A stretch of DNA of 64,000 nucleotides. Origin: a virus. The stretch is from IMG/VR virus record IMGVR_UViG_3300034072_000578, positions 44,413-108,412 of that record; one strand, given 5' to 3'. The notes beneath the pieces were generated by a model. That model did not search any database and was not told the DNA's origin. It saw only the letters and a list, made by a program, of their open reading frames with translations. The translations under genes and the position numbers were made by a program. Shown here in pieces: positions 1 to 64,000 of the stretch. Numbering within the stretch: position 1 is the stretch's first letter; every line of letters starts with the position of its first letter.

Positions 1-168
1 AGAGACTTCCCCGGCTACGTCTTTCAGGTAATTAGCAATAGAGCCATTGATACAGGTAATTCCTTCGATGACTTCTATAAAGGCCGGAACGATGGTATCA
101 TCATCAACGATGGTAGCTTAGATGACCTAAGAGACACCGTTGAAAGAGCGATTAGAAGATATCTTTAA
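1..168 (+). CDS. C-terminal fragment of a probable deoxynucleoside monophosphate kinase (truncated by window edge)
   Basis: Frame 1 is open to TAA at 166-168 and ends ...IIINDGSLDDLRDTVERAIRRYL, resembling the I-x-N-D-G-[ST]-L-x-D-L tail of phage dNMP kinases. Confidence 0.5.
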   Translation, partial: RDFPGYVFQVISNRAIDTGNSFDDFYKGRNDGIIINDGSLDDLRDTVERAIRRYL

Positions 169-179
169 GAAGGGTTTAC

Positions 180-461
180 ATGGGCGACGAAACTGATAAA
201 AAGCAACCACCAGAACGCAGCGCGGTCTTTTCCACGACTGACGGGAAGAAAGTAAGAATTGAGTTTGACAAGGTTTTCTCTTACGTAGGTAAGACCAAAA
301 ATCATAGCACAACTATTGAATATGGTTATAGTTACGAAAAAGAAAGTCGCGAGACATTCATTTTAGATATTGACTTTGATGAATTCGATGATAAACTCAC
401 AACTTATCAAAAAGAATTAAGAGATTATTACAGAGAGTTTGAAACAAGCTCTTCGTATTGA
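180..461 (+). CDS. hypothetical protein
   Basis: 93-aa ORF with an upstream purine-rich RBS. Confidence 0.6.
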   Translation: MGDETDKKQPPERSAVFSTTDGKKVRIEFDKVFSYVGKTKNHSTTIEYGYSYEKESRETFILDIDFDEFDDKLTTYQKELRDYYREFETSSSY

Positions 462-539
462 TGCGGGATAGTAGCAGTCTGGTAGCTCGCCACTCTCATA
501 AGGTGGAGGTCGAGGGTTCAAATCCCTCTCCCGCATCCA
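462..539 (+). tRNA. trnM: tRNA-Met(CAT), initiator-like scaffold
   Basis: TGCGGGA/TCCCGCA acceptor, loop CTCATAA, T-loop TTCAAAT, encoded CCA; lacks the three G-C pairs of a typical initiator anticodon stem. Confidence 0.85.
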
Positions 540-546
540 GATTTTC

Positions 547-622
547 GGGGAAGTAGCTCAGTTGGATAGAGCAAAGCCACTTTAGGGCTTGTGCGTTGGT
601 TCGAGTCCAACCTTCCCCACCA
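547..622 (+). tRNA. atypical tRNA, anticodon loop ACTTTAG (nominal Lys TTT; identity uncertain)
   Basis: Clean cloverleaf: GGGGAAG/CTTCCCC acceptor, AAGCC/GGCTT anticodon stem, TTCGAGT T-loop, CCA; has C instead of the invariant U33. Confidence 0.7.
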
Positions 623-654
623 CAGTTAAACAACTTAGTAACGACTAAAGTATA

Positions 655-836
655 TGCCCGTCTTGCTAAGGTATCTATGGACAACTGCTGATGCACGTTA
701 AATCCCTGAGGCAAGGGTTTGCAGAGGTCATAGGTTTATTTGTTTGTGACGGGAGATTACCACTCAGAAGCTACGGCTTGCTGCGGTAATGATACCACCG
801 GGTTTACGGTCATCCTGCTTATAGCAAAAACCGGCA
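655..836 (+). ncRNA. putative structured ncRNA (~180 nt) inside the tRNA cluster
   Basis: Nested helices TTGCTAAG/CTTATAGCAA, GTATC/GATAC, CTATGGAC/GTCATAG and ATTACC/GGTAAT, plus an AAGC-TACG-GCTT UNCG hairpin; no credible ORF. Confidence 0.6.
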
Positions 837-857
837 AGTTTTAGCCTTAAAGGCTTT

Positions 858-935
858 CGGGAATTAGCGCAGTCTGGTCAGCGTGTGCCCTTTGGAGGGG
901 TGAGGTCGTAGGTTCGAATCCTACATTCCCGACCA
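858..935 (+). tRNA. trnP: tRNA-Pro(TGG)
   Basis: Cloverleaf, loop TTTGGAG, CCA. Confidence 0.92.
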
Positions 936-1006
936 TTTACAGCTACGGCTGCTTGGGTGAGCAAAACAAATACCTTGGAACTTTGGCTAGTTCCTAAAAG
1001 CTCAAT

Positions 1007-1092
1007 GCGGGATTGGTGGAACTGGATATACACATATGCCTTAGAAGCATACGCCGAAAGGATTGAGAGTTCGAGTCTCTCATCCCGCACCA
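1007..1092 (+). tRNA. trnL: tRNA-Leu(TAG)
   Basis: Loop CTTAGAA, long variable arm, CCA. Confidence 0.93.
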
Positions 1093-1143
1093 GTTTATTT
1101 TAATAAGAAACTATGTTATTATCCTCACAAACGAGGTAATAAC

Positions 1144-1698
1144 ATGGACAGATCAAAATTCTATTCTACGGTAAGAGCTAAACTAGGCTCTCTTACACAA
1201 TCACAAATCAATGGCTTTGAGACAGTGCTAGATGCGCTAGAGGGTCAACCTCTTTCGCACAGAGCGTATTCGCTCGCAACTGCTTGGCATGAAACCAATA
1301 AAACTATGCTCCCTGTTGTCGAAGCCTATTGGCTTTCGGAAGCATGGCGTAAGAAGAACTTAAGATACTATCCTTGGCATGGTCGCGGTTATGTTCAATT
1401 AACATGGGAATATAACTACAAGAGAGCAGATAAAGAACTTGGTCTAAAAGGGACTTTACTTGCTAATCCTGATCGTGCTATGGAACCTAAGATTGCTGCT
1501 AAGGTTATGCGCCTAGGTATGGATGAGGGATGGTTTACTAACGTAAAGCTATCTGACTGCCTACCAATGAGAGGCGTAGCTACTAGAGCGCAATACATGA
1601 AAGCAAGAACAATCATCAATGGATCGGATAAAGCCGACCTAATTGAAGATTATGCGCAGGTGTTCGAAAGAGCGCTTCGTGATGGAGGTTTAGTATAA
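1144..1698 (+). CDS. endolysin, glycoside hydrolase family 19 (chitinase-like)
   Basis: LATAWHET and GRGYVQLTWEYNY motifs, AR.IING tail; GAGG RBS precedes the ATG at 1144. Confidence 0.85.
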   Translation: MDRSKFYSTVRAKLGSLTQSQINGFETVLDALEGQPLSHRAYSLATAWHETNKTMLPVVEAYWLSEAWRKKNLRYYPWHGRGYVQLTWEYNYKRADKELGLKGTLLANPDRAMEPKIAAKVMRLGMDEGWFTNVKLSDCLPMRGVATRAQYMKARTIINGSDKADLIEDYAQVFERALRDGGLV

Positions 1699-1755
1699 TG
1701 AGTAGTTGTAGAACAAGAGATATTCCAGACCAGCAATGGGGTGGATAATCTATAT

Positions 1756-1837
1756 CCCCTAGTAACAACGGCGGCTACGAACCGCTAGTAACGTAACTGG
1801 ATTGAAAATGCAGGTTCGAATCCTGTCTAGGGGTCCA
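1756..1837 (+). ncRNA. tRNA-like RNA with an Arg(ACG) anticodon arm but no D-arm
   Basis: CCCCTAG/CTAGGGG acceptor, 7-nt linker, GGCGG-CTACGAA-CCGCT, 23-nt extra region, GCAGG-TTCGAAT-CCTGT, CCA. Confidence 0.7.
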
Positions 1838-1846
1838 TTTTAATAA

Positions 1847-1921
1847 CGGCGTGTAGCATAACGGTTAGTGCATCCCACTGATAATGGGCAGATGGAAGTT
1901 CGATTCTTCCCTCGCCGACCA
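1847..1921 (+). tRNA. trnI: tRNA-Ile(GAT)
   Basis: Loop CTGATAA, T-loop TTCGATT, CCA. Confidence 0.9.
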
Positions 1922-1981
1922 ATTTAAACTGTCCTCATTTGGCCAGTTATGACGAATTACGGGACTTAATTGTCCATATAT

Positions 1982-2055
1982 GGCCGGTTACGTTAATAGT
2001 AAACTACCCTCCTTACAAGTGGGGATCAGCGGGGCAGAACCGCTACTGGCTACCA
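1982..2055 (+). tRNA. trnV: tRNA-Val(TAC) with non-canonical T-loop
   Basis: Loop CTTACAA; T-arm AGCGG-GGCAGAA-CCGCT; CCA. Confidence 0.8.
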
Positions 2056-2061
2056 TTTATT

Positions 2062-2469
2062 ATGACATACAAAATAACAAACTGTAATTATTGCAATGTA
2101 GAATTCAGATATTGTGATTCGAAAAGAACTGGTAAGTTTTGTTCTAACCAGTGTTTTCAAGATCATAGATATGAATTCGTTACTAGGCCGAATATTCTTT
2201 TAGGTTTGACGGACGCCAAACAATTAAGAGATAGACTTCTAAAAGATACTCCTTATTGCTCAGAGTGTGGAGTAGGAGAGTTTTGGGAAGGTAAGAAGTT
2301 ATCATTACAGATCGATCATTTTGATGGCGATAGTGATAACAACGCCCCTTATAACTTAAGAGTTTTGTGTCCTAATTGTCATTCTCAGACTGATAATTAT
2401 GGGATTAAAAATAAAGGATCGTCATCTAGACGTTCTAAATATCTAAAAGAATATAAATCTAATTACTAA
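2062..2469 (+). CDS. HNH endonuclease
   Basis: CxxC ... LQIDHFDGDSDNN..NLRVLCPNCHSQT. Confidence 0.88.
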   Translation: MTYKITNCNYCNVEFRYCDSKRTGKFCSNQCFQDHRYEFVTRPNILLGLTDAKQLRDRLLKDTPYCSECGVGEFWEGKKLSLQIDHFDGDSDNNAPYNLRVLCPNCHSQTDNYGIKNKGSSSRRSKYLKEYKSNY

Positions 2470-2542
2470 TTTCAGGGTGACTAGCTTAGGTTGGTTATAA
2501 AGAAGGCTAGTTTTAAAGTTCGCCTCCACCGATTAATTCATT

Positions 2543-2632
2543 GGATCATTGGGCGAGTGGTTTATGCCGTGTCCCTGCTAAGGACATGCACCTTAACCGG
2601 TGCCGTTGGTTCGAATCCAACATGATCCGCCA
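2543..2632 (+). tRNA. trnS: tRNA-Ser(GCT)
   Basis: Loop CTGCTAA, long variable arm, G73, CCA. Confidence 0.93.
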
Positions 2633-2659
2633 GTTTAACACTAATAAGAGTATCTAATA

Positions 2660-2911
2660 ATGCGTATCTATTTTGCCGCTAGCAACAATGGTGATGGTTC
2701 TTCAAGCGTCCATTTCTTCGAAAGTAAGAAGTGTATCGACCTTTTAGAAGAGCATGACCTAGAAGGATATGGCGGTTGCGAAGGTGGCGACTGGATGGAT
2801 ATTGACGGTTCTGTTACTGGAATTAATATCGAAACTTTAGAAGAAGTAGTTGACTACCTAGTTGACTACGGCTATATAGATGAAGAAGACGCAGAGCGTC
2901 TAAAAGCTTAA
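2660..2911 (+). CDS. hypothetical acidic protein
   Basis: 83-aa ORF between tRNAs with RBS. Confidence 0.6.
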   Translation: MRIYFAASNNGDGSSSVHFFESKKCIDLLEEHDLEGYGGCEGGDWMDIDGSVTGINIETLEEVVDYLVDYGYIDEEDAERLKA

Positions 2912-2918
2912 AAGACAT

Positions 2919-3001
2919 GCTAGTGTCGCATAGTGGTCCATTGCACCGATCTTGTAAGTCGGAATTCCAGATCGTGGGTTCGAATCCCACCACTAGCTCC
3001 A
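2919..3001 (+). tRNA. trnT: tRNA-Thr(TGT)
   Basis: Loop CTTGTAA, enlarged variable region, CCA. Confidence 0.88.
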
Positions 3002-3058
3002 TTAATAATTAAGGCCGGAACACTACGGTAAAGAGCTTCGATAGAAGCTTGCCTTAAT

Positions 3059-3135
3059 GGGGAATTAGCTCATTTGGGTAGAGCGTCGCACTTGCACTGC
3101 GAAGGCAAAGAGTTCGAACCTCTTATTCTCCACCA
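3059..3135 (+). tRNA. trnA: tRNA-Ala(TGC)
   Basis: G3:U70 pair, loop CTTGCAC, CCA. Confidence 0.94.
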
Positions 3136-3146
3136 GATTAAATAAC

Positions 3147-3243
3147 GGAAGTATGGCAGAGTCTGGTTTATCGCGCTCGCCTTGAAAGCGAGAGTGGGCC
3201 TTAAACAAGTCCACCGTGGGTTCGAATCCTACTGCTTCCTCCA
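3147..3243 (+). tRNA. trnS: tRNA-Ser(TGA)
   Basis: Loop CTTGAAA, long variable arm, CCA. Confidence 0.92.
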
Positions 3244-3249
3244 GAATAC

Positions 3250-3325
3250 GGGTCGGTAGCTCAGTTGGTAGAGCATGGGGCTGAAAATCTCAGTGTCGAG
3301 AGTTCAATTCTCTCCCCTCCCACCA
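3250..3325 (+). tRNA. trnF: tRNA-Phe(GAA)
   Basis: Loop CTGAAAA, CCA; two acceptor-stem mismatches. Confidence 0.88.
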
Positions 3326-3376
3326 TTTACAACTTCGGTTGCTCGGACTTGCCACAGTCCTTTCAAAATTCCTAAC

Positions 3377-3450
3377 GCGGGCTTGGCGTAGTGTTAGCGT
3401 GTCTGGCTTCCAACCAGAAGGCAAGAGTTAGATTCTCTTAGTCCGCACCA
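3377..3450 (+). tRNA. trnG: tRNA-Gly(TCC)
   Basis: GCGGGCT acceptor, loop CTTCCAA, T-loop TTAGATT, CCA. Confidence 0.87.
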
Positions 3451-3468
3451 TAATTAAATACGGCACTT

Positions 3469-3960
3469 ATGACAGAATTAGATAGGTTTTTATCTTATAT
3501 TTTAGTTTCTGAAACAAACTGTTGGGAATGGCAAGGCGCTTTAAGTGAAAAGGGCTATGGCGTTTTCAACATGGGTTCTAGAAAAGAAGGTAATAAAAGA
3601 ACTATAAGAGCGCACCGATATTCTTATATGAAATATAAAGGCGAATTGGGCGAACTTCTAGTCTGTCATAAGTGCGACAACAGAAAGTGTTGCAATCCAG
3701 ATCATCTTTTTTTAGGAACTGATGAGGATAACATTAGGGATATGTGGGCTAAGGGTAGGCAACCTCCACCTTTAGTCCAACTAGGGTCAGCAAATAATAA
3801 TGCCATCTTGGATGATGTTAAAGTCGCTAAAATCAAATCTCTACTAGATACTTTTAACAATAAAGAATTAGGCGCTATGTTTGGCGTCAAGCATTCAACT
3901 ATATCCAAAATAAGAACGGGTAGAACTTGGGTGCATGTTCAGGGATCGTCTAATGGGTAG
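3469..3960 (+). CDS. HNH homing endonuclease
   Basis: CWEWQG..GYG..AHR.SY..VCHKCDNRKCCNPDHL.LGT..DN..D plus a C-terminal HTH-like segment. Confidence 0.9.
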   Translation: MTELDRFLSYILVSETNCWEWQGALSEKGYGVFNMGSRKEGNKRTIRAHRYSYMKYKGELGELLVCHKCDNRKCCNPDHLFLGTDEDNIRDMWAKGRQPPPLVQLGSANNNAILDDVKVAKIKSLLDTFNNKELGAMFGVKHSTISKIRTGRTWVHVQGSSNG

Positions 3961-4013
3961 GACAACTGGTTTTGATCCAGTTAATAGGGGTTCGAGTCCC
4001 TTTCCCTGATCCA
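3939..4013 (+). tRNA. trnQ: tRNA-Gln(TTG)
   Basis: TCAGGGA/TCCCTGA acceptor, loop TTTTGAT, CCA; overlaps the end of the HNH ORF. Confidence 0.9.
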
Positions 4014-4023
4014 ATTCAAATAC

Positions 4024-4097
4024 GGGCTATTCGTTTAATGGTAGGACGCTGGATTGTCTATCCGGCAGCAGGGGTTCGATTCCCCTATAGCTCGCCA
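4024..4097 (+). tRNA. trnD: tRNA-Asp(GTC)
   Basis: Loop TTGTCTA, G73, CCA. Confidence 0.92.
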
Positions 4098-4218
4098 TTT
4101 GTCAGAAGGGGCGCTAATCCCTTCGCCGCTCCCTAACCGGTTATTAGGTGTTAGGGTGAGCTAGTGGAGTGAGTGGCGCTAGCAATAACTAAAGGAAGAC
4201 GTTCCTACCACAAACTAT

Positions 4219-4295
4219 CGATGGCGTAGTGTAAACGGTGAACATGGCGGATTGTGATTCCGCAGTTGAGGGTTCGAATCCCTCCGTCACGACCA
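4219..4295 (+). tRNA. trnH: tRNA-His(GTG)
   Basis: Loop TTGTGAT, TTCGAAT T-loop, discriminator A, CCA; irregular acceptor stem. Confidence 0.85.
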
Positions 4296-4310
4296 AATAC
4301 AGGATTAATT

Positions 4311-4718
4311 ATGAAGAGTTTTGACGAACTAAAGCAAGAACGTAACGAGCAACGATTAACAGGCTTACTAAACCAGCTTGTTTATTTCGATGAACGATTA
4401 GATGGTGCCATTAAAGCCCACGAAAAGAAGATGGATGAGCTTTATTTTCTCGAAGAAGAACTAAAGCAACTAACAGCTAACCCTTCTCTCCTAACGCAGG
4501 AGCAGGTCTCAGCTATTATTGAGAAGCTTAATAAGTTAATCTATGCCACAGGCGGGATCGTTTCTGGTAATCATATTATAGGTGGCTCTATTACCGCAGA
4601 CAAGATTGTAGCCCATTCTATTTGTGCAACGAATTTGTCGGATTGGCGTAACGCATCAAGCTCAGTAACAATTGCTGGCGGACAGGTAGCAAGTAACACT
4701 ATTTCAACTACTAGATAA
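4311..4718 (+). CDS. hypothetical protein (coiled coil plus a GSITADKI-type repeat)
   Basis: AGGA RBS before the ATG at 4311; C-terminal IIGGSITADKIVAHSI resembles tail-fibre repeat units. Confidence 0.55.
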   Translation: MKSFDELKQERNEQRLTGLLNQLVYFDERLDGAIKAHEKKMDELYFLEEELKQLTANPSLLTQEQVSAIIEKLNKLIYATGGIVSGNHIIGGSITADKIVAHSICATNLSDWRNASSSVTIAGGQVASNTISTTR

Positions 4719-4725
4719 TCAACTT

Positions 4726-4800
4726 AGGGGTGTAGTATAATGGCTATTACAGTCGACTCCAAATCCTCAGATCAGGGTTCGATTCCCTGCTCCCCTGCCA
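4726..4800 (+). tRNA. trnW: tRNA-Trp(CCA)
   Basis: AGGGG start, loop CTCCAAA, G73, CCA; two anticodon-stem mismatches. Confidence 0.85.
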
Positions 4801-4817
4801 TTTATAAGAGAATTTAA

Positions 4818-5123
4818 ATGAGCTTAGAAAAAGTATTAGAAATTTACAATGAAGACAGTTGGGGTCTAGAAGACTATATTGTCGATAAGACTGACTCCGA
4901 TTGGGTTCAGGATCATAAATACCAGTATCGTTCCTACATTATCAAGTATGAGGACGGCAAGTTTTACCAGATCAACGAAAGCCGTTCCGGCTCTTATCAT
5001 TCGGATTGGTATTACAACCCAGCAGAGATTTTCGAAGTCGAAAGACAAGAAAAAGTAGTTACTAAGACAGAAATCACTTGGCATATGGTCGGTGATCGTG
5101 TAGAGAGTAAAGATCGCTGGTAA
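4818..5123 (+). CDS. hypothetical protein
   Basis: 101-aa ORF with RBS. Confidence 0.65.
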   Translation: MSLEKVLEIYNEDSWGLEDYIVDKTDSDWVQDHKYQYRSYIIKYEDGKFYQINESRSGSYHSDWYYNPAEIFEVERQEKVVTKTEITWHMVGDRVESKDRW

Positions 5124-5133
5124 TAAGAATTTT

Positions 5134-5209
5134 TGGCTAGTAGCTTAACCGGTAAAGCCACTCACTGTTAATGAGTCAGATGCAGGTTCGACCCCTGCCT
5201 AGTCAGCCA
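5134..5209 (+). tRNA. trnN: tRNA-Asn(GTT)
   Basis: Loop CTGTTAA, G73, CCA. Confidence 0.92.
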
Positions 5210-5211
5210 GA

Positions 5212-5436
5212 ATTAGTAAGCGAAGAAGTAAACGCTAGTAGAAAGCATGTGACCTACAGCATGTTAGTAGATAGCGCGGGGCAACAGCCTTAGAGTTTAA
5301 TTAGTCAGTTCCTGAACCAAGAGCGTCGGAACTAAGTGGAAAGAAGCCTGTAGGAGGCGCATCGCCGCAATGCTAATTAAGACCCGTTGAACAGCCGACT
5401 ATATCGATTAGGCTTCGGCATTCTTCGCTTACTAAT
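5212..5436 (+). ncRNA. putative structured ncRNA (~225 nt)
   Basis: Perfect 16-bp terminal helix ATTAGTAAGCGAAGAA/TTCTTCGCTTACTAAT enclosing further stems (CGCTA/TAGCG, TTAATTAG/CTAATTAA, AGTTCC/GGAACT). Confidence 0.65.
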
Positions 5437-5465
5437 AACAATCCCTAATAAGGGTTTATTTAATC

Positions 5466-5542
5466 GGGGCCATCGTCTATGTGGCTAGGATAGTTGGTTT
5501 TCACCCAGCAGAACCGGGGTTCGATGCCCGGTGGCCCCACCA
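5466..5542 (+). tRNA. trnE: tRNA-Glu(TTC)
   Basis: Loop TTTTCAC, CCA. Confidence 0.9.
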
Positions 5543-5571
5543 TTCCCCACTAACAACATTGAGTAGCAAAC

Positions 5572-5745
5572 ATGGATACGAAGGCTTGCGATTACTGCGG
5601 ACGCCCTGTAGAGGATGGCGCGTTGCGTTACGGTCCCGCGATTCCCGGCCCCCGGCATTGGGAATGTAACAATGTCAAAAACGGTAAACCGTCAACCATC
5701 GAAGATATCATAGCTACTTTAATGAAGGATATGAAAAATGCGTAA
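5572..5745 (+). CDS. small putative Zn-binding protein (57 aa, below ORF-track cutoff)
   Basis: MDTKACDYCGRP...RHWEC (CxxC/HxxC); overlaps the start of the next gene. Confidence 0.5.
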   Translation: MDTKACDYCGRPVEDGALRYGPAIPGPRHWECNNVKNGKPSTIEDIIATLMKDMKNA

Positions 5746-6115
5746 ATCATTTGTTCTTTTTAGCGCAGCGCTCGCAACCCTAGTTGCTGGCTGCTCTTGC
5801 GCCCCATCCAATCAACCCCAACAGCAGGCGTATTACGATCAGCCTGTCCAGCAGCAGCAATACGCCCCTGCCCCTGTCCAGCAGGCACAGCCCGGTTTCC
5901 TTGATCGTCATGGCGATGCGATCCTAGCTGGCGGCGTCGGCTATCTCGCCGGTAAGGCCGCTTCCAAGCGGGAATACCGCAATGACCGGAACTATTCGCG
6001 TCCCCGCTATTACAGCCGTCCTTCCCGCCCAGCGGCGACCCGCTATTACTCTTCCTCGCCCTCGCGGTCAACCTTCCGTAGTTCAAGCCGTGGTTCCTTC
6101 CGAAGCCGCCGCTGA
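5738..6115 (+). CDS. putative lipoprotein with Arg/Ser-rich tail
   Basis: Signal peptide with lipobox LVAGC; Q-rich linker; basic C-terminus. Confidence 0.65.
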   Translation: MRKSFVLFSAALATLVAGCSCAPSNQPQQQAYYDQPVQQQQYAPAPVQQAQPGFLDRHGDAILAGGVGYLAGKAASKREYRNDRNYSRPRYYSRPSRPAATRYYSSSPSRSTFRSSSRGSFRSRR

Positions 6116-6131
6116 TTACAGCCATTTGAAA

Positions 6132-6284
6132 ATGGAGGGTTCCTTTACTAACGCTAAAGGTCAAGTGACCAAGTGGAAAAGGAATCCCGAAAAGCCATGG
6201 CTAGTTGAAGTCCTAGTAGATGATGAGCCTATCGACTGGCTCAAACTAGGTCAAGAAGCTCTAGAAGGTGGTAACAAGAAATGA
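6132..6284 (+). CDS. hypothetical small protein
   Basis: MEGSFTNAKG..., ATGA-coupled to the next gene. Confidence 0.45.
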   Translation: MEGSFTNAKGQVTKWKRNPEKPWLVEVLVDDEPIDWLKLGQEALEGGNKK

Positions 6285-6610
6285 ATATTTTCGCCAGCGA
6301 ACGCATTAAGCCCGCTAACATTAAGTTCCCTAAGGGAATGGATAAGTTGGAATGGGAGCATGTTGAAACTACTTCTAGTTTCGATGCTAATTTCGCTGCT
6401 ACCAAGGTTGGTCACGTAGTTATTGACTGCTTTCATGGCGAAAATATCAACGGTCTTAGAGTAGCTAAAGCCATTGTGGAACTTAGCATCGATAAGCACC
6501 AACCTCTTCCGACTCTTCTACTGGTAGGCCCAGATCAGAACATGCGGAAAGAGATAGAAACCTATATCTCCAACTCCAAAAGATGGATAGATATCGCAAC
6601 AGGTAAGTGA
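6281..6610 (+). CDS. hypothetical protein
   Basis: 109-aa ORF within the operon. Confidence 0.55.
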   Translation: MNIFASERIKPANIKFPKGMDKLEWEHVETTSSFDANFAATKVGHVVIDCFHGENINGLRVAKAIVELSIDKHQPLPTLLLVGPDQNMRKEIETYISNSKRWIDIATGK

Positions 6611-6614
6611 TTGT

Positions 6615-7175
6615 TTGTTAGATAAGTTAATTGAGGAAGGCCGAAAGTTCCCGGTCATCTACGCCGATCCGGCTTGGACATTCAAAACATACAGTGCCAA
6701 GGGTGAAGATAAATCCCCTTCGAAGCATTATAAAACAATGTCTATCGCAGACATTTGTGCGCTACCTGTTAAAGAGGTAGCTGCTAAAGACTCTATTCTT
6801 TTAATGTGGGTTTATCAGCCCCTTCTTCCAGAAGCGTTCGAAGTAATGGACGCTTGGGGCTTTGATTATAAGTCAATTGCTTTCGTTTGGGATAAGCTAA
6901 CCAAGCATGGCAAGAAACACATGTCCACCGGCTACTACACTAGGGCCGGTATGGAAATGGTTCTACTAGGGCGTCGAGGTAATCCGCCTAGAGTTAAAGA
7001 CCGTGGCGTTAGGCAGGTCTTCCAATCAACAGTAAGAGAGCATAGTCGTAAGCCTGATGAAGTCTATGACTTTATCGAGCGGCTTTATGACGGCCCTTAC
7101 CTAGAAATGTTCGCCCGCAATACCTACCGCAAGGATTGGACTAAGGTTGGCGACGAGGTAGGGAAGCTTGGCTAG
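6615..7175 (+). CDS. MT-A70 family N6-adenine methyltransferase
   Basis: IYADPAW catalytic motif, AWGF.Y, HSRKPDE, LEMFAR. Confidence 0.92.
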   Translation: MLDKLIEEGRKFPVIYADPAWTFKTYSAKGEDKSPSKHYKTMSIADICALPVKEVAAKDSILLMWVYQPLLPEAFEVMDAWGFDYKSIAFVWDKLTKHGKKHMSTGYYTRAGMEMVLLGRRGNPPRVKDRGVRQVFQSTVREHSRKPDEVYDFIERLYDGPYLEMFARNTYRKDWTKVGDEVGKLG

Positions 7176-7602
7176 CGCTCCAGTTCTGGAAGACCTTTGT
7201 AGGGAGCTTGCTAGAGAACTGCACCTTAAAGTCGACTCTTATGAAGATAAGCTAAACCAAGAAATCAACATAAGAGTTGTCGAGCAATACGCCTCTAGCA
7301 ACACCTACGGGTATCGCATCGATATGATGCGTGTAATGTTAAATGGTAGGGAGGAATATGAGCATTTCTTCCACCATATGCGTTCGGTAATTCTGGAAGC
7401 TCGAAAGAAAAGTGATCGATGCCTAGAGACAGGCAGAGTCGTATATCGATTTGAGCCAGAAAAGATTATCCCGGTATCATCCAGACCGGTCGATTGGGGT
7501 CAACGCCCACCGCCTAAGGCAGATAAGCTACCCGAACCACCACCCGACCCCAAATTAATTATGATGGAAAGAAAGCAACTCCATGAATACGGACGTTACT
7601 AA
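7168..7602 (+). CDS. hypothetical protein
   Basis: 144-aa ORF overlapping both neighbours. Confidence 0.5.
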   Translation: MASAPVLEDLCRELARELHLKVDSYEDKLNQEINIRVVEQYASSNTYGYRIDMMRVMLNGREEYEHFFHHMRSVILEARKKSDRCLETGRVVYRFEPEKIIPVSSRPVDWGQRPPPKADKLPEPPPDPKLIMMERKQLHEYGRY

Positions 7603-7981
7603 ACCGATCTTTGTTTTCGGTAGCAATTTAGCAGGAAGGCATGGCAAAGGTGCCGCTTCTATAGCTAGGCTTCAATATGGGGCGATTTACGGGCAGGGAG
7701 AGGGTCTACAGGGCCAATCCTACGCTGTCCCTACCAAGGATGCAGCTTTAAAGGTTTTGCCCCTCAGGACCATTAAAATGCACGTAGATAAGTTTCTCAA
7801 ATTCGCAGAGCGGAATTCTGATATAACTTTTAAAGTTACTGCGCTAGGAACTGGCCTAGCTGGTTACTCGCATGATGACATAGGGCCAATGTTCGCCTTG
7901 GCTAGCATGAACTGTGTTCTACCTATGGCTTGGAAGCCCTATGCCATGGATTGCGGTTATAGACAATGGTGGTGGAGTTAA
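7583..7981 (+). CDS. A1S_2505-family phage protein (macrodomain-like)
   Basis: IFVFGSNLAGRHGKGAA...GEGLQGQSYAVPTK...VTALGTGLAGY. Confidence 0.8.
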   Translation: MNTDVTKPIFVFGSNLAGRHGKGAASIARLQYGAIYGQGEGLQGQSYAVPTKDAALKVLPLRTIKMHVDKFLKFAERNSDITFKVTALGTGLAGYSHDDIGPMFALASMNCVLPMAWKPYAMDCGYRQWWWS

Positions 7982-8428
7982 TTACTCCGCTACCTTCACT
8001 TTAGTAGGCGTAACGGCCTCAAGTGCCCTAAGGCGATCAGAATACTTAGATAGTCTTCCATCAACTTCATTAAACTTGGAGGTTGTCTGCGTTTTGAAGT
8101 CATCTTGGCGATCCTTAACAGTCTGTAACGTAATACGCTGTTCGGTAGAAGCGACGGCAAGAGCTTGTGTAGCTTCCGTCATTGCTTTGAGGTTGGAGTC
8201 GGTTGCATTCATTCGCGTGGTGTAGATAGTCCCAAAAGAACCTACTACAGTCATGAAAATAGTAATGCCGATACCAATGGGTGTCCAGTTAATCTTCGAC
8301 TCGGTATCTAACTTGTTTTGAATCTTATCTAGAGTAGATGAAATGCTATCAATGATAGTCTCTAATCTAGAAAGCCTTGTGTCAACGTTCGTTCCGTGGT
8401 CATATCTAGGCTGTCTTTGGCTGCTCAT
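7982..8428 (-). CDS. single-TM coiled-coil membrane protein (possible holin/XhlA-like)
   Basis: Heptad N-terminus, one TM (WTPIGIGITIFMTVVGSFG), coiled-coil C-terminus; own AAGGA RBS; lone antisense gene. Confidence 0.5.
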   Translation of the reverse strand: MSSQRQPRYDHGTNVDTRLSRLETIIDSISSTLDKIQNKLDTESKINWTPIGIGITIFMTVVGSFGTIYTTRMNATDSNLKAMTEATQALAVASTEQRITLQTVKDRQDDFKTQTTSKFNEVDGRLSKYSDRLRALEAVTPTKVKVAE

Positions 8429-8482
8429 AGTTATTCCTTACTTTGTTGCGCCGAAGTATAACACAATTACAAAGGATTGCTA

Positions 8483-9052
8483 ATGATAACTCTATTAACA
8501 ACACCTGCAACACCTAGATTAGAAGGTTATATAGAAGACTTCCGCTCTTTTGCTATTAGACTTCATGGCGATCAGCGTTATGGTGACTTCCCTTATCCTT
8601 TCCACCTAGCCCATGTAGAAGAAACTCTAGTAGCAAATGGCTACGATGACTTTAAATATCGAGCTAGCGGATGGCTTCACGATGTCCTAGAAGACTGCGA
8701 TATGTCTATTAACAGGCTGGCCGAATGCTTCGGCTCTGAGATTGCTGCTATGGTGTTCGCTTGCACTGGCGAAGGGGCCAATCGTAAGGAACGCAATGCT
8801 AGCGTCTACAAAAAACTAGCAGCACTTCCCGCAGCAGCGCCGGTTAAAGTAGCTGATCGTATTGTTAATATGAAGTTCAGTGTAATCAATAAGAGCAAGC
8901 AACTAGGAATGTATATTAGAGAGTTCGGGGATTTTTCTAATAATGTCCGCCCTCTTATGACAAACACAACGAAAGACGCTCTTCTGTGGAATCGACTAGA
9001 AGACGTAGTAGGACTAGCGGTTAAAAGAATGTCAGAAACAAAGGTTGCGTGA
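8483..9052 (+). CDS. HD-domain hydrolase, RelA/SpoT small alarmone hydrolase (Mesh1)-like
   Basis: H.DQ.Y..PY..HL..V, LHDVLED, VKVADR..N. Confidence 0.8.
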   Translation: MITLLTTPATPRLEGYIEDFRSFAIRLHGDQRYGDFPYPFHLAHVEETLVANGYDDFKYRASGWLHDVLEDCDMSINRLAECFGSEIAAMVFACTGEGANRKERNASVYKKLAALPAAAPVKVADRIVNMKFSVINKSKQLGMYIREFGDFSNNVRPLMTNTTKDALLWNRLEDVVGLAVKRMSETKVA

Positions 9053-9073
9053 CGTTCCCGAATCGGCTATAGC
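9045..9073 (+). promoter_or_regulatory. sigma70-type promoter with GANTC in the spacer
   Basis: TTGCGT-17-TATAGC with CGAATCG at 9059-9065, just upstream of a tRNA. Confidence 0.6.
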
Positions 9074-9085
9074 CCTGAAAATCAA

Positions 9086-9162
9086 GCGCGTTTAGCTCAG
9101 TTGGTAGAGCAGTCGGCCCCTAATCCGACAGGCCACGGGTTCGATCCCTGTAACGCGCACCA
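9086..9162 (+). tRNA. atypical tRNA with 8-nt anticodon loop CCCCTAAT (Arg CCT or suppressor-like CTA)
   Basis: GCGCGTT/AACGCGC acceptor, GTCGG/CCGAC stem enclosing 8 nt, TTCGATC T-loop, CCA. Confidence 0.7.
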
Positions 9163-9296
9163 GTTTCTAAGGTGAGTATCCCTCTTAAAGCGAAGTTACG
9201 CCTACTCGGTCATAGTAGCCTTCCGCCTTATTAAGTAAGGAATTAAATATGAACTATATGGAGCATGATATTTCCCGAATATGAAGGGAGATATTC

Positions 9297-9635
9297 ATGA
9301 AGAAACAACACTACGAAATTAACAAAGTTCAAAACCGCCTTTGGGGACTTTCGGGCGTCCTCGCCTCTTATGGCCCTAGAGATATTGGCTGGTGGCGACG
9401 TAATTTTTACGCCCTCGAAAACTTCGGTGATCGTCACCGGGTTATGAACGAGAAGCGTCAAAATCGTAACGCTCGCAAAGACGAAGAAATCCAGCACTAC
9501 AAGGTCAAGCTTCGCAGCAGACGTATGAACGTCCCCACTAAATGGGACGATGAACATATCTCTAAGTGGGGCGGCAAGTCTTGGAAGCTTGGGACTAAGG
9601 CCCGCAAACAGTGGGCTAAGAACGTTCGCCACTAA
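9297..9635 (+). CDS. basic, Trp-rich hypothetical protein
   Basis: R.RR..VP.KWDD...KSWK..K.RKQW C-terminus; GGGAG RBS. Confidence 0.65.
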   Translation: MKKQHYEINKVQNRLWGLSGVLASYGPRDIGWWRRNFYALENFGDRHRVMNEKRQNRNARKDEEIQHYKVKLRSRRMNVPTKWDDEHISKWGGKSWKLGTKARKQWAKNVRH

Positions 9636-9712
9636 CTATAACTAGTGGCAAGGGTAATGTAGCATTGAAGGTCGCTTGTTTCGTGCCATTTCCGGGGTAG
9701 CAACCGGCCCGC

Positions 9713-9740
9713 TTGACAACTTAGAATTACGTGTTATATT
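9713..9740 (+). promoter_or_regulatory. strong sigma70 promoter of the leader/Pth2-like operon
   Basis: TTGACA-16-TATATT with extended -10 TG. Confidence 0.7.
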
Positions 9741-9767
9741 GAAAGCTCACTACAGAAGGAAAGTAGA

Positions 9768-9852
9768 ATGCACTAGCTGCCCCATCGTCCTCCTTAAAGT
9801 AGTCAGTATCTAACCCAAAGCGATTTACTGATTTATTTTAAGATTAAAGGAC
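9768..9852 (+). promoter_or_regulatory. putative translational attenuator: uORF M-H-(UAG)-L-P-H-R-P-P-(UAA) plus an RBS-sequestering hairpin
   Basis: AAGGA RBS; ATG CAC TAG CTG CCC CAT CGT CCT CCT TAA; 9787-9808 pairs with 9826-9852, including the downstream RBS. Confidence 0.6.
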
Positions 9853-9859
9853 AATACAC

Positions 9860-10186
9860 ATGACTAAGAACTATTTCGACCATTACAATACCCTAGCCAA
9901 CAACAAAGACGTTTCAAGAGCAGACGTTTATACTCGCTGCATCATCAAGGCCATTCGTGCTAAGAGCGAGGACAAGGTTGGCGTTGCAATCGCCCTACTA
10001 AAGAAGGCTTTCACTAAGCCCACAAACCCTACTAAGGTCGCCAACGGCGCTCTACAGTATTGGGGCATCAATCACGCTCGCTATGAAGCCAGCCTGAAAT
10101 ATCGTTATCTAACGAAAGAATATCTAACAGAAGCCGAACAAGGCGCTTGGGAAGTAATTTTCCAAGCCACCAAAGGCGTAGCATAA
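9860..10186 (+). CDS. hypothetical protein (first gene of the attenuated operon)
   Basis: 108-aa ORF, AAGGA RBS, TAATG-coupled to the next gene. Confidence 0.7.
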   Translation: MTKNYFDHYNTLANNKDVSRADVYTRCIIKAIRAKSEDKVGVAIALLKKAFTKPTNPTKVANGALQYWGINHARYEASLKYRYLTKEYLTEAEQGAWEVIFQATKGVA

Positions 10187-10509
10187 TGACTCCATATTAT
10201 TGCTATATCTTTGTGCGCCAAGATATAACACCGGAGCAGCAACTAATCCAATTTGGGCATGTTGCTGCTAAGGCAGGCGCTAAGAGTCCCGATAAGCTTT
10301 GGGAGTATGTTCATTTCGTTGGGATCGGAGTTAGAAACGAAAGGGAGCTTCACAAAGCTGCGCTCCTAATGGCTGACAATGACATTCCTTATTCTACCTT
10401 TAATGAAGGGGCCATGGACGATGAGCTAACAGCCGTCGCCTCAGTCCCGGTAAGAGGTCCGACTAGGGAAGTGTTCAAGAATTATAAGACGTTACGCTTC
10501 GGAAATTGA
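10186..10509 (+). CDS. peptidyl-tRNA hydrolase 2 (Pth2/PTRHD1)-like protein
   Basis: YIFVRQDI...IQ.GH.A....V.NE.EL.....F.E....ELTAVA..P....F..Y..L matches the Pth2 fold pattern. Confidence 0.7.
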   Translation: MTPYYCYIFVRQDITPEQQLIQFGHVAAKAGAKSPDKLWEYVHFVGIGVRNERELHKAALLMADNDIPYSTFNEGAMDDELTAVASVPVRGPTREVFKNYKTLRFGN

Positions 10510-10528
10510 AATTTTCCTCTTTCCTACA

Positions 10529-10577
10529 CGGGCGGGAATCGCTATCTGTTTCAATACAGGGCGATTCCCGCCCTTTT
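10529..10577 (+). terminator. intrinsic terminator
   Basis: GGGCGGGAATCGC/GCGATTCCCGCCC stem followed by TTTT. Confidence 0.8.
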
Positions 10578-10599
10578 CGTTTCTGGGGAGTTATGAGCG

Positions 10600-10773
10600 G
10601 TGGAAGTTTACGTAATTTTGTATGGGTGTGCTGCTAAGCCCGAATTATCCGATGAAGTGAAGGGCTACCTTTACAACCGGATCGACGCCCAAGAATATTG
10701 CGACCAGCAGAATGAAGAAGCGGAAGAAGGCTATGCTTACTGGTTTGAGACAGCCCCGCAACTGATGGTATGA
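10600..10773 (+). CDS. small acidic protein (57 aa, GTG start)
   Basis: GGGGAG RBS, ATGA-coupled to the next gene. Confidence 0.45.
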   Translation: MEVYVILYGCAAKPELSDEVKGYLYNRIDAQEYCDQQNEEAEEGYAYWFETAPQLMV

Positions 10774-11141
10774 TAATAACCTTGCTAGTATGCTTGGTAA
10801 TTAAGCATTTCATCTTCGATTTCGTTTATCAACCAGCCTATCAATGGCAGAACAAAGGAAGATACGGGCATTGGGGCGGACTAGTTCATTCCGCTCAACA
10901 TGGGATAGCTTCTGCCGTAATATTGCCATTCTTTATTGATGATAAGTCAGTAATAGCCTATCTGGTAGCGTTCGAATTCATCGTTCACTACCATATGGAC
11001 TACTTCAAGATGAAGTTGAATGCACATATGGGGTGGAAGTGTAACACCCATTATGAGTTTTGGGTTTGGACAGGTTTCGACCAACTAATCCATTCACTAA
11101 CTTACCTAGTAATGGCGGAAGTAGTTTACCGTTACAGCTAA
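10770..11141 (+). CDS. DUF3307-family membrane protein
   Basis: KH..FDF..Q, H...HG, HY..D..K, GFDQ..H. Confidence 0.8.
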   Translation: MIITLLVCLVIKHFIFDFVYQPAYQWQNKGRYGHWGGLVHSAQHGIASAVILPFFIDDKSVIAYLVAFEFIVHYHMDYFKMKLNAHMGWKCNTHYEFWVWTGFDQLIHSLTYLVMAEVVYRYS

Positions 11142-11175
11142 GGTAAGAAAAAGTTTCTCTCGCCAAACTTTTCTG

Positions 11176-11204
11176 TTGACGGGCGAATCTCAGGTCGCTA
11201 GACC
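11176..11204 (+). promoter_or_regulatory. sigma70 promoter with GANTC in the spacer
   Basis: TTGACG-17-TAGACC, GAATC at 11185. Confidence 0.65.
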
Positions 11205-11278
11205 GAAATCATCTACTGGCTATCGGGTGGTTTAGTTAGTAGGTTCCTTTTTTAACCGCTCTGGTAAGAGGTATTACC

Positions 11279-11878
11279 ATGACTCAGTTGAACGCCGAAA
11301 CGGCATCTGAATTCGATTTCGTTGCCCTGATCGACGCTTCGGGTTCGATGGGCAATCCGTCCGTCAAGATGCCGGGGAAGACCCGCTGGCAGGAAATGCA
11401 AGAGTCGCTGCTGGGCTTCATCCGCGCCATCGAACCGTTCGACGCTGACGGCATCGATGTCGGTGTGTTCGGCCCGAACTTCGAAGTCGAAGAAGGCGTT
11501 ACGTCCGCCACCATCGACAAGCTGTTCGCTTCGCGTGGTCCGCGTGGTTCGACCCCGCTGCATGATGCCATCGCGTGGACCATCGACAAGCAGAAGAAGA
11601 CCGGCAAGAAGACCTTCGCCGTCATCTTCACCGATGGCGAGCCGAACGATCAGGCGCTGGTCGCCAAGCTCATCACCGATGCTTCGAACAACATCGCGAA
11701 GGATGAAGACCTGACGTTCCTCTTCATCCAGATCGGCGACGACAAGGCGGCGCGGAACTATCTCGATCATCTGGACGACCAGTTGACCGGCAAGTTCGAC
11801 ATCGTGGACGTTGTGAGCGTCACCGAAGCGGACTCGATGGAACCGCTGGCCCTCATCAACAAGGCCATTGCCGACTAA
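11279..11878 (+). CDS. Ter-associated von Willebrand factor A domain protein
   Basis: MIDAS DASGSM, GSTPL, FTDGEP, FIQIGDD..A..YL..LDD. Confidence 0.88.
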   Translation: MTQLNAETASEFDFVALIDASGSMGNPSVKMPGKTRWQEMQESLLGFIRAIEPFDADGIDVGVFGPNFEVEEGVTSATIDKLFASRGPRGSTPLHDAIAWTIDKQKKTGKKTFAVIFTDGEPNDQALVAKLITDASNNIAKDEDLTFLFIQIGDDKAARNYLDHLDDQLTGKFDIVDVVSVTEADSMEPLALINKAIAD

Positions 11879-11989
11879 TCGCCGGCAATACATCACCAAC
11901 CTAGTTAGTTGGTATCGTTCTGAATAACCTTGGGGTAGTAGAAGTAGGAAGAAATGCTTCTACTACCCCTTTTAGTAGCGGGGTTTAAT

Positions 11990-12436
11990 ATGGGTTTCCT
12001 CGATAGCCTCAAAGGCATCGCCTCCAACTTCATGGCTGATGCTGAAAAGGCTCTTAGCCGCATGTCCGACAAGGCGACTTTCATTCGCACCGTCCAAGCT
12101 TCCTATCTGGTCGCTGCCGCTGATGGCAACGTATCGGATGAAGAGAAGGTGGTTCTTGGCCGCGTCATCGCCAAGAAACTTCCTTCCTTCAAGTCGTCGG
12201 AGGTTGCTAAGGCAATCGATGACTGCGCCGAAGAAATGTCCCTCTCTGCCGTAGCTGGTAAGGTTGCTCTTATGGAGAGCATCGAAAAGGCTGCTGGCAC
12301 TGATGGTGCAAAGGTCATCATGCTTGGCATGTTGGCCGTGGCCAATGCCGACAATGAGTTCCAACCCTCCGAACAGCAGGTGGCGCGGGCCATTTGCGTC
12401 AAGCTCGGTCTTCGCCCGCAGGAGTATGCGCTATAA
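11990..12436 (+). CDS. terB: TerB-family protein
   Basis: LVAAADGNVSDEEK and VANADNEFQPSE repeats. Confidence 0.8.
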   Translation: MGFLDSLKGIASNFMADAEKALSRMSDKATFIRTVQASYLVAAADGNVSDEEKVVLGRVIAKKLPSFKSSEVAKAIDDCAEEMSLSAVAGKVALMESIEKAAGTDGAKVIMLGMLAVANADNEFQPSEQQVARAICVKLGLRPQEYAL

Positions 12437-13035
12437 TGGAATGGTTACTTGCTAACCTGATGACGTTCGGTAGTATCGTTCTGCTGGACATCGTTCTCTC
12501 CGGTGATAACGCCGTTATTATCGGGGCAAAAGCCGCCAGCCTTCCCGCCGAACAGCGTAAGAAGGTCATCAAATACGGCATGTTCATGGCCGCAGGTTTC
12601 CGCATCGTTCTGCTGTTCCTCGCGACCTACCTGCTACAGATTCCCGGTATCCGACTCGCCGGTGGTCTTGCCCTGCTCTATGTGGCGTGGGGTATGTTCA
12701 AGGATATCAGGGACAATGGTATCGTTGATGGTAGCACGGAGAACGTAACGGCTGCTGCGAACTATCGTTCCGCACTCTTCGCCGTTGCTCTTGCCGATCT
12801 TTCGATGTCCATCGATAACATTCTTGCCGTTGCTGGTGCTGCCGGGGATCATTACTTCGCGCTCATCTTCGGTATCGTGTTGTCGATCTTCATCATGATC
12901 TTTGCTGCCAATGCGGTAGCGAGACTCATTGAGAAGTATCGTTGGCTGGCTTGGTTCGGCTTGCTGCTGGTCCTCTATATCGCGGGTCATCTGATCTATC
13001 AGGACGTTCCAGTCATCGTGTCTTGGACTTCCTAA
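12436..13035 (+). CDS. terC: TerC/YjbE-family membrane protein
   Basis: LDIVLSGDNAVII and ADLSMSIDNILAVAG, multiple TMs. Confidence 0.9.
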   Translation: MEWLLANLMTFGSIVLLDIVLSGDNAVIIGAKAASLPAEQRKKVIKYGMFMAAGFRIVLLFLATYLLQIPGIRLAGGLALLYVAWGMFKDIRDNGIVDGSTENVTAAANYRSALFAVALADLSMSIDNILAVAGAAGDHYFALIFGIVLSIFIMIFAANAVARLIEKYRWLAWFGLLLVLYIAGHLIYQDVPVIVSWTS

Positions 13036-13046
13036 TAAGCTAATAG

Positions 13047-13072
13047 AAACGGGGCTTAACGGCCCCGTTTTT
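13047..13072 (+). terminator. intrinsic terminator
   Basis: AAACGGGGC/GCCCCGTTT stem plus T-run. Confidence 0.8.
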
Positions 13073-13153
13073 ATTTGACCTTAATCAAATAATACTAGAT
13101 TAAATATAAGATCAGGGCCAAGAAAAAAAGTTTGGGCTTGGTGCATTTTTCTC

Positions 13154-13182
13154 TTGCACCGAATCGATTCGTCGCCTAGATA
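13154..13182 (+). promoter_or_regulatory. promoter of the large RNA operon, with two tandem GANTC sites
   Basis: TTGCAC-17-TAGATA with CGAATCGATTCG in the spacer; A/T-rich UP element. Confidence 0.7.
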
Positions 13183-13189
13183 GAGATCA

Positions 13190-14006
13190 CCGGCAAGGAA
13201 ACGAACCGGTCGCTGCTTGAAGCGGATAAGCTAGAGTAATCTGGTGAAAGGTTAGGAGCCAAACCAAGCCGCCTAGTAATAGGTCAACTTAAGCAACATG
13301 GAACTGACCGAAAGGTTCCTCTATACAAGTAGGGGATAGATTGAAGGATAAGGGTTTTAGGTCCGAAAGGATAACTAGCAGAGCTAATCGGTGAGCTAGT
13401 GAAGTCGCAAACACCTGCACCAAGCAAAACTTATTCGAAGTCGATAGTGAACCATAAGGGTAATAGTTCGACCATTAGCGTGGAAGAGCATTAGCCAGTT
13501 ACCAAAGGTGGAGACACTTTACGTAACCGTTGAGTAGCCCGCAAGGCGAAAGACATGAGGCGTGTGGCATGTTGTTCCCCAAAAGGGAATGATACCATTG
13601 GACAAGCACGTCTTAACTGGAAACAACTTAGCATAACGGTAATGCGATGGACTCTTAATCCATTGATTGTTGGTTCAAATCCAGCAGTTGATTCATCAAC
13701 GCAAAGCCTTGTCCAGCTATAAGTGAAAGGCACCTAAGCCCTACCTAGAGTGGGGGCATGAAGTCTCGCAAGGATGGATTGTTTGTAGTGGAAGAACTCA
13801 TTGCTCTTTAGCGGGAGCTTAATGGAGGTAAAACTTCAATGGGATTAAGATACTATGAGTAGCTTGTAGTGATATCGCAAATGCCAGCGATTAATAAAAT
13901 GGCGGTGTTGGTAGTTACTATGATACCTTGACCGGGTTATAGTGGAAAAGGCCCTAAACAATAAGGGGTTTAAGACTGCCCTTAGTAAGTGTATTCTCAG
14001 CTTGCT
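13190..14006 (+). ncRNA. GOLLD-like giant structured RNA
   Basis: About 800 nt without a credible ORF, many GNRA-capped hairpins, segment GTAACCGTTGAGTAGCCCGCAAGGC and 3' GTGTATTCTCAG that I recall from GOLLD RNAs, adjacent to tRNAs; boundaries approximate. Confidence 0.75.
13622..13693 (+). tRNA. trnK: tRNA-Lys(CTT) embedded in the GOLLD-like RNA, no encoded CCA
   Basis: CAACT/AGTTG acceptor core, ATGGA-CTCTTAA-TCCAT, GTTGG-TTCAAAT-CCAGC. Confidence 0.75.
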
Positions 14007-14016
14007 AATTACATAT

Positions 14017-14065
14017 GGGGATAATCGCGTAAAGTCATTGGTCTGACCGCTCGGTTTCCCCACCA
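14017..14065 (+). ncRNA. 49-nt minihelix-like RNA ending in ACCA
   Basis: GGGGA/TCCCC-A-CCA closing an irregular hairpin. Confidence 0.5.
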
Positions 14066-14066
14066 T

Positions 14067-14144
14067 GGCCTATGTAGCTCAGTCCGGTTAGAGCGTCCGA
14101 TAAATAAGGAAGGTCGTTGGTTCGAATCCAACCCTAAGGCCCCA
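14067..14144 (+). ncRNA. tRNA-like RNA with a shortened anticodon arm
   Basis: Canonical D-arm and T-arm, CCA; anticodon arm is TCC-GATAAATAA-GGA. Confidence 0.65.
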
Positions 14145-14145
14145 T

Positions 14146-14242
14146 AGCGCGGTAGTTTGAGTGTGCTTCTGGACAGAAGTATGCAGACAAAACAGCTTTC
14201 GGAGGATTGAAGACGGGGGTTTGAATCCCTCTCGCGCTTCCA
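14146..14242 (+). ncRNA. tRNA-like RNA with an expanded D-domain and no clear anticodon
   Basis: AGCGCGG/TCGCGCT-T-CCA, inserted hairpin GTGTGCTTCT-GGAC-AGAAGTATGC, T-loop TTTGAAT. Confidence 0.6.
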
Positions 14243-14244
14243 AC

Positions 14245-14354
14245 GGGACGGTAATTCAGCGGTAGAAGACGAAACCTTGTCTAAGCCCTTTGAGGGTGAT
14301 GGACCCCAAGACAAGGCCAGATAGTCGGAGGTTCGATCCCTCCCCGTCCCGCCA
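14245..14354 (+). ncRNA. tRNA-like RNA with a branched domain replacing the anticodon arm
   Basis: GGGACGG/CCGTCCC-G-CCA, D-like arm, CCTTGTCT/AGACAAGG helix enclosing a CCCT-TTG-AGGG hairpin, GGAGG-TTCGATC-CCTCC. Confidence 0.65.
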
Positions 14355-14570
14355 CTTAATAACATTGAAACATGATGGTCTGCACATTGTCATGTTTCAA
14401 CCTTGTTAAGTTTCACATTATCGGTGGGCTGAAATCCAGCGATAGAGGCAAGCCCCTAAGCAAGGCTCCTACGTGAACCTAATCCATAGTGTTAGGAGCG
14501 ATGATTTACGCTAGCTATGATTAGGGGAAGCTAGAAAGGTTATAGACCTGATAAACTTCCCCTTCTTAGT

Positions 14571-14647
14571 GGACCCTTAGCTCATTTGGTTAGAGCGACG
14601 GACTTTTAATCTGTAGGTGCTGGGTTCGAATCCCAGAGGGTCCACCA
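14571..14647 (+). tRNA. trnK: tRNA-Lys(TTT)
   Basis: Loop CTTTTAA, CCA. Confidence 0.93.
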
Positions 14648-14770
14648 CTTACTTAGTAGTGATAGAATACGGGTTGGTTCTTCAATTTGCTTTTGCCCAA
14701 AAGCTGTCGATCCGTATTCTTTCTTTATTAAGTGGGGTGTTATGTATTTTCTTACGTTATGACCTACCAA

Positions 14771-14854
14771 GCCCTCTTGGCGTAATTGGTAGGCGCAGCA
14801 GACTTAAAATCTGCCGGTTGATCCGTCTCGGTTCGAGTCCGAGAGAGGGCACCA
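14771..14854 (+). tRNA. trnL: tRNA-Leu(TAA)
   Basis: Loop CTTAAAA, variable arm, CCA. Confidence 0.93.
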
Positions 14855-15013
14855 AGTTTCAGAGCCAACTTCGCGGGCGTCTCCATCCGCGAGAAAACAC
14901 CTAGACATACCCTCTTGCATGTGGGTAGTTAATGGACGGTGGGGTAAAAGCCCTCAATATGCAGCGTTATATGACTGGCCTTCGGTGTCGCAACCTAGCC
15001 TTTCGACTAACCT

Positions 15014-15035
15014 AGGCCCTTCGGGGCCTTTTTTT
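15014..15035 (+). terminator. intrinsic terminator of the RNA operon
   Basis: AGGCCC-TTCG-GGGCCT followed by a T-run. Confidence 0.85.
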
Positions 15036-15048
15036 GGAGTCTTACTAA

Positions 15049-15588
15049 ATGGGTCTTTTGGGTAAGAAGAAGCAAGAGCTTCCCGTCAATGCCGGTGTCG
15101 AACTTGGCGACTACGTTAAGGACGTAGTTACCGGTTTTGAGGGCATTGCTTATGCTCGCGACTATCACCTTCACGGTTGCGACCGTATCGAGGTATCTCC
15201 GACCAGCTTGGATGATAACGGCAACCCCAAGGATGCTTTCGTTTTCGATATCCTGCGCCTGACGGTGATCGAAAAGGGGCGTATGGCTTGTATCGAGCCT
15301 AACGCCCACTTTAGCGCGTTCACCATGGGCGCGAAGGTCAAGGACACCATCACCGGCTTTGAAGGCATTATCGGCACCCGCACCGAAATCGTCACCGGCC
15401 TTACCCTCATCGGGATCATGCCGACTGTCCTTTCCAAGGAAGGCGCTCTCAAGGACGCTAAGGTCTTCCCGGCTGGCCGGGTGGAACTGATCGCGGAACA
15501 GCCTGTCCCGGTCGCTCCTGAGGCTCCAAAGGGCAAACCGGGCGGTCCTACCGAACGTCGCAGCGCTGCCAAGGCTCCGCCCCGCTAA
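15049..15588 (+). CDS. hypothetical protein with two internal repeats
   Basis: LGDYVKDVVTGFEGI and MGAKVKDTITGFEGI duplicated domain. Confidence 0.7.
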   Translation: MGLLGKKKQELPVNAGVELGDYVKDVVTGFEGIAYARDYHLHGCDRIEVSPTSLDDNGNPKDAFVFDILRLTVIEKGRMACIEPNAHFSAFTMGAKVKDTITGFEGIIGTRTEIVTGLTLIGIMPTVLSKEGALKDAKVFPAGRVELIAEQPVPVAPEAPKGKPGGPTERRSAAKAPPR

Positions 15589-15614
15589 CAGCTATATTAC
15601 TAGCCGTTTTAATT

Positions 15615-15654
15615 ACTCCCGTTCTTGCTATAAAGGCTCGAACGGGAGTTTTTT
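15615..15654 (+). terminator. intrinsic terminator
   Basis: ACTCCCGTTC/GAACGGGAGT plus T-run. Confidence 0.6.
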
Positions 15655-16185
15655 ATGCGATTAAGAGAACATTTAATACTACGTGGAATGAATCCTAGCC
15701 TATACCGACACGCTAAATGTTATTCCACTAACAAAATCACCTTCTATTTATACAATTTAAGTGGTCAGATGGTAGGTTATCAACACTACCGACCATTAAT
15801 AGAAGAAAAAGGGGTTAAAAATAACCCTAAATTAGGTCGATACTTCACTAAATTACCTAAGAACACTATTGGAGTGTTCGGATTAGACGTTTTAGATGAA
15901 ACTAGACCAGAATTATTCGTAGTTGAAGGCATTTTTAAAGCCGCCAAGCTCCATCGGCTAGGCTACAACGCCATCGCGGTCCTAGGGCCGACCCCCAAGC
16001 CCATGGCAGCATGGTTTCGCGCTCTACGAGGCTCCTACAAGCTCCTAGCGATCGGTGACAATGACCGGGCCGGTCAATATCTGGTCGATATTGTTGGCGC
16101 TGGCACCCTTTCCCCTGTAGATTTGGACGAAATGGACGACTCAGCGGTGGTGGAATTGGCAAATGAGCAAATACAGCGGTATTAA
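15655..16185 (+). CDS. TOPRIM-domain (primase-like) protein
   Basis: LFVVEGIF.A, NAIAVLG, IGDND.AG. Confidence 0.75.
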   Translation: MRLREHLILRGMNPSLYRHAKCYSTNKITFYLYNLSGQMVGYQHYRPLIEEKGVKNNPKLGRYFTKLPKNTIGVFGLDVLDETRPELFVVEGIFKAAKLHRLGYNAIAVLGPTPKPMAAWFRALRGSYKLLAIGDNDRAGQYLVDIVGAGTLSPVDLDEMDDSAVVELANEQIQRY

Positions 16186-16290
16186 ATGGAAGATTAAAGC
16201 TTACTTGATAGCTAAGTTTTGGAATCCCAAAAGAAATAGCAAAGAATATTGGGGTTTTATTAAGAACGCCAGCAAAAGGAAGATTAAGAA

Positions 16291-16608
16291 ATGACTAATA
16301 TTATAGTGTCAAACCAAGTAGAGTGCCTGTCATGTGGTGATAGGCCCTATTCCGCTCATAGACATGACTTTAAATACTGCAAATGCGGTAATGTAGCTGT
16401 CGATGGTGGCCAAGCTTACCTTCGCAGGGTGTATAATAACACTAACTGGAAGGAAATTTCGATAAAAATACCGGAAGAAGCCGTTAATAAGGCCATCGAA
16501 GAGGTCGAAGAAGCGATCAAGACAGGTCGCAACGCAAGAGGGCTGGTATATGCCGCCCTGCGTGGCCTAAGAGACGGTGGTTTCACCTTCCCCGACAACA
16601 ATATCTAA
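16291..16608 (+). CDS. Zn-ribbon protein
   Basis: C..C...H.HDF..C.CG.VAVDGG..YLRR. Confidence 0.7.
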   Translation: MTNIIVSNQVECLSCGDRPYSAHRHDFKYCKCGNVAVDGGQAYLRRVYNNTNWKEISIKIPEEAVNKAIEEVEEAIKTGRNARGLVYAALRGLRDGGFTFPDNNI

Positions 16609-16703
16609 GAAGGGTTGTTTTCTATCATGGGCTGTCTTAAAGCATTGCTCAACGGGATCGGTCTTCTGATCGCTCTTTCCTTCCTCATTATCTTTTGGAA
16701 CGT

Positions 16704-16910
16704 ATGAAACAGTTTATCATTCACAAAGTTACCAACGCACCCGACCATGTTAATGGGACTCCTAAGGGTCCGATTTGGAAGCGGGCTAAGAGCCTCCATA
16801 AATATAAGAAGTTCTATACGAACAAGATGGAGGCTCTTCTTATCGCCTTTTATCTCAACCAGTTTAGCAAGTTCGGCTTCGAAGTAAGCGAACGGATTGT
16901 GGAGGAATAA
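16704..16910 (+). CDS. hypothetical protein
   Basis: ORF within the operon. Confidence 0.45.
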   Translation: MKQFIIHKVTNAPDHVNGTPKGPIWKRAKSLHKYKKFYTNKMEALLIAFYLNQFSKFGFEVSERIVEE

Positions 16911-16914
16911 TCCC

Positions 16915-17268
16915 ATGGCTAATAAAGAGAACATGTTGAAGCTCGCGGAAGCCCTAGAGTCGGGCACCTATCCCCAAGCAAGAGGTAGCTGGGGCGCTGG
17001 AAGCTTCGAAGGCCACCAGACGCCAGCCCTTTATGGCCAAGAGGAAAAGGGCTTTTGCTGTATGCACGTTGCTCTAGCTCTCGCTACCAACACGGCTAGC
17101 TTGTCAGGTAATATGTTCACCCGCAGTCGCAACGCACGGGCTGATGCGACATCATGGCTGGGAATCGACGAAGGAGGCTTTGCTGATTTCGTCACGTTGA
17201 ACGACAAGGAAGGCAAGACCTTCCCCGAAATCGCCCAATATATCCGCGATACATATTTAGCCGACTAA
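16915..17268 (+). CDS. hypothetical protein (paralog of 35667-36059)
   Basis: AEALESG.YPQAR..WG...GFCC.HV...ND...F.EIA; GGAGG RBS. Confidence 0.7.
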   Translation: MANKENMLKLAEALESGTYPQARGSWGAGSFEGHQTPALYGQEEKGFCCMHVALALATNTASLSGNMFTRSRNARADATSWLGIDEGGFADFVTLNDKEGKTFPEIAQYIRDTYLAD

Positions 17269-17282
17269 TCTCCGGGGGAATA

Positions 17283-17690
17283 ATGGAACTGCTATTAATT
17301 AACAAGCTAAGCCCATTAATCACTAAAAGAGATAAAAATAGAAAACCGGGTAGATACCGTTCCCTAGAATATAAATATATGATCGGGGAGAAGTCCAATC
17401 ACCGCTGCGTTCATTGCGGCGTTGATATGGTCTATGAAGGCCCACAAGTCCCTACCAGCTTCACCTATGAGCATGTCATTCCCATCTGCTACGGCTCTAC
17501 GTGGGAACTAGACAACCTTTATGGGGCCTGTCTGGAATGTAACCATCGCGGCGGCACACAAAGCGGTCAAGAGGCAACCCGACGCCTTTTGCTGGAACAC
17601 GGCATCTGCCTGTGCTACAACGAGGAATCGGATATCGCAAGAGCAGACGCGATGTATCGGCTTCATTTCGAGGACAGAATCGCGGCGTAG
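17283..17690 (+). CDS. HNH endonuclease (McrA-like)
   Basis: CVHC...TYEHVIP...G....DNL..ACLECN. Confidence 0.8.
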   Translation: MELLLINKLSPLITKRDKNRKPGRYRSLEYKYMIGEKSNHRCVHCGVDMVYEGPQVPTSFTYEHVIPICYGSTWELDNLYGACLECNHRGGTQSGQEATRRLLLEHGICLCYNEESDIARADAMYRLHFEDRIAA

Positions 17691-17699
17691 TGAGGTTTT

Positions 17700-17900
17700 A
17701 TGGTTGTTATCGAGATTATTGTAGTATTCTTTTGGATACTTAGTGCCTTCACTTTCGTATGGAGCTTGCTGGACCTGTTTCTTGGCAGCTACTACGACAA
17801 AGAGAAAGCCCTTCCTAGGGTGATAGTATCTAGCATCCTGCTAGTTATCCTCTACAACCTCCCCTATGAATATTGGGGTCTAGCGGAGACGATGAACTAA
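17700..17900 (+). CDS. small membrane protein
   Basis: Two hydrophobic segments. Confidence 0.5.
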   Translation: MVVIEIIVVFFWILSAFTFVWSLLDLFLGSYYDKEKALPRVIVSSILLVILYNLPYEYWGLAETMN

Positions 17901-18100
17901 TGTGGTCTTTCATAGGCTTCTTTCTAGTCCTCGCTCTTGGGACGTATCTCACGGTAGCGGGTGGACTGTTGGTATGGGTAAACCATGCTTTTGGAGGAAG
18001 GTTTGAGAAAGCCGTCCTGATACCCCCAGCAATAGGATTTGTGATGCTAGCTTTTTGCTGGTATTTTAATCCTGTGAGCCTTGATGTAAATATAAGGTAA
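17900..18100 (+). CDS. small membrane protein
   Basis: Two hydrophobic segments, TAATG-coupled. Confidence 0.5.
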   Translation: MWSFIGFFLVLALGTYLTVAGGLLVWVNHAFGGRFEKAVLIPPAIGFVMLAFCWYFNPVSLDVNIR

Positions 18101-18106
18101 TAATAT

Positions 18107-18289
18107 ATGCAAGTAGGTGATTTAGTAACCCGCGTTAACCCATCCGTAACCTGTGCGGTAGGCAAGGTAACTGCCATCCTAGAAGATGGTAAGTTCCTAA
18201 TTAATTTCGGGCGTAAAAATAGTCTTCGGATGGTGGAAGACTATGTGCCTTTCGTTCCATGGCATAAGCGGAAGAGGGGGCTGGGATGA
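18107..18289 (+). CDS. hypothetical protein
   Basis: MQVGDLV.. start typical of small phage beta-barrel proteins. Confidence 0.5.
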   Translation: MQVGDLVTRVNPSVTCAVGKVTAILEDGKFLINFGRKNSLRMVEDYVPFVPWHKRKRGLG

Positions 18290-18495
18290 CAAGACGTATT
18301 GAAAACCTAGATTGGCTTCCTATAGAGCTTGCTAGCAGGGATTTGAAGGTTGGTAGCGGGCAAGTGGTGGTTCTTTACCGACCACATGTTCATGGTAGCT
18401 GTTTGCTGGAATATACTACCAGCAACCCCGACTATGCTATGACCAATGCGGCTAAGCATGGCTACACTGAGTTTGCTTTGTTGGTGGATGGGTGA
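18286..18495 (+). CDS. hypothetical protein
   Basis: ATGA-coupled ORF. Confidence 0.5.
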   Translation: MTRRIENLDWLPIELASRDLKVGSGQVVVLYRPHVHGSCLLEYTTSNPDYAMTNAAKHGYTEFALLVDG

Positions 18496-18857
18496 TGTCT
18501 TATTCTAGGAAAGTTTTCTACAGGGCTAGTGTTAAGGGTATTAACCGCCTTGGGAAAGAGCAAACCTTCTGGCTTAATAGCCTGCCGGTGTCTGGTTGCG
18601 ATCCTGTCACTTGGGCGGATTGGTCGGGTCAATGGGCCGACCTAGAAGAGTTCAAGGCTGACGTTAAGCGTCTGTCGGTGGAAGGTTTTAGCAACTGGTC
18701 TATCCGGTCAATTGACCTTAGCACCTTGCAGTGTTTGGAAGTTGTGGTAGTAACCACGACTGATACGAGCTACAGGGTTATTGGACTTGAGCCTACTATT
18801 ACCGACGAGGATCATCCTTGCGGTTGTGGGCAAAGATTGTGTTCTAGCTGTAACTAG
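18492..18857 (+). CDS. hypothetical protein (last gene of the + strand arm)
   Basis: Coupled ORF with a Cys-rich C-terminus. Confidence 0.55.
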   Translation: MMSYSRKVFYRASVKGINRLGKEQTFWLNSLPVSGCDPVTWADWSGQWADLEEFKADVKRLSVEGFSNWSIRSIDLSTLQCLEVVVVTTTDTSYRVIGLEPTITDEDHPCGCGQRLCSSCN

Positions 18858-18949
18858 TTTGGGGCTTAAGGGGGTTGTGAGGTTTAGGTAATTTTGGGGT
18901 TAAATTTGTGAATGGTATGGAGCGGCCAAAGCCGTAACTTTCTAGGACA

Positions 18950-18978
18950 TCCTACCCCCTCGACTCGCAACAGGTCAA
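18950..18978 (-). promoter_or_regulatory. leftward promoter-like element with GANTC sites
   Basis: TTGACC-18-TAGGAT, GAGTC in the spacer, second GANTC at 18985. Confidence 0.4.
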
Positions 18979-19095
18979 TAGGGCGAATCACTCTTTTTCA
19001 CATTCTTTTTTAATGCGCTTCCAAAAAACAAAACAAACAATGTCAACACATATAATCACATCACATAGTAATGTGATATAGTAGGGCCTACTCAT

Positions 19096-19204
19096 ATAGC
19101 CCCATATAAGCCCCATACAGTAGGGCCAGCCCTGCTAGGCTACCCTAGTAGCGCAAGCCCCTAGAAAGGCGCTCTAAGGGGCTTCCTAGGGGCTTGTATG
19201 GGGT
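19096..19204. repeat. periodic (~11-bp) quasi-palindromic element, copy A
   Basis: AGCCCC/GGGGCT units around a CTAGGCTACCC core. Confidence 0.6.
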
Positions 19205-19212
19205 AATGCATA

Positions 19213-19422
19213 TCAGCAAGGGCCTACCCTGTAACGCGGTTCATTATCCGGCCCCTTATAGAGGTTCATGCATTCATCACTAGTAGCAGGGTCCGCTACA
19301 GTAATGGGCTTAGCCTCCATAGTAGGGGCGGGTTGTATGTAAGTATTAACCGCCACCATAGCAGACAGTGCAATACAGGCCATGCTAATGGCGATGACAA
19401 ACAGAAGACAATTCTTAAACAT
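19213..19422 (-). CDS. small secreted/membrane protein
   Basis: Hydrophobic N-terminus. Confidence 0.5.
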   Translation of the reverse strand: MFKNCLLFVIAISMACIALSAMVAVNTYIQPAPTMEAKPITVADPATSDECMNLYKGPDNEPRYRVGPC

Positions 19423-20092
19423 TGCTCAAACCCCATGTTTCATTGAGAAAGATAATAAGCGGATTAGTAAGGTCAATATGAACCCCTAGGGAGTAATCAT
19501 CTTCCCCTACCTCTTCCCTGCTATAGGTATAAAGCCCCATATTGGCATAGGTAGTGCGCCATTCACAGGAATGCGGCCTTGATCCCCCCTCTATAGTCAT
19601 GCGCTTAGACTGGAATTCATGAATAGTCTTAGCAATGTCTTTAGGAAGCGAATTAATGCTTTCCGAAGAAAGGATAAATTCTTGTTCGCTACTGCTAATC
19701 CATTCAATCCCTTTATTAGCCGCAATAATAGTTGCGGCAAATAGGGCGGTTGAGTCCATGTCTAGGGTTGGTTTGTTCCCCATCACGTAATCAACCAAAC
19801 GGCGGACCTTTTGAAGCCCCTTAAGGTTAGTCCGCCATCCATTCTTGCGGACCTTATTAAACATGATCCAAGGATCAACATTAAGGGCAATGAAGAAAGC
19901 CGCAACATTACGGCTATCGGCGAATTGAGCCGCTACCCTACGCAATTCAACATGGCTTTTATGAGGGGCCTTTTCCCGCTCAAAGTTAGCGCGTTCCAGT
20001 AGGGCGGAATTGATACGCTTTACCATTGAGTCGACTTCGCGACTCTCACTGGCTTTGATATCTAGTATCAGGTCCAAAAGGGCGGACTGCAT
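19415..20092 (-). CDS. hypothetical protein
   Basis: 225-aa ORF with AGGAG RBS. Confidence 0.7.
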   Translation of the reverse strand: MQSALLDLILDIKASESREVDSMVKRINSALLERANFEREKAPHKSHVELRRVAAQFADSRNVAAFFIALNVDPWIMFNKVRKNGWRTNLKGLQKVRRLVDYVMGNKPTLDMDSTALFAATIIAANKGIEWISSSEQEFILSSESINSLPKDIAKTIHEFQSKRMTIEGGSRPHSCEWRTTYANMGLYTYSREEVGEDDYSLGVHIDLTNPLIIFLNETWGLSNV

Positions 20093-20102
20093 AGTCTGAC
20101 TC

Positions 20103-20315
20103 CTAGTTGTAAATCCGTTGGATTAGCTTTCGCTTCCCATCGGCGCGGATTCCCCATTTGGAACCCCTCCAAACGTTAATGCAGCTAATGTGAAACCAGT
20201 TAGGGGAAGTAATGCGAAAGCGCTTTCCGTTGCGGTCGACTCCCGTCGCCACAAAAGAAACGTAATCGACTCCGTTAACATTTTGCATGGCTGTTACTCC
20301 ATCGGCTTGTATCAT
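20103..20315 (-). CDS. hypothetical protein
   Basis: ATGVDRNGKRFRI...WRGS.W small phage protein. Confidence 0.55.
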   Translation of the reverse strand: MIQADGVTAMQNVNGVDYVSFVATGVDRNGKRFRITSPNWFHISCINVWRGSKWGIRADGKRKLIQRIYN

Positions 20316-20644
20316 TGTTCGTTCTCCATATATTCCAGATACTCAGCGCGGGATGAATGAGCTATCATAATCCCATAGGGCCGATAACTACCCCGACTCA
20401 TCCCGTAGGGAACGACAAAAGGATAAGGCGATTTAACCTTAGCCTTTAGATTGCGCCAAGCATCGGTGACAGTCGCCGTCACTTCACGCTTGTTAGCGCC
20501 ATAAAAACCAGCGTCACGAATGGACTCCGCTTCGCTTTCAATAATGGCTTTCAATTCGCGCCGACTATCAACCTTAACAATATAGCTATTGTCAGGCATA
20601 TATGCGCCGCGCATTCCCGTTGCTATGTGGAAATATTCAGCCAT
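20312..20644 (-). CDS. hypothetical protein
   Basis: GGAG RBS; G.RG.YMPD motif. Confidence 0.6.
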   Translation of the reverse strand: MAEYFHIATGMRGAYMPDNSYIVKVDSRRELKAIIESEAESIRDAGFYGANKREVTATVTDAWRNLKAKVKSPYPFVVPYGMSRGSYRPYGIMIAHSSRAEYLEYMENEQ

Positions 20645-20707
20645 CTTTTTTACTCCATCTAAATTCATAGTAAGGGCGGACTATTGCTAGCCCGCCCCTA
20701 TTAGAAG

Positions 20708-21757
20708 TTAGAGCATTTCAAGCGCCAGCGACATTGCCGCATCTTTCGCCCGATTGCCGTTGCCGATAGTGGCGCTTTCCCACCGCTTGCCTTCCTTAGT
20801 GCGGGCAACGTGATCCTGATAGAAGGTGACGGCATTAAGAGCGCCCCAAAGCGTGCCATCTGCTGCTGCCTTATCCGCACCCGGACTATCGGTGAAAAGG
20901 CGGACCATTTGCGCAACGTTATTGCGCTGGTTACTTGTCACGCCTTCCCGATCAAAATCGAGTTCAGTGCGAAGCCAATCGGAGTCATCCTTAAGGGCTT
21001 TCGGACTGTAAAGCTTCGCGAAGAAACGCGAAAGCTTGTCATCAGTCATACGGACCTTGCTCATTGCCTTTACGGCTTGAACATATTCCGCGAAAGCCGA
21101 GTCGAATTCGCCCAATTGAGTAAACAGCTTATCAGCGTCGAATTCGCCGCTATTGCGTTGTTTCGCCGTTGTTTGGGCGTTCATCACCGCCGAAAGACTG
21201 ACAGTGTTTTGACAAACAACCCGCACCGACGTTGCACGGGCAGTCCGCGCATAGGTTCCGTCGTAGGAAGTCAGCAGCAGGATATAGGGAAGGATGATAT
21301 CGCCAGCGATGTCGCCTTGCCCCTCTTCACGCTTGGCAAGCCCCCATACAACGCGACCGCCCTTTAGAGCGCCCGCAACGTCCATCTTAAAGCCGTTACC
21401 CTTAACAAGGCTCATAAGCCCCTCTAGCAGGTCAAGGGGTTGCGCGGGGTCATAGTGCGACTCCGACATCACCGAAAGGGGATCGCCGGTGTCAGTGCGA
21501 TACATGACTGCGCGGTTTTCATAGGAACGAGTCAGCATGGCCAGCGATTCATCATCCCCTTCCTTGAAATTGGGGTTAGGGATCGAATAGAAGGCAGGGG
21601 CCTTTGCGACCTGATAGTCAAGGCCAGCAACCTGCGCGATTTGTGCGGCGTCCATATCATCGGTGATATGATTGCCAAAGCCATGCCATGGCTTACCCTC
21701 CGAAGCGCGGTAAGCGATAGCGGCCTTGCCAAGGGTGAAGTCAAGTGCGTGGGACAT
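20708..21757 (-). CDS. DUF932/DUF945 (TIGR03299-like) phage/plasmid protein
   Basis: PWHG.G, AGLD..V.K, AGALKGGRVVW, YILL.TSYDG, VRVVCQNT, GTLWGALNAVT.Y.DH. Confidence 0.88.
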   Translation of the reverse strand: MSHALDFTLGKAAIAYRASEGKPWHGFGNHITDDMDAAQIAQVAGLDYQVAKAPAFYSIPNPNFKEGDDESLAMLTRSYENRAVMYRTDTGDPLSVMSESHYDPAQPLDLLEGLMSLVKGNGFKMDVAGALKGGRVVWGLAKREEGQGDIAGDIILPYILLLTSYDGTYARTARATSVRVVCQNTVSLSAVMNAQTTAKQRNSGEFDADKLFTQLGEFDSAFAEYVQAVKAMSKVRMTDDKLSRFFAKLYSPKALKDDSDWLRTELDFDREGVTSNQRNNVAQMVRLFTDSPGADKAAADGTLWGALNAVTFYQDHVARTKEGKRWESATIGNGNRAKDAAMSLALEML

Positions 21758-21816
21758 AAATAAAGCCTTTCTAAATGTTGCGGAGTCTTTCGCTCCCAAA
21801 GCTAGTGGCGCATTAA

Positions 21817-22017
21817 TTAATATCCGAATATTTCCGTATGCCGTTCGGCCCATGCAAGGGCAATTTCCCGCATCTGGTCGGGAGTATAGAGCCGCGTCAC
21901 ATTGGACGCCCACAAACTACCGTAGGCAGTAGCGTAAAAGTTATCTTTATTAACGGCGATATCCTCAATGCCCTTAATTGCCTGTTTCATTGTTTCATCG
22001 CTAATAAATTGTTTCAT
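21817..22017 (-). CDS. hypothetical protein
   Basis: 66-aa coupled ORF. Confidence 0.5.
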   Translation of the reverse strand: MKQFISDETMKQAIKGIEDIAVNKDNFYATAYGSLWASNVTRLYTPDQMREIALAWAERHTEIFGY

Positions 22018-22163
22018 GCGTAAATCGCCTTTCTTGTCGTGATATATGCACCATAGGCGTTATCCGCCTTATCCATGGCGCGGCTTGCACCAGCGCTTGT
22101 CTTATAGCGCTTTGTTTTTCCGGTGACTTTGTTAGTCACTTCATAGCGAATTGGCTTATTCAC
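22014..22163 (-). CDS. small basic hypothetical protein
   Basis: YEVTNK.TG...YKT...A..A.DK.DN.YG. Confidence 0.5.
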   Translation of the reverse strand: MNKPIRYEVTNKVTGKTKRYKTSAGASRAMDKADNAYGAYITTRKAIYA

Positions 22164-22505
22164 TTGTGACAAACCCAAAGAGGAAAGCCGCGATAACAGC
22201 CAAGAAAAGAAGATTGGCAATTACCAAAGCGATATCGAGATAAAGATTATTCGTCATGGTTCCGACTCCAGATTGGTTAGTTTATTCCACTAGCTTTAGG
22301 AACGGCGGTTAATTGCTTAACCGCTTTCCTAATGGCTCAATCGTTAGTGTCTGATTGAGTAAGCCCCATTGTGGGTTGCTAGGTAAAGCGGATGACATAA
22401 CGGCCCAACCTAGCCCCTAAGGGGAACGCCTAACCATTAGGCGATTAACCTAGGGGCTTACCGTCATCGGGCCTAGGTGGCGGGGCTTGTTCCCGCCGAT
22501 GTCCC

Positions 22506-22535
22506 TATCTAGGGGCGGATTCGTGATTCGGTCAA
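22506..22535 (-). promoter_or_regulatory. pre-early promoter with two GANTC sites
   Basis: TTGACC-GAATC-AC-GAATC-CGCCCC-TAGATA. Confidence 0.7.
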
Positions 22536-22642
22536 GCGCTAAAATGAAATTATTTTTGCCCCTAATCTAAGCTCATCGGACGGCTAGCTTAGATTAGCGG
22601 ATTCCTTGCTCTAATACCAAACAGACACCCGTGCGCGTATGT

Positions 22643-22659
22643 TGCAAGAGCCATGCCAA
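22643..22659 (-). promoter_or_regulatory. sigma54 (-24/-12) site
   Basis: TTGGCATGGCTCTTGCA versus consensus TGGCACG-N4-TTGCW. Confidence 0.55.
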
Positions 22660-22664
22660 ACCTA

Positions 22665-22765
22665 ATAGCCCCTATAAGGCGTTTTAAGCCCCTTACAGGG
22701 CCTTTAGGGGGCCTAAGCTACCCTAACACCTAAAAGAGGTGATTCGGCCCTGTATGAGCGTTTCA
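22665..22765. repeat. periodic element, copy B
   Basis: Same architecture, CTAAGCTACCC core at 22713. Confidence 0.6.
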
Positions 22766-22863
22766 AGAGTGCGACTCGTAAGAAGGTCGGAAATAAGCAA
22801 ATAAAGTTATTTCAAGTGAAAAGTGATTTTTTTAATCTCATTCCAGAAAAGTGATTTTTAGGT

Positions 22864-22893
22864 TTGACATTAAATGCCGAATCGCCCTAAGAG
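22864..22893 (+). promoter_or_regulatory. rightward promoter with GANTC
   Basis: TTGACA...CGAATCG-CCC-TAAGAG; upstream AAAAGTGATTTTT direct repeats. Confidence 0.6.
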
Positions 22894-23035
22894 GGAGTCA
22901 CCGGACGGGGCAACCCAGACGGTCCAGCCTCCCCTAGAGGCAACTGGCTCTTTCTCATTGTTGGACTAATGCCCTTCGCTAGGCGGCACAAAAACCTAGG
23001 AAGGAAATTAAATAGAACCCCATTAAAAAAGGGGC

Positions 23036-23064
23036 TTGCGAATCACTAAATAATTCGCCATTAA
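23036..23064 (+). promoter_or_regulatory. promoter with GANTC overlapping the -35
   Basis: TTGCGAATC...GCCATTAA upstream of the 23094 ORF. Confidence 0.5.
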
Positions 23065-23093
23065 ATAATCACACCGAACGAAAGGAACCTACC

Positions 23094-23246
23094 ATGAAAA
23101 AATTCTGGATCGAATGGCTTGACGGTAGCTTGATTGGGGAAGTAGAAGCGGAAAGCGAAAGACAAGCCCGCAACATATGCGAGAACCACGCTACGGGGTG
23201 GGGGCTGGAGCCGGGAACCTACCAGCTACGGGAGAAGCCGGAGTGA
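23094..23246 (+). CDS. small hypothetical protein (50 aa)
   Basis: AAGGA RBS; MKKFWIEWLDG... Confidence 0.55.
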   Translation: MKKFWIEWLDGSLIGEVEAESERQARNICENHATGWGLEPGTYQLREKPE

Positions 23247-23299
23247 CCGGGAGGGGGCCGCGAGGCTCCCACCCCACCCCAAGGGGCTTCTGGCTAGTC

Positions 23300-23824
23300 C
23301 TATGGTGAAAGTTGGCCGGTTCCCGGTTTCAAAGTTGATTTCCAGCCAGTTCCCAATTTTATCTTTGATATTTGGGATTTATGCACACCAAATAGTTTAG
23401 CTATATCTTTATGATACATTCCGGTATCCAATAGCTTTCTAATTTCTTCTACTTTTGTTTCTGTCAATTTAGAATTAGGCTTTTCAGAGCCTTTTAATGC
23501 TTTGGAATAATCTATCTTACCATTCCTAACCGCATCATCCGCATTATCTTGGTAAGTTCCCCAAGCTAAATTAGTCCAAACATTATTAGACTTATCATCA
23601 TCTAAGTGCCTACAGACAAATTTACCGTCTGTGGGCTTAGGTCCGTTAAATAAAGTGCATACCCATATATGGATATTATAATCTTTGCCACCACTTATAA
23701 TATTTAGATAACCGGGTGTGGTAACTTGCGGCTTCCTAAATCTATTAGTAGTCGGATTAAATACCCTACCTAAGTTGGATATTAATAAGGGTGTTTCTGG
23801 TATGGGGAGGAATGTTTCTTTCAT
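23300..23824 (-). CDS. HNH homing endonuclease
   Basis: ISNLGRV, H..V...F.GP, RHLDDDKSNN..NLAWGT..DN..D, C-terminal HTH; GGAG RBS. Confidence 0.88.
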   Translation of the reverse strand: MKETFLPIPETPLLISNLGRVFNPTTNRFRKPQVTTPGYLNIISGGKDYNIHIWVCTLFNGPKPTDGKFVCRHLDDDKSNNVWTNLAWGTYQDNADDAVRNGKIDYSKALKGSEKPNSKLTETKVEEIRKLLDTGMYHKDIAKLFGVHKSQISKIKLGTGWKSTLKPGTGQLSP

Positions 23825-24113
23825 TTCTCCCGCGTAAGATACAAAATGCCAAAAATCAATAGACAGTAGTATCCCAAAATGCCAATTAATGAGAAACCTA
23901 AAATGCCCATATCTCATTAACTCCATAATGCCAGAATATAAGAAACCCCATTAGAAACGAAAATAGGAGAGGTTGACCCGAAGCCAACGCTCTCCTACTG
24001 ATTCGCTGTCGCTTCACGAATCATGCTCCCTATTTACGGGCATAAGGGAGATTGCCCTATCATAATAAACTGTTGGTCATTACCTATACCTCCAATTAGA
24101 GTGGAAATAAGTG

Positions 24114-24347
24114 TTAAGCTGCCCTTGCCGTCTCAATCTTGATCTTCCTTCCCTGATGGTGGAAGGTCAAGGAGTCAAAGCCAAGTCGCTTCAATGACTG
24201 GAAGCCCTTAAGGGCCTTGGCGGAAGCCTCTTCATCGACCAATTGGCCCAGCTTCCGCACTCCCTGCTGCGGGGTGACGCCTAGAACCGTAAAGTCAGCC
24301 TTTTTGGAATGAGGCTTAAAAACCTTTATGACGTTCTGTTTCGGCAT
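24114..24347 (-). CDS. hypothetical basic protein
   Basis: GGAG RBS, own promoter. Confidence 0.6.
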   Translation of the reverse strand: MPKQNVIKVFKPHSKKADFTVLGVTPQQGVRKLGQLVDEEASAKALKGFQSLKRLGFDSLTFHHQGRKIKIETARAA

Positions 24348-24456
24348 TTGATGTTACTCCAAGGATAGCAGGTTCATAGTTAAAACCGCAGACCCTTAAT
24401 TTGGTTCCAACAATCACCTTTCGTTTCTGCGTTCTCAGGCTTTCTCACCTGTTCCC

Positions 24457-24485
24457 GGTCTATAGACGATTCGGGGGTTTGGCAA
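24457..24485 (-). promoter_or_regulatory. promoter with GANTC in the spacer
   Basis: TTGCCA-17 (contains CGAATCG)-TAGACC. Confidence 0.65.
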
Positions 24486-24487
24486 GC

Positions 24488-24517
24488 AAAAAAAAGGCAG
24501 GGCGTCAACCCTGCCTT
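24488..24517 (-). terminator. intrinsic terminator
   Basis: AAGGCAGGG/CCCTGCCTT stem with a U-run on the - strand. Confidence 0.75.
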
Positions 24518-24551
24518 AAGTTGTTTAGAAAGGTGGTAAGAGGCACTTTTA

Positions 24552-25166
24552 TTAGTGCGTCAAAACCGTTGCCTCTTCGCTCGCTTCGCCGCCTTCCTGC
24601 TGGCCCTCTTCCTTGTTTTCTTCGGAGTTGCCCGAAAGATGCTGACGGGCACCAGCCAGCGCTTCGGCGAGATTGTTGCTGGAATTCGCCGCAGCCGCAC
24701 CAGACCGCGAGGTCGGAGTCTTGCGAACATGAGGCTCACCATCCGGCAGACGGGTGATATAGGCGAATTCGCCATCCTCATCCGAAAGCGTGTCGAACTT
24801 GCGTCCTGCCCATTCCCGGCCTGCCTGCGTCACGTTGTTGAGCTTCGTAACCACGCCCATCATGAACGAACGGAGGGGGTTCTTGCCGCCCTCGGCAGTC
24901 TTGGGGATCGCCACCTTGGCGGTCATGCCGACGTTCAGCAGAGCGATATCGGGGCTGATGGCGTTGAGGGCTTCCACAAGGCTCTTGCCACCCTGTGCGG
25001 CCTTATTGACCTTCTTACGGCGGAGTTCGTTGGGATCGAAGTTGGCGATGATGCCACCACGGGCAGCAGCTTCTGCCACTTCTGCCTTCACCAGCTTGCC
25101 ACCGACACGGACCTTGCCGGCCTGATCGACGGTGAAACCGGCCTGTTCGATTGCTTCCTTGTTCAT
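24552..25166 (-). CDS. hypothetical pre-early protein with GC-rich, host-like codon usage
   Basis: 204 aa, own promoter, AAGGAAG RBS and terminator. Confidence 0.75.
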   Translation of the reverse strand: MNKEAIEQAGFTVDQAGKVRVGGKLVKAEVAEAAARGGIIANFDPNELRRKKVNKAAQGGKSLVEALNAISPDIALLNVGMTAKVAIPKTAEGGKNPLRSFMMGVVTKLNNVTQAGREWAGRKFDTLSDEDGEFAYITRLPDGEPHVRKTPTSRSGAAAANSSNNLAEALAGARQHLSGNSEENKEEGQQEGGEASEEATVLTH

Positions 25167-25222
25167 GTTGTCTTCCTTCCGACTGATGTTTGTGTTTTCG
25201 CCTTCTCAGTGGCGATGACTAT

Positions 25223-25251
25223 TAGCTAATGGCCTTAGATGATTCGTGCAA
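25223..25251 (-). promoter_or_regulatory. promoter with GANTC next to the -35
   Basis: TTGCAC-GAATC...-TAGCTA. Confidence 0.6.
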
Positions 25252-25334
25252 GAGCTTTTTTCACTCTTACCAACTTTTTTTGTCGAAACTTGTTCTCAGG
25301 GCTTCCCACCAGCATTTAATCTTAGATTATATCC

Positions 25335-25432
25335 TAGAATGCGTTTTAAGCCCTTCTCAGAGCTTTTTAAGGGCTTTAGGGTAGTTGGGTAGCCTAGAAC
25401 GCACAAAAGCCCTCTAAGGGGCTTTAAATCGG
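25335..25432. repeat. periodic element, copy C (reverse orientation)
   Basis: GGGTAGCCTAG core at 25387 with AAGCCC/GGGCTT arms. Confidence 0.6.
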
Positions 25433-25451
25433 CTAATAATGAAAGATGGGT

Positions 25452-25539
25452 GTTGACCGGGCAGCTAGGTTTTCGGGTGGGGGTGGATAACCCAGCTATG
25501 AGGGGGCTTCATTGCGTCGGAAGGACACACCCGGTCAAC
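25452..25539 (-). ncRNA. putative small RNA
   Basis: 10-bp closing stem GTTGACCGGG/CCCGGTCAAC directly downstream of the 25575 promoter; no ORF. Confidence 0.45.
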
Positions 25540-25546
25540 GCTTATG

Positions 25547-25575
25547 TCTATGGGGTGATTCGCTGATTCGGTCAA
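25547..25575 (-). promoter_or_regulatory. promoter with two GANTC sites
   Basis: TTGACC-GAATC-AGC-GAATC-ACCC-CATAGA; near-copy of the 22535 promoter. Confidence 0.65.
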
Positions 25576-25632
25576 GCGATATCTTTGAACCAGAATAAAA
25601 CGAAACCAGAAAGCCCGCTAACCTTATCTAAA

Positions 25633-25648
25633 TGTTTCACGTGGAACA
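25633..25648. promoter_or_regulatory. parS: parS-like ParB binding site
   Basis: TGTTTCACGTGGAACA (reverse complement TGTTCCACGTGAAACA) matches the parS consensus TGTTNCACGTGAAACA. Confidence 0.75.
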
Positions 25649-25765
25649 CTCTAAGGTTAGATTAGGGAACCTTTAGAAGGCAAAATAAAAGCCCCGCATC
25701 CTTAGACGCGGGGCAACCTAATAACCATTCCTTAAGCTTCTTGATGATCCGCTTTAGCTTGCGCT

Positions 25766-26464
25766 TCATTCCAGATATCCTTTCACTTCCGACTCAACCC
25801 CCTTGCTGAGCTTCACCTTAGAACCTTCTTCATAGCCATGTCCAGCTATTTCTTGGCTTCCGGTGTAAAGGGCAATATCTTTCTTGCTGGTCTTTTGCCC
25901 TTTGGCTTTGGGCATTTCCCTAAGAATGATATCTTGTTTCAGCACAATAAGAGCGTTACCAGCTACTTCCTTTTCTGCAATCATTTTAACTAGGGATTCA
26001 TGAACCGCCACAAGGAACCCCAATTTAAAGTTATGCTTGATTTCATCACCCTTAACCCCATTGTTAATGAGCCGGTGATAAGCAACAGTCATGGGAAGCT
26101 TATGATAGCCGGTGATAAGGCTATCTGAAATGAGGTCATAAAGCCAGTTGGCATATTGAAGGTCTACGGGAAGACCGTAAAAGATGATGTTTTTATTGTC
26201 TTCGCTTTTAACCGCATATGTATCGGTAAGCTTAGCAATGGCCTTACAGATAAGCTCCATCTTATCCGTCTCTTTGCGGGGCTTCTTAGTAAAGCTTTCA
26301 ACCTTACTGGACTTAACTTCTAGGTCAGTCTCAGTGAGGCGATACTTTGCCATCATCTTTTCGAAAGCATTAGCAAACGCCATTGCCTCTTCGGGAGTTC
26401 CAGCGTTATTAGCCTTCGCTTTAATTGCGTTCAGCTTGCGGATGATGTCGTCCCGGTTGGTCAT
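25766..26464 (-). CDS. DUF2786-domain protein
   Basis: N-terminal II.KL..I.A.A....T.EEA..F...MMAKY.L; YG...D...A..L; F..GF. Confidence 0.8.
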   Translation of the reverse strand: MTNRDDIIRKLNAIKAKANNAGTPEEAMAFANAFEKMMAKYRLTETDLEVKSSKVESFTKKPRKETDKMELICKAIAKLTDTYAVKSEDNKNIIFYGLPVDLQYANWLYDLISDSLITGYHKLPMTVAYHRLINNGVKGDEIKHNFKLGFLVAVHESLVKMIAEKEVAGNALIVLKQDIILREMPKAKGQKTSKKDIALYTGSQEIAGHGYEEGSKVKLSKGVESEVKGYLE

Positions 26465-26499
26465 GTTTGCTTCCTAGGTGATTCGTTGCTGTTGAGACT

Positions 26500-26528
26500 G
26501 GTTTAGGGGGTTATTGGGGTTAGTGCAA
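26500..26528 (-). promoter_or_regulatory. promoter
   Basis: A-rich UP element, TTGCAC-17-TAAACC, GANTC at 26480. Confidence 0.55.
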
Positions 26529-26619
26529 GTTTTTTCTTTTTGGTGTTGGATTGTGTGTGTCGCTAATCTAACCTAAGTGAGCTTTAAATTTTTTAATCTT
26601 AACTTATAAAATCCTGCCG

Positions 26620-26776
26620 ATCCAACCAACTCAAAAAACAAACTCAACTCTCCCTATCTATCCCTTTCCCTATATACAACCAAACCAAATCAACTACCCT
26701 CAACTACCAAAACCCTCCCCTCTTCCCCTACCTTCTCCCTTTCCCTTTCTCTCCCCTATATACAACCCTTCCTTAT
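26620..26776. other. 157-nt tract with no G on the + strand
   Basis: Direct inspection; contains the direct repeat CCCTATATACAACC twice. Confidence 0.8.
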
Positions 26777-27128
26777 GCTCTTCACGTATGTAAAGCTTTA
26801 TCCTATCGGCTCCTTACTTCCTTCACTATATCGACGGATACAAACCGGACCTTATTAGGTTGACCGTCTATATATCTGTCTATTGCTTCTATTAGTTCCT
26901 TTCTTGCTTCTTCCCTTGTTTCGGCTTTCATCGTTACCGTGAATTTATGTTCGTTCATTAGAAAGGCCCTTCCTCAATGAGTTTCTTAATCTTATACCTA
27001 TGCAGTCTTGTTCGTGCTGCATTATGTTTTGCTTGGGCGATTTCGTTATCCCTATGTGTAACAACGACTCCGGCAATAAGTTTGCTTTCTTCGTTGTTCA
27101 TATGTTTTGGGATTATTGGCATTGTCAT

Positions 27129-27350
27129 TTAATCTTGTCCTATTTGTTCATAGGGGATTTGGTTATCCGTAAAGAACTGTTTTATATATTCCCTTGCTTC
27201 TTCGTCTTTCATGTGGAAGAGTTCGCTGGGGCTTTTGAAATAGTCAGGATAGCGATTGACGATTGCCTGCCCTAGCCTTTCATGGGGGCGGTTAGCAGGG
27301 TTAGCAAGCGCATAGATATCCTTGCGATACATTTGCTTTCTTATTGTCAT
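27129..27350 (-). CDS. hypothetical protein
   Basis: ERLGQAI.N..P....LF motif. Confidence 0.55.
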   Translation of the reverse strand: MTIRKQMYRKDIYALANPANRPHERLGQAIVNRYPDYFKSPSELFHMKDEEAREYIKQFFTDNQIPYEQIGQD

Positions 27351-27613
27351 TTGTTTTGCCCTGCTGCTACGGCTTCTTTTGCTACGGACTTACATGCTTC
27401 GATGTTCCAGATTTCTTCCCTGCATATCTGGAACGCTTTCATATAATCATCATAGCCGGGTTTTCTGGCTTCGATGATTTTGTGTTCGATGATCCGGTTG
27501 ACGGTGATTTCCCTTTCGGAGGGGATGACAGAGCCGACCAGCGAGCCAAAGACAGCCGATAGACCTACGCAGCTAACAAAGAGGGTCTTTTCCTTCATGT
27601 CTACCTCACTCAC
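27347..27613 (-). CDS. hypothetical membrane-anchored protein
   Basis: Hydrophobic N-terminus. Confidence 0.5.
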   Translation of the reverse strand: MSEVDMKEKTLFVSCVGLSAVFGSLVGSVIPSEREITVNRIIEHKIIEARKPGYDDYMKAFQICREEIWNIEACKSVAKEAVAAGQNK

Positions 27614-27640
27614 AACGTTCTCTTGCTATTAGAACCAGCA

Positions 27641-27847
27641 TTATTTATCTTCCGGCTGGAGGAATTCCAAAAACTCTTCTTCGTAATCGTTCCCTACATT
27701 CTCCGCCGTTAGGAACCAATCGTCATAAGCTTTGACGATATCCTCATCCGCATAGTTGCTCAGTTGCGGGAACTTAAAGCGAAGGTTATTTACTAGGGCT
27801 TTATCCCTCACCTTCCGCTGTTCTTCCGTCAAAATACCGTCTACCAT
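27641..27847 (-). CDS. hypothetical protein
   Basis: ORF with GGAG RBS. Confidence 0.55.
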   Translation of the reverse strand: MVDGILTEEQRKVRDKALVNNLRFKFPQLSNYADEDIVKAYDDWFLTAENVGNDYEEEFLEFLQPEDK

Positions 27848-27852
27848 AGCTG

Positions 27853-28170
27853 CTACTCCCTAAAGAGCTTCTTAAAGAAACTATAAAAGAACGGGTAATT
27901 GATTGCTTGCGTTACCCCTTCATCTTTTAGTTTCTTATCTAGGATTTTCTGTTCGATGGCTTCATATCTGTTATGGGCTTTCCTACGCCAGATATCCGCA
28001 TGATCCCTATCAATCTTACCCTCTTTTAGAAGCAATTCTATTGACTGGATATCTTCGCGGTAATCTCTTAGGTGCTTTGTGTCAGCATCATAACGCGACT
28101 CAAGCCTAGCAGCTATGCGCTCTAGGCTCTTGTCTGATCTGACATTATTGGGGATGATACTACGGGCCAT
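27853..28170 (-). CDS. hypothetical protein
   Basis: ORF within the operon. Confidence 0.55.
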   Translation of the reverse strand: MARSIIPNNVRSDKSLERIAARLESRYDADTKHLRDYREDIQSIELLLKEGKIDRDHADIWRRKAHNRYEAIEQKILDKKLKDEGVTQAINYPFFYSFFKKLFRE

Positions 28171-28171
28171 C

Positions 28172-28360
28172 TTATTTCCGGTAGCGTTCCTTGATCTGGT
28201 CGATAAGCTCAGGGTGATTGAGCCTAAAGTCTAGAACCTTCTGGATCAAGGCATTGTTCCGGCTTTGATGGAAAATGGGCTTTTCCGGGATGGGTGGGAA
28301 CATGTTAGCCCGAACCCTCTTGCTGTTGTCGATGCGCAACGCTGGACCTGCATTAGCCAT
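28172..28360 (-). CDS. hypothetical protein
   Basis: ORF within the operon. Confidence 0.5.
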   Translation of the reverse strand: MANAGPALRIDNSKRVRANMFPPIPEKPIFHQSRNNALIQKVLDFRLNHPELIDQIKERYRK

Positions 28361-28516
28361 GACTTTAACCCTTCTTCTTTTTGATTATGTTGTCAAATAC
28401 GTGGTCGAATATTATCCAACCAATACAGGCAACAAATACAATGCTAACAATGTCGTCGGCATTGTAACCGATAACCTTAAGCAATAGGATAAGACCTATT
28501 ATCTCGAAATACTGTT

Positions 28517-28879
28517 TCATACCACAAGTGTCTTAGCGGTAAGGAACATGCTTTCGATTGCTTCCCTTTTTGGAAGGGTATTAAAGAAATCCACTACCGA
28601 AGCGTTGCGGCTGTCAGAACCCAAAGCAATGGCGGAAGCTTCTGCCATGGCATTATATGCCTTGTTATTAGCTTCGCTAATGACGTAATCATTAACGACC
28701 ATTCCCTTCTGGTAATAGTCCTTAGCGACTCCCAAAGCATAGATGCCACAGCATCCAACCAGCTTGTCGCCCTCGAAAACACAAAAGCGAGTCGATGGGC
28801 GGACATTATCAAAGACCTTATTTGCCTGTTCAAGCAATGTCTTTGCGATAGCGCTGGTAAGGTTGCTAATATCGTCCAT
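28517..28879 (-). CDS. hypothetical protein
   Basis: GAGGA RBS before MDDISN. Confidence 0.55.
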   Translation of the reverse strand: MDDISNLTSAIAKTLLEQANKVFDNVRPSTRFCVFEGDKLVGCCGIYALGVAKDYYQKGMVVNDYVISEANNKAYNAMAEASAIALGSDSRNASVVDFFNTLPKREAIESMFLTAKTLVV

Positions 28880-28880
28880 G

Positions 28881-29069
28881 TTAACCGTTCCTCTTACGCA
28901 TGATGAATCGGGCTTCCACATAGGAAGCGAAGCGCTGGACAATGAAAGGGCGTTCCCCTTCCAGTTCCAAAGCCAGACAGTAAGGCTTGTTGTTAGCCTC
29001 TTCCGTCGTCACCGGATAAGCTGCGTAGCCGCTAATGTCGGTTACTTCGCTGTCTACTACGTGGAACAT
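28881..29069 (-). CDS. hypothetical protein
   Basis: ORF within the operon. Confidence 0.5.
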   Translation of the reverse strand: MFHVVDSEVTDISGYAAYPVTTEEANNKPYCLALELEGERPFIVQRFASYVEARFIMRKRNG

Positions 29070-29070
29070 A

Positions 29071-29529
29071 TTAGCCTTCCTTTAGAATTAGCCCGATTCG
29101 ATCGCCCTTTGCGTGGGCTTCGCTGATCCTTCTAAGCTTTTCCTGCAACCTGTCAAGCTCCTTACAAGCTCTTTCTACCGCTTCTAGTGATAGAATGTTG
29201 TGCGGGTTGTTCCTGTCAAAGCCCCTAAATATGTTATTAATATATGCCGGATGCTTTAGGCGCTTGCATCCTTTAATGAAGTTCCTAGGATCAGGCGGCA
29301 TGGAATGAGTGCCAGTAACCCGGCCTACGTCATATTCCCCTTCCGGCCTGTCATAGCGCCAGATACCATCATCCCCTTTGACGCACTCATAATAAGGCGT
29401 CCTGTTTTCTGCGATGATAGTAACTAGGTTTCCTTCTATCGTATGATAGGATTCGCCGACAATAAACATCGGCTCATATTTGCGTTCTTCTGTCACAGGC
29501 GAACCTTCACTAGAGTTATAATAAGCCAC
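29071..29529 (-). CDS. hypothetical protein
   Basis: 152-aa ORF. Confidence 0.6.
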   Translation of the reverse strand: MAYYNSSEGSPVTEERKYEPMFIVGESYHTIEGNLVTIIAENRTPYYECVKGDDGIWRYDRPEGEYDVGRVTGTHSMPPDPRNFIKGCKRLKHPAYINNIFRGFDRNNPHNILSLEAVERACKELDRLQEKLRRISEAHAKGDRIGLILKEG

Positions 29530-29554
29530 CCTTTATTAGATGGCTTATCGAATT

Positions 29555-30001
29555 CTAGATTTGGTAATATTGGGTCTTAAGTTCTTCCGGCACTTCGCCC
29601 TTTAGAAGTGCTTCCAATTGTTGTTGAGTTATCTTAGTGGGGCCACCATCCCAATCGTTTTTAAGATTAAGAACTACCACGCCGCCGCCAGTGGAAACAA
29701 TATAGTCACCCCTAGTAATGTGATACGTCATCCCGTTCCAAACAGTCTGATCGCTGTAAGTCGAGAAATGATAATAAGGGAACCGTTCTTTAAGTTCCTT
29801 ATATTTATCGATGGTCGCTTGAGTTTGTTTCACCTCAATTCGAACGGTGCCCTCATTCTTCCATTCGACTCGCCACTCCCATTCTTTCTTGACGGTAGCG
29901 TAAGCTTCTTTCGCCGCTGCGGTTTCTTCTGCCTCAGCGCGGGCAAGCTCCAGCTTCAAGACGCTGATTTGATTTTTGATCTGTTCGCTAGACTTGGGCA
30001 T
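29555..30001 (-). CDS. hypothetical protein
   Basis: 148-aa ORF, AAGGAAG RBS. Confidence 0.65.
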   Translation of the reverse strand: MPKSSEQIKNQISVLKLELARAEAEETAAAKEAYATVKKEWEWRVEWKNEGTVRIEVKQTQATIDKYKELKERFPYYHFSTYSDQTVWNGMTYHITRGDYIVSTGGGVVVLNLKNDWDGGPTKITQQQLEALLKGEVPEELKTQYYQI

Positions 30002-30193
30002 TTTTACTTCCTTATTCCCGCTTTAGAAAATGGGTTAAGCTGGATGGGGCAATTACCATGCTTCCATATGATGTTGCGCCATTGCTTACCGGCTTTCAGC
30101 CATTGTTCGTAGGGGATATAACTAGCGTAGTCAATCCACAACTTACCGCCAATTAGCAGATAAGTTATTCCGCCATGAAATACCAGCATCTAT

Positions 30194-30231
30194 TTAACCC
30201 CACATTAAATAACGCGAATCACCCCGATTCG
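30194..30231. promoter_or_regulatory. CtrA-type box plus an inverted GANTC pair
   Basis: TTAA-CCCCACA-TTAA (30194-30208), then GCGAATC-ACCCC-GATTCGC. Confidence 0.45.
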
Positions 30232-30557
30232 CTGCCCTTACGGGGTAACATAATCAGGGCCATATCGCGAACTATTTATTTTCTAGGAACGGGATTAAAT
30301 AGGGCACTAACCTTATCTGCCGACCCTCCCCGCCATGAACAGGGTCAGTTCACCCGGCTTGAAAAGTCTATATTGATTTCCAGCCGGTTCCCAAAATTGG
30401 AAGTCAGCCGGTTCCCAAAAGTAGCGGTTCTCAAGTCCCAATTTCCAGCGATCCAAAGTCACAACCTTGCCGGTTCTAAAGTGATGATACTGGAATGCTA
30501 GGACATAGCCTATCCGTTCGGGTAGAGCTTGCCGGATAACGCTACAACCCGCTGCTA

Positions 30558-30830
30558 CTACGCTGTAGGGGAGAGTGATGATTTCACAGCCAAACCCACA
30601 TGCCACTTGATCTTGGAAGATAATGTTGCAGTAGACGGTTCTTTCAGCTTGGCTATTGCTTCTTCTATCTTCCATTGTTCTACCTCGTCAGCATGGGTAT
30701 AACTGCTGTCATGGCCTTTGTCGTAGAAAGCTACACTGCCGATCTTGTGGCGGTTTTTACTGTCTCTATAGAAAGTGTATTCGGCACCGGGCCATTTATT
30801 TACGTCATCTTCGTATATCTTAAAGGCCAT
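30558..30830 (-). CDS. hypothetical protein
   Basis: MAFKIYEDD..., GAGG RBS. Confidence 0.5.
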   Translation of the reverse strand: MAFKIYEDDVNKWPGAEYTFYRDSKNRHKIGSVAFYDKGHDSSYTHADEVEQWKIEEAIAKLKEPSTATLSSKIKWHVGLAVKSSLSPTA

Positions 30831-30995
30831 GAAATCATCGCCTCTAAGAAAGTCTATCACCTTATATAGTTCACGGTTAGTTGGCACCCATGACTTGCCT
30901 TCCGCTATTAGCCTAATTAATGCTAAATTATGTAGATCGTGCGAAACCAAAATGCCAACTTTCCATTAACTATAATGCCAGAATATCATTGACTA

Positions 30996-31436
30996 TCAGT
31001 CAAAGAACAGGTGCTGGTTATTGTCTGGTGATGTAGGGGGCGACCAACCGTGTCTTACTTCTACAGGACTCATCGTGATAGTTGGCTGCGGACCATCGAA
31101 GGTTACGACGGCATTGGCGATCTGCTCTGCCTCATTAAGGGCTGCTCTTGTGGCCTTGCTCTTATAATCATCTTCTAGCTCTGGCTTGTAGAAACCCTCA
31201 CCGGTCATTTCTTCTAGAAGCTGGTTTGAGAAGGGGTCTTTGTAGATTTCGCCTTCCCGTGAGTTCTCTAGATTTTTGTAATAGGTGGCAGCAGTGCGAA
31301 TCAGCCTGATTTGTTTGTCGATCAAGGTTTCGCCGCTACTAAAAATGACCATAGATGCGGGGTTGAAGCCGAAACTATGGTCATAACGCTTTGCCATGCT
31401 GATTAATAATCCAGCAGTTAACGGTAAAATATTCAT
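30996..31436 (-). CDS. hypothetical protein
   Basis: SMA.RYDHSFG...EE..G.GFY. Confidence 0.55.
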   Translation of the reverse strand: MNILPLTAGLLISMAKRYDHSFGFNPASMVIFSSGETLIDKQIRLIRTAATYYKNLENSREGEIYKDPFSNQLLEEMTGEGFYKPELEDDYKSKATRAALNEAEQIANAVVTFDGPQPTITMSPVEVRHGWSPPTSPDNNQHLFFD

Positions 31437-31517
31437 ATTCCATAAACCTTTCATATATTTAACTTAACATTATATCGCTAAGTGTTTGTTTTATAACGAT
31501 TTTATTATGTTAAGAAG

Positions 31518-32096
31518 TTAAGCCTTCTTCTTGGCCCACTTCTTATGAAGTTTACCGTCAGGCTTATACCATTCCACCTGAACGATAATGCCACGGTTTA
31601 CCATACTCACCCCGCGCTGATATTGGAACGTAGCGGCGGACAATGTCTGCCGCGCTTCGATGAAAGTCTTGTTGGGGTTCTCATGGATGAACTTGACATG
31701 GTGAAGGCGCTCCTGCGCTTCCAGATGCTCCATAGCGTAGGCTTCAAGGCACATAGTTCGTTTTCCTTTCGTGTCTTTGTAGGCTGCAACTTTGTCGGGA
31801 TTAGCATCGCGCCATTCCTTGGACTTATCGCGAGAAGTTGCTACGTCTTTATGATAATAACGCATTCTCGCTTTACCCCTATTCTTCTTACCATTAGGGG
31901 TTTTATAGTAATCCTTAGCGTATTTTGCGATCTTATCTTTATTGCGTTGCCTATAAGCTCGGTCAACCTCTGCCTTATTCTTACGCTTTATTAGTTGTTC
32001 TACTCTATCAAGCTCTTCTTTTGTTAGCGCCCTAGTTTTGTTGATGACATTATATACTTCTATCATGCCATCATAATCTATAGCTTTACCTGCCAT
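31518..32096 (-). CDS. basic hypothetical protein with Y/K-rich helical repeats
   Basis: AYRQRNKDKIAKYAKDYY-type repeats as seen in homing endonuclease linkers; no catalytic motif seen. Confidence 0.55.
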   Translation of the reverse strand: MAGKAIDYDGMIEVYNVINKTRALTKEELDRVEQLIKRKNKAEVDRAYRQRNKDKIAKYAKDYYKTPNGKKNRGKARMRYYHKDVATSRDKSKEWRDANPDKVAAYKDTKGKRTMCLEAYAMEHLEAQERLHHVKFIHENPNKTFIEARQTLSAATFQYQRGVSMVNRGIIVQVEWYKPDGKLHKKWAKKKA

Positions 32097-32157
32097 TCAC
32101 TCCGAACCCCATCGTGGATATCAGCGATCATATGCAGATGGACGTGGAAATCAAGGG

Positions 32158-32604
32158 TTAATCTTCGATTCGCAGCAGCTTCACCCCAGATTCGGCGAAA
32201 AGCTGTTCCGAAAGGGCAATCTCATCCGCCCATCGCGTCAAAAGATCGTCAGATGCCGGGATTGTATAGACCGTCTTGATGCCATTAGATATGATCTTTA
32301 ATGCACACTTAGAACAAGGTGGATGCGTTACAACCATTCCATATCCGAAAGTGCATTCTCTCTTATGGTCTAATGCGTTGGCTTCTGCGTGGACGATACG
32401 GTCATATTTCCACTGGCGATCAGCTATCATTCTCTCTAGGTTATCTGGGATGCCCCTAGGAAGCCCGTTAAAGCCGCATGAGACGATGCTTTTGTCTGGG
32501 CGGTATATGATAGCACCGACTTTCGTAGAAGGGTCTAGGGAGCCTCTGGCGACCGCCAAGGCCACATTTGCGAAATAGTTCTGCCATTTACTATTCAACA
32601 ACAT
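32158..32604 (-). CDS. dCMP deaminase
   Basis: S.DPSTKVGA, GFNG.P, HAEANA, PCSKC. Confidence 0.92.
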   Translation of the reverse strand: MLLNSKWQNYFANVALAVARGSLDPSTKVGAIIYRPDKSIVSCGFNGLPRGIPDNLERMIADRQWKYDRIVHAEANALDHKRECTFGYGMVVTHPPCSKCALKIISNGIKTVYTIPASDDLLTRWADEIALSEQLFAESGVKLLRIED

Positions 32605-33049
32605 TTAATACCGCGAATTCTCCATGATGCTCTATGGCTGCAAGGTTGTATGCTTTTGCTGCATCCTTTGGGTCCGAATAATAACCCAGATGCTTTGTTT
32701 TCTTGTTATAAGTGATTTTAGCGCACCATCTATTGCGCTTCTTATCGAAATGGACACCCTTAAAGCCGCTAGTGTTCCTACTCGTTATCCTAGTATTGTA
32801 GGCATTTTGGCCTATACTTGCGTTTCTAAGATTGGATAATCTATTATCTAGTCGGTTTCCGTTCTTATGGTCCGCCACACCCTTGTCTAAATTCAGAATG
32901 AAACGCTGCATCGTGATACGGCGTCCACATATTGTAGTCTGTGCGTAGCCATTCTCATCTATCCACCAAGAATAATAGGATAATAACGGATATAGCTCTT
33001 CATCAATTAGAATCGGTGTCCCATTAGTTGCCAGAATCTCATTCGTCAT
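32591..33049 (-). CDS. HNH-AP2 homing endonuclease
   Basis: DHKNGNRLDNRLSNLR and NTSGFKGV...W.A.I...HLG...AA.AYN.AA..HGEFA. Confidence 0.92.
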   Translation of the reverse strand: MTNEILATNGTPILIDEELYPLLSYYSWWIDENGYAQTTICGRRITMQRFILNLDKGVADHKNGNRLDNRLSNLRNASIGQNAYNTRITSRNTSGFKGVHFDKKRNRWCAKITYNKKTKHLGYYSDPKDAAKAYNLAAIEHHGEFAVLNVVE

Positions 33050-33123
33050 AGGAGGGTTTCTCTTCTTTCTTCTTATTAGGGATAACTTGCTTCCTTTTGA
33101 AGCGGACTTCTACCGCAAAGGGA

Positions 33124-33414
33124 TTACGGGTCTTTCTTTTTGGTTCTTTCTTCATTGTAAACTCTTAGTCTTTCCATTCCTGCGGGTGCAATGAGCATGG
33201 AACCCCGGATATATACTTCCTTGTCCCAAACTCTTTCCGATCCAGATATCATTCTGATGTTCTCCACGCCGATGATTTCGGTTAGTAGCTTGTTCCATAG
33301 ATCGCTACGGGTCCAAGTGATGTCCCTATAGACCCAACCGGGAGCTTCTAGTTGCTCTTGCATGGCTTCTTCGATGGCATTGTGCATACTCATCATTAGT
33401 TCTTTATCATTCAT
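33124..33414 (-). CDS. hypothetical protein
   Basis: ORF from MNDKELMM. Confidence 0.5.
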   Translation of the reverse strand: MNDKELMMSMHNAIEEAMQEQLEAPGWVYRDITWTRSDLWNKLLTEIIGVENIRMISGSERVWDKEVYIRGSMLIAPAGMERLRVYNEERTKKKDP

Positions 33415-33481
33415 TCTACACCTGTGAGGCTGATAGTTTCGACAAGAGTTTTTAGCGACTCTGAAATTTAGAGCCATTTCT

Positions 33482-33553
33482 TAAAAACAGCCCAAATTAC
33501 CCTTATTTAGCGTTTATTTGTAAACATTTATAAGGACGTTTGGGCTGTTTTTA
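33482..33553. repeat. inverted repeat in an AT-rich intergenic region
   Basis: TAAAAACAGCCCAAA/TTTGGGCTGTTTTTA. Confidence 0.65.
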
Positions 33554-33637
33554 TTATAGTTGTATAAATGCGTTTTTAACGGATATTAACTTTCTTCCTC
33601 GTCTTCGGGAAGCCAATCAACCCATTCTTCCGGCCAT

Positions 33638-34054
33638 TTATAGGACGGTGACGTTAGATAACTTGCCATTTACAAAGTCTACCTTGATTAAGCCAGCGTG
33701 ATTATCTTTACCGGCGTTTCTTTTGGCATCCTCTGGAGTGTCATAATATGCCCCGGTAATATCGGTGTAAACGTTGGTATATTTGCTCATCATCACCGGT
33801 GGTTCTACTAGGTCTAGCGGATGCTGCGAATGTTCATACTTGCCGGTAGTGGCGTTGTAGGCGGTAATAGCACCGCAATAATGACCTTCGTTATTGTAAG
33901 AGTAAGCAATCTCTTCATGGGCTTCATCACTGCCCCACTTCTTGCCGCTTTCTACTAGAGCGACAATTGGATAATCGCCTTTCTTAGTAGTGCAGATGAT
34001 GCGGGCATTATGGCCGCTTACAGTTACATATTTCTTAGATGGATCAATCTTCAT
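33638..34054 (-). CDS. hypothetical protein
   Basis: K.Y.T.SG..ARIICT...YPIVAL...DLV. Confidence 0.65.
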   Translation of the reverse strand: MKIDPSKKYVTVSGHNARIICTTKKGDYPIVALVESGKKWGSDEAHEEIAYSYNNEGHYCGAITAYNATTGKYEHSQHPLDLVEPPVMMSKYTNVYTDITGAYYDTPEDAKRNAGKDNHAGLIKVDFVNGKLSNVTVL

Positions 34055-34057
34055 ATA

Positions 34058-34543
34058 TTACCTTTCGTAAACGCGAAACTTCTGTGAAGCGAAATCCCAA
34101 GCAATGATCCGGCCCCCGCATGACAGATGGCTCTTACAAGCCTCGCGGACGGCCTCTACAGCCTCAACGCCGTTGTTTAGGTAGTGCTGGGCTATGTGCT
34201 GGCCCGATCCCCACGCAGCAGGCTCTGTGACCGTCGCAAACAGGCCGGTAGTCTCTAGCTCGATGCACCTGCCAGCTTTGTTAACCAGAATAGCGGTGGT
34301 GTCATACATACCCGGATAGTTGCTATCGTCGGGCGTTTCAAACGGCTCAAAACCGTTCTGCTCGATATGGGCGATCCATGGTTCGATAACCATTACTGCC
34401 CCGCAAAATGCCCCTATGAACTTCCCTAGGGTTGGGTGGTTTACTTCTCTTAGTTTCCATTCCTTATCTGAAACTAAATTATCACCGATAGTAGACCGAC
34501 CATCGGCTACTAATAAGGTCTTATCCCAAGCAATTACTGTCAT
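34058..34543 (-). CDS. Ntn-hydrolase/HslV-like peptidase
   Basis: N-terminal MTVIAWD...ADG, A.GSG...A, GG.I. Confidence 0.7.
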   Translation of the reverse strand: MTVIAWDKTLLVADGRSTIGDNLVSDKEWKLREVNHPTLGKFIGAFCGAVMVIEPWIAHIEQNGFEPFETPDDSNYPGMYDTTAILVNKAGRCIELETTGLFATVTEPAAWGSGQHIAQHYLNNGVEAVEAVREACKSHLSCGGRIIAWDFASQKFRVYER

Positions 34544-34911
34544 TAATTCATTCCGTGTTTATCTGTAGTCCAAAAGGCTTGGCTAATTCCATATGCCTTT
34601 AAAGCCTTTCTACAACCATCACACGGTTTAGCAAGCGCTGGTGCCCCGTTTCTTGCCACTCTTGCTACAAAGATTGTCGATCCTCTTAGCTCATGTCTTT
34701 TCTTCGCTTTAAGAGCATTCTTAATAGCGTCTATTTCCGCATGTTTGCAGATGGCTAAAGGATGCGGGGAAAAGCGAGACTGTAAAGGATCGGTCTTAAA
34801 CGAATTTAGCCCGACGCTTATTACCTTTTTGCGTCGGGCTATAACCGCTGCCATTTTAGGCAGGTTTTCTACAGGATTAGCTCTGGCGACCGCCAAGGCC
34901 ATGTCGATCAT
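34543..34911 (-). CDS. cytidine/deoxycytidylate deaminase-like protein
   Basis: HAEIDAI...AKPCDGC. Confidence 0.85.
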   Translation of the reverse strand: MIDMALAVARANPVENLPKMAAVIARRKKVISVGLNSFKTDPLQSRFSPHPLAICKHAEIDAIKNALKAKKRHELRGSTIFVARVARNGAPALAKPCDGCRKALKAYGISQAFWTTDKHGMN

Positions 34912-35098
34912 GAACGCCCTCGTAAATGTCTGGGATATCGAAGGGAGCCAGCTTTACAGCGGCCCGATAAATCCAGTCATACAGCGCCCATGAACGAATA
35001 TAAATAGCTTGTGGCAATAGTCTTACCAAGATTACTTCCAGAAGGAAGTAAGTATTAAGCAGCAAGCTTGCTACCGCCATCATTATTAAGTCTGTCAT
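34877..35098 (-). CDS. small membrane protein
   Basis: Hydrophobic N-terminus. Confidence 0.4.
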   Translation of the reverse strand: MTDLIMMAVASLLLNTYFLLEVILVRLLPQAIYIRSWALYDWIYRAAVKLAPFDIPDIYEGVHDRHGLGGRQS

Positions 35099-35372
35099 TC
35101 ACTCTAGTTACCCGTCCGTTTCTTGCCGTCCAGCTAGAGATAAACACTTGCTGGCTTTCGGTCTTTATTTCCCACATTACTTCCGGGTGTTGTTTACTAA
35201 GTCTCTCTAGTCTCAGCGCCAGATTGTGCTTGTTTACGTATTTCATATGATCGTCGGTAATATTACCGCTGCTATCGACATATGGTAGTTCCGCACGAAA
35301 CATAAGATGGTAATATCTGTCCATCGTGGTAACGCTAGCAGGAACTGTTAATTTGTATTCTAGCAAACGCAT
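35055..35372 (-). CDS. hypothetical protein
   Basis: GAGG RBS. Confidence 0.55.
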   Translation of the reverse strand: MRLLEYKLTVPASVTTMDRYYHLMFRAELPYVDSSGNITDDHMKYVNKHNLALRLERLSKQHPEVMWEIKTESQQVFISSWTARNGRVTRVNDRLNNDGGSKLAA

Positions 35373-35384
35373 TGTAAAACCTCA

Positions 35385-35413
35385 ATAAAAAAGCCCGCCA
35401 TTGAGGCGGGCTT
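35385..35413 (-). terminator. intrinsic terminator after the tRNA
   Basis: AAGCCCGCC/GGCGGGCTT stem with a U-run on the - strand. Confidence 0.8.
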
Positions 35414-35418
35414 ATTGT

Positions 35419-35494
35419 TGGTGGGCGTGGTAGGGATCGAACCTACGACCTAGCCGTTATGAGCGACCAGCTACTACCACTGAGCTACACGCCC
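35419..35494 (-). tRNA. tRNA(CAT): elongator Met or Ile2
   Basis: GGGCGTG/CACGCCC acceptor, loop CTCATAA, CCA. Confidence 0.88.
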
Positions 35495-35666
35495 ACTAAT
35501 TAATAAGCCGCTACGCCGTAATTGGCTTCACCGGGACGGTTCGCACTGCGGTTGACCTGCTGGACGATGCAGTTATCACCGGAGCCTGCGACCTCATAAT
35601 AGAGGTTGGGGTTGCCACGAACAAGGTTGTTCAGCCCATTTGCCCGCTTACGTGCCTTCTCTTCGG

Positions 35667-36059
35667 TCATGCTTCCGTTGCCTCTTCTGTGGTTGCTAGT
35701 TTGCGCATTTCTGCTGCGATTTCGGGGAAGCTTTTGTAGCCGCCATCGTTCATGGAAACGAATTCGCTGATCTGCGGATGACTTAGGCCGGATATGCCAG
35801 CGACATATAACGACCGATCAAAGATGCCACCGCTATCCCCATGATACCGGTCATCGGCTTGGATGATGCGGGACATTGCGTCCTGTTCCCGATCTGTGGT
35901 TTCCGTATGAACCGCGATCATCACATGAAGGCAACAAAAGCCACCTTTCTGGACGTGGGGGCTGAATTCTCCACCGCCCCAAGTATGTCGCGCTTGTGGG
36001 AACTTACCGCTTTCAAGGGCTTCTGCGGTCTTAAGAAGCAACTCTTTATTAAGAGCCAT
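35667..36059 (-). CDS. hypothetical protein (paralog of 16915-17268)
   Basis: AEALESGKFPQAR..WG...GFCCLHV...MND...SFPEIA. Confidence 0.7.
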   Translation of the reverse strand: MALNKELLLKTAEALESGKFPQARHTWGGGEFSPHVQKGGFCCLHVMIAVHTETTDREQDAMSRIIQADDRYHGDSGGIFDRSLYVAGISGLSHPQISEFVSMNDGGYKSFPEIAAEMRKLATTEEATEA

Positions 36060-36074
36060 ATTAAATACCTTGTT

Positions 36075-36150
36075 TGGAACCCCGGACGGGAATCGAACCC
36101 GCGCTATACCTCTTTTGCAGGGAGGCGCATTTCCACTTTGCTACCGGGAT
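36075..36150 (-). tRNA. trnC: tRNA-Cys(GCA)
   Basis: Loop CTGCAAA, U73, CCA. Confidence 0.88.
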
Positions 36151-36316
36151 TACAGGTTAGCGAAGAAGCTCTTTACCGGCGAGGTAGGGAGCGCGAAGGA
36201 CAGCAATGAAGCTATCGAAGTTGAAGCCGGTTAGATCGCCTTCGCTATTGGCGAGGAAGTAACCGAGGGTAAGATAAGCGATAAGAAAGTATAACATAAA
36301 AGCTTTCTGTGAAAGA

Positions 36317-36394
36317 TGGTGATCCCGGTTGGACTCGAACCAACAACCTGTCGCTTAGAAGGCGACCGCTCTTTTCCAGTTGAGCTACGGGACC
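36317..36394 (-). tRNA. trnR: tRNA-Arg(TCT)
   Basis: Loop CTTCTAA, CCA. Confidence 0.93.
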
Positions 36395-36436
36395 ATGTGG
36401 GGTAGCTTTTACACTACCCCGTTGAAATGTCAACCG

Positions 36437-37180
36437 TTATTTGCGGGCGACGGCGGGAGTGAAATAGCACTTGATGCTGTCGATGATGTCCTTGGAATGG
36501 ATCACCGGCAACGTTACCGTCCGACCAGCAAGGAAGTTGGTGATGGCGGTTGCCGTTCCCTTCTTCTTGTTGAAGTTATCGGAGGGGTGACATACCGAGG
36601 TTGCTACCTCGAAAGTCTGGGCATCCCGTTCATTCCCGTTGAAGCCTTCCGGCGTCTTGTAAACGACGGTCAAACCGACATTGGGAATATCTTGGGAATA
36701 AATATGGACCACCTTGAGTCCATGATGCTGGAGAATGACGCCGTTGTCCTGCGTCTCGAAAGGCTTCATGGCCTTCTTATGGGCGTCCAGCATCGGGGCG
36801 ACGATATCGGAAAGGGTTTCACCTTCCGGCTTCTCCGAAGCTTCCTTGGCCAGCGCTTCGACCGCGCCGATGATCGCATCGCCGATCACATCACCGAGCG
36901 TCAAAGGCTGCTCGCTACCTTTCTCGCGAAGACCGGTGAGAATGTCACTGAGCGTCTTGCCAGCGGGAGGAACATGATTGCGAAGATGGTCCTTCGCCGA
37001 CTCTTTCAGTTCGGCGAGCTTTTCGGCCGGAACACCGGGCTTGGGCGAATAGAGAACGCCGCCCATTTCGAACGAACCATCTTCATATTCGGTGAAGGAA
37101 TGCCCGTTAATGATTTCGGTCTTCCCCTCACCAGTAATTGCGCCCAAGATCAGCGGAAGAATATCACTAAGACCGTTCAT
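36437..37180 (-). CDS. hypothetical protein
   Basis: Repeated LSDIL/LGDVI motifs; C-terminal ATSVCHPSDNFNKKKG...A domain. Confidence 0.7.
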   Translation of the reverse strand: MNGLSDILPLILGAITGEGKTEIINGHSFTEYEDGSFEMGGVLYSPKPGVPAEKLAELKESAKDHLRNHVPPAGKTLSDILTGLREKGSEQPLTLGDVIGDAIIGAVEALAKEASEKPEGETLSDIVAPMLDAHKKAMKPFETQDNGVILQHHGLKVVHIYSQDIPNVGLTVVYKTPEGFNGNERDAQTFEVATSVCHPSDNFNKKKGTATAITNFLAGRTVTLPVIHSKDIIDSIKCYFTPAVARK

Positions 37181-37198
37181 AAAGAATGCTTTCTAATA

Positions 37199-37286
37199 TG
37201 GTGGGGAAGGTGGGATTCGAACCCACTCAAGGTTTCCCTAGCAGATTTACAGTCTGCCCCAAGCTCTCCAACTCTGGCGCTTCCCC
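37199..37286 (-). tRNA. trnY: tRNA-Tyr(GTA)
   Basis: Loop CTGTAAA, variable arm, CCA. Confidence 0.92.
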
Positions 37287-37327
37287 ACGATTGGACGGGA
37301 GCCGATTCCCCCGTCCGTGATGCCCTT

Positions 37328-38353
37328 TTACACGGTCGCAAGAGTGCCGTCAACTGGCCAACCTTGCGAAAGAGCAAATCTTTCTAGCTCTGACTTCTTA
37401 AGCGACTGACACCCCATTCTTACGCCACCCTTGTTATCGAGTCCTACATCATATCCACGAATAGAACCTACGTTAACGTGGTAGCCTTCGTTATACCGAT
37501 TACGGTAATAATCGTTAGCCATTTCCTGATTACCGAACGCATAAGGTGCAAGCTTATTGAAGCCTTGGCGGATCAGGTTCAGGCTAGTGCGCTGACCGTC
37601 CGAACCAATAACATCATCGCGGGAACCTGACCGAATTACGCGGAGTCGCTGGCCACCGCCCTGACCTTTGACATATCGAATGTCTTTGTCGGTCATCTTT
37701 TCGCCGTTATCCCATTTTTCAATGGCTTCTCTGGTAGTGGCGTCAAGTGCTGCAAGTTCTAGCTTCTTCCTTGCATCCTGTTCTTCCCGGCGCTTTTCAT
37801 CGAAGAAAGTAACAATTTCGGTTTCGGTTTCATCGATTTCATCCCTGATCGGATCAAGGGTAAGCCGCCATGTGGAACGTAGAGTGCCAAGCTCTGCCTC
37901 ATGCTGCTCGCGAAGCGCTCTTTCAGCATCAGCGAAGCGCTTGTTAACCACATCGATCTGAGCGTTATATTCCGATTCGGCTTTATCCTTCTTAGCGATC
38001 AGATTATATGCCGCCAGCGAAAAAGTCTTGCCGAAAGTCTTGCCGATTTCGATTAGCTTATCCAGCCGACCTTGACGGAAATCTTCGAGTCTTTTGGTGG
38101 GACTTAGAAGATCACTGAAACTCCCTACTCGAAGGAAGTTCTTACCTTCCTTGACGGTCGAAACCAAGAGCGCATCATTGACTTCATCCGTCAGGTTATT
38201 AGCTACCAGAATAGCAGCATCGGACTTCTTAGCGATTAGTCGCTTGTCCATGTAAAGATTTTCATCTTTGAAAGATAAAGAACCGTATAAACCTTCTTCT
38301 TCGCCATTGAGATATGCGGCGACGATATTCGAAACGTTATCATAGGTCTTCAT
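37328..38353 (-). CDS. hypothetical coiled-coil protein
   Basis: Long ORF, start at MKTYDN. Confidence 0.65.
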   Translation of the reverse strand: MKTYDNVSNIVAAYLNGEEEGLYGSLSFKDENLYMDKRLIAKKSDAAILVANNLTDEVNDALLVSTVKEGKNFLRVGSFSDLLSPTKRLEDFRQGRLDKLIEIGKTFGKTFSLAAYNLIAKKDKAESEYNAQIDVVNKRFADAERALREQHEAELGTLRSTWRLTLDPIRDEIDETETEIVTFFDEKRREEQDARKKLELAALDATTREAIEKWDNGEKMTDKDIRYVKGQGGGQRLRVIRSGSRDDVIGSDGQRTSLNLIRQGFNKLAPYAFGNQEMANDYYRNRYNEGYHVNVGSIRGYDVGLDNKGGVRMGCQSLKKSELERFALSQGWPVDGTLATV

Positions 38354-38444
38354 ATATAATATGCTTTCTAATGGAGAAATGGACGCACGAACCCTAGGGA
38401 AGCGTTCTGAATTGAACATGGGGGATGCTTCCCTAGGGAAACTG

Positions 38445-38681
38445 TTAGGAAAGGAGGTTGGCTAGGTTGCCACCGATACGACGGGCTTTATCAGCTTCCG
38501 TCTCTGCTGCCTCAGCAGCCTTCGCAGCAGCTTCTGCTACGGCCTTGGCCTTCTCTGCCTTGTTGACCTGATGGACAACTGCCTTGTCTAGCTTGGCAAC
38601 GGCCTTATTGATCGACTTGACCGCCTTAGCGGCATTTGGTTCACCGAAAATGATGTAGAAAATACGTAATAAGCTATTCAT
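38445..38681 (-). CDS. small Ala-rich coiled-coil protein
   Basis: 78-aa ORF. Confidence 0.6.
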   Translation of the reverse strand: MNSLLRIFYIIFGEPNAAKAVKSINKAVAKLDKAVVHQVNKAEKAKAVAEAAAKAAEAAETEADKARRIGGNLANLLS

Positions 38682-38698
38682 GTCTTACTTTCCGTTGT

Positions 38699-38785
38699 TG
38701 GTAGGGGTAATGGGACTCGAACCCATACGGCCTTTCGGCCACTGCATTTTGAGTGCAGCGCGTCTACCAGTTCCGCCATACCCCC
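38699..38785 (-). tRNA. trnL: tRNA-Leu(CAA)
   Basis: Loop CTCAAAA, GGCC-GAAA-GGCC variable arm, CCA. Confidence 0.93.
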
Positions 38786-38791
38786 GTGGTG

Positions 38792-39130
38792 TTAGGGCAA
38801 AAGCCCCGAACGTCTTAGCCGATAGTCCCGGTTAATGGACTCGACATCGTTATTGAAATCTTCTCTGGCCTTCCACTTATCGAATTGATACTGCTGCCAG
38901 ATAGGATCATCTTCATAAGAGGGCTTCGTGCGGGGCATATCCTTGTAGGGCTGTCCCGAAGCCTTCTCATAGCAGTAAGCTACCGCCTGCTGCTGTTGCT
39001 GGTAGGTGGCCCTCTTGTTGTTCAGGGTCGGCTCATAGCATTCCCTGAAAATATCCCCGCCAGACTTCTGGGCCATGGCCGGAGCGGAAACCGAGAGCAA
39101 AGCGGCAACGATAGCTAGATTGATTCGCAT
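38792..39130 (-). CDS. secreted protein
   Basis: Signal peptide ending in AMA; AGGAGG RBS. Confidence 0.65.
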   Translation of the reverse strand: MRINLAIVAALLSVSAPAMAQKSGGDIFRECYEPTLNNKRATYQQQQQAVAYCYEKASGQPYKDMPRTKPSYEDDPIWQQYQFDKWKAREDFNNDVESINRDYRLRRSGLLP

Positions 39131-39183
39131 GATTCATTCCTCCTATCGTCCCACTTTACAGCGGTTTACCGCCCAATCAAGCC

Positions 39184-39435
39184 TTAATCGATGGGGACCA
39201 GCTTAAAACCCTGCGATGCGAAATAAGATAGCATTGCAAAAGCGGCGCTATAAAGAGAGCCACGAAATTCATGGGGAAGGTCTTGGAAGGACACGTTAGA
39301 ATGCAAGCTTTTTACTTCCTGCATAAAGGCGTTGTCTACCCCGTTAAACTTACGGCGAGCGTTGACCACATCGACATAAGAGCGAAAGATAGCTTCCTGT
39401 AGGAGGCTAACTGAGCCGTGCTGTTTCTGGATCAT
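39184..39435 (-). CDS. hypothetical protein
   Basis: Coupled ORF. Confidence 0.55.
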   Translation of the reverse strand: MIQKQHGSVSLLQEAIFRSYVDVVNARRKFNGVDNAFMQEVKSLHSNVSFQDLPHEFRGSLYSAAFAMLSYFASQGFKLVPID

Positions 39436-39792
39436 TTAGCCGTGCCTTTCTGCCAGTTCGTTAAACTCTTCCGGCGAAAGCATCTGTTCCCCTTCGGTCG
39501 GTTCTACCACGACTTCTTCGTTGTCGTTGGTAGGAAAATAAATTGGTATCAGTTCTTCGATACGGGCGATAACCTGCTGGAGGTTATAAAGCCGTTCCAT
39601 ATGAAACGGCGTCTTGGTTTTCAGCAGTAGCGACTTCATATGAGCCGCTTTAAGCGCTGTCAAGATGGTTTCGTGATTGTCAGCCCCTAGTTCGATGAGC
39701 AATCCCCGGTTCTTGTAGGTGATTTTAGCCTTGGTAAGAACCGCTTCATAATGAGGGAATTGCTCGGCGGTTAAACGCATTTCGATAGGCAT
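39436..39792 (-). CDS. hypothetical protein
   Basis: GGAG RBS. Confidence 0.6.
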   Translation of the reverse strand: MPIEMRLTAEQFPHYEAVLTKAKITYKNRGLLIELGADNHETILTALKAAHMKSLLLKTKTPFHMERLYNLQQVIARIEELIPIYFPTNDNEEVVVEPTEGEQMLSPEEFNELAERHG

Positions 39793-39813
39793 ATGTGATA
39801 ACTCCGGTAATAA

Positions 39814-40365
39814 TTAGACGATGAACCAGCCGTGACGAACACCCTTGAAGAATGCCTGTGCGTTCACTTCCGTATCGTAGTCCCCCTTATGGGCGAGTCG
39901 CGAATCATAATCAACGTCTAGTGCAAAGCATAGTTCTTCAAGTCTTGGCGACTTTCCTAAGTCGGTTGCGAACGTTCCTTCTACCATAGTATCGAACCAC
40001 TTAGTGTCAGGTAGTTCGAAACCGTTTCTTTCTGCTTCCATTTTAAGGAACGGGTAGTCAAACCCGCCCTCATAATCTGGACCGCCGCCGTTGTGGGCCA
40101 CGATTAAATGGCTTTCTTTCAGCACCTTAATGATTTGAGGGAAGCATTTCGCAATGACCGGCTTCGTCTTCAATTCATCGAGGGCGATGCCATGCACGGC
40201 AAAAGCCTTGGCGTCAATGTTACGCTCTGGGTTAAAACGTAGTAGTAAGTTCCTCTTCTCTTCCTCGGTATCTAAATCGAACTGCCGTAAAGACAGTTCG
40301 ATAATACGATGGTCAGGATGGAGCTTACCAGTGGTTTCTTCGTCTAAGAATGTTACTAAGCGCAT
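39814..40365 (-). CDS. DEDDh 3'-5' exonuclease (DnaQ-like)
   Basis: FLDEETTG, VHGI, VAHN..FD..FL, DT, AH...D. Confidence 0.9.
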   Translation of the reverse strand: MRLVTFLDEETTGKLHPDHRIIELSLRQFDLDTEEEKRNLLLRFNPERNIDAKAFAVHGIALDELKTKPVIAKCFPQIIKVLKESHLIVAHNGGGPDYEGGFDYPFLKMEAERNGFELPDTKWFDTMVEGTFATDLGKSPRLEELCFALDVDYDSRLAHKGDYDTEVNAQAFFKGVRHGWFIV

Positions 40366-40499
40366 TGTTCACTTATAGGATAATAATTAAAATAATAAAG
40401 AGCATTAGATAGAAAAATGCTAGGTCGCCCATTTGATGGCCTTTCTAATAATGGTGGTTAGACCGTAAATTGCTAGCAATTCTACGATGCAAAATAAAC

Positions 40500-41543
40500 C
40501 TATAGGGTGCATGTCGTTGATACCTTCTGTTTATACCAGATAGCAGCACGGGCGGCGACTACCTTGCTAAGTTCGTTCCAAGGAGTTTCATTCTCGGCCC
40601 GCTCAGTTTCGGACTCCTTAAATACGTCGGAGCATACCCACTTGATAAAGTTGGGCGTTTCCTTCATGCTGCGGATGGTCGATTCGTCTGCGAACGCCTG
40701 CCAGCCCTGTTCCATGCGCTGTTCAGTGCAGAATGCATCGGCGAAACGGTTCTTGTTCGCGAACTTCTCTGGATCGAAGTTAACAGCAGCCTTTGTCTTG
40801 TTGACTCGGTGATGCTCTGACTTCGCTTTGAAGTTGAAATGGCTGAAATGCTCTATCTCATTGCCAAGATATGCCACACCCGGTTTCGATCCTAGGAACG
40901 GGTAGCAAACGAATCCTTCGCCATGGCCTTCTACGTCGAAAAGCTCTTTGATGAAAGGGTCTACTAGACCGACTTCTTCGGTTGCTTTGTTAAGCGCACT
41001 TAGAGTCTTTTCAGTCTCAGTCTTGCTAACAAAGTCAATGGTGACGGTATCGTGCCATGGAATAACGATAACAGTGTCAGGAGCTTCTAGTCCTAGAACT
41101 GCCTCGATATGATCTGGACAAATAAGACGACAATATTCGCCGTTGTCCTTATGGCTGTCTAGAGCGAAAACAAAGAAGTGCTTGGTAGGAATGGAGCTAA
41201 CAGCTACATTCGATTGGACACCGGGACCAGCCCACTCGCCATAGACGATAATAGTAGCGTCCGACTTCGATAAGCCGCTGAAATAGCTCTCATTGGCTTC
41301 AACCCAAGCGCGGAAGCCTGCGTTATCGCTGTTACCGGGAATGTCGCTGGAGCGCTTCTGCGCTGTTACACGCCCATCGGGGTCTACCCTTACGGCAGCA
41401 TTTGTTCCGTGAAGTTTAATCTTTAAACCATATTTGATACGGTAATCGTTGGCTACAATTACCTGATGTAATCGGTTGTGACCTAACGACTTTACCACTT
41501 CATGGAAGGAATTGAGGTCATTCCATTTAACAAACTTACTCAT
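40500..41543 (-). CDS. RNA ligase, Rnl2-like
   Basis: KLHGTN motif I, YGEWAG.GVQ, FFVF, EGFV, FKAK. Confidence 0.8.
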   Translation of the reverse strand: MSKFVKWNDLNSFHEVVKSLGHNRLHQVIVANDYRIKYGLKIKLHGTNAAVRVDPDGRVTAQKRSSDIPGNSDNAGFRAWVEANESYFSGLSKSDATIIVYGEWAGPGVQSNVAVSSIPTKHFFVFALDSHKDNGEYCRLICPDHIEAVLGLEAPDTVIVIPWHDTVTIDFVSKTETEKTLSALNKATEEVGLVDPFIKELFDVEGHGEGFVCYPFLGSKPGVAYLGNEIEHFSHFNFKAKSEHHRVNKTKAAVNFDPEKFANKNRFADAFCTEQRMEQGWQAFADESTIRSMKETPNFIKWVCSDVFKESETERAENETPWNELSKVVAARAAIWYKQKVSTTCTL

Positions 41544-41941
41544 TTCGAATGTTTCACTTTCGCTAGTGCTTCATCTATAGTATAGCCAACTCTCAACCTA
41601 CTACGCAGGGTTTCTACGTGTATTCCTGATCGTCTAGCTATTTCGGAAATTGTTAACTCTTCACCTTCGTATAGGAATTTCCTATTACGTCTTGTGTTTG
41701 AAGAATTTTCTTTAGGAGAAACCCAACGGCAATTATCCTTGTAATAGCCGTCTTCGTTATTGATCCTATCTAATTGATACTCAGGGAATGGCGGATCGCC
41801 CATATCTGCTAGAAACCTAGCATATGAGTTCATCCACTCTGGGCAAACCCATATTCCTCTGCCGCCATAAAACCCATAATTGTCAGCGTTAACATTATAA
41901 CACCTTTGTTTCATGGCGTTATAACTGTTATACGCCGTCAC
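41540..41941 (-). CDS. HNH-type homing endonuclease
   Basis: MKQRC.N...YGGRGI.VC.EW...DMG...LDRINN..GY...NCRW. Confidence 0.88.
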   Translation of the reverse strand: MTAYNSYNAMKQRCYNVNADNYGFYGGRGIWVCPEWMNSYARFLADMGDPPFPEYQLDRINNEDGYYKDNCRWVSPKENSSNTRRNRKFLYEGEELTISEIARRSGIHVETLRSRLRVGYTIDEALAKVKHSK

Positions 41942-41943
41942 TT

Positions 41944-42144
41944 TTAACGTTCCTTCGGTAATTCTAAATTGTTGATGAGGTTTGCTAGCGCTAGGCCAGC
42001 TTTGATAGAATAGATTGAACGGTAGACGGTGCCGTTATTAGCTTGATCGCTAATAACAATACACTTAATACCGCCATGTTCTTCTATTGATGCGTCTAGT
42101 TTTACCGTGCCTAGACGCGGGCACTTAATGATGGCACTAGCCAT
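41944..42144 (-). CDS. hypothetical protein
   Basis: Coupled ORF. Confidence 0.5.
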   Translation of the reverse strand: MASAIIKCPRLGTVKLDASIEEHGGIKCIVISDQANNGTVYRSIYSIKAGLALANLINNLELPKER

Positions 42145-42548
42145 TAATTATCATTTCCTGTTATGGGTAGTAGGCCCATGAATTCCCTTACTTCGTTTCT
42201 GGTGCGTTTTAAGGGCGCTGGAAGCGTATCTGGGAAAGGATGGGTAAAGGCTAGGGAAAGACCGTTTAGGCGCTCTAGGAGGGTCGCCCGTTCGATTTTG
42301 GCCTTCTGTAGTGCGATAGCTCGCCCAAAGCCTGCCGGTTCAGGTGGAGCTAGGAACTGATCTTCGGTTCCTTCTTCTCTACCTACCCTAATACGGCGTC
42401 TTATAGCGTCTTCTGCATCATACTTCTGACGATACATATCGATTTGCTTGGAAAGGTCATGAATACGATTCATGATTTCTTCCTGCGTATCGTAGTCTTT
42501 GCTCTCTACTTCGGTGTTTTCACCAGTTAAGTCGCTTCCAGCGCTCAT
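42144..42548 (-). CDS. hypothetical protein
   Basis: Coupled ORF. Confidence 0.55.
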   Translation of the reverse strand: MSAGSDLTGENTEVESKDYDTQEEIMNRIHDLSKQIDMYRQKYDAEDAIRRRIRVGREEGTEDQFLAPPEPAGFGRAIALQKAKIERATLLERLNGLSLAFTHPFPDTLPAPLKRTRNEVREFMGLLPITGNDN

Positions 42549-43108
42549 TATATCCTCTTTAAGATATAGTTGACCCGTTCATCATACTGATATTCCTTAG
42601 GAACATCGATGACCTTTACTTTGTTCGAATGGAGTTGACTTACATAGTAGTCAATTCGATGGTCGAACGCCTCTCTGTCATAGGCTTTTGGCCTATTGTA
42701 TTTATCTTCCATCTGTTCCGTTAAATCGGCTTCTGGATAGATTAGAATGTCGCAATATTCGCGGGTTGCTAGGATGCAACGTTTAGCGAAGTCTGCTACT
42801 CTTTCCGAATACCGCCAGTGAGGTAGACCCATTGCCATATAGGCCGCTAGGTCGATTGGGGATCGGTCATAGATAGTGTCTACACTTGCAGTCATCTTGT
42901 AGGATTCTAGAAAGACTTCTAAAACCCTTTCTTGATATTCGATTAGCTGTTCTGGCGTATGGGGCTTGTTTAGATCGAACCCCATACGCTTAGCAACCGG
43001 GCCTGCAAATGAAGGAATATACAGATAATGAGGACGGGCCTTGTTTAACTTCATGCAAGTTTGTGACTTGCCGATACCGTGAGGGCCTGTAAACATTACC
43101 CGCGTCAT
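42548..43108 (-). CDS. P-loop nucleotide kinase-like protein (AAA_28/NadR-like)
   Basis: FTGPHGIGKS Walker A, DRSPID. Confidence 0.78.
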   Translation of the reverse strand: MTRVMFTGPHGIGKSQTCMKLNKARPHYLYIPSFAGPVAKRMGFDLNKPHTPEQLIEYQERVLEVFLESYKMTASVDTIYDRSPIDLAAYMAMGLPHWRYSERVADFAKRCILATREYCDILIYPEADLTEQMEDKYNRPKAYDREAFDHRIDYYVSQLHSNKVKVIDVPKEYQYDERVNYILKRI

Positions 43109-43110
43109 TA

Positions 43111-43353
43111 TTAGCTTCCTTTTGACTTATTGAATTCTGCTGGTTCTTCCAGTAGATATTTGGTGTTGAGGGTAGTAGCGAGCTTCCTACCATCTTCTAG
43201 GTCTTCAATGGTCTGGACCAAAGAAGTGCGGACTCTTGCGCCATCCCACCAGCGTTGCTTTTTGTCTTCGTGGATGGTGCCGATAATAACCGACCGCCCC
43301 TTACCCATACCGACAATCATGTAACCGCGAATGATGGCATCAAAATCAGGCAT
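43111..43353 (-). CDS. hypothetical protein
   Basis: G.I..D...R..DG..VRTS.V......T.NT.Y.L. Confidence 0.65.
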   Translation of the reverse strand: MPDFDAIIRGYMIVGMGKGRSVIIGTIHEDKKQRWWDGARVRTSLVQTIEDLEDGRKLATTLNTKYLLEEPAEFNKSKGS

Positions 43354-43757
43354 TAAAGTTCCTTTATAGCGCTAACTTCTTTGAAGATACGAACTTCACC
43401 AAGGATCGCTTCGATTTCGCAGCCGTCCTCCGTGTCCTCGATTGCATAACCACGATTCGCTAGCTCGGTAAAGAGGCTCTTAAATCGTGCAGCACTAACC
43501 CTTAGTTGCTTGGCTAGCTGTTCGTCTGTTAGCTTATCTACTGGACGGATATTGGTAACGTAGAAGTTGTGCTTGAAGTTAGCATCATCCTTCTTATAAA
43601 CGCCACCACTGCAAAGCCAGACGGTTTCGTTAAATTCGCTACCTTTCACCGGCTTTAGAGTGTGGTATTCTGCCCTTGGATTATAAGGGTGAAGTAGTTC
43701 CCATTCCTTGCCGTTCTTGTCGTATAAGGGTAGCTCCCAATCAACGCTGTTTTTCAT
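43353..43757 (-). CDS. hypothetical protein
   Basis: Coupled ORF. Confidence 0.55.
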   Translation of the reverse strand: MKNSVDWELPLYDKNGKEWELLHPYNPRAEYHTLKPVKGSEFNETVWLCSGGVYKKDDANFKHNFYVTNIRPVDKLTDEQLAKQLRVSAARFKSLFTELANRGYAIEDTEDGCEIEAILGEVRIFKEVSAIKEL

Positions 43758-44178
43758 CTAGCTTCCGTGCCTCTTCAATTGACATTACAGTTAGGGTTGA
43801 TAAATCGCCGTTCTTAAGGACGACTACCTTAGAACCCGGCTTGGCATGGTCATGGGCCTTTAGGCTGTCATACCAGCTATCATCATAATGCCCTGTCTGA
43901 GGATAATCCTCAGCTTTATAGTGGACCATGAACTTGTAAGCGTCCTTCGGCTTATTCTTGAAGTTAATACCTTCGCTAGGGCTAGTCCCCGCTAGGTGCA
44001 TTGGATGGTTGGTAGCAAGGAAGATACCGTTCTTACCATAAACCCACTTATATGGGGCGTCATTGTAAGAACAGATATACATGGTGGTCAAAACATCGAC
44101 CACTTTCATGTTTACATATTTCATTTCGGTTTCTACTACGTCACCGACCTTGTAGTTTGCATGTTCGCTCTCTGACAT
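43741..44178 (-). CDS. hypothetical protein
   Basis: Coupled ORF. Confidence 0.55.
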   Translation of the reverse strand: MSESEHANYKVGDVVETEMKYVNMKVVDVLTTMYICSYNDAPYKWVYGKNGIFLATNHPMHLAGTSPSEGINFKNKPKDAYKFMVHYKAEDYPQTGHYDDSWYDSLKAHDHAKPGSKVVVLKNGDLSTLTVMSIEEARKLDEKQR

Positions 44179-44519
44179 TATAGCGAAACTCCCTTTTCAT
44201 AGGTTTCCTGTAGTGATAGCCAGTAATCGCTACCATTGCCGTAGAAGTCGCCTAGGCTCTTAGCCATCTTGGCATCGATCCGGTCTTCCCCGCGAATTAG
44301 AAGCTGGAGGCGGCGGAAAGGAATACGTGCCCGCTTGGAAAGGTCCGAAAGCTGCGCAGGGAAGTAAGGAACTAGGAATTCCTCTACTAGAACGTGGCCG
44401 GGGTTACGGCGGTAGTTCTTAATCGACGCAAGAGTCTTTAGCTCTGCCGCTGCGGTGATTTCGAAGGCGATCTGTTCGGGGGTTGCTGCACCTGACTGGA
44501 TGCGATCATACTGTGTCAT
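44178..44519 (-). CDS. HigA-family antitoxin-like HTH protein (orphan)
   Basis: NPGHVLVEEFLVP...L..G..RI...MA..L..FYG....YWLSLQ..YE. Confidence 0.8.
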   Translation of the reverse strand: MTQYDRIQSGAATPEQIAFEITAAAELKTLASIKNYRRNPGHVLVEEFLVPYFPAQLSDLSKRARIPFRRLQLLIRGEDRIDAKMAKSLGDFYGNGSDYWLSLQETYEKGVSL

Positions 44520-44543
44520 ATTTAATATACCAATTATTAGGGG

Positions 44544-44744
44544 TTAGTCGAAAGAGATATCGCCAATTGCTTCTGCGATACCAGCGAGGGCTTCGCCGCC
44601 ACCAGCGGCGATAACCCAACCTGAGAGATAAAGTAGCGTTGGGGTTAGGAACCACCAAGACCAACTAAAGACACCTATAGCAGCCAGCGTAATTAAAACA
44701 ACCGTTAGTGCGTTAGGTAGTATGTGGATTAGTTTTTCAGTCAC
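44544..44744 (-). CDS. small membrane protein
   Basis: Two TMs, WSWW motif. Confidence 0.55.
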   Translation of the reverse strand: MTEKLIHILPNALTVVLITLAAIGVFSWSWWFLTPTLLYLSGWVIAAGGGEALAGIAEAIGDISFD

Positions 44745-44806
44745 GATATCCGATTACAAATTCCTTAAAGAGCATCATTAGTCCGAGACTTGCTACCATA
44801 ATTATC

Positions 44807-45295
44807 TCAGCCATACATTTGTCTTTTTACCTCAGCTTCTAGTAGCGGCTCTGGAGCCTGCCAGCCTTCCGGCTTCTTAGTTTTGCCGTCTGGATGATAT
44901 AAAGGCTTTCCATCTGGCCCAAGCTTCGCCATATTAGCGCCTTGAACGATTTCCCATAGCTTGCCGGGACGAATGCCTAGCTCTACTAAAGTGCCTACAG
45001 CGAAGTAAATCTGGTCGATACAAGCGTCCGCCTGATCCACAATCGTCTTAGCGTCCCGCATTTCCTGTGTCTCTTCATCGATCCACTTGGCCCGCTTGTT
45101 AATGCGGTCTTCCGTTAGAAGGACAGGTGAGTCAGGAGCGGCGTGGCCGAAAGCCTTATGGAACTTGCGAACGTCCTCGAATAGGGCGTCTAGCGGCTTA
45201 ATATCTTCCCGCTTATAGATTGCTCCAGCTACCGTCCAGTTCTCTGGTAAGTAGCTGTAACGTGCTTCAATCTTCATTGGTAATTCAGTCTTCAT
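44807..45295 (-). CDS. MazG-like nucleoside triphosphate pyrophosphohydrolase
   Basis: V.KFH.AF, EE..E, DA..D..YF..G, ANM.K, DGK..KP.GW..PE. Confidence 0.85.
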   Translation of the reverse strand: MKTELPMKIEARYSYLPENWTVAGAIYKREDIKPLDALFEDVRKFHKAFGHAAPDSPVLLTEDRINKRAKWIDEETQEMRDAKTIVDQADACIDQIYFAVGTLVELGIRPGKLWEIVQGANMAKLGPDGKPLYHPDGKTKKPEGWQAPEPLLEAEVKRQMYG

Positions 45296-46215
45296 TATCT
45301 ATCCTCGATAGTGTTGTAAGGGATTTGTTTGCGGAATTGACGCCAACCGTAGAAGTTGCCATGTTCTTTAGGATTGGCCCAACCAATATCTTCTTTATAT
45401 TCTACGCCACCGACACCGCTATCGTGATACTCGTATTTCTTAGTATCTGGCGTAGCAACATGTTCTGCCGGTGAAGCATGAACGGGACGGCTTACCATTA
45501 GTAGTTCGTAGCGCTTTAATTCCTTTTCAAAAGAACCATCGCCGTCGAACGGCTTAATTGTTAGCCGTGCGCAACGTGCTACCGAAATCTTCTTAAGAAT
45601 ATCAATAGTTTCTAGCTCGGTAGGCTGGACGCCATTCTTATCAAGAAAGTATTGCCAAGCTAGAGTAGTATCGCCGGAAGCAATATAGGGCATATGCCAG
45701 TCACCGGGCTTGATGGCTTCTGGTGTGCTATTATCCATAGCTAGCTTCATTTGCTTAGCTAGTTCGTCAATCTCTGGCTGCGCCCCTACTTCATCGCGTA
45801 GTTCGAAGAAGTTTGCCCAATCGGTAGAGCTTACTAGAACGTCAATATAACCAAACCATTCTAGCGGACGGTTAGCCCATTGCTTATGAACTTTTAGGTT
45901 ATTAAGCTGTCTTACAGCGCCCTTAGTAAAGTCCACAAGAGATAGCCAAATATCTTCGGCTGTTTTGCGATCCTCATCGCTCATTTCCTGCGAAGCAACC
46001 ATTCCGGGTTGGTTCATCATGAAATGTGGAACATAGGGAGCTTCTTCTAGAAGCGTTGCTACGGGAACTGCTCTAGAGCTTCTACCGTTGCGACTGAATA
46101 CCCGGTGTGTCATGAACTCTGAGTGGATCATGCGGGGGTATCGTAGGTGGAGGGTGGTTAATCGAACGCCCTCTGGTGAAATACTATCACAAATAACTTT
46201 AGCTGTTATAGCCAT
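45295..46215 (-). CDS. thyX: FAD-dependent thymidylate synthase
   Basis: YPR.IHSEFMTHRVFSRN..SSRA, HKQ.ANR.LE, AQPEI, HASP.EH. Confidence 0.88.
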   Translation of the reverse strand: MAITAKVICDSISPEGVRLTTLHLRYPRMIHSEFMTHRVFSRNGRSSRAVPVATLLEEAPYVPHFMMNQPGMVASQEMSDEDRKTAEDIWLSLVDFTKGAVRQLNNLKVHKQWANRPLEWFGYIDVLVSSTDWANFFELRDEVGAQPEIDELAKQMKLAMDNSTPEAIKPGDWHMPYIASGDTTLAWQYFLDKNGVQPTELETIDILKKISVARCARLTIKPFDGDGSFEKELKRYELLMVSRPVHASPAEHVATPDTKKYEYHDSGVGGVEYKEDIGWANPKEHGNFYGWRQFRKQIPYNTIEDR

Positions 46216-46502
46216 ATTAACTTTCGTTCTTTATGGTTCCAGTTAGGAACTAGTTTCTTAGGCTCTTCTGCTAGAATTGCCTTATGGATTTCGTGGACTG
46301 CTGCCGCTACTAGAGTATCTTTATTGCGGTGAGACAGAACGAACTCTGCCCCACCTTCACCCATAGCTCTTACAGCATAATACAAGCTACCATCGGTAAA
46401 CAGCGAGAAGTCATCACTTACCTGTTCCGTTTCTGGTAGCGCTTTGAATTTAGAAATCATATGCGTTATCGTCCCATTCGCCTTCCGTAGAGGCTTTAGC
46501 AT
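46206..46502 (-). CDS. hypothetical protein
   Basis: ORF between nrdB and thyX; true start probably about 46460. Confidence 0.45.
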   Translation of the reverse strand: MLKPLRKANGTITHMISKFKALPETEQVSDDFSLFTDGSLYYAVRAMGEGGAEFVLSHRNKDTLVAAAVHEIHKAILAEEPKKLVPNWNHKERKLIWL

Positions 46503-47418
46503 ACTCTGTTACGCGGGTTTCGAAGAAGTTGCCATGTTCCGCAGCATTAAGCATACCCGGAATCCAAGGTAGCGGCATGACATCGATTTCGAAGAGCTTA
46601 CCGTCAAAGCCTAGCTGATTAAACCGCAGGTTGGCGATCCACATCATATAATCTTTAACCTCTTGCGCCTCAAGCCCTTCTACCGGTCCCATTTCAAACA
46701 CTAGGTCAATGAACTTGAATTCATTTGTTACCGCTTGTCTGATGACCTTTTCTACTTTGGGTCTTAAGATACGCTTATCTAGGTTCTTTTCCGCTACAAA
46801 GGTCTGGAATAGCTTGGCCATTCCTTCGCAGTGCATGGATTCGTCACGAACCGACCAAGCGATAATATCGCCCATTCCCTTAAGCTTGTTATGGCGGGGG
46901 AAGTTTAGTAGGATCGCGAAGGAAGCAAACAGGCTGATGCCTTCGGTTGCTGCGCTGAAAGCTGCGATAGCTTCGGCTAGCTCCATGTCCGTTTCGGGAT
47001 CGAAGCTATGGATGAAGTCAAGCTTAGCTTGCATTTCCTCATACTGCTGGAATGCGCTAAATTCAACCTCTGGTAGCCCAAGTGTTTGAAGTAAATGTGC
47101 ATAAGCTACTAAGTGAACTGTTTCCATGTTCTCAAATGCTGTTAGCATCATACTTACTTCGGTTCTTTTGAAGAACTTCTTATACTTTTCTGCGTAGCAG
47201 TTCTTAATCTCTTCGTCTGACTTAGTAAAGAGGCGGAATACCTGCGTTACTACGTTCTTCTCAGGAATGGTTAGTTTGTTCTCCCAATCCTTTACATCGT
47301 CACCCATTGTTGCCTCTTTAGGCATCCAATGGTTATTTTGTTGCTTTTCCCAATAATCAAAAGCCCATGGGTAGGCTAGCGGATATAACGCACCGCCGCT
47401 TTCTGTTACTGATACCAT
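46450..47418 (-). CDS. nrdB: ribonucleotide reductase class I, beta subunit
   Basis: ETVH..AY, EG..LF.SF, RDESMH, NFFE.RVTEY. Confidence 0.95.
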   Translation of the reverse strand: MVSVTESGGALYPLAYPWAFDYWEKQQNNHWMPKEATMGDDVKDWENKLTIPEKNVVTQVFRLFTKSDEEIKNCYAEKYKKFFKRTEVSMMLTAFENMETVHLVAYAHLLQTLGLPEVEFSAFQQYEEMQAKLDFIHSFDPETDMELAEAIAAFSAATEGISLFASFAILLNFPRHNKLKGMGDIIAWSVRDESMHCEGMAKLFQTFVAEKNLDKRILRPKVEKVIRQAVTNEFKFIDLVFEMGPVEGLEAQEVKDYMMWIANLRFNQLGFDGKLFEIDVMPLPWIPGMLNAAEHGNFFETRVTEYAKASTEGEWDDNAYDF

Positions 47419-47419
47419 A

Positions 47420-47716
47420 TTACCTATCTAGTTTATCGTTGATCTGTAGGAGAATTCTTGCTGCTGCTGCTCTACCAGATTCACCAGTGAACGCAACCGG
47501 TAGTAGTTTACCTTGTGGGTTGCCTCTATATAGAGCGTTAGCCCTATGATGGTCTATCCCCGATCTTAGTAGGCTCTCTACATTAGAACCTTCTATAATA
47601 ATGGTGCAAGCAGGCTTATTTTTAGTTGCTGCTACTGGAATGGTGGTCCACGGTGCATTTCCATACACCGTAAACTCTTGACCATCAATCTCAATCCGTC
47701 TTGTTAATACTGGCAA
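47420..47716 (-). CDS. hypothetical protein
   Basis: ORF between the RNR genes. Confidence 0.4.
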   Translation of the reverse strand: MPVLTRRIEIDGQEFTVYGNAPWTTIPVAATKNKPACTIIIEGSNVESLLRSGIDHHRANALYRGNPQGKLLPVAFTGESGRAAAARILLQINDKLDR

Positions 47717-47833
47717 TGTATTTCCGTTTCTCGATTTCGCTAAATGCTTCGTTGAATTTATCTAAAGCCCCAACAGCAAGCTTACGTAGATATTCTACGT
47801 AAGCTTCTAGATGGGCATCACTCATATTCTCAA

Positions 47834-49774
47834 TTACTGACATGCCATGCAACCTTCATCTTCTTCAAAGTCCATATCAGCTACCGGCTCTTCAAGGTGC
47901 GTTACTTCCTTTAGAACTAGATCAGGCTGTTTGATCGCTTGTGGCATTTCGCCTACTACGTTCGTTGCTACTAGGGTAGAGCGGCTACGATTGTAGTAAA
48001 GTCCCTTAAGACCTAGTGACCATGCCTTAAAGTGTAGCTTGTTAATATCGCTCTTCTTAGCCGTAGCATAAACAAAGATATTAACTGACTGACCCTGACA
48101 GATATATTCCTGTCTGTCGGCGGCATGTTCGATGATCCAATTCTGATCGATTTCAAAGGCGGTCTTAAATACTTCCTTTTCTAATTCGTCCAGATATGGA
48201 AGGCCCTGCACCGATCCCTTACCATGTTCGTTGTCCATGATATAGGCCCACTGCGCTTCAACCCAAGCCTTTTGCTTCTTATCATAGTCAGGGTCCATAT
48301 CGTCATAGCCGTGAAGCTTTACGTATTTAACCTGTAGACAAGCGTTTAACCACTTGTTACGGACAATGAACTGACCGCTTAGTGTCTTCTGTTTGAAGAT
48401 ATTAGCGGTAAATGGCTCGATGCCGGGGCTTGCTTCGCCGCAAATGATGCTGATCGATGCTGTAGGAGCTACGGCAAACATATGGCTGAAACGGACGTTT
48501 AGGCCCACTCTAGCGGCATCTGGGCAAGGGCCACGCTCGGTAGCTAGCTTGTCGTTTACCTCGTCGGCGGTTTCCTTTAGCCATTTGTGGATTTTCTTAT
48601 TCCACACCTTAGCCATAACGCCTTCAAACGGAATCTTGTTCTTCTGTAGGAAGCTATGGAAGCCCATAACGCCTAGACCAATAGAACGCTCCATTCTAGC
48701 TGAGTAGTTAGGACGCTCGAAACCGGGAACACCATGCGTATTTTCGATGAAGTTCTGCATGTTGTTATCTAGGAAACGTAATACGTCTTCTAGGAACTGC
48801 TTGTTATCCTGCCACTGGTCATAGGTTTCTAGGTTAACACTTGAAAGGCAACATACAGCGGTTCTACGGCGACCATTGTAATCGATACCAGTTGTTAAAG
48901 TAATCTCACTGCAAAGATTGCTAGTGCTATTTAATAGACCGTTCTTCTTATAGACTAGAGGGCGCTTTTCATTAACGGTATCTACGAACCATAGATAAGG
49001 CTCACCAGTATTAATACGACGTTCTAGAATCTGTTCCCAAAGCTTACGCGCTTTAATTGTCTTAATAACTGCCTTAGTCTTAGGTGATACTAAGTCCCAA
49101 TCGGCATTTACTTTAACAGCTTCCATGAAAGCATTGGTAATAACAACACCGTGATGAGCATGGAGAGCCTTACGCTCTGGCGCTCCCTTGTGCGGGTTAC
49201 GTAGCTCTACGAACTCTTCGATTTCAGGGTGGTTTACGTCCAGATAGAAGGCCGCTGAGCCTCTACGTAGGTTCCCTTGGCTGATCGCTAGGCAATCTGC
49301 TGCTGTTGATACGACGAAAGGAATTGCGCCGCTGGTTTCGCCGACTCTGCCGGTTTCATCTTCGCCACCTACAGGCTCGCCAATTGAGCGGATTTCGGAT
49401 AGGTTAGTGCCGATCCCACCGCCACGGCTTGCTAGCCATTTATTTTCTAATTGGGTTTCAAAGATTTCAGATAGGGAGTCGCCCATCTGATTAAGGAAGC
49501 AGCTAATTGTTAGGTTTTTCTTGCTACCGGAGTTGCTTAGAACCGGAGTAGCTGGCATGAACCATAGGTTGCTGATGTAATCGTATAGACGCTGGGCGTG
49601 TGCGTCATCATCACTGTTTACGGCTGCTACACGGGCGAACATTTGCTGGAATGTTTCGTCGGTCCATAAGTAGCGGTCTTTTAGGGTTTGCTTAGCAAAG
49701 CGAGTTAGTTTGCGATCCCGCTCATTATCAATTGTGATTGTTCTATTAAAATTATTATAAATTTCTGTTGTCAT
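47834..49774 (-). CDS. nrdA: ribonucleotide reductase class I, alpha subunit
   Basis: ATPVLSN, SCF, GGGIG, SNLCSEI, APTASIS, CQGQS, GLYY, C-terminal CMAC. Confidence 0.96.
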   Translation of the reverse strand: MTTEIYNNFNRTITIDNERDRKLTRFAKQTLKDRYLWTDETFQQMFARVAAVNSDDDAHAQRLYDYISNLWFMPATPVLSNSGSKKNLTISCFLNQMGDSLSEIFETQLENKWLASRGGGIGTNLSEIRSIGEPVGGEDETGRVGETSGAIPFVVSTAADCLAISQGNLRRGSAAFYLDVNHPEIEEFVELRNPHKGAPERKALHAHHGVVITNAFMEAVKVNADWDLVSPKTKAVIKTIKARKLWEQILERRINTGEPYLWFVDTVNEKRPLVYKKNGLLNSTSNLCSEITLTTGIDYNGRRRTAVCCLSSVNLETYDQWQDNKQFLEDVLRFLDNNMQNFIENTHGVPGFERPNYSARMERSIGLGVMGFHSFLQKNKIPFEGVMAKVWNKKIHKWLKETADEVNDKLATERGPCPDAARVGLNVRFSHMFAVAPTASISIICGEASPGIEPFTANIFKQKTLSGQFIVRNKWLNACLQVKYVKLHGYDDMDPDYDKKQKAWVEAQWAYIMDNEHGKGSVQGLPYLDELEKEVFKTAFEIDQNWIIEHAADRQEYICQGQSVNIFVYATAKKSDINKLHFKAWSLGLKGLYYNRSRSTLVATNVVGEMPQAIKQPDLVLKEVTHLEEPVADMDFEEDEGCMACQ

Positions 49775-49841
49775 TCTTACCTCTAAAACTTGGCTGGCTA
49801 TTATACATTCATCTTTATTTTAAACGAGTCCTTGACAGCCA

Positions 49842-50372
49842 TTATCGCCAAGTATTATTCAAATTAATTTGCGTGATCGTTGTCCTATTAACACCGAAAA
49901 GTTTAGCTATGTCTTTGTGGTATATACCATCATTCAGCATAGCCCTTATTCTTACCACTTCTTCTGCGGATAGTTTAGCTAAATGCGATTTCTCACCCCG
50001 GCTATCCGTCCCATGATCGAGCCTATCCGCTTGGTTAGCTTTCTTAGTATCCCATCTTAAGTTCGACAGGATATTGTTAGATTTGTTACCATCGTTATGG
50101 CAGCAATCATGTAAATCACTTGGGCGCTGGCCGATAAAAGATTCTAATACCAATTTATGTATCGAGAATGTCTTAGATAAATCACCTACCGTTAGGTCGC
50201 AGTAAGCATAACCTTTATGCTCCCTAGGCTTAATTGGCTTGCCTTTAAATAGACGCATATGAGGTCTAGAACCACGAACTTGAACGACTCTATCTAAAGA
50301 ACGCACCCTACCTAAATTAGAGACTTCGTAATACAATTCCCAACCTACTACAGGCTTCCATTCTTCTATCAT
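49842..50372 (-). CDS. NUMOD4 + HNH homing endonuclease
   Basis: EEWKPVVG..YEVSNLGRVRS, H.LV...F, HNDGNK.NN..NLRW.T...N..D. Confidence 0.92.
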   Translation of the reverse strand: MIEEWKPVVGWELYYEVSNLGRVRSLDRVVQVRGSRPHMRLFKGKPIKPREHKGYAYCDLTVGDLSKTFSIHKLVLESFIGQRPSDLHDCCHNDGNKSNNILSNLRWDTKKANQADRLDHGTDSRGEKSHLAKLSAEEVVRIRAMLNDGIYHKDIAKLFGVNRTTITQINLNNTWR

Positions 50373-50938
50373 TTAAAAACCATACTTGACTTAAAATATT
50401 TAATACCTGCGAAGCCTACCGCTACAGCATCCGCTAGGTGTTCGTTTTCGTTCTTAAGATATAGACCTTCCTTGGTCTTAATATCCATCTTATTAGAGCG
50501 CTTACTAGTAAGCCATCCCGCATCGGGGAACTTCTTATAGCCCCACTCGATCATATCTTCCTTGTCGGCGTGTTTAAAGCCTGTAGCGGCTTCCTTGACT
50601 TCTAAGGGATATACCGGGATGAATGGGATTGGAAGGCAAGCATACATGGCTGTAACCCCTCCAAAAGCGAACGCTGCTCTAGCGTCCTGCGCCCCGCTTG
50701 GGACTTCTCCGAAAGCAACTTCGCAGTTGAATTCTTCTATCGTATTTCGGAGACAAAGCCAATGGCTCTGAAAACGCGCTAGATCGTCATAGGACTTACG
50801 CATTTTCTTATCGGTCGTAGGGGTGGTTTTATTAAGGTGTAAATTGACAACCCCCGTAATCTTGGGGGTGTCAATATCTAAAGTAACTACAGCTAAACCT
50901 AAATTCTGTAAACTACCGTCTATACAAATTGCTTTCAT
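50369..50938 (-). CDS. RuvC-like Holliday junction resolvase
   Basis: IDGSL.N.G, E.P.G.Q, P.EVK...G...A.K..MI, EHLADA. Confidence 0.8.
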   Translation of the reverse strand: MKAICIDGSLQNLGLAVVTLDIDTPKITGVVNLHLNKTTPTTDKKMRKSYDDLARFQSHWLCLRNTIEEFNCEVAFGEVPSGAQDARAAFAFGGVTAMYACLPIPFIPVYPLEVKEAATGFKHADKEDMIEWGYKKFPDAGWLTSKRSNKMDIKTKEGLYLKNENEHLADAVAVGFAGIKYFKSSMVFK

Positions 50939-51477
50939 TAATAAATGCCGTAACTCTTCAATCTACTGTAAGCGCTTTCTCTTACTTCTTTCTTTTCCGC
51001 TTCTTCTAGGAATGTAGCGCTCTCATTTAGAACAGTTCCTAATGCGGGGTTATTTCGGATCATAGCTTGTAGCGCCTTGATCGAATTAACTTTGGCTTCC
51101 GCGAAGGCTTTGTTGAACTGTTCGTCAATAAGGACGCGGAAGTCTTGCCTTGTTTCCCCTTCGTCAGAAGGGGTATAGACTGTGATTAGTTCCGCATCAT
51201 CTACAAAGAAAATTTTATCTTTCGCCCCATAGACCGTAGTGAAACCGATCTTGGAGGTTCCTTTAACGACTGTAACGCCACTAACTGTAACTAGTTCGTC
51301 TTGTGCGAAGCTATAATGTGTCTTCGCATCAAGAGAGCTTTCAAAGGGAAGGTCTACAATAGCCCTGTCAGCACTATCGCTAACAAATTGTATCCCATCC
51401 CTAAATGCTTCGAATGCAGTTACTATCGCTTTTACATCAATATCTTTATCGATACTTTCTAGTAACTTAGGGTTCAT
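50938..51477 (-). CDS. hypothetical protein
   Basis: Coupled ORF. Confidence 0.6.
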   Translation of the reverse strand: MNPKLLESIDKDIDVKAIVTAFEAFRDGIQFVSDSADRAIVDLPFESSLDAKTHYSFAQDELVTVSGVTVVKGTSKIGFTTVYGAKDKIFFVDDAELITVYTPSDEGETRQDFRVLIDEQFNKAFAEAKVNSIKALQAMIRNNPALGTVLNESATFLEEAEKKEVRESAYSRLKSYGIY

Positions 51478-53290
51478 TTAAATATCCTGTGATAATACTG
51501 TCTCCATTCTCTTTATAAACTTTCGTATAGTTAGGAATCCAACTGCGAAGTTCGTTATGAGAGATAACAAGGATGGTTCCCTTGGAAGCAACCTTTTCGT
51601 GAAGTAGCGACATTAGCCGCTCTAGCCCGCTGCTGTCAAGTGCGTGGTCGATTTCATCCCCACACCATAACTTAATGTCTTTAGTAGCGCGGCTAGCAAT
51701 AAGGTCTTGTAGAGCAAAGAAGCAAGCGAGCTTTACCTTCCTCTTCTCACCGCCACTTAAGCTACCATAACCGTTAATGTTGTCACCCAACACTTCGATT
51801 GAGAACGCTTCCTTATATTCACCCGACTTAAGCTTAGCTACAGTTGACCACTTAGCAGTCAAAGTGCCATCCGTTAGTATCTTGAGATACTTGTTCGTGC
51901 TGTTGTTTAGGTTGGGCGTTACCGTTTCTAGGAAATGATAGCGTAGACCCTTAGGCGAAAGCGTTTCAGCCGTAGCTTTGGCAATCTCTAGGTTGTGCTT
52001 TTCGGTCATTAGATTAGAGTCGATGATGAAAGACAATTCCTCATACCGCTCTGTTTCCTTCGCTAAGCGCTCTAGAGCCTCAATATGAGGGTTTGGCTTA
52101 GTAACTGTCTTATCATGCTCTAGCGCGTCTCTACGGGCCTCTAAACGGGCAATTTGAGGGGCGATAGACTTGTTCTTGCGATCAAGCTGCTGTAGCTGGA
52201 TGAGCTTGTTGTTATTTTCGCTCATTTGTGCCTTAGCTAGTTCGTTCTCATTGAACTTTAGCTTAGCTTCACGATACGCTCTTTCCGCTCCGTCTCGTAT
52301 TCTTGTAAGCTCTCTGAGTAGGCTTTCTTTGTCGCCGATTCCTTGACCGCATTTATCACAAGTGACAAGGTGGTCGATATCGCGTAGCTCAGTAGTTGCT
52401 TTCCTAAGGTTCCGGCTAGCTTCTTCATATTCATGAGTGATCCTTCCTGATAGCGCGTGATCGAACGATTGGACTAGCTTGCTATACTTCTCAATAGCAG
52501 CATCGATCTTATCTTGCGGCTTAATAGATAGTTGTAGTGTTTCGATTTCGTCATTAAGCTGGCAGATATCATTTTCGATTTCATAAAGCATATCTTCCTG
52601 ATCCGTATCCCAACTATCTAGTCGTTCGCGGGTCCGGTAATATTCGGCTCTACTCATTTCCCACTTGACGCGGTTATCGGAAATGTCTTTTTCTAGGTCT
52701 GCTACTGTCTTAGCGATAGCATCACGCTCTTTACAAGCCTGCTGATATTCCGCGCTGATATCTTCGAACGGTAGGACGTTCTCTAGAAGCTCTTTAAGCT
52801 TCGTGTCGGTCATGCCGGGGATATCTGGTGCGTCGTCCTGTCTCGCCAGACAGGCAGCTTCGAAAGTGCCTTGATCCGCACCTAGGATTTCGTTAATCAC
52901 TAGCTGCGATTCCCTGTCGGTGCCTTTTGACAGGTCTACGCCTGTTTCATCGCGGATAACAACACTGTTTTTGTAAGTTTTGTGTTTGCGATAGCGACCT
53001 ACGGAATAGCGCTTATCAGTCTGCTCATCATACCAGATACAGATTACAGCGCAGTCTTTACCAGCCTTCTTGTTGACGACATGATCGACGCTCTTAAGCT
53101 TCTTTCCTGCGTCACCATAGTTACACCATAAAATGGCATTAATTAAGGTGGACTTGCCGGAACCGTTGCTGTCGGCTCCCATGCCGTCTAGGTTCACGCC
53201 TTCAATAGAAGAAAGGCCACGGTCCTTTAGTAGGACAGTAGCCTTAGCAATCGATTGAAAGTTTTCAATGATTAATTCTTCTAAGATCAT
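51467..53290 (-). CDS. SbcC/Rad50-like recombination ATPase
   Basis: NGSGKST Walker A, CDKC zinc hook, coiled coils, LSGGEK, DE, ISH. Confidence 0.93.
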   Translation of the reverse strand: MILEELIIENFQSIAKATVLLKDRGLSSIEGVNLDGMGADSNGSGKSTLINAILWCNYGDAGKKLKSVDHVVNKKAGKDCAVICIWYDEQTDKRYSVGRYRKHKTYKNSVVIRDETGVDLSKGTDRESQLVINEILGADQGTFEAACLARQDDAPDIPGMTDTKLKELLENVLPFEDISAEYQQACKERDAIAKTVADLEKDISDNRVKWEMSRAEYYRTRERLDSWDTDQEDMLYEIENDICQLNDEIETLQLSIKPQDKIDAAIEKYSKLVQSFDHALSGRITHEYEEASRNLRKATTELRDIDHLVTCDKCGQGIGDKESLLRELTRIRDGAERAYREAKLKFNENELAKAQMSENNNKLIQLQQLDRKNKSIAPQIARLEARRDALEHDKTVTKPNPHIEALERLAKETERYEELSFIIDSNLMTEKHNLEIAKATAETLSPKGLRYHFLETVTPNLNNSTNKYLKILTDGTLTAKWSTVAKLKSGEYKEAFSIEVLGDNINGYGSLSGGEKRKVKLACFFALQDLIASRATKDIKLWCGDEIDHALDSSGLERLMSLLHEKVASKGTILVISHNELRSWIPNYTKVYKENGDSIITGYLNEP

Positions 53291-53565
53291 TATCTTTGAT
53301 CTACTTTCTTTACATAGTCTGGAATTCTGATAGCGATGTAAATTAGGTCATTGCCTAGCTTCTCTACCGCTTCTGCATCTGCCGGGTTTAGTAGAATATT
53401 ACCTAGCCGCACCATGATACCATTGGGGCCGAAATATTCCATATTGGTGATAACCTGATGAGCAATCGCCCGTCTTAGTTCTTCACCGATCACCGGTAGG
53501 GCGTCTTTAAAACGCCCTTGTTTGACTAAGCTACCGGCAAGCTCGTCTATCTTAAACATTGTCAA
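53290..53565 (-). CDS. hypothetical protein
   Basis: Coupled ORF between the nuclease subunits. Confidence 0.55.
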   Translation of the reverse strand: MTMFKIDELAGSLVKQGRFKDALPVIGEELRRAIAHQVITNMEYFGPNGIMVRLGNILLNPADAEAVEKLGNDLIYIAIRIPDYVKKVDQR

Positions 53566-54559
53566 GTCGGATTCTCCTGCAATTTGCTAGGACAGCTTCA
53601 TAATTGTCGCCATATTTAAGCTTGGTATAGCTTTCTAGCGCATGATCGAAACTAAGGTCAACCCTTACCGCTGTAGTGGAGTGAGAGGTTTCTTTAAGCG
53701 TTGGTCTAGTGCTTAAATCTTGAACGTATAAAGCCCCTTCCTTTTGAAGGCTTTCTTTAATTTCCTCCGCTTCTTGTTCCGTATACTCGCCTTGGATACG
53801 AACAATGTTACCAGCGATATGTAGAGAAGAATGATTGACGAACTTAGGCGCTTTAGTTTCAACCTGAGTTACCTTATCTTCTTCCACAATGAGGTAGCCT
53901 GCTCTAGAACCAACATCACCGAAACCGTGATGTGTAAGCGCGCCCACTGAATATATCCCATTTCCAAGGGCTTTGTGGTTATGATAGTCGCCAGAAAAAA
54001 CATATTTAAAACCTTTATCTAATACCGCTTTACCTACCTTTCCCGCCACCTGATCTAGGACGCCATCAATACCGATATGGCAGAACACAACCTTATCGGC
54101 GGGGTCTACGATATCATTGATGATTCGGGTAAAATCGTCTTTATGTTCGATCCATGGGATGAAGATGAAGTTATCCACTTGGGATACTTCATCGAATATC
54201 CTAAAGAACGGGATTGCTTCGAACGGATGAATCGCGTTACCAATTGTATCACTTTCTTTCCCTTCTAAATCATGGTTGCCCGGTAAGCACCATACGTTAA
54301 TGCCCGACCTACAAATGGTCTGGAAAGCGTCATAGACCGGGTTGTAGACGCTTGGCTTGATCTTGCCGCGAGTATGGAACAAGTCACCGGTAATGATTAG
54401 GTCTTTACCGCCTAATCTACGCAAGTGACCTACTGCCTCCCATACCGCTTCTATTGTTTCATATAAACGACTGTTGACCTTATCCTCTCTGATGTAGGAA
54501 AACTGGCTCCAGTCGTTCATATGAACGTCACTAATAATTGCGAATGGATACTGGATCAA
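53552..54559 (-). CDS. SbcD/Mre11-like metallophosphoesterase nuclease
   Basis: SDVH, GDLFH, PGNHD, GDYH. Confidence 0.92.
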   Translation of the reverse strand: MIQYPFAIISDVHMNDWSQFSYIREDKVNSRLYETIEAVWEAVGHLRRLGGKDLIITGDLFHTRGKIKPSVYNPVYDAFQTICRSGINVWCLPGNHDLEGKESDTIGNAIHPFEAIPFFRIFDEVSQVDNFIFIPWIEHKDDFTRIINDIVDPADKVVFCHIGIDGVLDQVAGKVGKAVLDKGFKYVFSGDYHNHKALGNGIYSVGALTHHGFGDVGSRAGYLIVEEDKVTQVETKAPKFVNHSSLHIAGNIVRIQGEYTEQEAEEIKESLQKEGALYVQDLSTRPTLKETSHSTTAVRVDLSFDHALESYTKLKYGDNYEAVLANCRRIRLDNV

Positions 54560-54789
54560 AGGGACTCAACCTCATCCGCGTTAGGGCTTGGTTCTGGGAT
54601 CGGTCGAACGTCGGTAACGTCAATCTCTTCCCATGATAGAACTGCGTAGCAACAGCCGTCAAAGATTTCGTCGGGCATATGCTCTTCGATTATTGCTAGC
54701 TGTTCTCCCCAATTTTCAGGGGCGCGTTCATATAGACCGATCACCCCATCATCACCGCTTTCTGTATTATATGTAATTAACACCGCCAT
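54556..54789 (-). CDS. hypothetical acidic protein
   Basis: Coupled ORF. Confidence 0.55.
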   Translation of the reverse strand: MAVLITYNTESGDDGVIGLYERAPENWGEQLAIIEEHMPDEIFDGCCYAVLSWEEIDVTDVRPIPEPSPNADEVESL

Positions 54790-55931
54790 ACTGGTAAGCT
54801 CAATTCCTCGAATAAGTTTTCTAAATCTGCTTCCTTATTGTAACGACGCTTTACAGCGTTCTTTAGCTCTTGGAAGCCGTCACCGCTCTTACGGGTAGCG
54901 AATAGAAGTCGCTGCGTTGCTGCGGGATAATGGTCTTGGATATGAAGGGCGAATTCCTTCTGTTCCATGTCTTTAGTTAAAGACAGGATATGACGCAACC
55001 CTTCATGGATCGAACTTAATCGAGTTAGTAGGCCCGCTCTATAATCCTCTAGTGCCTCTTGTAGTGCTGGCTCTACTTGCGGGATTACATCGTCCATCGT
55101 TTCATCGATTACTAGCTGGACTACTCCCTTGAAGCTCTCCGTGATTTCCTTGGATTTGTGCTTAAGGACGTAGATAGCTGACTTCATTTTAACCATTGCG
55201 CCAGTGTCGAAACGGACAATCGCCCCTTCCTTCTCATCGTCATGGCGAATAAGCTCTGCAAGGCCGTCTACAGGGGCGTTCCAAGCCGAATAGGACTGGA
55301 CCACCGGAAGATCATAGCGGCCCGCTAGAGCGGCCATAATGCCCATAGTCGTATATTCGCCAGTGTGGATATCGCGGATACCGGTCATGATAAGCTGTTC
55401 CTCTGCATATGGGATAACGATGCGGTTGTTTGGACCAACATACTCAAAAATGAAAGTCTTAGTAGGGTTGTCAAATACAAGCTCTGCTAACTTATGACCT
55501 AAGCCATTTCCATCAGGGGTCATCCTATCTACAAATGCTTCTGCCTGTAGTGCCTGCGGACTTAACCCCATTCGGGTCATTAACCGTAATTGACCCGATT
55601 CAGGGTCAACGCAAGTATGCACCATGCTACCATCTAGCTTATCTAGAATGACATGGGGATTGTTAAGATCAACATCAGCAGTGAAGTAACCAGCGCACTC
55701 GCCCAGATTGTGAAACTTATGGTAGGGTCGGGCAATGACATTCCCGGTTCTAGCGCAGAACTTAAAACCACGGCATTCCCTACTAAAATCATTAGTAAAA
55801 GTATCGCGGTGCATATAAACATAGTCGATTACCTTATACCACCCCTTATCAACTACGATAAAAGCGGGGTTGCCTTCGATATGAGGTAAGACTTCTTCAA
55901 TGTTGTTGATTAGGGGTGGATTGAACTTCAT
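54777..55931 (-). CDS. RNA ligase 1 (T4 Rnl1-like)
   Basis: ECRG..F, RPYHKFHN, KLDGS, FEY..P.NRIV..Y, EG...VK.K..Y. Confidence 0.92.
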   Translation of the reverse strand: MKFNPPLINNIEEVLPHIEGNPAFIVVDKGWYKVIDYVYMHRDTFTNDFSRECRGFKFCARTGNVIARPYHKFHNLGECAGYFTADVDLNNPHVILDKLDGSMVHTCVDPESGQLRLMTRMGLSPQALQAEAFVDRMTPDGNGLGHKLAELVFDNPTKTFIFEYVGPNNRIVIPYAEEQLIMTGIRDIHTGEYTTMGIMAALAGRYDLPVVQSYSAWNAPVDGLAELIRHDDEKEGAIVRFDTGAMVKMKSAIYVLKHKSKEITESFKGVVQLVIDETMDDVIPQVEPALQEALEDYRAGLLTRLSSIHEGLRHILSLTKDMEQKEFALHIQDHYPAATQRLLFATRKSGDGFQELKNAVKRRYNKEADLENLFEELSLPVWRC

Positions 55932-56233
55932 AATACTTTATCTAACTCCGCGCTAGTTACATTCTTCATGGGTCGGCAAGAGAAAAAGTCGCCATGAGAA
56001 GGGTTGTCTTTGATGAATTTCCGCGAATAAATTGAGATATAGTCGTTGGGAACCTTGTAGGTATCCGTCTTAGTGATTGAAATAAGACTCTCCCAACGAA
56101 TTCTATTAGCGATCAGCCATGGAGAAAGCTTCTTATGCCCAGCTTCTATCGCCTCGTAAGCGTATCTGCTAAACATCACATAGAAATCGGGGTTTTTAGC
56201 GTGATACTTCGACCACTTTTCAATTAATCTCAC
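55928..56233 (-). CDS. hypothetical protein
   Basis: YH..NP..Y..F...RIRWE...N.Y...Y.R. Confidence 0.6.
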   Translation of the reverse strand: MRLIEKWSKYHAKNPDFYVMFSRYAYEAIEAGHKKLSPWLIANRIRWESLISITKTDTYKVPNDYISIYSRKFIKDNPSHGDFFSCRPMKNVTSAELDKVL

Positions 56234-56772
56234 TTGAATTCCTCCGTTACATTCTTGATTTCGCCGGGGACTAGGAAGACTTCGAACTTCTCAAAGACCC
56301 GCCAGTAGTCCCCATCGCACCACTTACCTACTAAGTCATAGAGGACATCGTTGAAGAAGTCCCTAAAGTCTTTGTAAGAAACTGGAGCCTTGCCCCATTT
56401 TGGGTTGTCATATTCGTAATACTCTGGGACCGAACCATATTCGGCCTTATGGGCATCAATTACTTCCTTAGCACGTAGAGGAAGCATCATGTCATCCCTA
56501 CGGCGGTATCGTTCGCCGCTACGGTCTGGATAGGGGCCTTCAATAGGGAAGTCCTCGATATCCCAAGTGCGGAAGACATCTGAGTTGCCGAACGCATAAT
56601 TTTCTTTTGCATCACGATTGTTGCAGCTTATGAATAGCTTAGCGACCTTGATGTAGAAGATAGTATCTTCCTTAGTTAAACCGGTCTTGGTAAGCGTATT
56701 GTAATTATCGGCATCATTCTCCCAAGTAGTAATCTTGAGCATGTAGCCGGGTTCAATATTAGCCATCTTCAT
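56230..56772 (-). CDS. hypothetical protein
   Basis: GY...ITTWENDADNY motif. Confidence 0.65.
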   Translation of the reverse strand: MKMANIEPGYMLKITTWENDADNYNTLTKTGLTKEDTIFYIKVAKLFISCNNRDAKENYAFGNSDVFRTWDIEDFPIEGPYPDRSGERYRRRDDMMLPLRAKEVIDAHKAEYGSVPEYYEYDNPKWGKAPVSYKDFRDFFNDVLYDLVGKWCDGDYWRVFEKFEVFLVPGEIKNVTEEFK

Positions 56773-57080
56773 CCTTCGTATAATCGATTTTTGAACTGCC
56801 AGATTTCGTTACCGAAAATGCCAGTCATTAGTGCTTCATAGGCGTAGTGGTTATTGTCACTGTCCCACCATAGATAACCTTTATTCTGGTCGATCCATGC
56901 TGGCTCGCTGGTGAACATGTCGATCAAGCCTTCTGCAAGCTGATCGAAGATCAACACTTTCTCGATGTCCTTCTTAAGATAGACACTTTCTAGGTGCGGT
57001 TTAATTGCTTCGCAGAACTGACGGGAATTAATCTTCCCGTCTTTATAGTCCTGCCTAATATCCATTAGGTGATTATACAT
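56769..57080 (-). CDS. hypothetical protein
   Basis: Coupled ORF. Confidence 0.55.
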   Translation of the reverse strand: MYNHLMDIRQDYKDGKINSRQFCEAIKPHLESVYLKKDIEKVLIFDQLAEGLIDMFTSEPAWIDQNKGYLWWDSDNNHYAYEALMTGIFGNEIWQFKNRLYEG

Positions 57081-58486
57081 TAAGCTCTTACTAGCTCCCT
57101 GATTTGTTCCATGGTCTGCTCTCTTGCTAGAACGCCACGCATACGCTGTTTGTCGTAATAATAGACCGTTTCTAGCAGCCTAGTAGGATAGGTAGTTGCT
57201 AGGGTCCAATCTACGGTATGGACTTCGCCATCCTTACCAATTACGGTTTCTAGTTTACCGGCCTTTGACTTCTTGCCCGGATCGGTGATGGGGTCTTTGC
57301 GGATCGGAACCCAGCCATTGCTCTGGACAACGGCAGACGCCTTGAAAGCCCACTTCATGGTATCGCGGTTAACCTTCTGCATTAGACCGCCACCTGATCC
57401 TACGATAAGATTCTCTACCCCGTAACCAAGCCTAGGCATGATCGTAAGCACTTCTAGATAGTTGCTTTCATCGATACCATCACCCCAAAGTAGCTTTAGG
57501 TTATCGAAAACCCATAGCCCCTTATCATTCTTGTGACGGGGGAAGCCTTTCTCTAGAATGGAAATCATCTTAGGAATGACTTCGGTTGGTTCGCCGCTAT
57601 CTGGACGAATTACTAGGCTGACATTCTTCTCTTTCACTCGATCAGCGAGCTTATTCCAATAAGAACAAGCACGATAAATATCCCAAGCATCCGAGACAAC
57701 AGAAAGAACCGAACCATCGGGCGTTTCTTCAAGGATTTTACCAAAGCTTTCTTCTTCCCTTAGTTCCGACCAGCTACACATGACACTGTGTTCGGTTGCC
57801 GCTACTGAATAACCTGTTACCTGACCGCCATAATAATCATAGACGTAAGCGACACCAGCGACAGTATCAGTGCCAAGGAAGCTAGTGAGAAAGCCAGCAG
57901 TCCCGATTTCGCTTGCATCCTGCGATTCAACCCCGCGAGCGCTAAAATCAAGGAAAGAAAAATCTGCGTTAGCGCTACTATCAGCATAGCGAGCGTATAG
58001 AGCATCAATGTTCTTCCTGATCTGATAGACGCGGCTAGCAATCGTGGTAGGGAACCAGACAGCACGTAGAAGGGCGGTTTCGACATAACCTACTAAGCTG
58101 TATAGCCGCTTGTCAGTGCATTCCACCGTTACTACGGCATTCTTGTAAGGAAGCTTAAGCCCTTCCTTGACCGCTTTAATTGTTACTGGAATATAGCCAT
58201 AATATTCATCAACAACAATGTCCCAAGCAGAGCGATCAAACTTGATGCCCATAGCTGAAATGATGAAGTCGGCATAGTCAACGTCCTCTTTAGTAACTGG
58301 AGTTAGTAACTTTTCCTTGATGAAACCCTGTAGTCCAAAAAGGACTACAGTTTCATAGATGCCACCACGACTTTCAGCATAGGAAAAGATGCCGGTAACG
58401 TCGGGCGCATACATACGGGGCTGAGTGGTCTTGTAATAGTCGGTGTCAATAACACGCGACTTACGTAAAGCGGGCTTAATTACCAT
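57080..58486 (-). CDS. nadV: nicotinamide phosphoribosyltransferase
   Basis: DTD.YK, FGLQ, DF.ARG, SV.ATEHS, IRPDSG, GDG, GSGGGL, KDPITDPGKKSK.G. Confidence 0.95.
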   Translation of the reverse strand: MVIKPALRKSRVIDTDYYKTTQPRMYAPDVTGIFSYAESRGGIYETVVLFGLQGFIKEKLLTPVTKEDVDYADFIISAMGIKFDRSAWDIVVDEYYGYIPVTIKAVKEGLKLPYKNAVVTVECTDKRLYSLVGYVETALLRAVWFPTTIASRVYQIRKNIDALYARYADSSANADFSFLDFSARGVESQDASEIGTAGFLTSFLGTDTVAGVAYVYDYYGGQVTGYSVAATEHSVMCSWSELREEESFGKILEETPDGSVLSVVSDAWDIYRACSYWNKLADRVKEKNVSLVIRPDSGEPTEVIPKMISILEKGFPRHKNDKGLWVFDNLKLLWGDGIDESNYLEVLTIMPRLGYGVENLIVGSGGGLMQKVNRDTMKWAFKASAVVQSNGWVPIRKDPITDPGKKSKAGKLETVIGKDGEVHTVDWTLATTYPTRLLETVYYYDKQRMRGVLAREQTMEQIRELVRA

Positions 58487-58587
58487 CTTTAATCCTTATT
58501 TGCTTTTAACAGCGTCGGCTAACTTATTGATAGCTTCTGCGATGGCTAGAAGCGCTCTTGCGAGTTGGTCTACTTTAAAACCTTCCA

Positions 58588-59748
58588 TTAGTGTAACAGT
58601 CCTTCGGCTTCTGGTAGGTTTTCTACCATTGGTAGGATTTTAGCGATGATTGCGTAATGATCGCTAAAGAACAGTTTCTTGTTCTTGGCGATAAGATCAA
58701 TCGGCATCCAGAAAGCTTCGGTCAGGTCATCACCCGCCTTTACCTCTGGCGCTTCGTAGTCGTAGACGTTCCAGTGATGGACATGGGTTATCATGCGGCC
58801 ACGCATCGAACGGTTCGGAGCATCGAATACATACACCTTATCAAGGATGAAACGATCATCAACCTTTAGTGACGTTTCTTCTAGTAGCTCTCTTTTGGCG
58901 CTTTCTAGTAGGGTTTCTTCGACTTCTAGATAACCACCGGGAATTGCTAGTTTGCCTGCGCCTGCTGGACCTTTACGAACACCCACTAGGATATGGGGCC
59001 GCTTCCAACGGTCTTTCCAGACGCAAAGAGCATCTACAGCGACGAAATGAGGCGGGAAAGGTGCGACTTCCCACGACTTCTTATATTCGTCAATGAACTT
59101 CTTTTCTTTTGCTAGCTCTTCATATTCTGGAGTAGCGCGGAACTCAACGAGTCGCTTGAAGGTTGAAGTGGGGACACCAGTTACCCCGATCATTGGACCG
59201 GTGAAGAATTGATTACGGATTTCGGTAGCGTCGATATTCCATACAGCTTTGTGTAGGATTTTATCGTAGCGGACGCCGTTGATATATTCCTTGGTGGATT
59301 TGTCCTTATCGTAGGTATAGTAATAAGGCTTACTACCTACTTCGGCTTGACTCCAAGGGAAGTTCTTAACGATGGTCTTGCCTAATTCAGAATACCACTT
59401 ACCGTCCCGGTAAGTATAGTCTGCTAAACCGTCAATGATGATGCGGCCATTAGCGATATCTTCTGCGAACCAATCTTCGATCATTTGCTTGCGCTGTTCG
59501 TAGGTGAAGGGGTTCTTTAGCGACTGGCCTTCATCTGCGCTGCCAATGATGATGAGAACATTCTCCGCAACCTTTAGAGCGCCCTCGATCATGTCGATAT
59601 GGCCCAAATGGAGGGGCTGGAAGCGTCCTAGGAGGAAGGCCCGCTTATACAGATACTTGGGGGGTGCCCAAGTCGCTACGGAAGCTACAGCGCCCCAACC
59701 GAATGGCTGGGGCGTTGCTGCGATCTTGGGTAGATCAATCATGGTCAT
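58588..59748 (-). CDS. bifunctional NMN adenylyltransferase / Nudix ADP-ribose pyrophosphatase (NadM-Nudix, NatV-like)
   Basis: GRFQPLHLGH, NPFT..R, Nudix box PGG....ET....A.RELLEET, AGDD. Confidence 0.94.
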   Translation of the reverse strand: MTMIDLPKIAATPQPFGWGAVASVATWAPPKYLYKRAFLLGRFQPLHLGHIDMIEGALKVAENVLIIIGSADEGQSLKNPFTYEQRKQMIEDWFAEDIANGRIIIDGLADYTYRDGKWYSELGKTIVKNFPWSQAEVGSKPYYYTYDKDKSTKEYINGVRYDKILHKAVWNIDATEIRNQFFTGPMIGVTGVPTSTFKRLVEFRATPEYEELAKEKKFIDEYKKSWEVAPFPPHFVAVDALCVWKDRWKRPHILVGVRKGPAGAGKLAIPGGYLEVEETLLESAKRELLEETSLKVDDRFILDKVYVFDAPNRSMRGRMITHVHHWNVYDYEAPEVKAGDDLTEAFWMPIDLIAKNKKLFFSDHYAIIAKILPMVENLPEAEGLLH

Positions 59749-60448
59749 ATTCTCTTACTTCCACTCCATCTAGAGTAATAACAACTTTAATGTGGTCGCC
59801 GAAAAGCTGCAAAATAATGTCGTCAGGAATGCGACTAAAGAGTTTCCGAATTTCGCTGAAATCCCGATCCCGTTCGGCCCGTGCCTGTAGCTCTTCTAGA
59901 GACAGGTCCATAACATCGGCATGTTTCGAAAGAAACCACTTCTCATAGCTCTGCTCGCCGAACTTAGTAACATGCTTTCTTAACCCATAATCATACCCCT
60001 GATACGAAACCTGATTATGCCAGTTGTCGTAGGCATCCGTGCCTTCTTTAGGGAGGACGCCAGTTGCTTTATACGCTGCTACATCAGCTAGGGTGCCGTA
60101 ATAGCTGCCGTAGGTTGACTCTTCCGATTCAAAGTAATCTTCCTGTAGGTCTTCTAGGTCTACGCCATTCTCATCCGCTTCTTCCTGCGTTGCTCTAGGA
60201 ATGAGCCAAAGGTCATGGACGTTGTATTCGCAAGGTTCGCCGTCATTAAAATAAGGCGTATAAGCTGAGAAGATAAAGCCGTAAGCATCCTTATGCTTGG
60301 TTAGGAAAGGCTTGAAGATATCCGCGAAAGCTGGTTCTAGCTTTGCTACTAGCTCTTTACGCTTCTCTTCAAATGAAGACATAAGAGCTTCTACTTCTTT
60401 TAGAATGCCGTCTGCTTGATTTAATACTGTGTCTACTTTGTCTGTCAT
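59735..60448 (-). CDS. hypothetical protein
   Basis: YTPYFNDGEPC and FGDH..V........EYDHD motifs. Confidence 0.7.
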   Translation of the reverse strand: MTDKVDTVLNQADGILKEVEALMSSFEEKRKELVAKLEPAFADIFKPFLTKHKDAYGFIFSAYTPYFNDGEPCEYNVHDLWLIPRATQEEADENGVDLEDLQEDYFESEESTYGSYYGTLADVAAYKATGVLPKEGTDAYDNWHNQVSYQGYDYGLRKHVTKFGEQSYEKWFLSKHADVMDLSLEELQARAERDRDFSEIRKLFSRIPDDIILQLFGDHIKVVITLDGVEVREYDHD

Positions 60449-60903
60449 TAATCACCTGTTACTTTTAAAGATTTTTTGTATTCACTAACCGCGCAATACT
60501 CTTCCACTTCTTTAGTGGCTTCTTGCGACTTTACTATCTGGTAGTGAGGGATTTTAGGGAAGTGCGGGATAACTTTGGTCTTTTTAACCGTTCCGCTCAT
60601 CCACTTACGGATAGGAAGTTCCCCAAGCCAATGTTCGACTGTGGGGATAAATCCTAGATCATCTATAATATGTTCTTCCGCCAAGATTCTGGTAGGAATT
60701 TGCTTACCAGCACTGTTAGTAATCGTATGACCAAATACACGCTCACAAAGAAAAATACCAAAGGTAGAATGTAAAATAGCACGATGACGAACATCGCCAA
60801 GAGACTGCTTAGAAGAGTCAATAAAGTCATATATCTCGTAATAATCCTCAGGAATACCACCATGTTTCTTGGCGGCGATTACAGCATGGTAATGTGTGTT
60901 CAT
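60448..60903 (-). CDS. DUF6915-like protein
   Basis: HA...AKK.GG..EDY....F.DSSK....D.RHRA..H..FG...E.H...DLG.IPT. Confidence 0.75.
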   Translation of the reverse strand: MNTHYHAVIAAKKHGGIPEDYYEIYDFIDSSKQSLGDVRHRAILHSTFGIFLCERVFGHTITNSAGKQIPTRILAEEHIIDDLGFIPTVEHWLGELPIRKWMSGTVKKTKVIPHFPKIPHYQIVKSQEATKEVEEYCAVSEYKKSLKVTGD

Positions 60904-62033
60904 TATTCGTAATCTCTTACGCCGTGGAAGATTGGAAACAGGGGGACGCCTGCCGCCGTCTCATCGAAGTAGACAACCGTTCCAAGTTTGCCGATAACCT
61001 CGTATCGCTTAGCTAGGAGGGCCGCGCCTTCTTCCTTGGTGCCTTTGAAGCCAGCCCCGAACGTATCGTCGCCCTTGGCTGTTAAAACGCCTGCGGGAAG
61101 CTTTAGGGTGATGATTTTGGCTGCGGTGGACCAATTGCCCTTGCCCGGTTCGATATTGACGATTTCGAACTCCGCGTCCTTGAAATCCTTATATTTCATA
61201 AGGGAGTAAGTGCGCTTGTTCTCGTAGTCCGCATCTAGACGGATCATGGTGCCTTCATAACCTAGCTTTAGGTTACGCTGGTGAAGGCCAATAATGGTCT
61301 TGATATCAGTTGAAGCCCAAGTAGGACTGCGACGGATGATTTTGTTTTCTGGAATTAAGGCTGCGAACTCTTCTTCAAGAGCCTGCCAGCGCTTAGAGAA
61401 TGAAGCATCATATGATGGGTAATCATAGATATGTAACTCTACCACCGATGCCGCTAGAGCAATGGTTTCTTCGGTAGGCTTTTGCTTCTTAATTGAGCTA
61501 ATTAGCTTTTCGAAATCCGACTTGAAATCATGGTTATATAATTCGCCATCTAATATCGCATCTGGATTCTTAGCGAAGAAAGGCTTTAGCTCTTCTTCAA
61601 TATGCGGACAGTTGACGAACTTCTTACCCTTACGTGACCACAAACCATCCTTATTAGCGATACAGCGAACGCCGTTATGTTTGGGCTGGATATAGAAGGT
61701 TTCGCCTGCAATAAGCCGGTCTGGCTCAAACGGCTTTGCTAGCATTGGCTCAAAGAACCCGCGATCATCATCGACTGCTGCTAGCTTCTCAAAGTAGCCT
61801 GACTGTTCAAGCTTCTTCTTATATTTAGCTAGCATTTCTAGCTCTGCCTGTTCTTGGGCAGTAGTCTCGTTGGCTTTACCAACGTTCTTAGGCTTTGCTA
61901 CGGTCCATTCTGAGACGACTAATTTACCGTCTTGTTGGCCGGAAGTGGTGCGGTATTTACCGCCTTCCACTTCCATAAACCAAATCTGAACCGCTCCTGT
62001 TGATGTTCTTTTATAGAGCGTCTTAAACTTCAT
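60903..62033 (-). CDS. ATP-dependent DNA ligase
   Basis: PMLA, QPKHNGVRC, LDGELY, EGTMIR, KR...L.KYK. Confidence 0.93.
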   Translation of the reverse strand: MKFKTLYKRTSTGAVQIWFMEVEGGKYRTTSGQQDGKLVVSEWTVAKPKNVGKANETTAQEQAELEMLAKYKKKLEQSGYFEKLAAVDDDRGFFEPMLAKPFEPDRLIAGETFYIQPKHNGVRCIANKDGLWSRKGKKFVNCPHIEEELKPFFAKNPDAILDGELYNHDFKSDFEKLISSIKKQKPTEETIALAASVVELHIYDYPSYDASFSKRWQALEEEFAALIPENKIIRRSPTWASTDIKTIIGLHQRNLKLGYEGTMIRLDADYENKRTYSLMKYKDFKDAEFEIVNIEPGKGNWSTAAKIITLKLPAGVLTAKGDDTFGAGFKGTKEEGAALLAKRYEVIGKLGTVVYFDETAAGVPLFPIFHGVRDYE

Positions 62034-62195
62034 TAAGCAACTTCTTCCTCGATAATTTCGGCTAACTCGCCTAGATCGAATTCACCCCGGATACGGGCAA
62101 TGCCGTCAGTGTCGATAACTACCGACTGGTTATTGTCACTGGCATAGTTTAGGAACCAGTTGCCGATGATGTCTAGAATGTCGTTATAGCTCATG

Positions 62196-63152
62196 TTAAA
62201 TCTCTCTAATGTCGTTTACTGATACGTTCGGAAGACCATCGCCGTTAAGGATGGCTTTTAGGTTCGACTTCATGATGTTGTCGTGATACTCGATTAAGGT
62301 TTTGTCCTTAACGATGGTTTCATTACGCCAACCACCATGCGCAATCTTGGTCTGTAGAGGACGGTCGATTACGACGTAGCGAACCTTATATTCGGGCGGA
62401 AGCAACTTAGCTGCCTTAACCCTGTCCGCTGTCTTAACATGCGTGGCGTCAAGCACAACCGGTAGTCCCAACCTTAGTCTTTCTTTTGCTAGCTGGTGCA
62501 TAGCTTCGAAGACTCTTTCATTCTGCGATTGGTCCCTCATGTCGCCTGTTAGGGTTTCTCTTAGGACATCGCTTGAGATTACCATCTGCCCAAATGCTGG
62601 TAGAGCATTAATGAACTTGTTTAGGTAAGTGGTCTTACCCGCACCTGATGGGCCTACTAGGATGGTTAGTGGATGCTCAACTTCTGGATGGAAGTTATAC
62701 TGGTCTAGGAAAGTTTCTTTTGCGTCGCACTGTAGGACAAATAGCCCTTCCTTGCGCCACATATCGACAACCGACTGCCGGTCATCAAAGACCAACCAAG
62801 GCTCTCTGCCGTCCGCTCGCATCTGGTCGAGCATTTCACGCTTTACAACGTAATCGGCTCTCATATCGCCTGCTGGACGCATATACAGCTTGTCATACTT
62901 GACACCGTATTTAGCCATCCACTCTTCGGTATCTTTACGCTCGTTTTCGGAGCGACCGGAGCTTAGAACGATGTCGAAAGCTTTTGAGTGGGCTAGTAGA
63001 CCATTTAGGAATATGGTCTGTTCGATTGGCAGGTCATCTTTGCAACCTGCTAGAAACTTTTCCCAATTCTTAGGGAAGCTATTAACGTAGTGTAGACGAT
63101 GGTTTAAATCTGCTAACGTGCCGTCAATGTCGAAAATGATTGTTTTCTTCAC
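62196..63152 (-). CDS. polynucleotide 3'-phosphatase/5'-kinase with the phosphatase domain N-terminal
   Basis: DIDGTLA, SGR, LYMR..D.R.D..VK, FDDR..VV..WR; then GPSGAGKT, SSD..R, DAT. Confidence 0.88.
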   Translation of the reverse strand: MKKTIIFDIDGTLADLNHRLHYVNSFPKNWEKFLAGCKDDLPIEQTIFLNGLLAHSKAFDIVLSSGRSENERKDTEEWMAKYGVKYDKLYMRPAGDMRADYVVKREMLDQMRADGREPWLVFDDRQSVVDMWRKEGLFVLQCDAKETFLDQYNFHPEVEHPLTILVGPSGAGKTTYLNKFINALPAFGQMVISSDVLRETLTGDMRDQSQNERVFEAMHQLAKERLRLGLPVVLDATHVKTADRVKAAKLLPPEYKVRYVVIDRPLQTKIAHGGWRNETIVKDKTLIEYHDNIMKSNLKAILNGDGLPNVSVNDIREI

Positions 63153-63334
63153 TTAAATACCTTTGATAAAATGTATGCCGAAATTGGGAACATCAATAGC
63201 GCCCAACCAACGCTAATGCTGACAAATGGGAGGAAATTAATTAGGAAGACGATAGCTACCGCCGCAAGCGTGATGAAGCTGGCTAGCATTATTGCCACGA
63301 AACCCTCTAGACCTTCAAACATATTAGTCCTCAT
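63149..63334 (-). CDS. small membrane protein
   Basis: Two TMs. Confidence 0.5.
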   Translation of the reverse strand: MRTNMFEGLEGFVAIMLASFITLAAVAIVFLINFLPFVSISVGWALLMFPISAYILSKVFK

Positions 63335-63430
63335 CGTAATACCAGTGATTGTGTAGTAGTTCGCGGCGGACTTCCGCTAGCTCTTTCTTAAGCTGCTGTA
63401 ATCGTGCGAACAGGTATTTGAAGCGTTCGT

Positions 63431-63637
63431 TCATTCGTCACCTACTGTAATGGTTACTGTGGTCGGCTCTTGACTTACTAGCTGGGTGCTTCCCCAATGG
63501 ATATAACCAGCAAAACCACCCACCATCACCACAACGTAAGCTATCGCAGTTAATTCCCACCCCGCATCAAGAAAGAAAATAAGTGGCATAACTATCAATA
63601 AAAGAACAACAGCGCCTATAATAATTGAACTAACCAT
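63431..63637 (-). CDS. small membrane protein
   Basis: Two TMs. Confidence 0.5.
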   Translation of the reverse strand: MVSSIIIGAVVLLLIVMPLIFFLDAGWELTAIAYVVVMVGGFAGYIHWGSTQLVSQEPTTVTITVGDE

Positions 63638-64000
63638 AGGGAACCTCTATAACTCGAATGCCAGCTTTCTTTGATCGCTGGATCATGTCCTTTGTGCCAG
63701 AACCACCGGGAAACGCAATGACTAGTGTAGGTTTGTCTTCATCTAGCATCTGCTGGTTTCTTATTGGCCCTGCTCTGTTACCGTCTCTCTTCCAGTTAGC
63801 GGGCTTAGCTGATACGGTAATGCCTTTGGCTTCTGCCCATTGCCCCGCCAGCCTATCAGCGCCTCTTGCTGCACCATGGATGATACATTCTATTTCATAC
63901 TTCTTAGCGGCAGCGTCTAGAACTTTCTTTAGAAAAGCTGCTTGCTTGGCCGCTAGTAGTTTTGCAGCCTCGTATCCGCTATACGGTGGATCGAAGGGGA
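63630..64000 (-). CDS. SLOG/YspA-like (DUF2493) protein, N-terminus outside the window
   Basis: IIHGAARGAD.LA..WA...A.W...G..AGPIRNQQML....AFPGG.GT.DM. Confidence 0.85.
   Translation of the reverse strand, partial: PFDPPYSGYEAAKLLAAKQAAFLKKVLDAAAKKYEIECIIHGAARGADRLAGQWAEAKGITVSAKPANWKRDGNRAGPIRNQQMLDEDKPTLVIAFPGGSGTKDMIQRSKKAGIRVIEVPYG

Follow-up and report, generated by a model that had tools for sequence, protein, structure and literature searches.

The phage analysed here is a complete, 108-kb tailed phage whose sources are subsurface, soil and wastewater metagenomes. Its early promoter-dense region lies inside the 64,000-nt window, i.e., the whole stretch of DNA that was analysed, where at least 11 short transcription units start from promoters of the host primary-sigma type (Table 1). 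The original prediction named ten sigma70-like promoters with GANTC sites, and all ten were present at the predicted -35 coordinates and strands. Each has a TTGAC or TTGC(A) -35 element, a 17–19-nt spacer and a TAGATA/TATAGA-like -10 element; an A/T tract lies upstream, and the spacer contains one or two GANTC sites, mostly CGAATC. The spacers are GC-rich, the A/T tract reads as an UP element, and the fuller core elements are (C)TTGAC/TTGCA at -35 and CTAGATA/TATAGA at -10, while "(A/G)TCA" is all that the start region retains. One more promoter of the same layout, P26528, was found on the minus strand with its box downstream of the start. The prediction that GANTC is embedded systematically holds for this class of promoters but not for a second class in the same phage, TTGACA-N-TGTTATAAT, which has a strong consensus and zero GANTC. 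As no ORF of at least 40 aa lies downstream of P22864, its product is probably a short RNA.

Table 1. Boxed promoters and associated features, in window coordinates. Box centres (~) are relative to a transcription start assumed to lie 7 nt past the -10 element.
Feature	Position	Strand	Core elements	Boxes	Downstream or annotation
MT-A70-family N6-adenine methyltransferase gene, 186 aa	6615..7175	+			PF05063 E=9e-27; phrog_359 DNA methyltransferase
P9045	9045..9073	+	TTGCGT-N17-TATAGC	CGAATCG (GAATC 9060-9064), ~-18	stand-alone tRNA (9086-9162)
P11176	11176..11204	+	TTGACG-N17-TAGACC	CGAATCT, ~-24, last base non-consensus	vWA-TerB-TerC genes (11279-13035)
P13154	13154..13182	+	TTGCAC-N17-TAGATA	palindromic double box CGAATCGATTCG (13160-13171), ~-26 and -21	GOLLD RNA (13555-14003), then tRNA/tRNA-like array
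P18978	18949..18989	-	TTGACC-N18-TAGGAT	CGAGTCG, ~-22; TGATTCG, ~-45	no convincing ORF found
P22535	22506..22535	-	TTGACC-N18-TAGATA	CGAATCA, ~-28; CGAATCC, ~-21	~280-nt ORF-free leader, 68-aa ORF, DUF932 gene, two further genes
P22864	22864..22899	+	TTGACA-N18-TAAGAG	CGAATCG, ~-19; GGAGTCA at predicted start
P23036	23036..23066	+	TTGC-GAATCA; -10 TTAAAT	box overlapping -35, ~-31	50-aa ORF with RBS (23094-23246)
Orphan inverted pair, intergenic	24000..24022		clear -35/-10 absent	GATTCG-N11-CGAATC
P24485	24457..24485	-	TTGCCA-N17-TAGACC (alternative -10 TATAGA)	CGAATCG, ~-20	77-aa ORF and HNH endonuclease gene (23300-23926)
P25251	25223..25251	-	TTGCAC-N17-TAGCTA	CGAATCA, ~-27	204-aa gene (24552-25166)
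P25575	25545..25575	-	TTGACC-N19-TAGACA	CGAATCA twice, ~-29 and -21
P26528	26480..26528	-	TTGCAC-N17-TAAACC	spacer box-free; CGAATCA, ~+12	DUF2786/DUF7168 gene (25766-26464)
Box pair outside promoter cluster, intergenic	30194..30231			TTAA-N7-TTAA (CtrA-box-like), then inverted CGAATCA-CCCC-GATTCG (30215-30231)

The predicted enrichment of GANTC was not found for the motif as a whole, as intergenic regions contained 53 copies and dinucleotide shuffles 49.6 ± 6.7. The heptamer YGATTCG (CGAATCR in the sense orientation) did show it, with 19 intergenic copies observed, 2.65 ± 1.65 expected and a maximum of 10 across 1000 shuffles. Intergenic enrichment was confined to two of the 32 NGANTCN variants: TGATTCG (12 intergenic copies, 5 coding) and CGATTCG (7 and 4). 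CGAATC ranked second among all intergenic-enriched 6-mers (24 versus 4.0 expected), and CGAATCA alone occurred 12 times (1.1 expected). A promoter scan that was blind to the spacer placed YGATTCG in the spacer of 6 of 34 intergenic hits and in none of 97 intragenic hits. Within coding sequence, GANTC was depleted (185 observed versus 336 by shuffle; 0.74 by Markov model), and so was YGATTCG. These counts indicate that one heptamer, YGATTCG, carries the selection signal, and that GANTC in general does not.

MEME analysis of GcrA-bound sites yielded YGAKTCK; TGATTCG is the published GcrA consensus. The GcrA-DBD crystal structure contains the same heptamer and shows contacts to all seven bases (PMC4647560, PMC5887438). 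By sequence, the enriched phage heptamer is this consensus (TGATTCG/YGAKTCG). Seven box centres lie between -18 and -22, six between -24 and -31 and one at +12; the literature places GcrA boxes at -20 ± 1, -30 ± 2 or +5 to +30 (PMC9976885). Of the 14 boxes that precede the start as assumed here, about 8 are inside these strict windows. Such positional agreement is only weakly diagnostic, as any site in a 17–19-nt spacer must land at ~-33 to -15. CGAATCR is on the non-template strand in 10 of the 13 consensus boxes. The same strand of the cryo-EM GcrA-TAC scaffold reads AAAAAAAGAG-TTGACA-CCCGGG-CG(m6A)ATC-CCTGC-TATAAT, and the phage boxes share both spacer zones and orientation with the promoter of this GcrA-RNAP structure.

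Next, we consider other phages. The ratio of intergenic to coding YGATTCG density is 9.9x in this phage and 9.8x in its syntenic closest relative, G001. The hosts of two further relatives lack GcrA, and there the ratio is 0.6x (Stenotrophomonas phage BUCTxx99) and 1.3x (Pseudomonas phage nickie). The G001 counterpart of P13154 reads CTTGACG-CGAATCG-N10-TAGATA, although GANTC is absent from the orthologue of P11176. A second, independent lineage, with cultured alphaproteobacterial hosts, carries the same box: CbK-like Erythrobacter phages, which resemble this phage only distantly in PhoH, capsid and tape-measure proteins, contain dozens of promoters with two boxes apiece. The cultured Erythrobacter phage XM05 has 25 two-box promoters within 18 kb. 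IMG/VR contigs provided 86 further unique promoters of the form GTGGAAAAAGTG-CTTGAC-CGAATCR-N11-CCTAGAAA-CGAATCA; the search put no constraint on the base that follows GAATC, and it was A or G in 84 of these 86. The second box of the Erythrobacter phages, however, lies at ~-6 to +1, close to the -10 element, where Caulobacter GcrA sites are rare. YGATTCG enrichment was not seen in the alphaproteobacterial phages phiCbK, Seuss and RHEph10 and was marginal in RHph_Y2_11. A published description of such GcrA-box phage promoters was not found in the literature.

Our favoured reading, which we hold with moderate confidence, is that the early promoters are adapted to recruit GcrA-sigma70 RNAP through CcrM-type GANTC sites. 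The original prediction of GcrA-RNAP recruitment was too broad in invoking GANTC generally, because only YGATTCG is selected. Narrowed to the heptamer, it is strongly supported at the sequence level by the match to the consensus, the spacer zones, the orientation, the recurrence in Erythrobacter phages and the absence of the signal from relatives with gammaproteobacterial hosts. Selection has endowed these promoters with CGAATC(A/G), in single or double copy. It is the reverse complement of YGATTCG, the high-affinity site of GcrA, a cell-cycle factor and sigma70 cofactor of alphaproteobacteria. The box would lie on the spacer face opposite RNAP (~-20, ~-30) or just past the start. The GANTC core of the box is the target of the CcrM methylase, and in an alphaproteobacterial host GcrA, already on region 2 of sigma70, would contact the N6-methylated box. 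This contact would stabilise RNAP and open-complex formation, and early phage genes and RNAs would therefore fire strongly given GcrA in the cell and m6A on the DNA. If so, early transcription of these phages would be tied both to the cell-cycle state of the host and to its DNA methylation.

Neither a GcrA gene nor a CcrM-type (PF01555) methylase is encoded by any of these box-bearing phages, which makes a shared host factor the economical reader. As a phage CcrM-type methylase is lacking and host CcrM is restricted in the cell cycle, virion DNA may be under-methylated, which counts against reading by GcrA, as does the only ~2-fold shift that methylation causes in the affinity of GcrA for dsDNA in vitro. 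The MT-A70 enzyme, whose gene is conserved in G001, could supply m6A from the phage side. Silencing of the promoters on phage DNA that has just been replicated and is still unmethylated is speculation, and the phage's own MT-A70 adenine methylase complicates the idea. Clues to the host, which would be alphaproteobacterial under GcrA reading, are mixed. Among cultured phages, the closest capsid proteins are those of phages of Pseudomonas, Xanthomonas and Stenotrophomonas (~50–52%), with those of Rhizobium phages slightly further (47%). The phage tRNA-His has A73 and lacks G at -1, as also in Caulobacterales, Rhizobiales and Rhodobacterales (PMC3064791), but the mismatches G1.G72 and A2.C71 in its acceptor stem, in place of G1-U72, count against such a host.

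It is unlikely, in our view, that CGAATC(A/G) is read by another DNA-binding protein, such as an early repressor or activator encoded by the phage, or a non-GcrA host factor, with a coincidental match to GcrA and no relevance of methylation. The palindrome of P13154 and the two intergenic inverted pairs do have a layout typical of dimeric regulators, but the arrangement ranges from single boxes through direct repeats with a period of 7 or 8 bp to inverted pairs 0, 4 or 11 bp apart, which speaks against a fixed dimer, and these variable offsets and arrangements fit a monomeric reader. About 60% of the phage proteins are without a family assignment, so that an unrecognised regulator could exist; no HTH or sigma-type regulator was recognised among the 80 window proteins scanned. 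The very rigid consensus of the Erythrobacter phages could likewise mean a dedicated factor, yet the same heptamer occurs in two lineages between which the DNA compared shows no early or regulatory gene in common, and R at position seven of the box mirrors the Y of YGAKTCG.

It is quite improbable that the heptamer is a core promoter part read by the host holoenzyme, whose sigma70 would prefer it as an extension of the -35 or as a spacer or discriminator element, or was inherited by duplication of one strong ancestral promoter, with no role for a cofactor or methylation. Erythrobacter boxes abut the -35 (CTTGAC-CGAATC) and -10 (TAGAAA-CGAATCA) at fixed positions, the "(A/G)TCA" of this phage resembles an initiator preference, and duplication often spreads phage promoter families. 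Here, however, the box floats: it follows the -35 by 0, 1 or 3 nt or precedes the -10 by 3–6 nt, and in one promoter it sits at +12. As the spacers are otherwise unrelated, the boxed promoters are not recent duplicates. The second, strong promoter class of the same phage does without the box, and the intragenic depletion of the heptamer suggests that it is also read outside promoters.

Sensing of m6A without GcrA, through altered RNAP-DNA contacts, melting or a methylation-sensitive repressor, with methyl groups from host CcrM or phage MT-A70, is hardly credible: Dam+ hosts do harbour phage and transposon promoters that are sensitive to methylation (Mu mom, IS10 pIN) and this phage and G001 have an adenine methyltransferase gene, but CcrM methylates any GANTC, leaving the selection of YGATTCG flanks unexplained, and the Erythrobacter phages, with the strongest signal, have neither methylase family tested (PF01555, MT-A70).

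Dam/GATC-sensitive enterobacterial promoters (Mu mom, P1, IS10) also tie mobile-element transcription to N6-adenine methylation inside the promoter, as proposed here for GcrA boxes. They differ in methylase and motif, act by repressor exclusion or direct effects on RNAP at one or a few promoters, and have no sigma-bound methyl-reader that serves a whole promoter family. The GcrA/CcrM sigma70 promoters of Caulobacter crescentus (csM, ctrA P1, mipZ, cckA; Haakonsen 2015, Wu 2018 and 2023) have in common with the phage promoters a primary-sigma -35/-10 core, the heptamer TGATTCG/YGAKTCG in the orientation of the PcsM-derived cryo-EM scaffold (non-template strand CGAATC), and boxes near -20/-30 or just past the start, in some cases two. 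Unlike them, the phage promoters cluster, with about a dozen in 17 kb; those of the Erythrobacter phages number dozens, with two fixed-position boxes, one overlapping -6 to +1. The phage template also arrives from outside and thus has a different methylation history from that of the chromosome.

A concept of the same kind is "lytic deferment" by CtrA (Mascolo et al. 2022, PMC9437464): alphaproteobacterial phages likewise place sites for a master regulator of the host cell cycle in clustered intergenic promoters, and phiCbK-like phages figure in both cases. Regulator and motif differ, and TTAA-N7-TTAA occurs only twice in the present genome. That PSSM survey also tested a GcrA matrix and found no signal, in the form of GcrA-site asymmetry, in the alphaproteobacterial phage genomes then available. 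A further link between phages and GcrA is that phiCbK-like Caulobacter phages encode GcrA homologues (Gill et al. 2012, PMC3556154); by morphology and lineage, the Erythrobacter phages whose promoters are rich in boxes are CbK-like (PMC9127768). The phiCbK-like Caulobacter phages thus bring the GcrA protein, whereas the phages described here, with no GcrA gene, bring the DNA sites.

At least ten promoters had been predicted in this region, with GANTC, the target of the CcrM methylase, systematically embedded in or beside their spacers. All ten are present at the positions in the table, and an eleventh (−35 at 26528) shares their core and has its box at about +12. What is embedded, however, is the heptamer YGATTCG (reverse complement CGAATCR; hereafter the box) and not GANTC in general, for which the wording was too broad. 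Intergenic GANTC occurred at expectation (53 sites, against 49.6 ± 6.7 in dinucleotide-preserving shuffles), whereas intergenic YGATTCG was found 19 times on either strand against 2.65 ± 1.65. As none of 1000 shuffles contained more than 10, chance is ruled out as the source of the boxes. Among intergenic hexamers CGAATC ranked second in enrichment, after poly-A, and CGAATCA was found 12 times where 1.1 were expected. TGATTCG (12 intergenic and 5 coding copies) and CGATTCG (7 and 4) were the sole enriched forms among the 32 strand-collapsed NGANTCN variants, the rest being at background. In a promoter scan blind to the spacer (TTG[AC]NN-N16-19-TANANN), the heptamer was present in 6 of 34 intergenic matches and in none of the 97 intragenic ones. 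In coding DNA, GANTC was rarer than expected (185 sites against 336 in shuffles). A maximal-order Markov model put its ratio at 0.74, and only one of the 16 XYNY'X' palindromes was lower. A further 24 GANTC sites, in tRNA T-loops (GGTTCGAATCC), were considered as a source of the signal and masked; they leave the promoter boxes unexplained. The feature is real and highly non-random.

By sequence, a primary-sigma core is present in all eleven promoters: a −35 of (C)TTGAC or TTGCA, a mostly GC-rich spacer of 17–19 nt, a −10 of the (C)TAGATA or TATAGA type, and an A- or T-tract upstream at about −40 to −46. A conserved (A/G)TCA lies about 7 nt past the −10, and many of the predicted transcripts have a GC hairpin at their start (e.g., 13192–13215 and 22470–22495). 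Downstream genes or RNAs are in line with all eleven promoters and are plausible products by position; those of the ORF-free units may be small RNAs. A second promoter class, TTGACA-N13-15-TGTTATAAT, combines an extended −10 (TGTTATAAT-like) with a variable −35 and lacks GANTC, so that box-bearing and box-free promoters coexist in this phage. The two would fit temporal classes.

Features of the phage genome (window positions unless marked as genome; promoters by their −35 position)
Feature	Position	Strand	Product or remark
P9045	9045	+	stand-alone tRNA
P11176	11176	+	vWA-TerB-TerC operon
P13154	13154	+	GOLLD RNA and tRNA array
P22535	22535	−	DUF932 operon
P26528	26528		DUF2786/DUF7168 gene
Remaining box promoters	18978 (−), 22864 (+), 23036 (+), 24485 (−), 25251 (−), 25575 (−)		several very small ORFs or ORF-free stretches
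Box-free promoters	genome 3080 (−), 31184 (−), 41384 (−); window 9732 (+), 41902 (−)		before structural and other genes
tRNA-His	4220–4295	+	
MT-A70-family gene (predicted)	6615–7175	+	186 aa, PF05063, E=9e-27
tRNA	9086–9162	+	four-base anticodon (CCUA), enlarged anticodon loop (ARAGORN); 57 bits as tRNA (Rfam); directly under P9045
GOLLD RNA	13555–14003	+	Rfam RF02032, 183.6 bits (threshold 150); 3' of P13154
tRNA-Lys(CUU)	13622–13693		inside GOLLD RNA
Weak tRNA-like match	14068–14140		after GOLLD RNA
ORF-free region	22257–22874		about 600 nt without an ORF of at least 30 aa, between divergent P22535 and P22864
parS-like site	25633–25648		TGTTTCACGTGGAACA
CtrA-box-like site and box pair	30194–30231		intergenic; TTAA-N7-TTAA, then directly inverted pair CGAATCA-CCCC-GATTCG
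Genome part 1		−	structural module
Genome part 2		+	26 tRNA genes and small genes
Genome part 3		−	nucleotide metabolism and repair: RNR, NAMPT, RNA ligases, PNKP, DNA ligase, SbcC-like gene

Among methylated GANTC sites, GcrA prefers TGATTCG and, more broadly, YGAKTCK, and changes to the flanks alone abolish its activation (Haakonsen et al., PMC4647560). Its DNA-binding domain was crystallised on TGATTCG, with contacts to all seven bases (Wu et al., PMC5887438). The eleven promoters contain 16 GANTC boxes, 13 of which match YGAKTCK, and in ten of the 13 consensus boxes it is the non-template strand that has CGAATCR. This putative GcrA match is strongest in heptamer identity and orientation. 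On its non-template strand, the cryo-EM GcrA activation complex has AAAAAAAGAG-TTGACA-CCCGGG-CG(m6A)ATC-CCTGC-TATAAT, and the phage promoter at 24457–24485 (TTGCCA-AACCCC-CGAATC-GTC-TATAGA) is like it in order, orientation and spacing. Published GcrA boxes (consensus YGAKTCG) mostly have their centres within the spacer, at −20 ± 1 and −30 ± 2, or else between +5 and +30 (Wu et al., PMC9976885). If the start is taken to lie 7 nt past the −10, box centres in the phage fall at −18 to −22 (seven), −24 to −31 (six) and +12, −45 and −3 (one each), which is compatible but only weakly diagnostic because a site within the spacer cannot fall far from the published values.

The phage has a complete virus record (G000) of 108,412 bp with a 127-bp terminal overlap and 46% G+C, of which the window is the right-hand 64 kb (G000:C1:44413-108412). 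Metagenomes with DNA of this phage came from the subsurface, soil and wastewater. Its portal and capsid proteins are ~47–52% identical to those of a 106–117-kb siphophage group with Rhizobium, Pseudomonas syringae, Xanthomonas and Stenotrophomonas as hosts, to which SSU5-like Klebsiella elements also belong. The closest relative found, G001 (IMGVR_UViG_3300034069_000130; 63.9 kb, portal identity 73%), is syntenic up to window position ~13,000, and its contig stops where the cluster of box promoters starts. Searches of viral contigs with the DUF932, 204-aa and 363-aa proteins singly gave no relative spanning the cluster, nor did a TerC search of bacterial genomes, so that orthologous footprinting covers no more than the final 3 kb of G001. 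No cultured phage was matched by 7 kb of the window in megablast. Contig G010 was rejected as a relative, having one gene in common only. Rhizobium phage RHEph10, a portal relative, was set aside: its replication module differs and it has no box signal.

In G001, two promoters read CTTGAC(G/C)-CGAATCG-N10-11-CCTAGAT; one of them carries additional boxes immediately ahead of the −35 and immediately past the −10. The vWA promoter of G001 has no GANTC at all. Genomes were compared by intergenic against coding density, as the pattern TTGMN{2,16}CGAATCR did not discriminate. The YGATTCG ratio was 9.9x in the studied phage and 9.8x in G001, and 0.6x and 1.3x in the gammaproteobacterial-host family members Stenotrophomonas phage BUCTxx99 and Pseudomonas phage nickie. 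As these distant members lack the enrichment, the boxes are a trait of the sub-lineage and not of the phage family. The trait is also not universal among alphaproteobacterial phages. The ratio was 1.1x in phiCbK, which has a single match to TTGAC-N-CGAATCR, and 3.9x, from just three intergenic sites, in RHph_Y2_11; boxes in promoter context were not found in RHEph10. The strategy of Caulobacter phage Seuss (NC_047757.1) is the opposite of that of the studied phage, with almost no GANTC (0.4/kb coding, 0.7/kb intergenic) and no YGATTCG in 85 kb.

A second lineage emerged when IMG/VR was scanned with CTTGACCGAATC-N12-14-TAGA, a pattern that can be expected to match singly by chance. Copies numbered 5 to 18 or more in each of several large contigs of 53–60% G+C. 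Their promoters are near-identical (GTGGAAAAAGTG-CTTGAC-CGAATCR-N11-CCTAGAAA-CGAATCA-(short leader)-GGAGAC-ATG), with one small gene after each. The base following the first GAATC, free in the search, was G in 51, A in 33, C in one and T in one of 86 unique copies, and this R at the seventh position mirrors the Y of the GcrA consensus YGAKTCG. The second CGAATCA, after the −10, also lay outside the search pattern. Cultured relatives of these contigs are Erythrobacter phage XM05 and the CbK-like Erythrobacter phage vB_EliS-L02 (PMC9127768). Between 78 and 96.5 kb, XM05 (PV416404.1) has 25 near-identical two-box promoters (GTGGAAAAAGTGC-TTGACC-GAATCR-...-CCTAGAAA-CGAATCA), unannotated in that record, each preceding one small hypothetical gene in a consecutive series; its 86 intergenic YGATTCG represent a 6.2x enrichment. 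Similarity between the Erythrobacter phages and the studied phage is confined to distant PhoH, capsid and tape-measure proteins. PF01555 (CcrM-type) methylases and PF07750 (GcrA) are absent from the studied phage, four CbK-like contigs and XM05. As the lineages are barely related and neither encodes a GcrA homologue or such a methylase, the economical explanation is a reader of the heptamer that their hosts share.

The best reading is that these are, on balance, probably a family of GcrA-box early promoters. That CGAATCR is read by another sequence-specific regulator seems unlikely: no HTH or repressor family was recognised among 80 window proteins scanned, many of which are without a family assignment. 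Operators of a dimeric phage repressor are disfavoured too, as the boxes are single, direct repeats (7- or 8-bp period) or inverted pairs 0, 4 or 11 bp apart, with no fixed spacing. In several alphaproteobacterial phages, promoters have been shown to be governed by CtrA boxes (Mascolo et al. 2022, PMC9437464). Control by CtrA was rejected here, TTAA-N7-TTAA being found just twice in 108 kb and in none of the eleven promoters. Mascolo et al. ran their analysis with a GcrA matrix too, and this 'yielded no evidence' of clustered sites (PMC9437464). Less likely still is that the box is a core-promoter element or reflects shared ancestry, with no cofactor. Sensing of methylation without GcrA, set beside an excess confined to one heptamer, is highly improbable.

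GcrA and CcrM are a textbook case of bacterial epigenetic, cell-cycle-coupled transcription, and to our knowledge their control has been described for chromosomal genes only. In full-text literature searches, no account of GcrA or GANTC boxes within phage promoters turned up. phiCbK-like phages encode GcrA homologues, which were proposed to act on host genes (Gill et al. 2012, PMC3556154). This kind of promoter is known from the host GcrA regulon; that two phage lineages use it systematically seems to be new. Tentatively, at least two unrelated lineages may each have come to connect their early promoters to GcrA on their own. Transcription of early phage genes would then respond to the stage of the host cell cycle, GcrA being present in replicating cells, and also to the methylation of the phage's own DNA. 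Newly replicated genomes would lose GANTC methylation and their early promoters would turn off, an early-to-late switch that would need no phage-encoded regulator, while late genes would use the box-free extended −10 promoters. Such a methylation-dilution switch is an attractive, if speculative, extension of the GcrA-box reading. The phage carries its own predicted N6-adenine methyltransferase gene of the MT-A70 family, which is kept in G001 (G001:C1:57112-57624) and absent from the Erythrobacter phages. It has homologues in Rhizobium, Rhodobacter, Brevundimonas, Vibrio and Stx phages, and the PDB relatives of its protein are of the eukaryotic AMT/METTL3 type. Should this enzyme act on GANTC, or on adenines in general, the phage's DNA would be marked regardless of host CcrM, and the idea that unmethylated progeny DNA switches off would be weakened.

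The studied phage likely has an alphaproteobacterial host. Its promoter design is common to phages of Erythrobacter, an alphaproteobacterium, its relatives with gammaproteobacterial hosts have no box signal, the best matches of its RNR are in Caulobacter and Brevundimonas phages, and its tRNA-His has A73, C and not G at −1, and a 9-nt D loop. The A73/no-G-1 type occurs only in Caulobacterales, Rhizobiales, Rhodobacterales and Parvularculales, and C73 is always present in G-1-type bacteria (PMC3064791); the Stenotrophomonas phage tRNA-His has C73. Against such a host, the top of the phage's acceptor stem has G1.G72 and A2.C71 mismatches, not G1-U72, and the nearest cultured capsid relatives infect Gammaproteobacteria, capsid similarity being marginally higher to these.

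If the GcrA-box reading is true, it would show that phages make use of a sigma cofactor that reads methylation. Mechanistic work would also gain GcrA-dependent promoters of natural origin in a very strong and compact set, with dozens of near-identical two-box promoters in the Erythrobacter phages. The reading would bear, beside the idea of 'lytic deferment' by CtrA, on why alphaproteobacterial phages heed the cell-cycle state of their host. The hypothesis is directly testable because the design is found in phages that are in culture with their hosts (XM05 with Erythrobacter sp. JL475, vB_EliS-L02 with E. litoralis DSM 8509), and the box signature could serve as a predictor of alphaproteobacterial hosts for metagenomic phages.

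Two further sites were noted. The parS-like site, one base off the chromosomal parS consensus, is the centre of a larger inverted repeat just upstream of P25575, and no parA or parB genes were seen within the window. The intergenic site with the inverted box pair could be regulatory or replication-related. Across the whole genome, GTAC is extremely avoided (17 sites against ~252 expected), AGATCT, AGGCCT, CAGCTG, CCCGGG, CCGCGG and CTGCAG are missing altogether, and CCNGG is at 0.52 of expectation; the pattern looks like restriction-site avoidance.

Follow-up and report, generated by a model that had tools for sequence, protein, structure and literature searches.

A putative nonsense-suppression-gated translational switch upstream of a Pth2-like phage operon

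The DNA analysed here (the window) is a stretch of 64,000 nucleotides from the IMG/VR virus record IMGVR_UViG_3300034072_000578 (positions 44,413 to 108,412). It contains a compact unit in which a promoter, a very short leader ORF interrupted by an amber codon and a hairpin precede two genes and a terminator. A tRNA gene lies about 600 nt upstream of this gated unit. The features are, in window coordinates:

9086-9162, plus strand: tRNA with an 8-nt anticodon loop, CCCCUAAU, that contains CUA (ARAGORN anticodon 'ccta'; Rfam tRNA, 57 bits)
9713-9740, plus strand: sigma70-type promoter (TTGACA 9713-9718, 16-nt spacer, TG-extended TATATT 9735-9740, TGtTATATT)
9756-9760, plus strand: Shine-Dalgarno (SD) sequence AAGGA of the leader ORF, 7 nt 5' of the ATG at 9768
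9768-9776, plus strand: leader segment 1, ATG CAC TAG (M-H-amber); the gate is TAG 9774-9776
9777-9797, plus strand: leader segment 2, CTG CCC CAT CGT CCT CCT TAA (L-P-H-R-P-P-stop), in frame with segment 1; TAA 9795-9797
9787-9852, plus strand: SD-sequestering hairpin, 66 nt (fold dG -16.7 kcal/mol, z -4.2)
9846-9851, plus strand: gene 1 SD AAAGGA, within the hairpin base and predicted to be hidden
9860-10186, plus strand: gene 1, 108 aa, all-helical; N-domain homologue
10186-10509, plus strand: gene 2, 107 aa, Pth2-like
10529-10584, plus strand: intrinsic terminator, a 16-bp GC-rich hairpin (10529-10574) followed by the U-run UUUUCGUUUC, z -6

All elements of the unit (promoter, AAGGA, leader ORF, hairpin, two coupled genes and terminator) were found where the original prediction had placed them. 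The promoter agrees with the consensus at 11 of 12 positions, and no other site in 8000-12500 scores as high. The computed fold reproduced exactly the pairs that had been predicted for the hairpin: GUCCU 9787-9791 with AGGAC 9848-9852 at the base, and 9793-9808 with 9826-9842 in the upper stem. Thus, the Pro-Pro codons of the leader double as an anti-SD. The core of the window leader is HRPP. Its Arg directly precedes the Pro-Pro pair (-1), one residue closer than in the canonical R-[A/G]-P-P (-2). The leader is identical or nearly so in contigs of three other studies, while the upstream ORF varies. Apart from one likely chance match, the 108-kb genome has no other TAG-gated Pro-Pro leader that is preceded by an SD. 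The tRNA was the sole match when positions 9000-11500 were searched against Rfam, and the sole match in DNA similarity to known phages.

Genes 1 and 2 overlap in ATAATG, and gene 2 is predicted to be translationally coupled to gene 1. Searches with the gene 1 product gave no match in Pfam, PHROG or NCBIfam and no usable match in the ESM Atlas. Its predicted structure is confident (pLDDT 90.6), and fold searches (Foldseek, VIA-align) returned generic helical bundles only (best Z 6.1). The protein is, by blastp, 36% identical over 102 aa to fused phage proteins (E 8e-15), and an N-domain HMM found the domain fused or adjacent to a Pth2-like domain at 30 of 52 loci. On these alignments, the gene 1 product represents, as a separate protein, the N-domain that many other phages fuse to their Pth2-like domain. 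A complex prediction for the two products scored 0.01, which speaks neither for nor against binding.

The gene 2 product is predicted to have the Pth2 alpha/beta fold. The top 12 Foldseek matches of its model (pLDDT 94) in the PDB were all Pth2 or Bit1 (E 4e-6 to 2e-4, TM 0.70-0.77), led by Pth2 (E 4e-6, TM 0.75). Thus, the label 'Pth2-like' of the original prediction holds at the level of fold, but the window protein itself has no match to Pfam Pth2 (PF01981) at E<=0.1. Weak matches to that family were obtained for 17 of 44 relatives (best E 1e-4), and the family profile matched the PDB Pth entry 24bt_A (E 4e-4). In common with archaeal and eukaryotic Pth2 (PF01981; PDB 1wn2, 2zv3, 3erj, 1q7s, 1xty), the phage family has, besides the fold, the R-x-D and Q-x-x-H-A motifs of strand 1 and helix 1; in a profile alignment these are conserved in the family, and the Lys of the canonical G-K aligns with Gln. 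The window protein differs from these enzymes: it is only 12-22% identical to them and falls below Pfam detection, and the phage domain is joined by a novel helical N-domain, either in a fusion or as a separate partner. The family is large (about 1,375 clusters at 50% identity).

The first scans of viral contigs with single proteins gave no matches. The closest relatives by protein (P0002-P0004) are 52-59% identical; the conservation of the leader described below was seen in homologues of 30-40% protein identity. The original prediction had expected an in-frame M-x-UAG-x-R-(x)-P-P leader with a hairpin upstream of Pth2-like homologues. Such a leader is kept in 26 independent cases, which share the in-frame grammar SD-ATG-x(0-15)-TAG(-x4-TAG)-x(4-13)-[R][G/A]PP, with the Pro-Pro codons at the foot of a hairpin and paired with the downstream SD. 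When stop codons were counted by frame within 60 nt upstream of the Pro-Pro codons of the related leaders, 36 of 51 TAG codons were in frame and 15 out of frame (binomial p 6e-8). The corresponding counts were 3 in frame and 26 out of frame for TAA, and 0 and 36 for TGA. Because TAA and TGA are nearly absent from the Pro-Pro frame, this frame is open save for TAG. Reading continues in the zero frame in all relatives, and a programmed frameshift of the prfB type was not found among them. An R-x-P-P core is present in 18 of the 26 related leaders (RGPP in 14, RAPP in 2, RDPP and RSPP in 1 each), and the Pro-Pro codons vary synonymously (CCT CCT, CCA CCT, CCT CCC, CCG CCA and others). TAG and the first Pro codon are 4-13 codons apart, and the minimum of 4 is found in 8 leaders; about four codons is roughly the span covered by a terminating ribosome. 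The residues that precede the gate stop are conserved (PDT, GG, GWG), and M-x-TAG also occurs at loci L020, L023, L004 and L008 and in phages Arash, ME3 and RsoM2USA. Some members of the family are ungated (L018, L027, L037, L039, L044, XacN1 and RAS14).

The hairpin recurs as well. At least five bases of the SD region are paired with a distant upstream partner in 21 of 22 related leaders, and the median fold z is -3.6 for leaders versus -0.5 for control gene starts (n=162). SD pairing together with a sufficiently low z was seen in 73% of the leaders, against 8% of the controls (Mann-Whitney p 6e-9). The window leader, and at least 20 of the 22 relatives, have their own SD and start together with an SD-hiding hairpin that has its 5' arm within the leader ORF. 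The Pro-Pro/SD pairing thus recurs in relatives; RNAalifold predicted zero pairs on a MAFFT alignment of 17 leaders, because the hairpin arms are not alignable by sequence. Since homologues with only 30-40% identity share both the in-frame grammar and the SD-hiding hairpin in their upstream regions, the arrangement is, on sequence grounds, more than chance.

In 13 further phages the stop is placed directly in the Pth2-like coding frame (M-x(1-4)-stop). Several of these loci have no start codon after the stop, so that readthrough would be the only route to the protein there. Six of the phages are cultured: Salmonella Arash, Acinetobacter ME3, Cronobacter GAP32, Serratia BF, Yersinia fHe-Yen9-04 and Ralstonia RsoM2USA. 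The gate codon is TAG in 35 of 37 gates. Dozens of unrelated phages, cultured ones included, share this gated design.

Suppressor tRNAs accompany these gates. A canonical CUA loop was seen in tRNAs of cultured phages and of about 30 related loci. For most of the loci, a tRNA(CUA) is located no more than 4 kb to either side; in the tested cultured phages and two long contigs it is 3-125 kb away. Nearly every gated phage with enough sequence has a suppressor tRNA. The single TAA-gated locus (L041) has a tRNA(UUA), and the single TGA-gated locus (L003) has a tRNA(UCA). The window tRNA has the same acceptor stem, GCGCGU, as the tRNA(CUA) genes at related loci, and its 8-nt loop is found gap-free in contigs of two other studies. 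The loop lacks U33, and its CUA does not sit in a 7-nt loop as in a canonical amber suppressor; the tRNA might read a UAG triplet, a UAGG quadruplet or AGG, and the context at the gate of the leader reads UAG-C. We regard this tRNA as a candidate decoder of amber or UAGN, and as the likely trans-acting trigger. General recoding of TAG was ruled out for the window genome: TAG terminates 18 of 150 ORFs at a coding density of 88% (table 11), and reading TAG as sense raises the density from 0.86 to 0.89, compared with 0.88 for TGA and 0.90 for TAA, which is no TAG-specific gain.

Based on these findings, we propose that a nonsense-suppression-gated translational switch controls the Pth2-like operon, and we place the probability of this reading at roughly 75%. 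In the OFF state, mRNA would be made from the promoter at 9713-9740 and translation of the leader ORF would normally terminate after two codons, at UAG 9774-9776. The terminating ribosome would cover the mRNA only up to about 9786-9787, so the hairpin at 9787-9852 would stay closed and the gene 1 SD would remain paired with the CGU-CCU-CCU codons. In the ON state, UAG would be decoded, most likely by the phage tRNA at 9086-9162 in competition with RF1. The ribosome would then proceed in frame through L-P-H-R-P-P and pause at the Pro-Pro(-stop) codons, melting the hairpin base and the 5' arm. This would free the SD and allow gene 1, and then the coupled gene 2, to be translated. We infer the readthrough of UAG, the pause at xPP and the resulting activation of translation from the arrangement of the parts. 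The window nascent chain has only nine residues, so true arrest is uncertain there; in this HRPP leader the hairpin may have to be opened by a pause at Pro-Pro-stop, or by the passage of the ribosome alone. The two products would form a split N-domain/Pth2-like enzyme of the peptidyl-tRNA hydrolase type. The least certain step is the role of this enzyme; our preferred view is that it recycles or limits peptidyl- or aminoacyl-tRNA to a degree set by phage tRNA and suppressor activity. More generally, the suppressor tRNAs of standard-code phages could trans-activate a stop-gated Pth2-like enzyme, either directly or via stop, RGPP and hairpin, and the enzyme could act back on suppressor or phage peptidyl- or aminoacyl-tRNA, as a homeostat of stop-codon readthrough or tRNA recycling in infected cells. 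This broader hypothesis is a tentative one, and we would sooner bet against it than for it.

The idea that termination at UAG leaves the ribosome binding site hidden and readthrough opens the hairpin was already part of the original prediction, and the 26 leaders and 13 direct gates support it. Of the triggers suggested there, a shortage of RF1 or a defence toxin fares less well. If the leader sensed RF1 activity or translation quality, the gate would open upon RF1 depletion (through stress, a defence toxin or phage takeover) and a suppressor tRNA would not be needed. UAG is read solely by RF1 and makes up nearly all of the gates, the conserved pre-stop residues look as if termination efficiency were tuned, and the atypical window tRNA may not read UAG. 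But a suppressor tRNA accompanies nearly every gate and the gate codon tracks the neighbouring anticodon at both the TAA and the TGA locus, which argues that the phage's own suppressor tRNA is the trigger. In addition, both release factors recognise UAA, which leaves the gate of L041 unexplained by an RF1-specific sensor, and a ribosome that lacked both RF1 and a decoder would stall at UAG, short of the Pro-Pro codons. We therefore consider an RF1 sensor improbable. The 8-nt loop raises the further possibility that the tRNA gives +1 or quadruplet decoding at UAG-C, and that the hairpin is opened by transit, with no Pro-Pro pause. Classical +1 frameshift suppressor tRNAs likewise carry an extra anticodon-loop base; in CCCCUAAU it lies 5' of CUA, and the independent contigs confirm the loop. 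The +1 frame is open to 9813 (ORF 9676-9813), and the path TGC CCC ATC GTC CTC CTT AAA GTA GTC AGT ATC would end at a TAA (9811-9813) in the hairpin loop. However, a CCUA anticodon would fit UAGG rather than UAGC, and the zero-frame PP-TAA is kept just as in relatives with normal 7-nt-loop tRNAs; this explanation thus seems to us decidedly improbable.

Translation of the leader might also be beside the point. The UAG could serve as a T-box-like specifier for the tRNA anticodon, or the leader could bind a protein, with the peptide a by-product of the anti-SD. A CCUCC anti-SD by itself encodes Pro-Pro in one of three frames, and direct anticodon pairing would likewise predict that stop type covaries with anticodon. 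Such an RNA-only element would hardly explain why the TAG-PP spacing of 4-13 codons is always a multiple of 3 in a frame nearly free of TAA and TGA, why Arg-Gly before Pro-Pro is conserved despite synonymous variation, or why L042 keeps Pro-Pro as CCG CCA, a poor anti-SD. The in-frame direct gates without an alternative start can work by translation only, and a search of 9636-9859 against Rfam at E<=10 gave no match to a T-box or other cis-regulatory RNA. An RNA-only element is, in our judgement, very improbable. Last, the window copy might have no regulatory role, its hairpin being an element of mRNA stability or processing and ATG-CAC-TAG a chance occurrence or a minigene like the two-codon minigenes known from lambda bar. 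The HRPP motif is degenerate, and the fold of the whole 115-nt leader has a z of only about -1.4 to -2.5. Yet every part of the family grammar is present in the correct order, frame and spacing, and both the singularity of this leader in its genome and its constancy across studies speak against a lack of function, which we regard as extremely improbable. As a general principle, a bar-like two-codon minigene was set aside, as the first segments in relatives have 1-15 codons.

The nonsense-suppression-gated switch that we favour resembles several known systems. Like the leaders of the RAPP/RGPP arrest peptides (ApdA, ApdP, ApcA, SecM and the Streptomyces RAPP/RGPP uORFs), it has a short uORF ending at or near R-[A/G]-P-P and a stall site, here a predicted one, within the 5' strand of a fold by which the SD of the next gene is masked; the latter holds for the window too. 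The core found most often here, RGPP, is also the strongest that has been published (PMC12992588, PMC10951233, PMC7897499). In experiments, arrest that EF-P does not relieve was strongest with RGPP and RAPP; RDPP and RSPP were partly permissive (PMC12992588, PMC10951233). The phage motif differs in lying behind an in-frame stop, so that it would be translated on readthrough only. With about 9-25 aa, the phage peptides are also very short; as they lack a signal or membrane segment, release by a pulling force would not be possible. The regulated gene encodes a phage Pth2-like enzyme, and the window core is HRPP. In translation attenuation (ermC, cat/cmlA), a ribosome paused in a leader ORF likewise melts an SD-hiding hairpin, but there the input is a ribosome-bound antibiotic, whereas here it would be stop-codon decoding. 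The autoregulation of prfB (RF2) also uses an early in-frame stop (UGA) to meter termination against alternative decoding. However, in prfB the ribosome shifts to the +1 frame, and the protein under control is the release factor itself; the phage switch would keep the frame, the competitor would be a suppressor tRNA, and the output would be another enzyme, reached via arrest motif and hairpin or by direct readthrough.

For code 15 and code 4 phages, the 'code-change module' hypothesis proposes that a suppressor tRNA licenses genes with in-frame stops (bioRxiv 10.1101/2021.08.26.457843). The same is proposed here, but those phages carry in-frame stops in many late genes, whereas the phages described here use the standard code and gate one gene family, at one conserved start-proximal position and often only indirectly via a leader. 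Synthetic amber-suppression switches (PMC6412442) likewise make expression depend on suppression of an early UAG in a leader or gene start; they are engineered, and the phage switch would be their natural counterpart. The original prediction knew of no description of such a system, and we too found no prior description of an amber-gated Pth2 leader switch in the literature. The XacN1 genome paper looked for targets of its suppressor tRNA and found none (PMC5852040).

If the model is correct, suppressor tRNAs of standard-code phages would have a concrete, conserved target. The leader would be the first natural leader-peptide attenuator with nonsense suppression as its input, and could be used as it stands to sense UAG readthrough. 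Arrest cores of the RGPP/RAPP type would be placed in phages, and in cytosolic peptides that are very short and lack release by a pulling force. A large, uncharacterised Pth2-like family, along with its novel helical partner, would be tied to the tRNA biology of phage tRNA islands. With cultured phages available for Salmonella, Cronobacter, Serratia, Yersinia, Acinetobacter and Ralstonia, the switch can be tested directly. In the GenBank annotations of several cultured jumbo phages the gene is missing, truncated or split, which gating would explain.

The operon follows the original prediction in its promoter, ribosome-binding site, micro-ORF, coupled genes and terminator. A candidate suppressor tRNA lies upstream.

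9086-9162: stand-alone candidate suppressor tRNA, 600 nt upstream of the leader, with an 8-base anticodon loop (CCCCUAAU) without U33; ARAGORN 'ccta'
9713-9718 and 9735-9740, plus strand: sigma70-like promoter, TTGACA, 16-nt spacer and TG-extended TATATT; top-ranked site of the region
9756-9760, plus strand: leader Shine-Dalgarno sequence (SD) AAGGA, 5' of ATG 9768
9768-9797, plus strand: leader ORF, ATG 9768, CAC, TAG 9774-9776, CTG CCC CAT CGT CCT CCT, TAA 9795-9797
9787-9791 with 9848-9852 (GUCCU with AGGAC) and 9793-9808 with 9826-9842, plus strand: SD-hiding hairpin, from RNA folding
9860-10186, plus strand: gene 1, sharing an ATAATG overlap with gene 2
10186-10509, plus strand: gene 2, Pth2-like
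10529-10584, plus strand: terminator, 16-bp GC-rich stem and U-run, 3' of gene 2

AGGAC 9848-9852 belongs to the SD of gene 1 (ATG 9860). The hairpin, whose pairs RNA folding gave exactly as predicted, has an energy of -16.7 kcal/mol and a z of -4.2 by itself (-2.5 across the whole leader). The source, an IMG/VR phage record of 108,412 bp, carries direct terminal repeats, and the window makes up its 3' 64 kb. The standard code applies to this genome: 88% of it was covered by simple ORF calling, TAG was the terminal codon of 18 of 150 ORFs, and treating TAG as sense brought no specific rise in coding density.

Between the tRNA and the leader lies a 112-aa ORF of no assigned function (9297-9635). 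It holds about 40 of the 52 differences from a 96%-identical relative (X5), the leader and operon being far more conserved. Directly 3' of the operon, at 11279-13035, three ORFs resemble vWA-like, TerB-like and TerC-like proteins by translation, the TerB-like one preceded by a long terminator-like hairpin (11932-11969).

The Pth2-like label held at the level of fold but not as a direct family match, as the gene 2 protein itself had no Pfam match. Its AlphaFold model (pLDDT 94) had top Foldseek matches exclusively to Pth2/Bit1 (E 4e-6, TM ~0.75), its family profile matched a peptidyl-tRNA hydrolase of solved structure (E 4e-4), and 17 of 44 relatives matched PF01981 (PTH2) weakly. Together these data point to a Pth2-like protein of putative activity. 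Gene 1 shares homology with the N-terminal domain of ~225-aa proteins whose C-terminal half is the Pth2-like domain (top match 36% identity over 102 aa), and this N-domain is fused, or encoded by the adjacent upstream gene, in 30 of 52 related loci. Therefore, the operon appears to encode a two-domain enzyme, of putative activity, in split form. The all-helical N-domain found no convincing match in structure or family searches. The family comprises 1,375 clusters (50% identity, E<=1e-10), roughly half fused and half stand-alone. In the jumbo phages XacN1 (L057, ORF364), Xoo-sp13 (L061, Xoo-sp13_327) and RAS14 (L055), the Pth2-like domain is joined at its N-terminus to another domain, which carries the HD-type motif HDIGKP, and the stop-codon gate is absent.

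We compared leaders of homologues 27-39% identical, from viral and metagenome contigs; all counts are among the matches listed. As predicted, an in-frame TAG leader recurs upstream of Pth2-like homologues. At least 26 unique loci share one grammar: SD, ATG, 0-15 codons, TAG, 4-13 codons and x-x-Pro-Pro, after which the leader either stops or runs on. Some have a second TAG four codons past the first.

Leaders of the window and of related loci
Window: MH-stop-LPHRPP-stop
L049: MRNKQL-stop-QVRGPP-stop
L032: MTRIRDIPR-stop-SIRAPP-stop
L020: ML-stop-NYIRGPPSL-stop
L051: ...GVGG-stop-PYYAIGPP-stop
L006: ...STGWG-stop-VPDT-stop-VDYEARGPP...

Within 60 nt upstream of Pro-Pro in the leaders listed, in-frame and out-of-frame counts were 36 and 15 for TAG (p 6e-8), 3 and 26 for TAA, and 0 and 36 for TGA. 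Thus, the Pro-Pro frame is open save for TAG. The predicted RPP-type motif survives in the relatives as xxPP, mainly RGPP (RGPP 14, RAPP 2, RDPP 1 and RSPP 1 among the leaders listed, with synonymously varying codons); the window's own core is HRPP, not R[AG]PP. In published work, arrest is most robust, and refractory to EF-P, with RGPP or RAPP as the core; RDPP and RSPP are partly permissive; and no tetrapeptide is more strongly excluded from bacterial proteomes than RGPP (PMC12992588; PMC10951233, PMC7897499).

The segments before TAG end in conserved GWG, GG or PDT (L006, L010, L025, L043, L046, L047, L051; L005, L012, L019), and these residues may tune termination versus suppression. Upstream of the leader in L012 and L019 is a gene that ends ...(D/E)YEGL-TAG and continues into it in frame. 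The segments' P.GW..G pattern is similar to the C-termini of homing endonucleases, which are frequent in tRNA clusters.

The hairpin recurs as well. We folded 22 leaders from motif to start codon, with 162 gene starts as controls. At least five SD-region bases paired with a distant upstream partner in 21 of the 22, and 20 had a single long hairpin as the minimum-energy structure, with the CCUCC-like Pro-Pro codons paired to the main gene's SD at its foot; the stems were unlike in sequence and yielded no joint structural alignment. Median z was -3.6 for leaders versus -0.5 for controls, and SD pairing and low z coincided in 73% versus 8% (p 6e-9). Frame statistics, peptide conservation and structure together show a leader frame predicted to be translated. 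From TAG, the first Pro is at least four codons away in all leaders listed and exactly four in eight, including the window's. Four codons is about what a ribosome would cover while UAG occupies its A site. Thus, a terminating ribosome would leave the hairpin closed, whereas one on R-P-P would open its base.

The Pth2-like frame itself starts M-x(1-4)-stop in 13 phages and then runs into the conserved YxYxFVRQD strand; several of them have no ATG, GTG or TTG past the stop. Six are cultured, and their hosts all use the standard code.

Direct gates in cultured phages
Acinetobacter vB_AbaM_ME3: MT-stop
Salmonella Arash: ML-stop
Ralstonia RsoM2USA: ML-stop
Cronobacter GAP32: MAQ-stop
Yersinia fHe-Yen9-04: MSH-stop
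Serratia BF: MTH-stop

In GenBank the amber-gated gene (L054, L056, L058, L059, L060) is unannotated, truncated or split: the records of Serratia BF, Yersinia fHe-Yen9-04 and Ralstonia RsoM2USA lack it, GAP32_397 is a truncated form and Arash gp85c/gp84c a split one.

What would open the gate? In most loci ARAGORN found tRNA(CUA) in the 4-kb flanks, often abutting the leader or gene. Its distance from the gene is 3-125 kb in the cultured phages tested, as in two long contigs; gated loci without it are short fragments. In Salmonella phage Arash (L054, OQ632216.1, record 49176-49247) it is annotated tRNA-Phe. The sole TAA-gated leader among the loci listed (L041, MAPDT-TAA-IILKPP-TAG) adjoins tRNA(UUA), and the sole TGA-gated gene (L003, MEH-TGA-PHLPV...) adjoins tRNA(UCA). 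Because gate codon matches neighbouring anticodon, the sequences argue that the input would be the phage's own suppressor tRNA, competing with release factors. Of the triggers first proposed, suppression is thus retained, and the same match speaks against RF1 failure in itself.

Of the window's 26 tRNA genes, 25 lie in three clusters (462-5542, 13622-14854, 35419-38785). The tRNA at 9086-9162 has an acceptor stem that matches relatives' tRNA(CUA) genes. Its loop is present without gaps in contigs of two other studies and is thus not an assembly slip. We consider it a candidate decoder of the leader UAG, by triplet reading or by frame shift. Past UAG, the zero frame reaches PP-TAA (9789-9797) and the +1 frame is open to TAA 9811-9813; either frame takes the ribosome into the hairpin's 5' arm.

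We propose a model for which all support is computational. In the OFF state, RF1 would terminate the leader at UAG, the hairpin would conceal the SD, and both genes would stay silent. In the ON state, UAG would be decoded and the ribosome would pause on R-P-P(-stop), which is also the anti-SD; this would release the SD, allowing translation of gene 1 and, by coupling, of gene 2. Double-TAG leaders would respond more steeply. We favour a putative enzyme that would recycle peptidyl-tRNA in proportion to the phage's pool of tRNA, act in rescue once readthrough has occurred, or exert negative feedback on the suppressor.

The components are known ones: arrest-peptide attenuators and SD-hiding hairpins are both in the proposed switch, and the prfB stop-codon meter similarly uses an in-frame stop as a gauge. 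The idea of suppressor tRNAs licensing in-frame stops comes from recoded phages (bioRxiv 10.1101/2021.08.26.457843), whereas here the phages use the standard code and one conserved enzyme is gated. The combination is not known: in phages with the standard code, an in-frame stop precedes an arrest core and would gate a single conserved enzyme that neighbours the tRNA. A full-text literature search found no description of such a stop-gated switch, in agreement with the original prediction. The XacN1 genome paper could not find targets for its amber suppressor tRNAs (PMC5852040); the XacN1 copy of the Pth2-like enzyme is the ungated fusion with an HD-like domain.

In many related loci, the Pth2-like module lies inside tRNA arrays or at an array edge. 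Irregular-loop tRNA-like genes occur beside gated modules (L008 4354-4428 and 4431-4504, L024 4450-4523, L006 111-185), which ARAGORN names '(ta)', '(ttta)', '(aata)' and '(ct)'; one of them could be an ochre-type decoder.

Follow-up and report, generated by a model that had tools for sequence, protein, structure and literature searches.

The locus analysed here raises the question of whether about 800 nt of hairpin-rich DNA with a tRNA-Lys(CUU) nested inside it constitutes a single GOLLD RNA and, if so, whether that tRNA serves translation or stays a part of the large RNA. GOLLD RNA (Rfam RF02032) was reportedly described by Weinberg et al. in 2009, and we know of no function for it since then, despite its cage structures. 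The window, that is, the whole 64,000-nt stretch of DNA analysed, forms the right-hand 64 kb of a virus record that is complete at 108,412 bp and carries direct terminal repeats. We hold it fairly probable (about 0.6) that the locus comprises a full-length GOLLD in a non-coding operon, with a tethered tRNA-shaped module that is not a decoding tRNA.

The GOLLD RNA and its transcription unit

The original prediction took this region for a GOLLD-like giant RNA, and a search with the Rfam covariance model bore this out: RF02032 matches 13555-14003 (+) over its whole length (model positions 1-416 of 416) with 183.6 bits (E = 5e-50), against a gathering score of 150 bits. The model covers the conserved 3' domain only. 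Upstream of it lies a 5' domain of about 365 nt that aligns with those of the phages phiCbK and BL57; the consensus fold of the three contains 102 pairs, 23 of them with compensatory changes, and all three have the same 22-nt block, GAGTAGCCCGCAAGGCGAAAGA. A complete GOLLD RNA, about 815 nt long, extends from about 13189 to 14003 (+), and its family membership and architecture are practically certain. It lies in a phage tRNA island, the window containing all 26 tRNA genes that ARAGORN finds in the entire 108-kb genome. The features of the locus are as follows.

11279..13035, VWA-TerB-TerC genes, an operon upstream of GOLLD; the TerC ORF ends at 13035
13049..13073 (+), intrinsic terminator of the VWA/TerB/TerC operon, read from the sequence (ACGGGGC/GCCCCGT stem, 6-nt loop, T run)
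13154..13182 (+), putative sigma-70-like promoter, CCTAGATA, read from the sequence: TTGCAC (13154-13159), 17-nt spacer, TAGATA (13177-13182)
13189..13554 (+), GOLLD 5' domain, beyond the Rfam model
13555..13616 (+), first hairpin of the 3' domain, with a 3'-side bulge (aligned by Rfam to model positions 1-62 with a posterior of about 1.0)
13599..13606 (+), 5' strand of the pseudoknot, TGGACAAG, in that bulge; pairs with 13708-13715
13622..13693 (+), tRNA-shaped module, anticodon CUU (Lys)
13694..13707 (+), post-tRNA tether with the GCAAAG motif; the model consensus aligned here is AAAGCAAAAG
13708..13715 (+), 3' strand of the pseudoknot, CTTGTCCA, immediately before the long-range helix in the 3' domain
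13716..14003 (+), rest of the conserved 3' domain (model positions 137-416), ending in GTGTATTCTCAGC
14017..14354 (+), CCA-ended tRNA-like array, with weak Rfam tRNA matches at 14068-14140 (33 bits) and 14245-14351 (37 bits)

The description of the region as about 800 nt of hairpin-rich, non-coding sequence behind its own promoter stood as well. Open reading frames across the GOLLD region are short (at most 80 aa), overlapping and present on both strands, and the 814-nt stretch has a minimum free energy of -240.9 kcal/mol (z = -3.1), a value that none of 20 shuffled sequences equalled. The promoter at 13154-13182 has a predicted transcription start at about 13189, and the terminator at 13049-13073 separates the VWA/TerB/TerC operon from the GOLLD unit; a consensus promoter/terminator scanner listed neither of these two elements. 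The phage phiCbK has the same promoter layout before its own GOLLD (TTGACG-N15-GCTAGAAC), a layout that resembles the Caulobacter housekeeping promoter consensus. Part of the spacer in the window (13160-13171) is a palindrome, CGAATCGATTCG, with GANTC sites, through which the promoter could be subject to CcrM/GcrA-type methylation-dependent control.

A single promoter was found across the GOLLD parts, and no internal terminator was seen either in our reading of the sequence or by the scanner, which places the next terminator-like site past GOLLD at 15014-15039. The first CCA-ended tRNA-like element begins 14 nt past the GOLLD end, and the tRNA-like array is followed by tRNA-Lys(UUU), tRNA-Leu(UAA) and then that terminator. 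This order of elements suggests that GOLLD opens a non-coding operon about 1.85 kb long, which consists of the promoter, GOLLD, the tRNA-like array, the two tRNAs and the terminator. A plus-strand tRNA also begins 8-21 nt past the GOLLD 3' motif in 26 motif-matching IMG/VR loci, drawn from 120 such loci of which about 88 are GOLLD by nhmmer and about 32 are not and are likely chance matches. The 3' end of GOLLD is probably made by RNase P cutting at the downstream tRNA-like element. Within the array, the element at 14245-14351 is 107 nt long and has an enlarged anticodon region.

The sequencing runs that contain the stretch are subsurface and soil metagenomes, among them its probable source, and also RNA-Seq-labelled libraries made from wastewater and seawater in several studies. 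Contigs from four RNA-labelled runs of four studies, three of which are only guessed to be of RNA nature, were placed on 11500-16500; they inform on presence and contiguity, ends, processing sites and levels not being visible from them. These contigs map to 13197-13982, the earliest start being 13197, and to the downstream tRNA-like array (contigs from two studies), and one of them (13907-14057) bridges the junction between GOLLD and the array. None mapped to the coding flanks (11834-13169 and 15508-16500), an absence that is not evidence of an RNA-only origin. One contig of 532 nt, assembled from a wastewater RNA-Seq library (13297-13828, depth about 20), starts in the 5' domain, crosses the whole tRNA and ends in the 3' domain without a break.

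It might be argued that the tRNA and the parts 5' and 3' of it are three independent genes that happen to be neighbours, as the Rfam model covers only 13555-14003. Such an arrangement is extremely improbable, given that the Rfam match itself spans the tRNA, that the conserved elements on either side of it are joined by a covarying pseudoknot (see below), that the phiCbK phages conserve the 5' domain along with the 3' domain, and that all parts follow a single promoter with no internal terminator and are spanned by one contig.

The ribonucleotide reductase of this phage is nearest to those of Caulobacter and Brevundimonas phages, with about 50% identity. Together with the phiCbK-like promoter layout, the GOLLD 5' domain and the GANTC sites of the spacer, it points weakly to a Caulobacterales-like alphaproteobacterium as the host. 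Two sets of auxiliary genes in the window are of possible counter-defence interest, namely the VWA-TerB-TerC set and a gene of the NAMPT/NAPRTase family (NAD salvage) at 57080-58486.

The linker, its pseudoknot and the embedded tRNA

The variable linker (13617-13707), which holds the embedded tRNA, is aligned to the unstructured positions 63-130 of RF02032. It is preceded by the first hairpin of the 3' domain, whose A-rich loop CAAAAG lies at 13579-13585, and it ends in the tether with the family-conserved GCAAAG motif, which was found after every embedded tRNA.

In the original prediction, the tRNA was bracketed by two complementary segments. The complementary strands at 13599-13606 and 13708-13715 do exist and form 8 bp here, but this helix is not specific to the tRNA. 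An 8-bp complement could by itself be due to chance, and it is the covariation across the GOLLD family that shows the helix to be real. GOLLDs were gathered from IMG/VR by their 3'-end motif and confirmed by profile, and the two strands were aligned independently with two profile HMMs, which replaced strict regex anchors that lost most loci. All 42 rows in which both strands were aligned retain 7-8 bp; they comprise 19 distinct strand pairs and show three to four Watson-Crick pair types at the inner positions, whereas strands cross-matched with the wrong partner average 5.0 pairs. The same helix is found again in a metagenomic relative (L126). Furthermore, it is kept both in tRNA-bearing members and in members with A/U linkers of 35-50 nt, and thus is not a tRNA-specific device. 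The bracket thus belongs to the GOLLD core, as a pseudoknot joining the two ends of the linker, and it probably matches a helix that the published secondary structure already shows. Searching for close relatives with the P14 pattern returned a phiCbK-like contig only, and a metagenome scan demanding both pseudoknot strands gave no match.

That a CCA-less tRNA-Lys(CUU) is nested in the RNA was confirmed. The Rfam tRNA model scores 61.3 bits at 13622-13693, ARAGORN calls a tRNA-Lys(CTT) at 13622-13694, and the sequence after the tRNA reads TC/CAT rather than CCA, position 73 being U. All 25 other tRNAs of the genome end in NCCA, as had been claimed for the free-standing tRNAs of the window, so that of all 26 only the embedded tRNA lacks an encoded CCA. 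Its acceptor stem (AACAACT/AGTTGAT) has A.A at 2-71 and retains six of seven pairs, two of them G-C. A73 is a LysRS identity element, as known from studies in E. coli, and is present in both phage tRNA-Lys(UUU). The D, anticodon and T arms of the embedded tRNA are canonical, with U8, G18 G19, U33, A37, a 7-nt anticodon loop and the T-loop TTCAAAT. Set against a decoding tRNA-Lys, the module has the cloverleaf and the tertiary nucleotides and lacks the intact 7-bp acceptor stem, A73 and CCA.

The ARAGORN tRNA set of the whole genome covers 19 amino acids, with none for Val; the free tRNAs mostly have U34, and Lys(UUU) occurs twice. The tRNA at 9086-9162 has good stems, an ACCA end, 57 bits with the Rfam model and an 8-nt anticodon loop, for which ARAGORN gives the four-base anticodon CCTA; from these features it could be a frameshift-type or amber-related suppressor. 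Neither a CCA-adding enzyme (PF01743) nor RtcB (PF01139) was found in the phage, a weak result that decides between no readings.

Embedded tRNAs across the family and their possible role

For 15 distinct embedded tRNAs, 57 distinct free tRNAs taken from the same loci served as the comparison. With p-values that overstate the case because the embedded tRNAs are phylogenetically related, the acceptor stems average 5.1 Watson-Crick pairs in embedded and 6.2 in free tRNAs (p = 3e-5), and 1.7 versus 3.7 G-C pairs (p = 2e-6). In the other three stems the embedded tRNAs are no worse, with a mean of 13.7 Watson-Crick pairs versus 13.2 (p = 0.047). The D-loop GG is present in 15/15 embedded and 54/57 free tRNAs, and the T-loop TTC in 14/15 and 53/57, respectively; a canonical U33/R37 anticodon loop is found in 10/15 versus 53/57 (p = 0.016). 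CCA status shows no contrast family-wide (2/15 versus 16/57, p = 0.33), so that the CCA contrast is specific to this genome, and G at tRNA position 1 does not separate the two classes either (4/15 versus 23/57, p = 0.38).

A tRNA, where there is one, takes up almost the entire linker, whose length is then nearly constant: among 11 distinct tRNA-bearing members with both sides aligned, the gap between the flanking profile matches measures 76-80 nt in nine, and 86 and 94 nt in the remaining two. Thirteen IMG/VR loci, all above the Rfam threshold (159-225 bits), have a plus-strand tRNA at the same offset, as do phages of the phiCbK type and a metagenome contig, in which it is a tRNA-Arg(ACG). The embedded anticodons are those for Lys (CUU, UUU), Arg (UCU twice, ACG), Gly (UCC), Trp, His (AUG), Asn (GUU, AUU), Gln, Leu (UAG) and Ser (GCU), plus the stop-reading CUA and UUA. 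The stop-reading tRNAs occur in L071 (CUA, 6492-6564) and L088 (UUA, 1066-1138; same as L097), and the unusual A34 anticodons AUG and AUU in L027 and L067. Pairwise identity of the embedded tRNAs roughly follows that of the scaffolds, which fits vertical descent and is too weak to argue against swaps. In a subgroup of 12 GOLLD loci (L007, L040, L046, L047, L057, L063, L072, L075, L094, L111, L113 and L118) ARAGORN detected no tRNA in the linkers of 90-113 nt, which may hold a degenerate tRNA-like element or another insert. Two metagenome contigs share the 22-nt block of the 5' domain: L126 (5959-6431), with a GOLLD score of 144.6 bits, just below the cut-off, has the embedded tRNA-Arg(ACG) and a 44-tRNA array, and L127 (5333-5746), with 208 bits, has no embedded tRNA.

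The 532-nt contig described above differs from the window at six positions, all of them within the tRNA, with zero differences in the other approximately 460 nt.

13654 C>T and 13655 T>C, anticodon CUU to UCU
13651 A>C and 13659 T>G, compensatory, pair 31-39 from A-U to C-G
13647 A>G, tRNA position 27
13683 A>G, U.G in the T stem

ARAGORN reads the variant as a tRNA-Arg(UCU) with the same fold. By manual reading of the sequences, the reference anticodon arm agrees with that of the phage tRNA-Lys(UUU) at 13 of 17 positions, and the variant arm with that of the phage tRNA-Arg(UCU) at 14 of 17. The variant suggests that anticodon-arm identity is what selection acts on, and a natural strain pair differing only by such a Lys-to-Arg remodelling points to the anticodon stem-loop as the selected part. 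The change may have arisen by point mutation or through a short conversion tract.

For the embedded tRNA taken separately, we lean slightly towards a tethered, non-decoding module. The pattern of erosion, in which the acceptor is eroded and the D, anticodon and T stems are intact, suggests that the module would stay covalently attached and serve as a handle or bait in the shape of a tRNA; what would count is its elbow and anticodon stem-loop, not its acceptor end, and it would not supply translation. In this picture selection would maintain the L-shaped body and the anticodon arm but no longer the aminoacyl end, and as a class the embedded tRNAs, which have kept the elbow and three stems and lost acceptor-end quality, argue against a simple 'spare tRNA'. 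The tethered module is also favoured by the absence of CCA, the weak acceptor stem and U73 in this genome, by the near-constant linker and the unbroken contig, and by a Northern analysis in Mycobacterium aubagnense that detected GOLLD but not its embedded pseudo-tRNA (PMC6582537). The original prediction had the tRNA either displayed on or released from the large RNA; the evidence leans to display, which by homology with the solved cages would be on the inside of a cage, and the eroded acceptor, the missing CCA and the unbroken contig speak against release. On the other side, the tRNA body is canonical, with its 61.3 bits, 7-nt loop, U33 and A37, and the acceptor still has most of its pairs. 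The missing CCA is not distinctive family-wide, and RNase Z or exonucleases, together with a host CCA-adding enzyme, can mature a tRNA that lacks an encoded CCA, as happens with some T4 tRNAs. The embedded tRNAs are not phylogenetically independent, which makes the p-values too generous, and the runs are partly only guessed to be RNA, their contigs being blind to processing sites and abundance.

The canonical cloverleaf and anticodon loop also fit a possible, though doubtful, function of GOLLD as a precursor or depot, from which RNase P and a 3' nuclease would excise the tRNA, so that the host CCA enzyme completes it and it decodes AAG as tRNA-Lys(CUU). CUU is the only Lys isoacceptor of its kind in the phage set, the pseudoknot could keep the halves of a nicked GOLLD together, and a switch of anticodon could retune supply; release of this sort has been raised by the cryo-EM authors and, as 'inhibited storage', in PMC12990946. 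It is harder to reconcile with the weak acceptor stem, U73 and the lack of CCA in a genome whose other tRNAs all encode CCA, with acceptor erosion and frequent non-canonical anticodon loops throughout the family, with a phage that encodes no CCA-adding enzyme detectable as PF01743 and already covers Lys by two UUU tRNAs, with a contig that crosses both tRNA junctions unbroken, and with the undetected embedded tRNA of M. aubagnense (PMC6582537). A tRNA gene might instead have landed in a tolerant variable linker, since GOLLDs live in tRNA arrays, and be drifting to a pseudogene with no role of its own. Linker length and sequence do vary, many GOLLDs, including the related L127, have no tRNA, and the acceptor stems are eroded and some anticodon loops odd. 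Such a passenger is nevertheless quite unlikely, as in all 15 distinct copies the D, anticodon and T stems match those of free tRNAs in quality, the nucleotides of the elbow have been retained, changes in the anticodon stem are compensatory, and linker length is nearly constant when a tRNA is present. The six strain differences all fall in the tRNA and give a coherent Arg-type anticodon arm, unlike random decay, and such a re-specification in a frozen scaffold is hard to fit with a decaying passenger.

Beyond simple tethering, a GOLLD cage might be a platform for 10-14 reprogrammable anticodon stem-loop mimics, serving as a decoy or sensor for host factors such as a defence anticodon nuclease, a proposal that we regard as speculative and on present evidence unlikely. 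The module would copy the anticodon arm of a tRNA attacked or bound by the host factor, and would soak up or sense that factor. If this were true, the switch from Lys(CUU) to Arg(UCU) in an identical scaffold would be a snapshot of an arms race, as would the spread of anticodons in the family (Lys, Arg, Asn, Gln, His, Trp, Gly, Leu, Ser and two stop-reading).

Relation to known GOLLDs and other cage RNAs

Solved GOLLD cages comprise the env-38 14-mer (9MEE) and the Streptococcus agalactiae 12-mer (9L0R), and cryo-EM has shown that the linker, which sometimes carries tRNAs, faces the cage interior (10.1101/2024.12.08.627333; PMC12990946). By homology with these two, the RNA of the window would assemble as a closed homo-oligomeric cage, and its linker, and hence 10-14 tRNA modules, would point into the lumen. 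The locus itself is an ordinary new GOLLD member, and the tRNA-in-linker arrangement was already known. It shares with RF02032 GOLLDs the full-length 3' domain, the variable 5' domain and linker, the location in a phage tRNA island and a tRNA directly downstream. In contrast to the env-38 and S. agalactiae members, for which the cage is known, the GOLLD of the window has a phiCbK-type 5' domain, a G+C content of 43% and a linker filled by a tRNA, which those members are not described as having (10.1101/2024.12.08.627333; PMC12990946). ROOL and other 'ornate' phage RNAs near tRNA islands are, like GOLLD, large and cage-forming with a variable linker that faces the interior, but ROOL is unrelated to GOLLD in sequence and fold, and an Rfam search of the window gave no ROOL match.

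A blastn search of the region against 50,697 phage records returned only matches of 42-89 nt, all in phiCbK-like phages, and these led to their GOLLD. It turns out that phiCbK-like Caulobacter phages carry an unannotated full GOLLD, scoring 165 bits in phiCbK (JX163858.1, about 104.6-105.5 kb; L002:2146-3015, about 104.66-105.53 kb) and 170 bits in BL57 (L003:2146-3018). These GOLLDs share with the window the 5'-domain structure, the promoter layout and a tRNA at the same offset. Their module is a GenBank tRNA-Gly(TCC) inside the linker, with a non-canonical anticodon loop (G33 or A33, and U37; G33 and U37 in phiCbK), and their genomes, of 205-230 kb, are otherwise only distantly related to the phage of the window. 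The BL57 coding sequence BL57_146c, located inside the GOLLD 5' domain, is probably spurious, and a permuted tmRNA lies just upstream of the phiCbK-like GOLLD on the other strand. In our literature search GOLLD was not linked with phiCbK, and papers naming both GOLLD and Caulobacter draw no link between them. The phiCbK-like phages of Caulobacter crescentus, with the same RNA and tRNA module, offer a tractable phage-host pair; together with the class-wide erosion and the Lys-to-Arg switch, this link could make GOLLD function testable.

The nearest parallels to the arrangement in the window are GOLLDs with a tRNA in the J13/15 linker. The review PMC12990946, citing Morgado 2020, describes a Mycolicibacterium tRNA-Phe in that linker and proposes 'inhibited storage'. 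This tRNA-Phe and the pseudo-tRNA of M. aubagnense resemble the embedded tRNA of the window in insertion site, in orientation and in a doubtful translational function. The embedded tRNA of the window differs from them in its anticodon, Lys(CUU), and in the switch to Arg(UCU) found in a near-identical strain.
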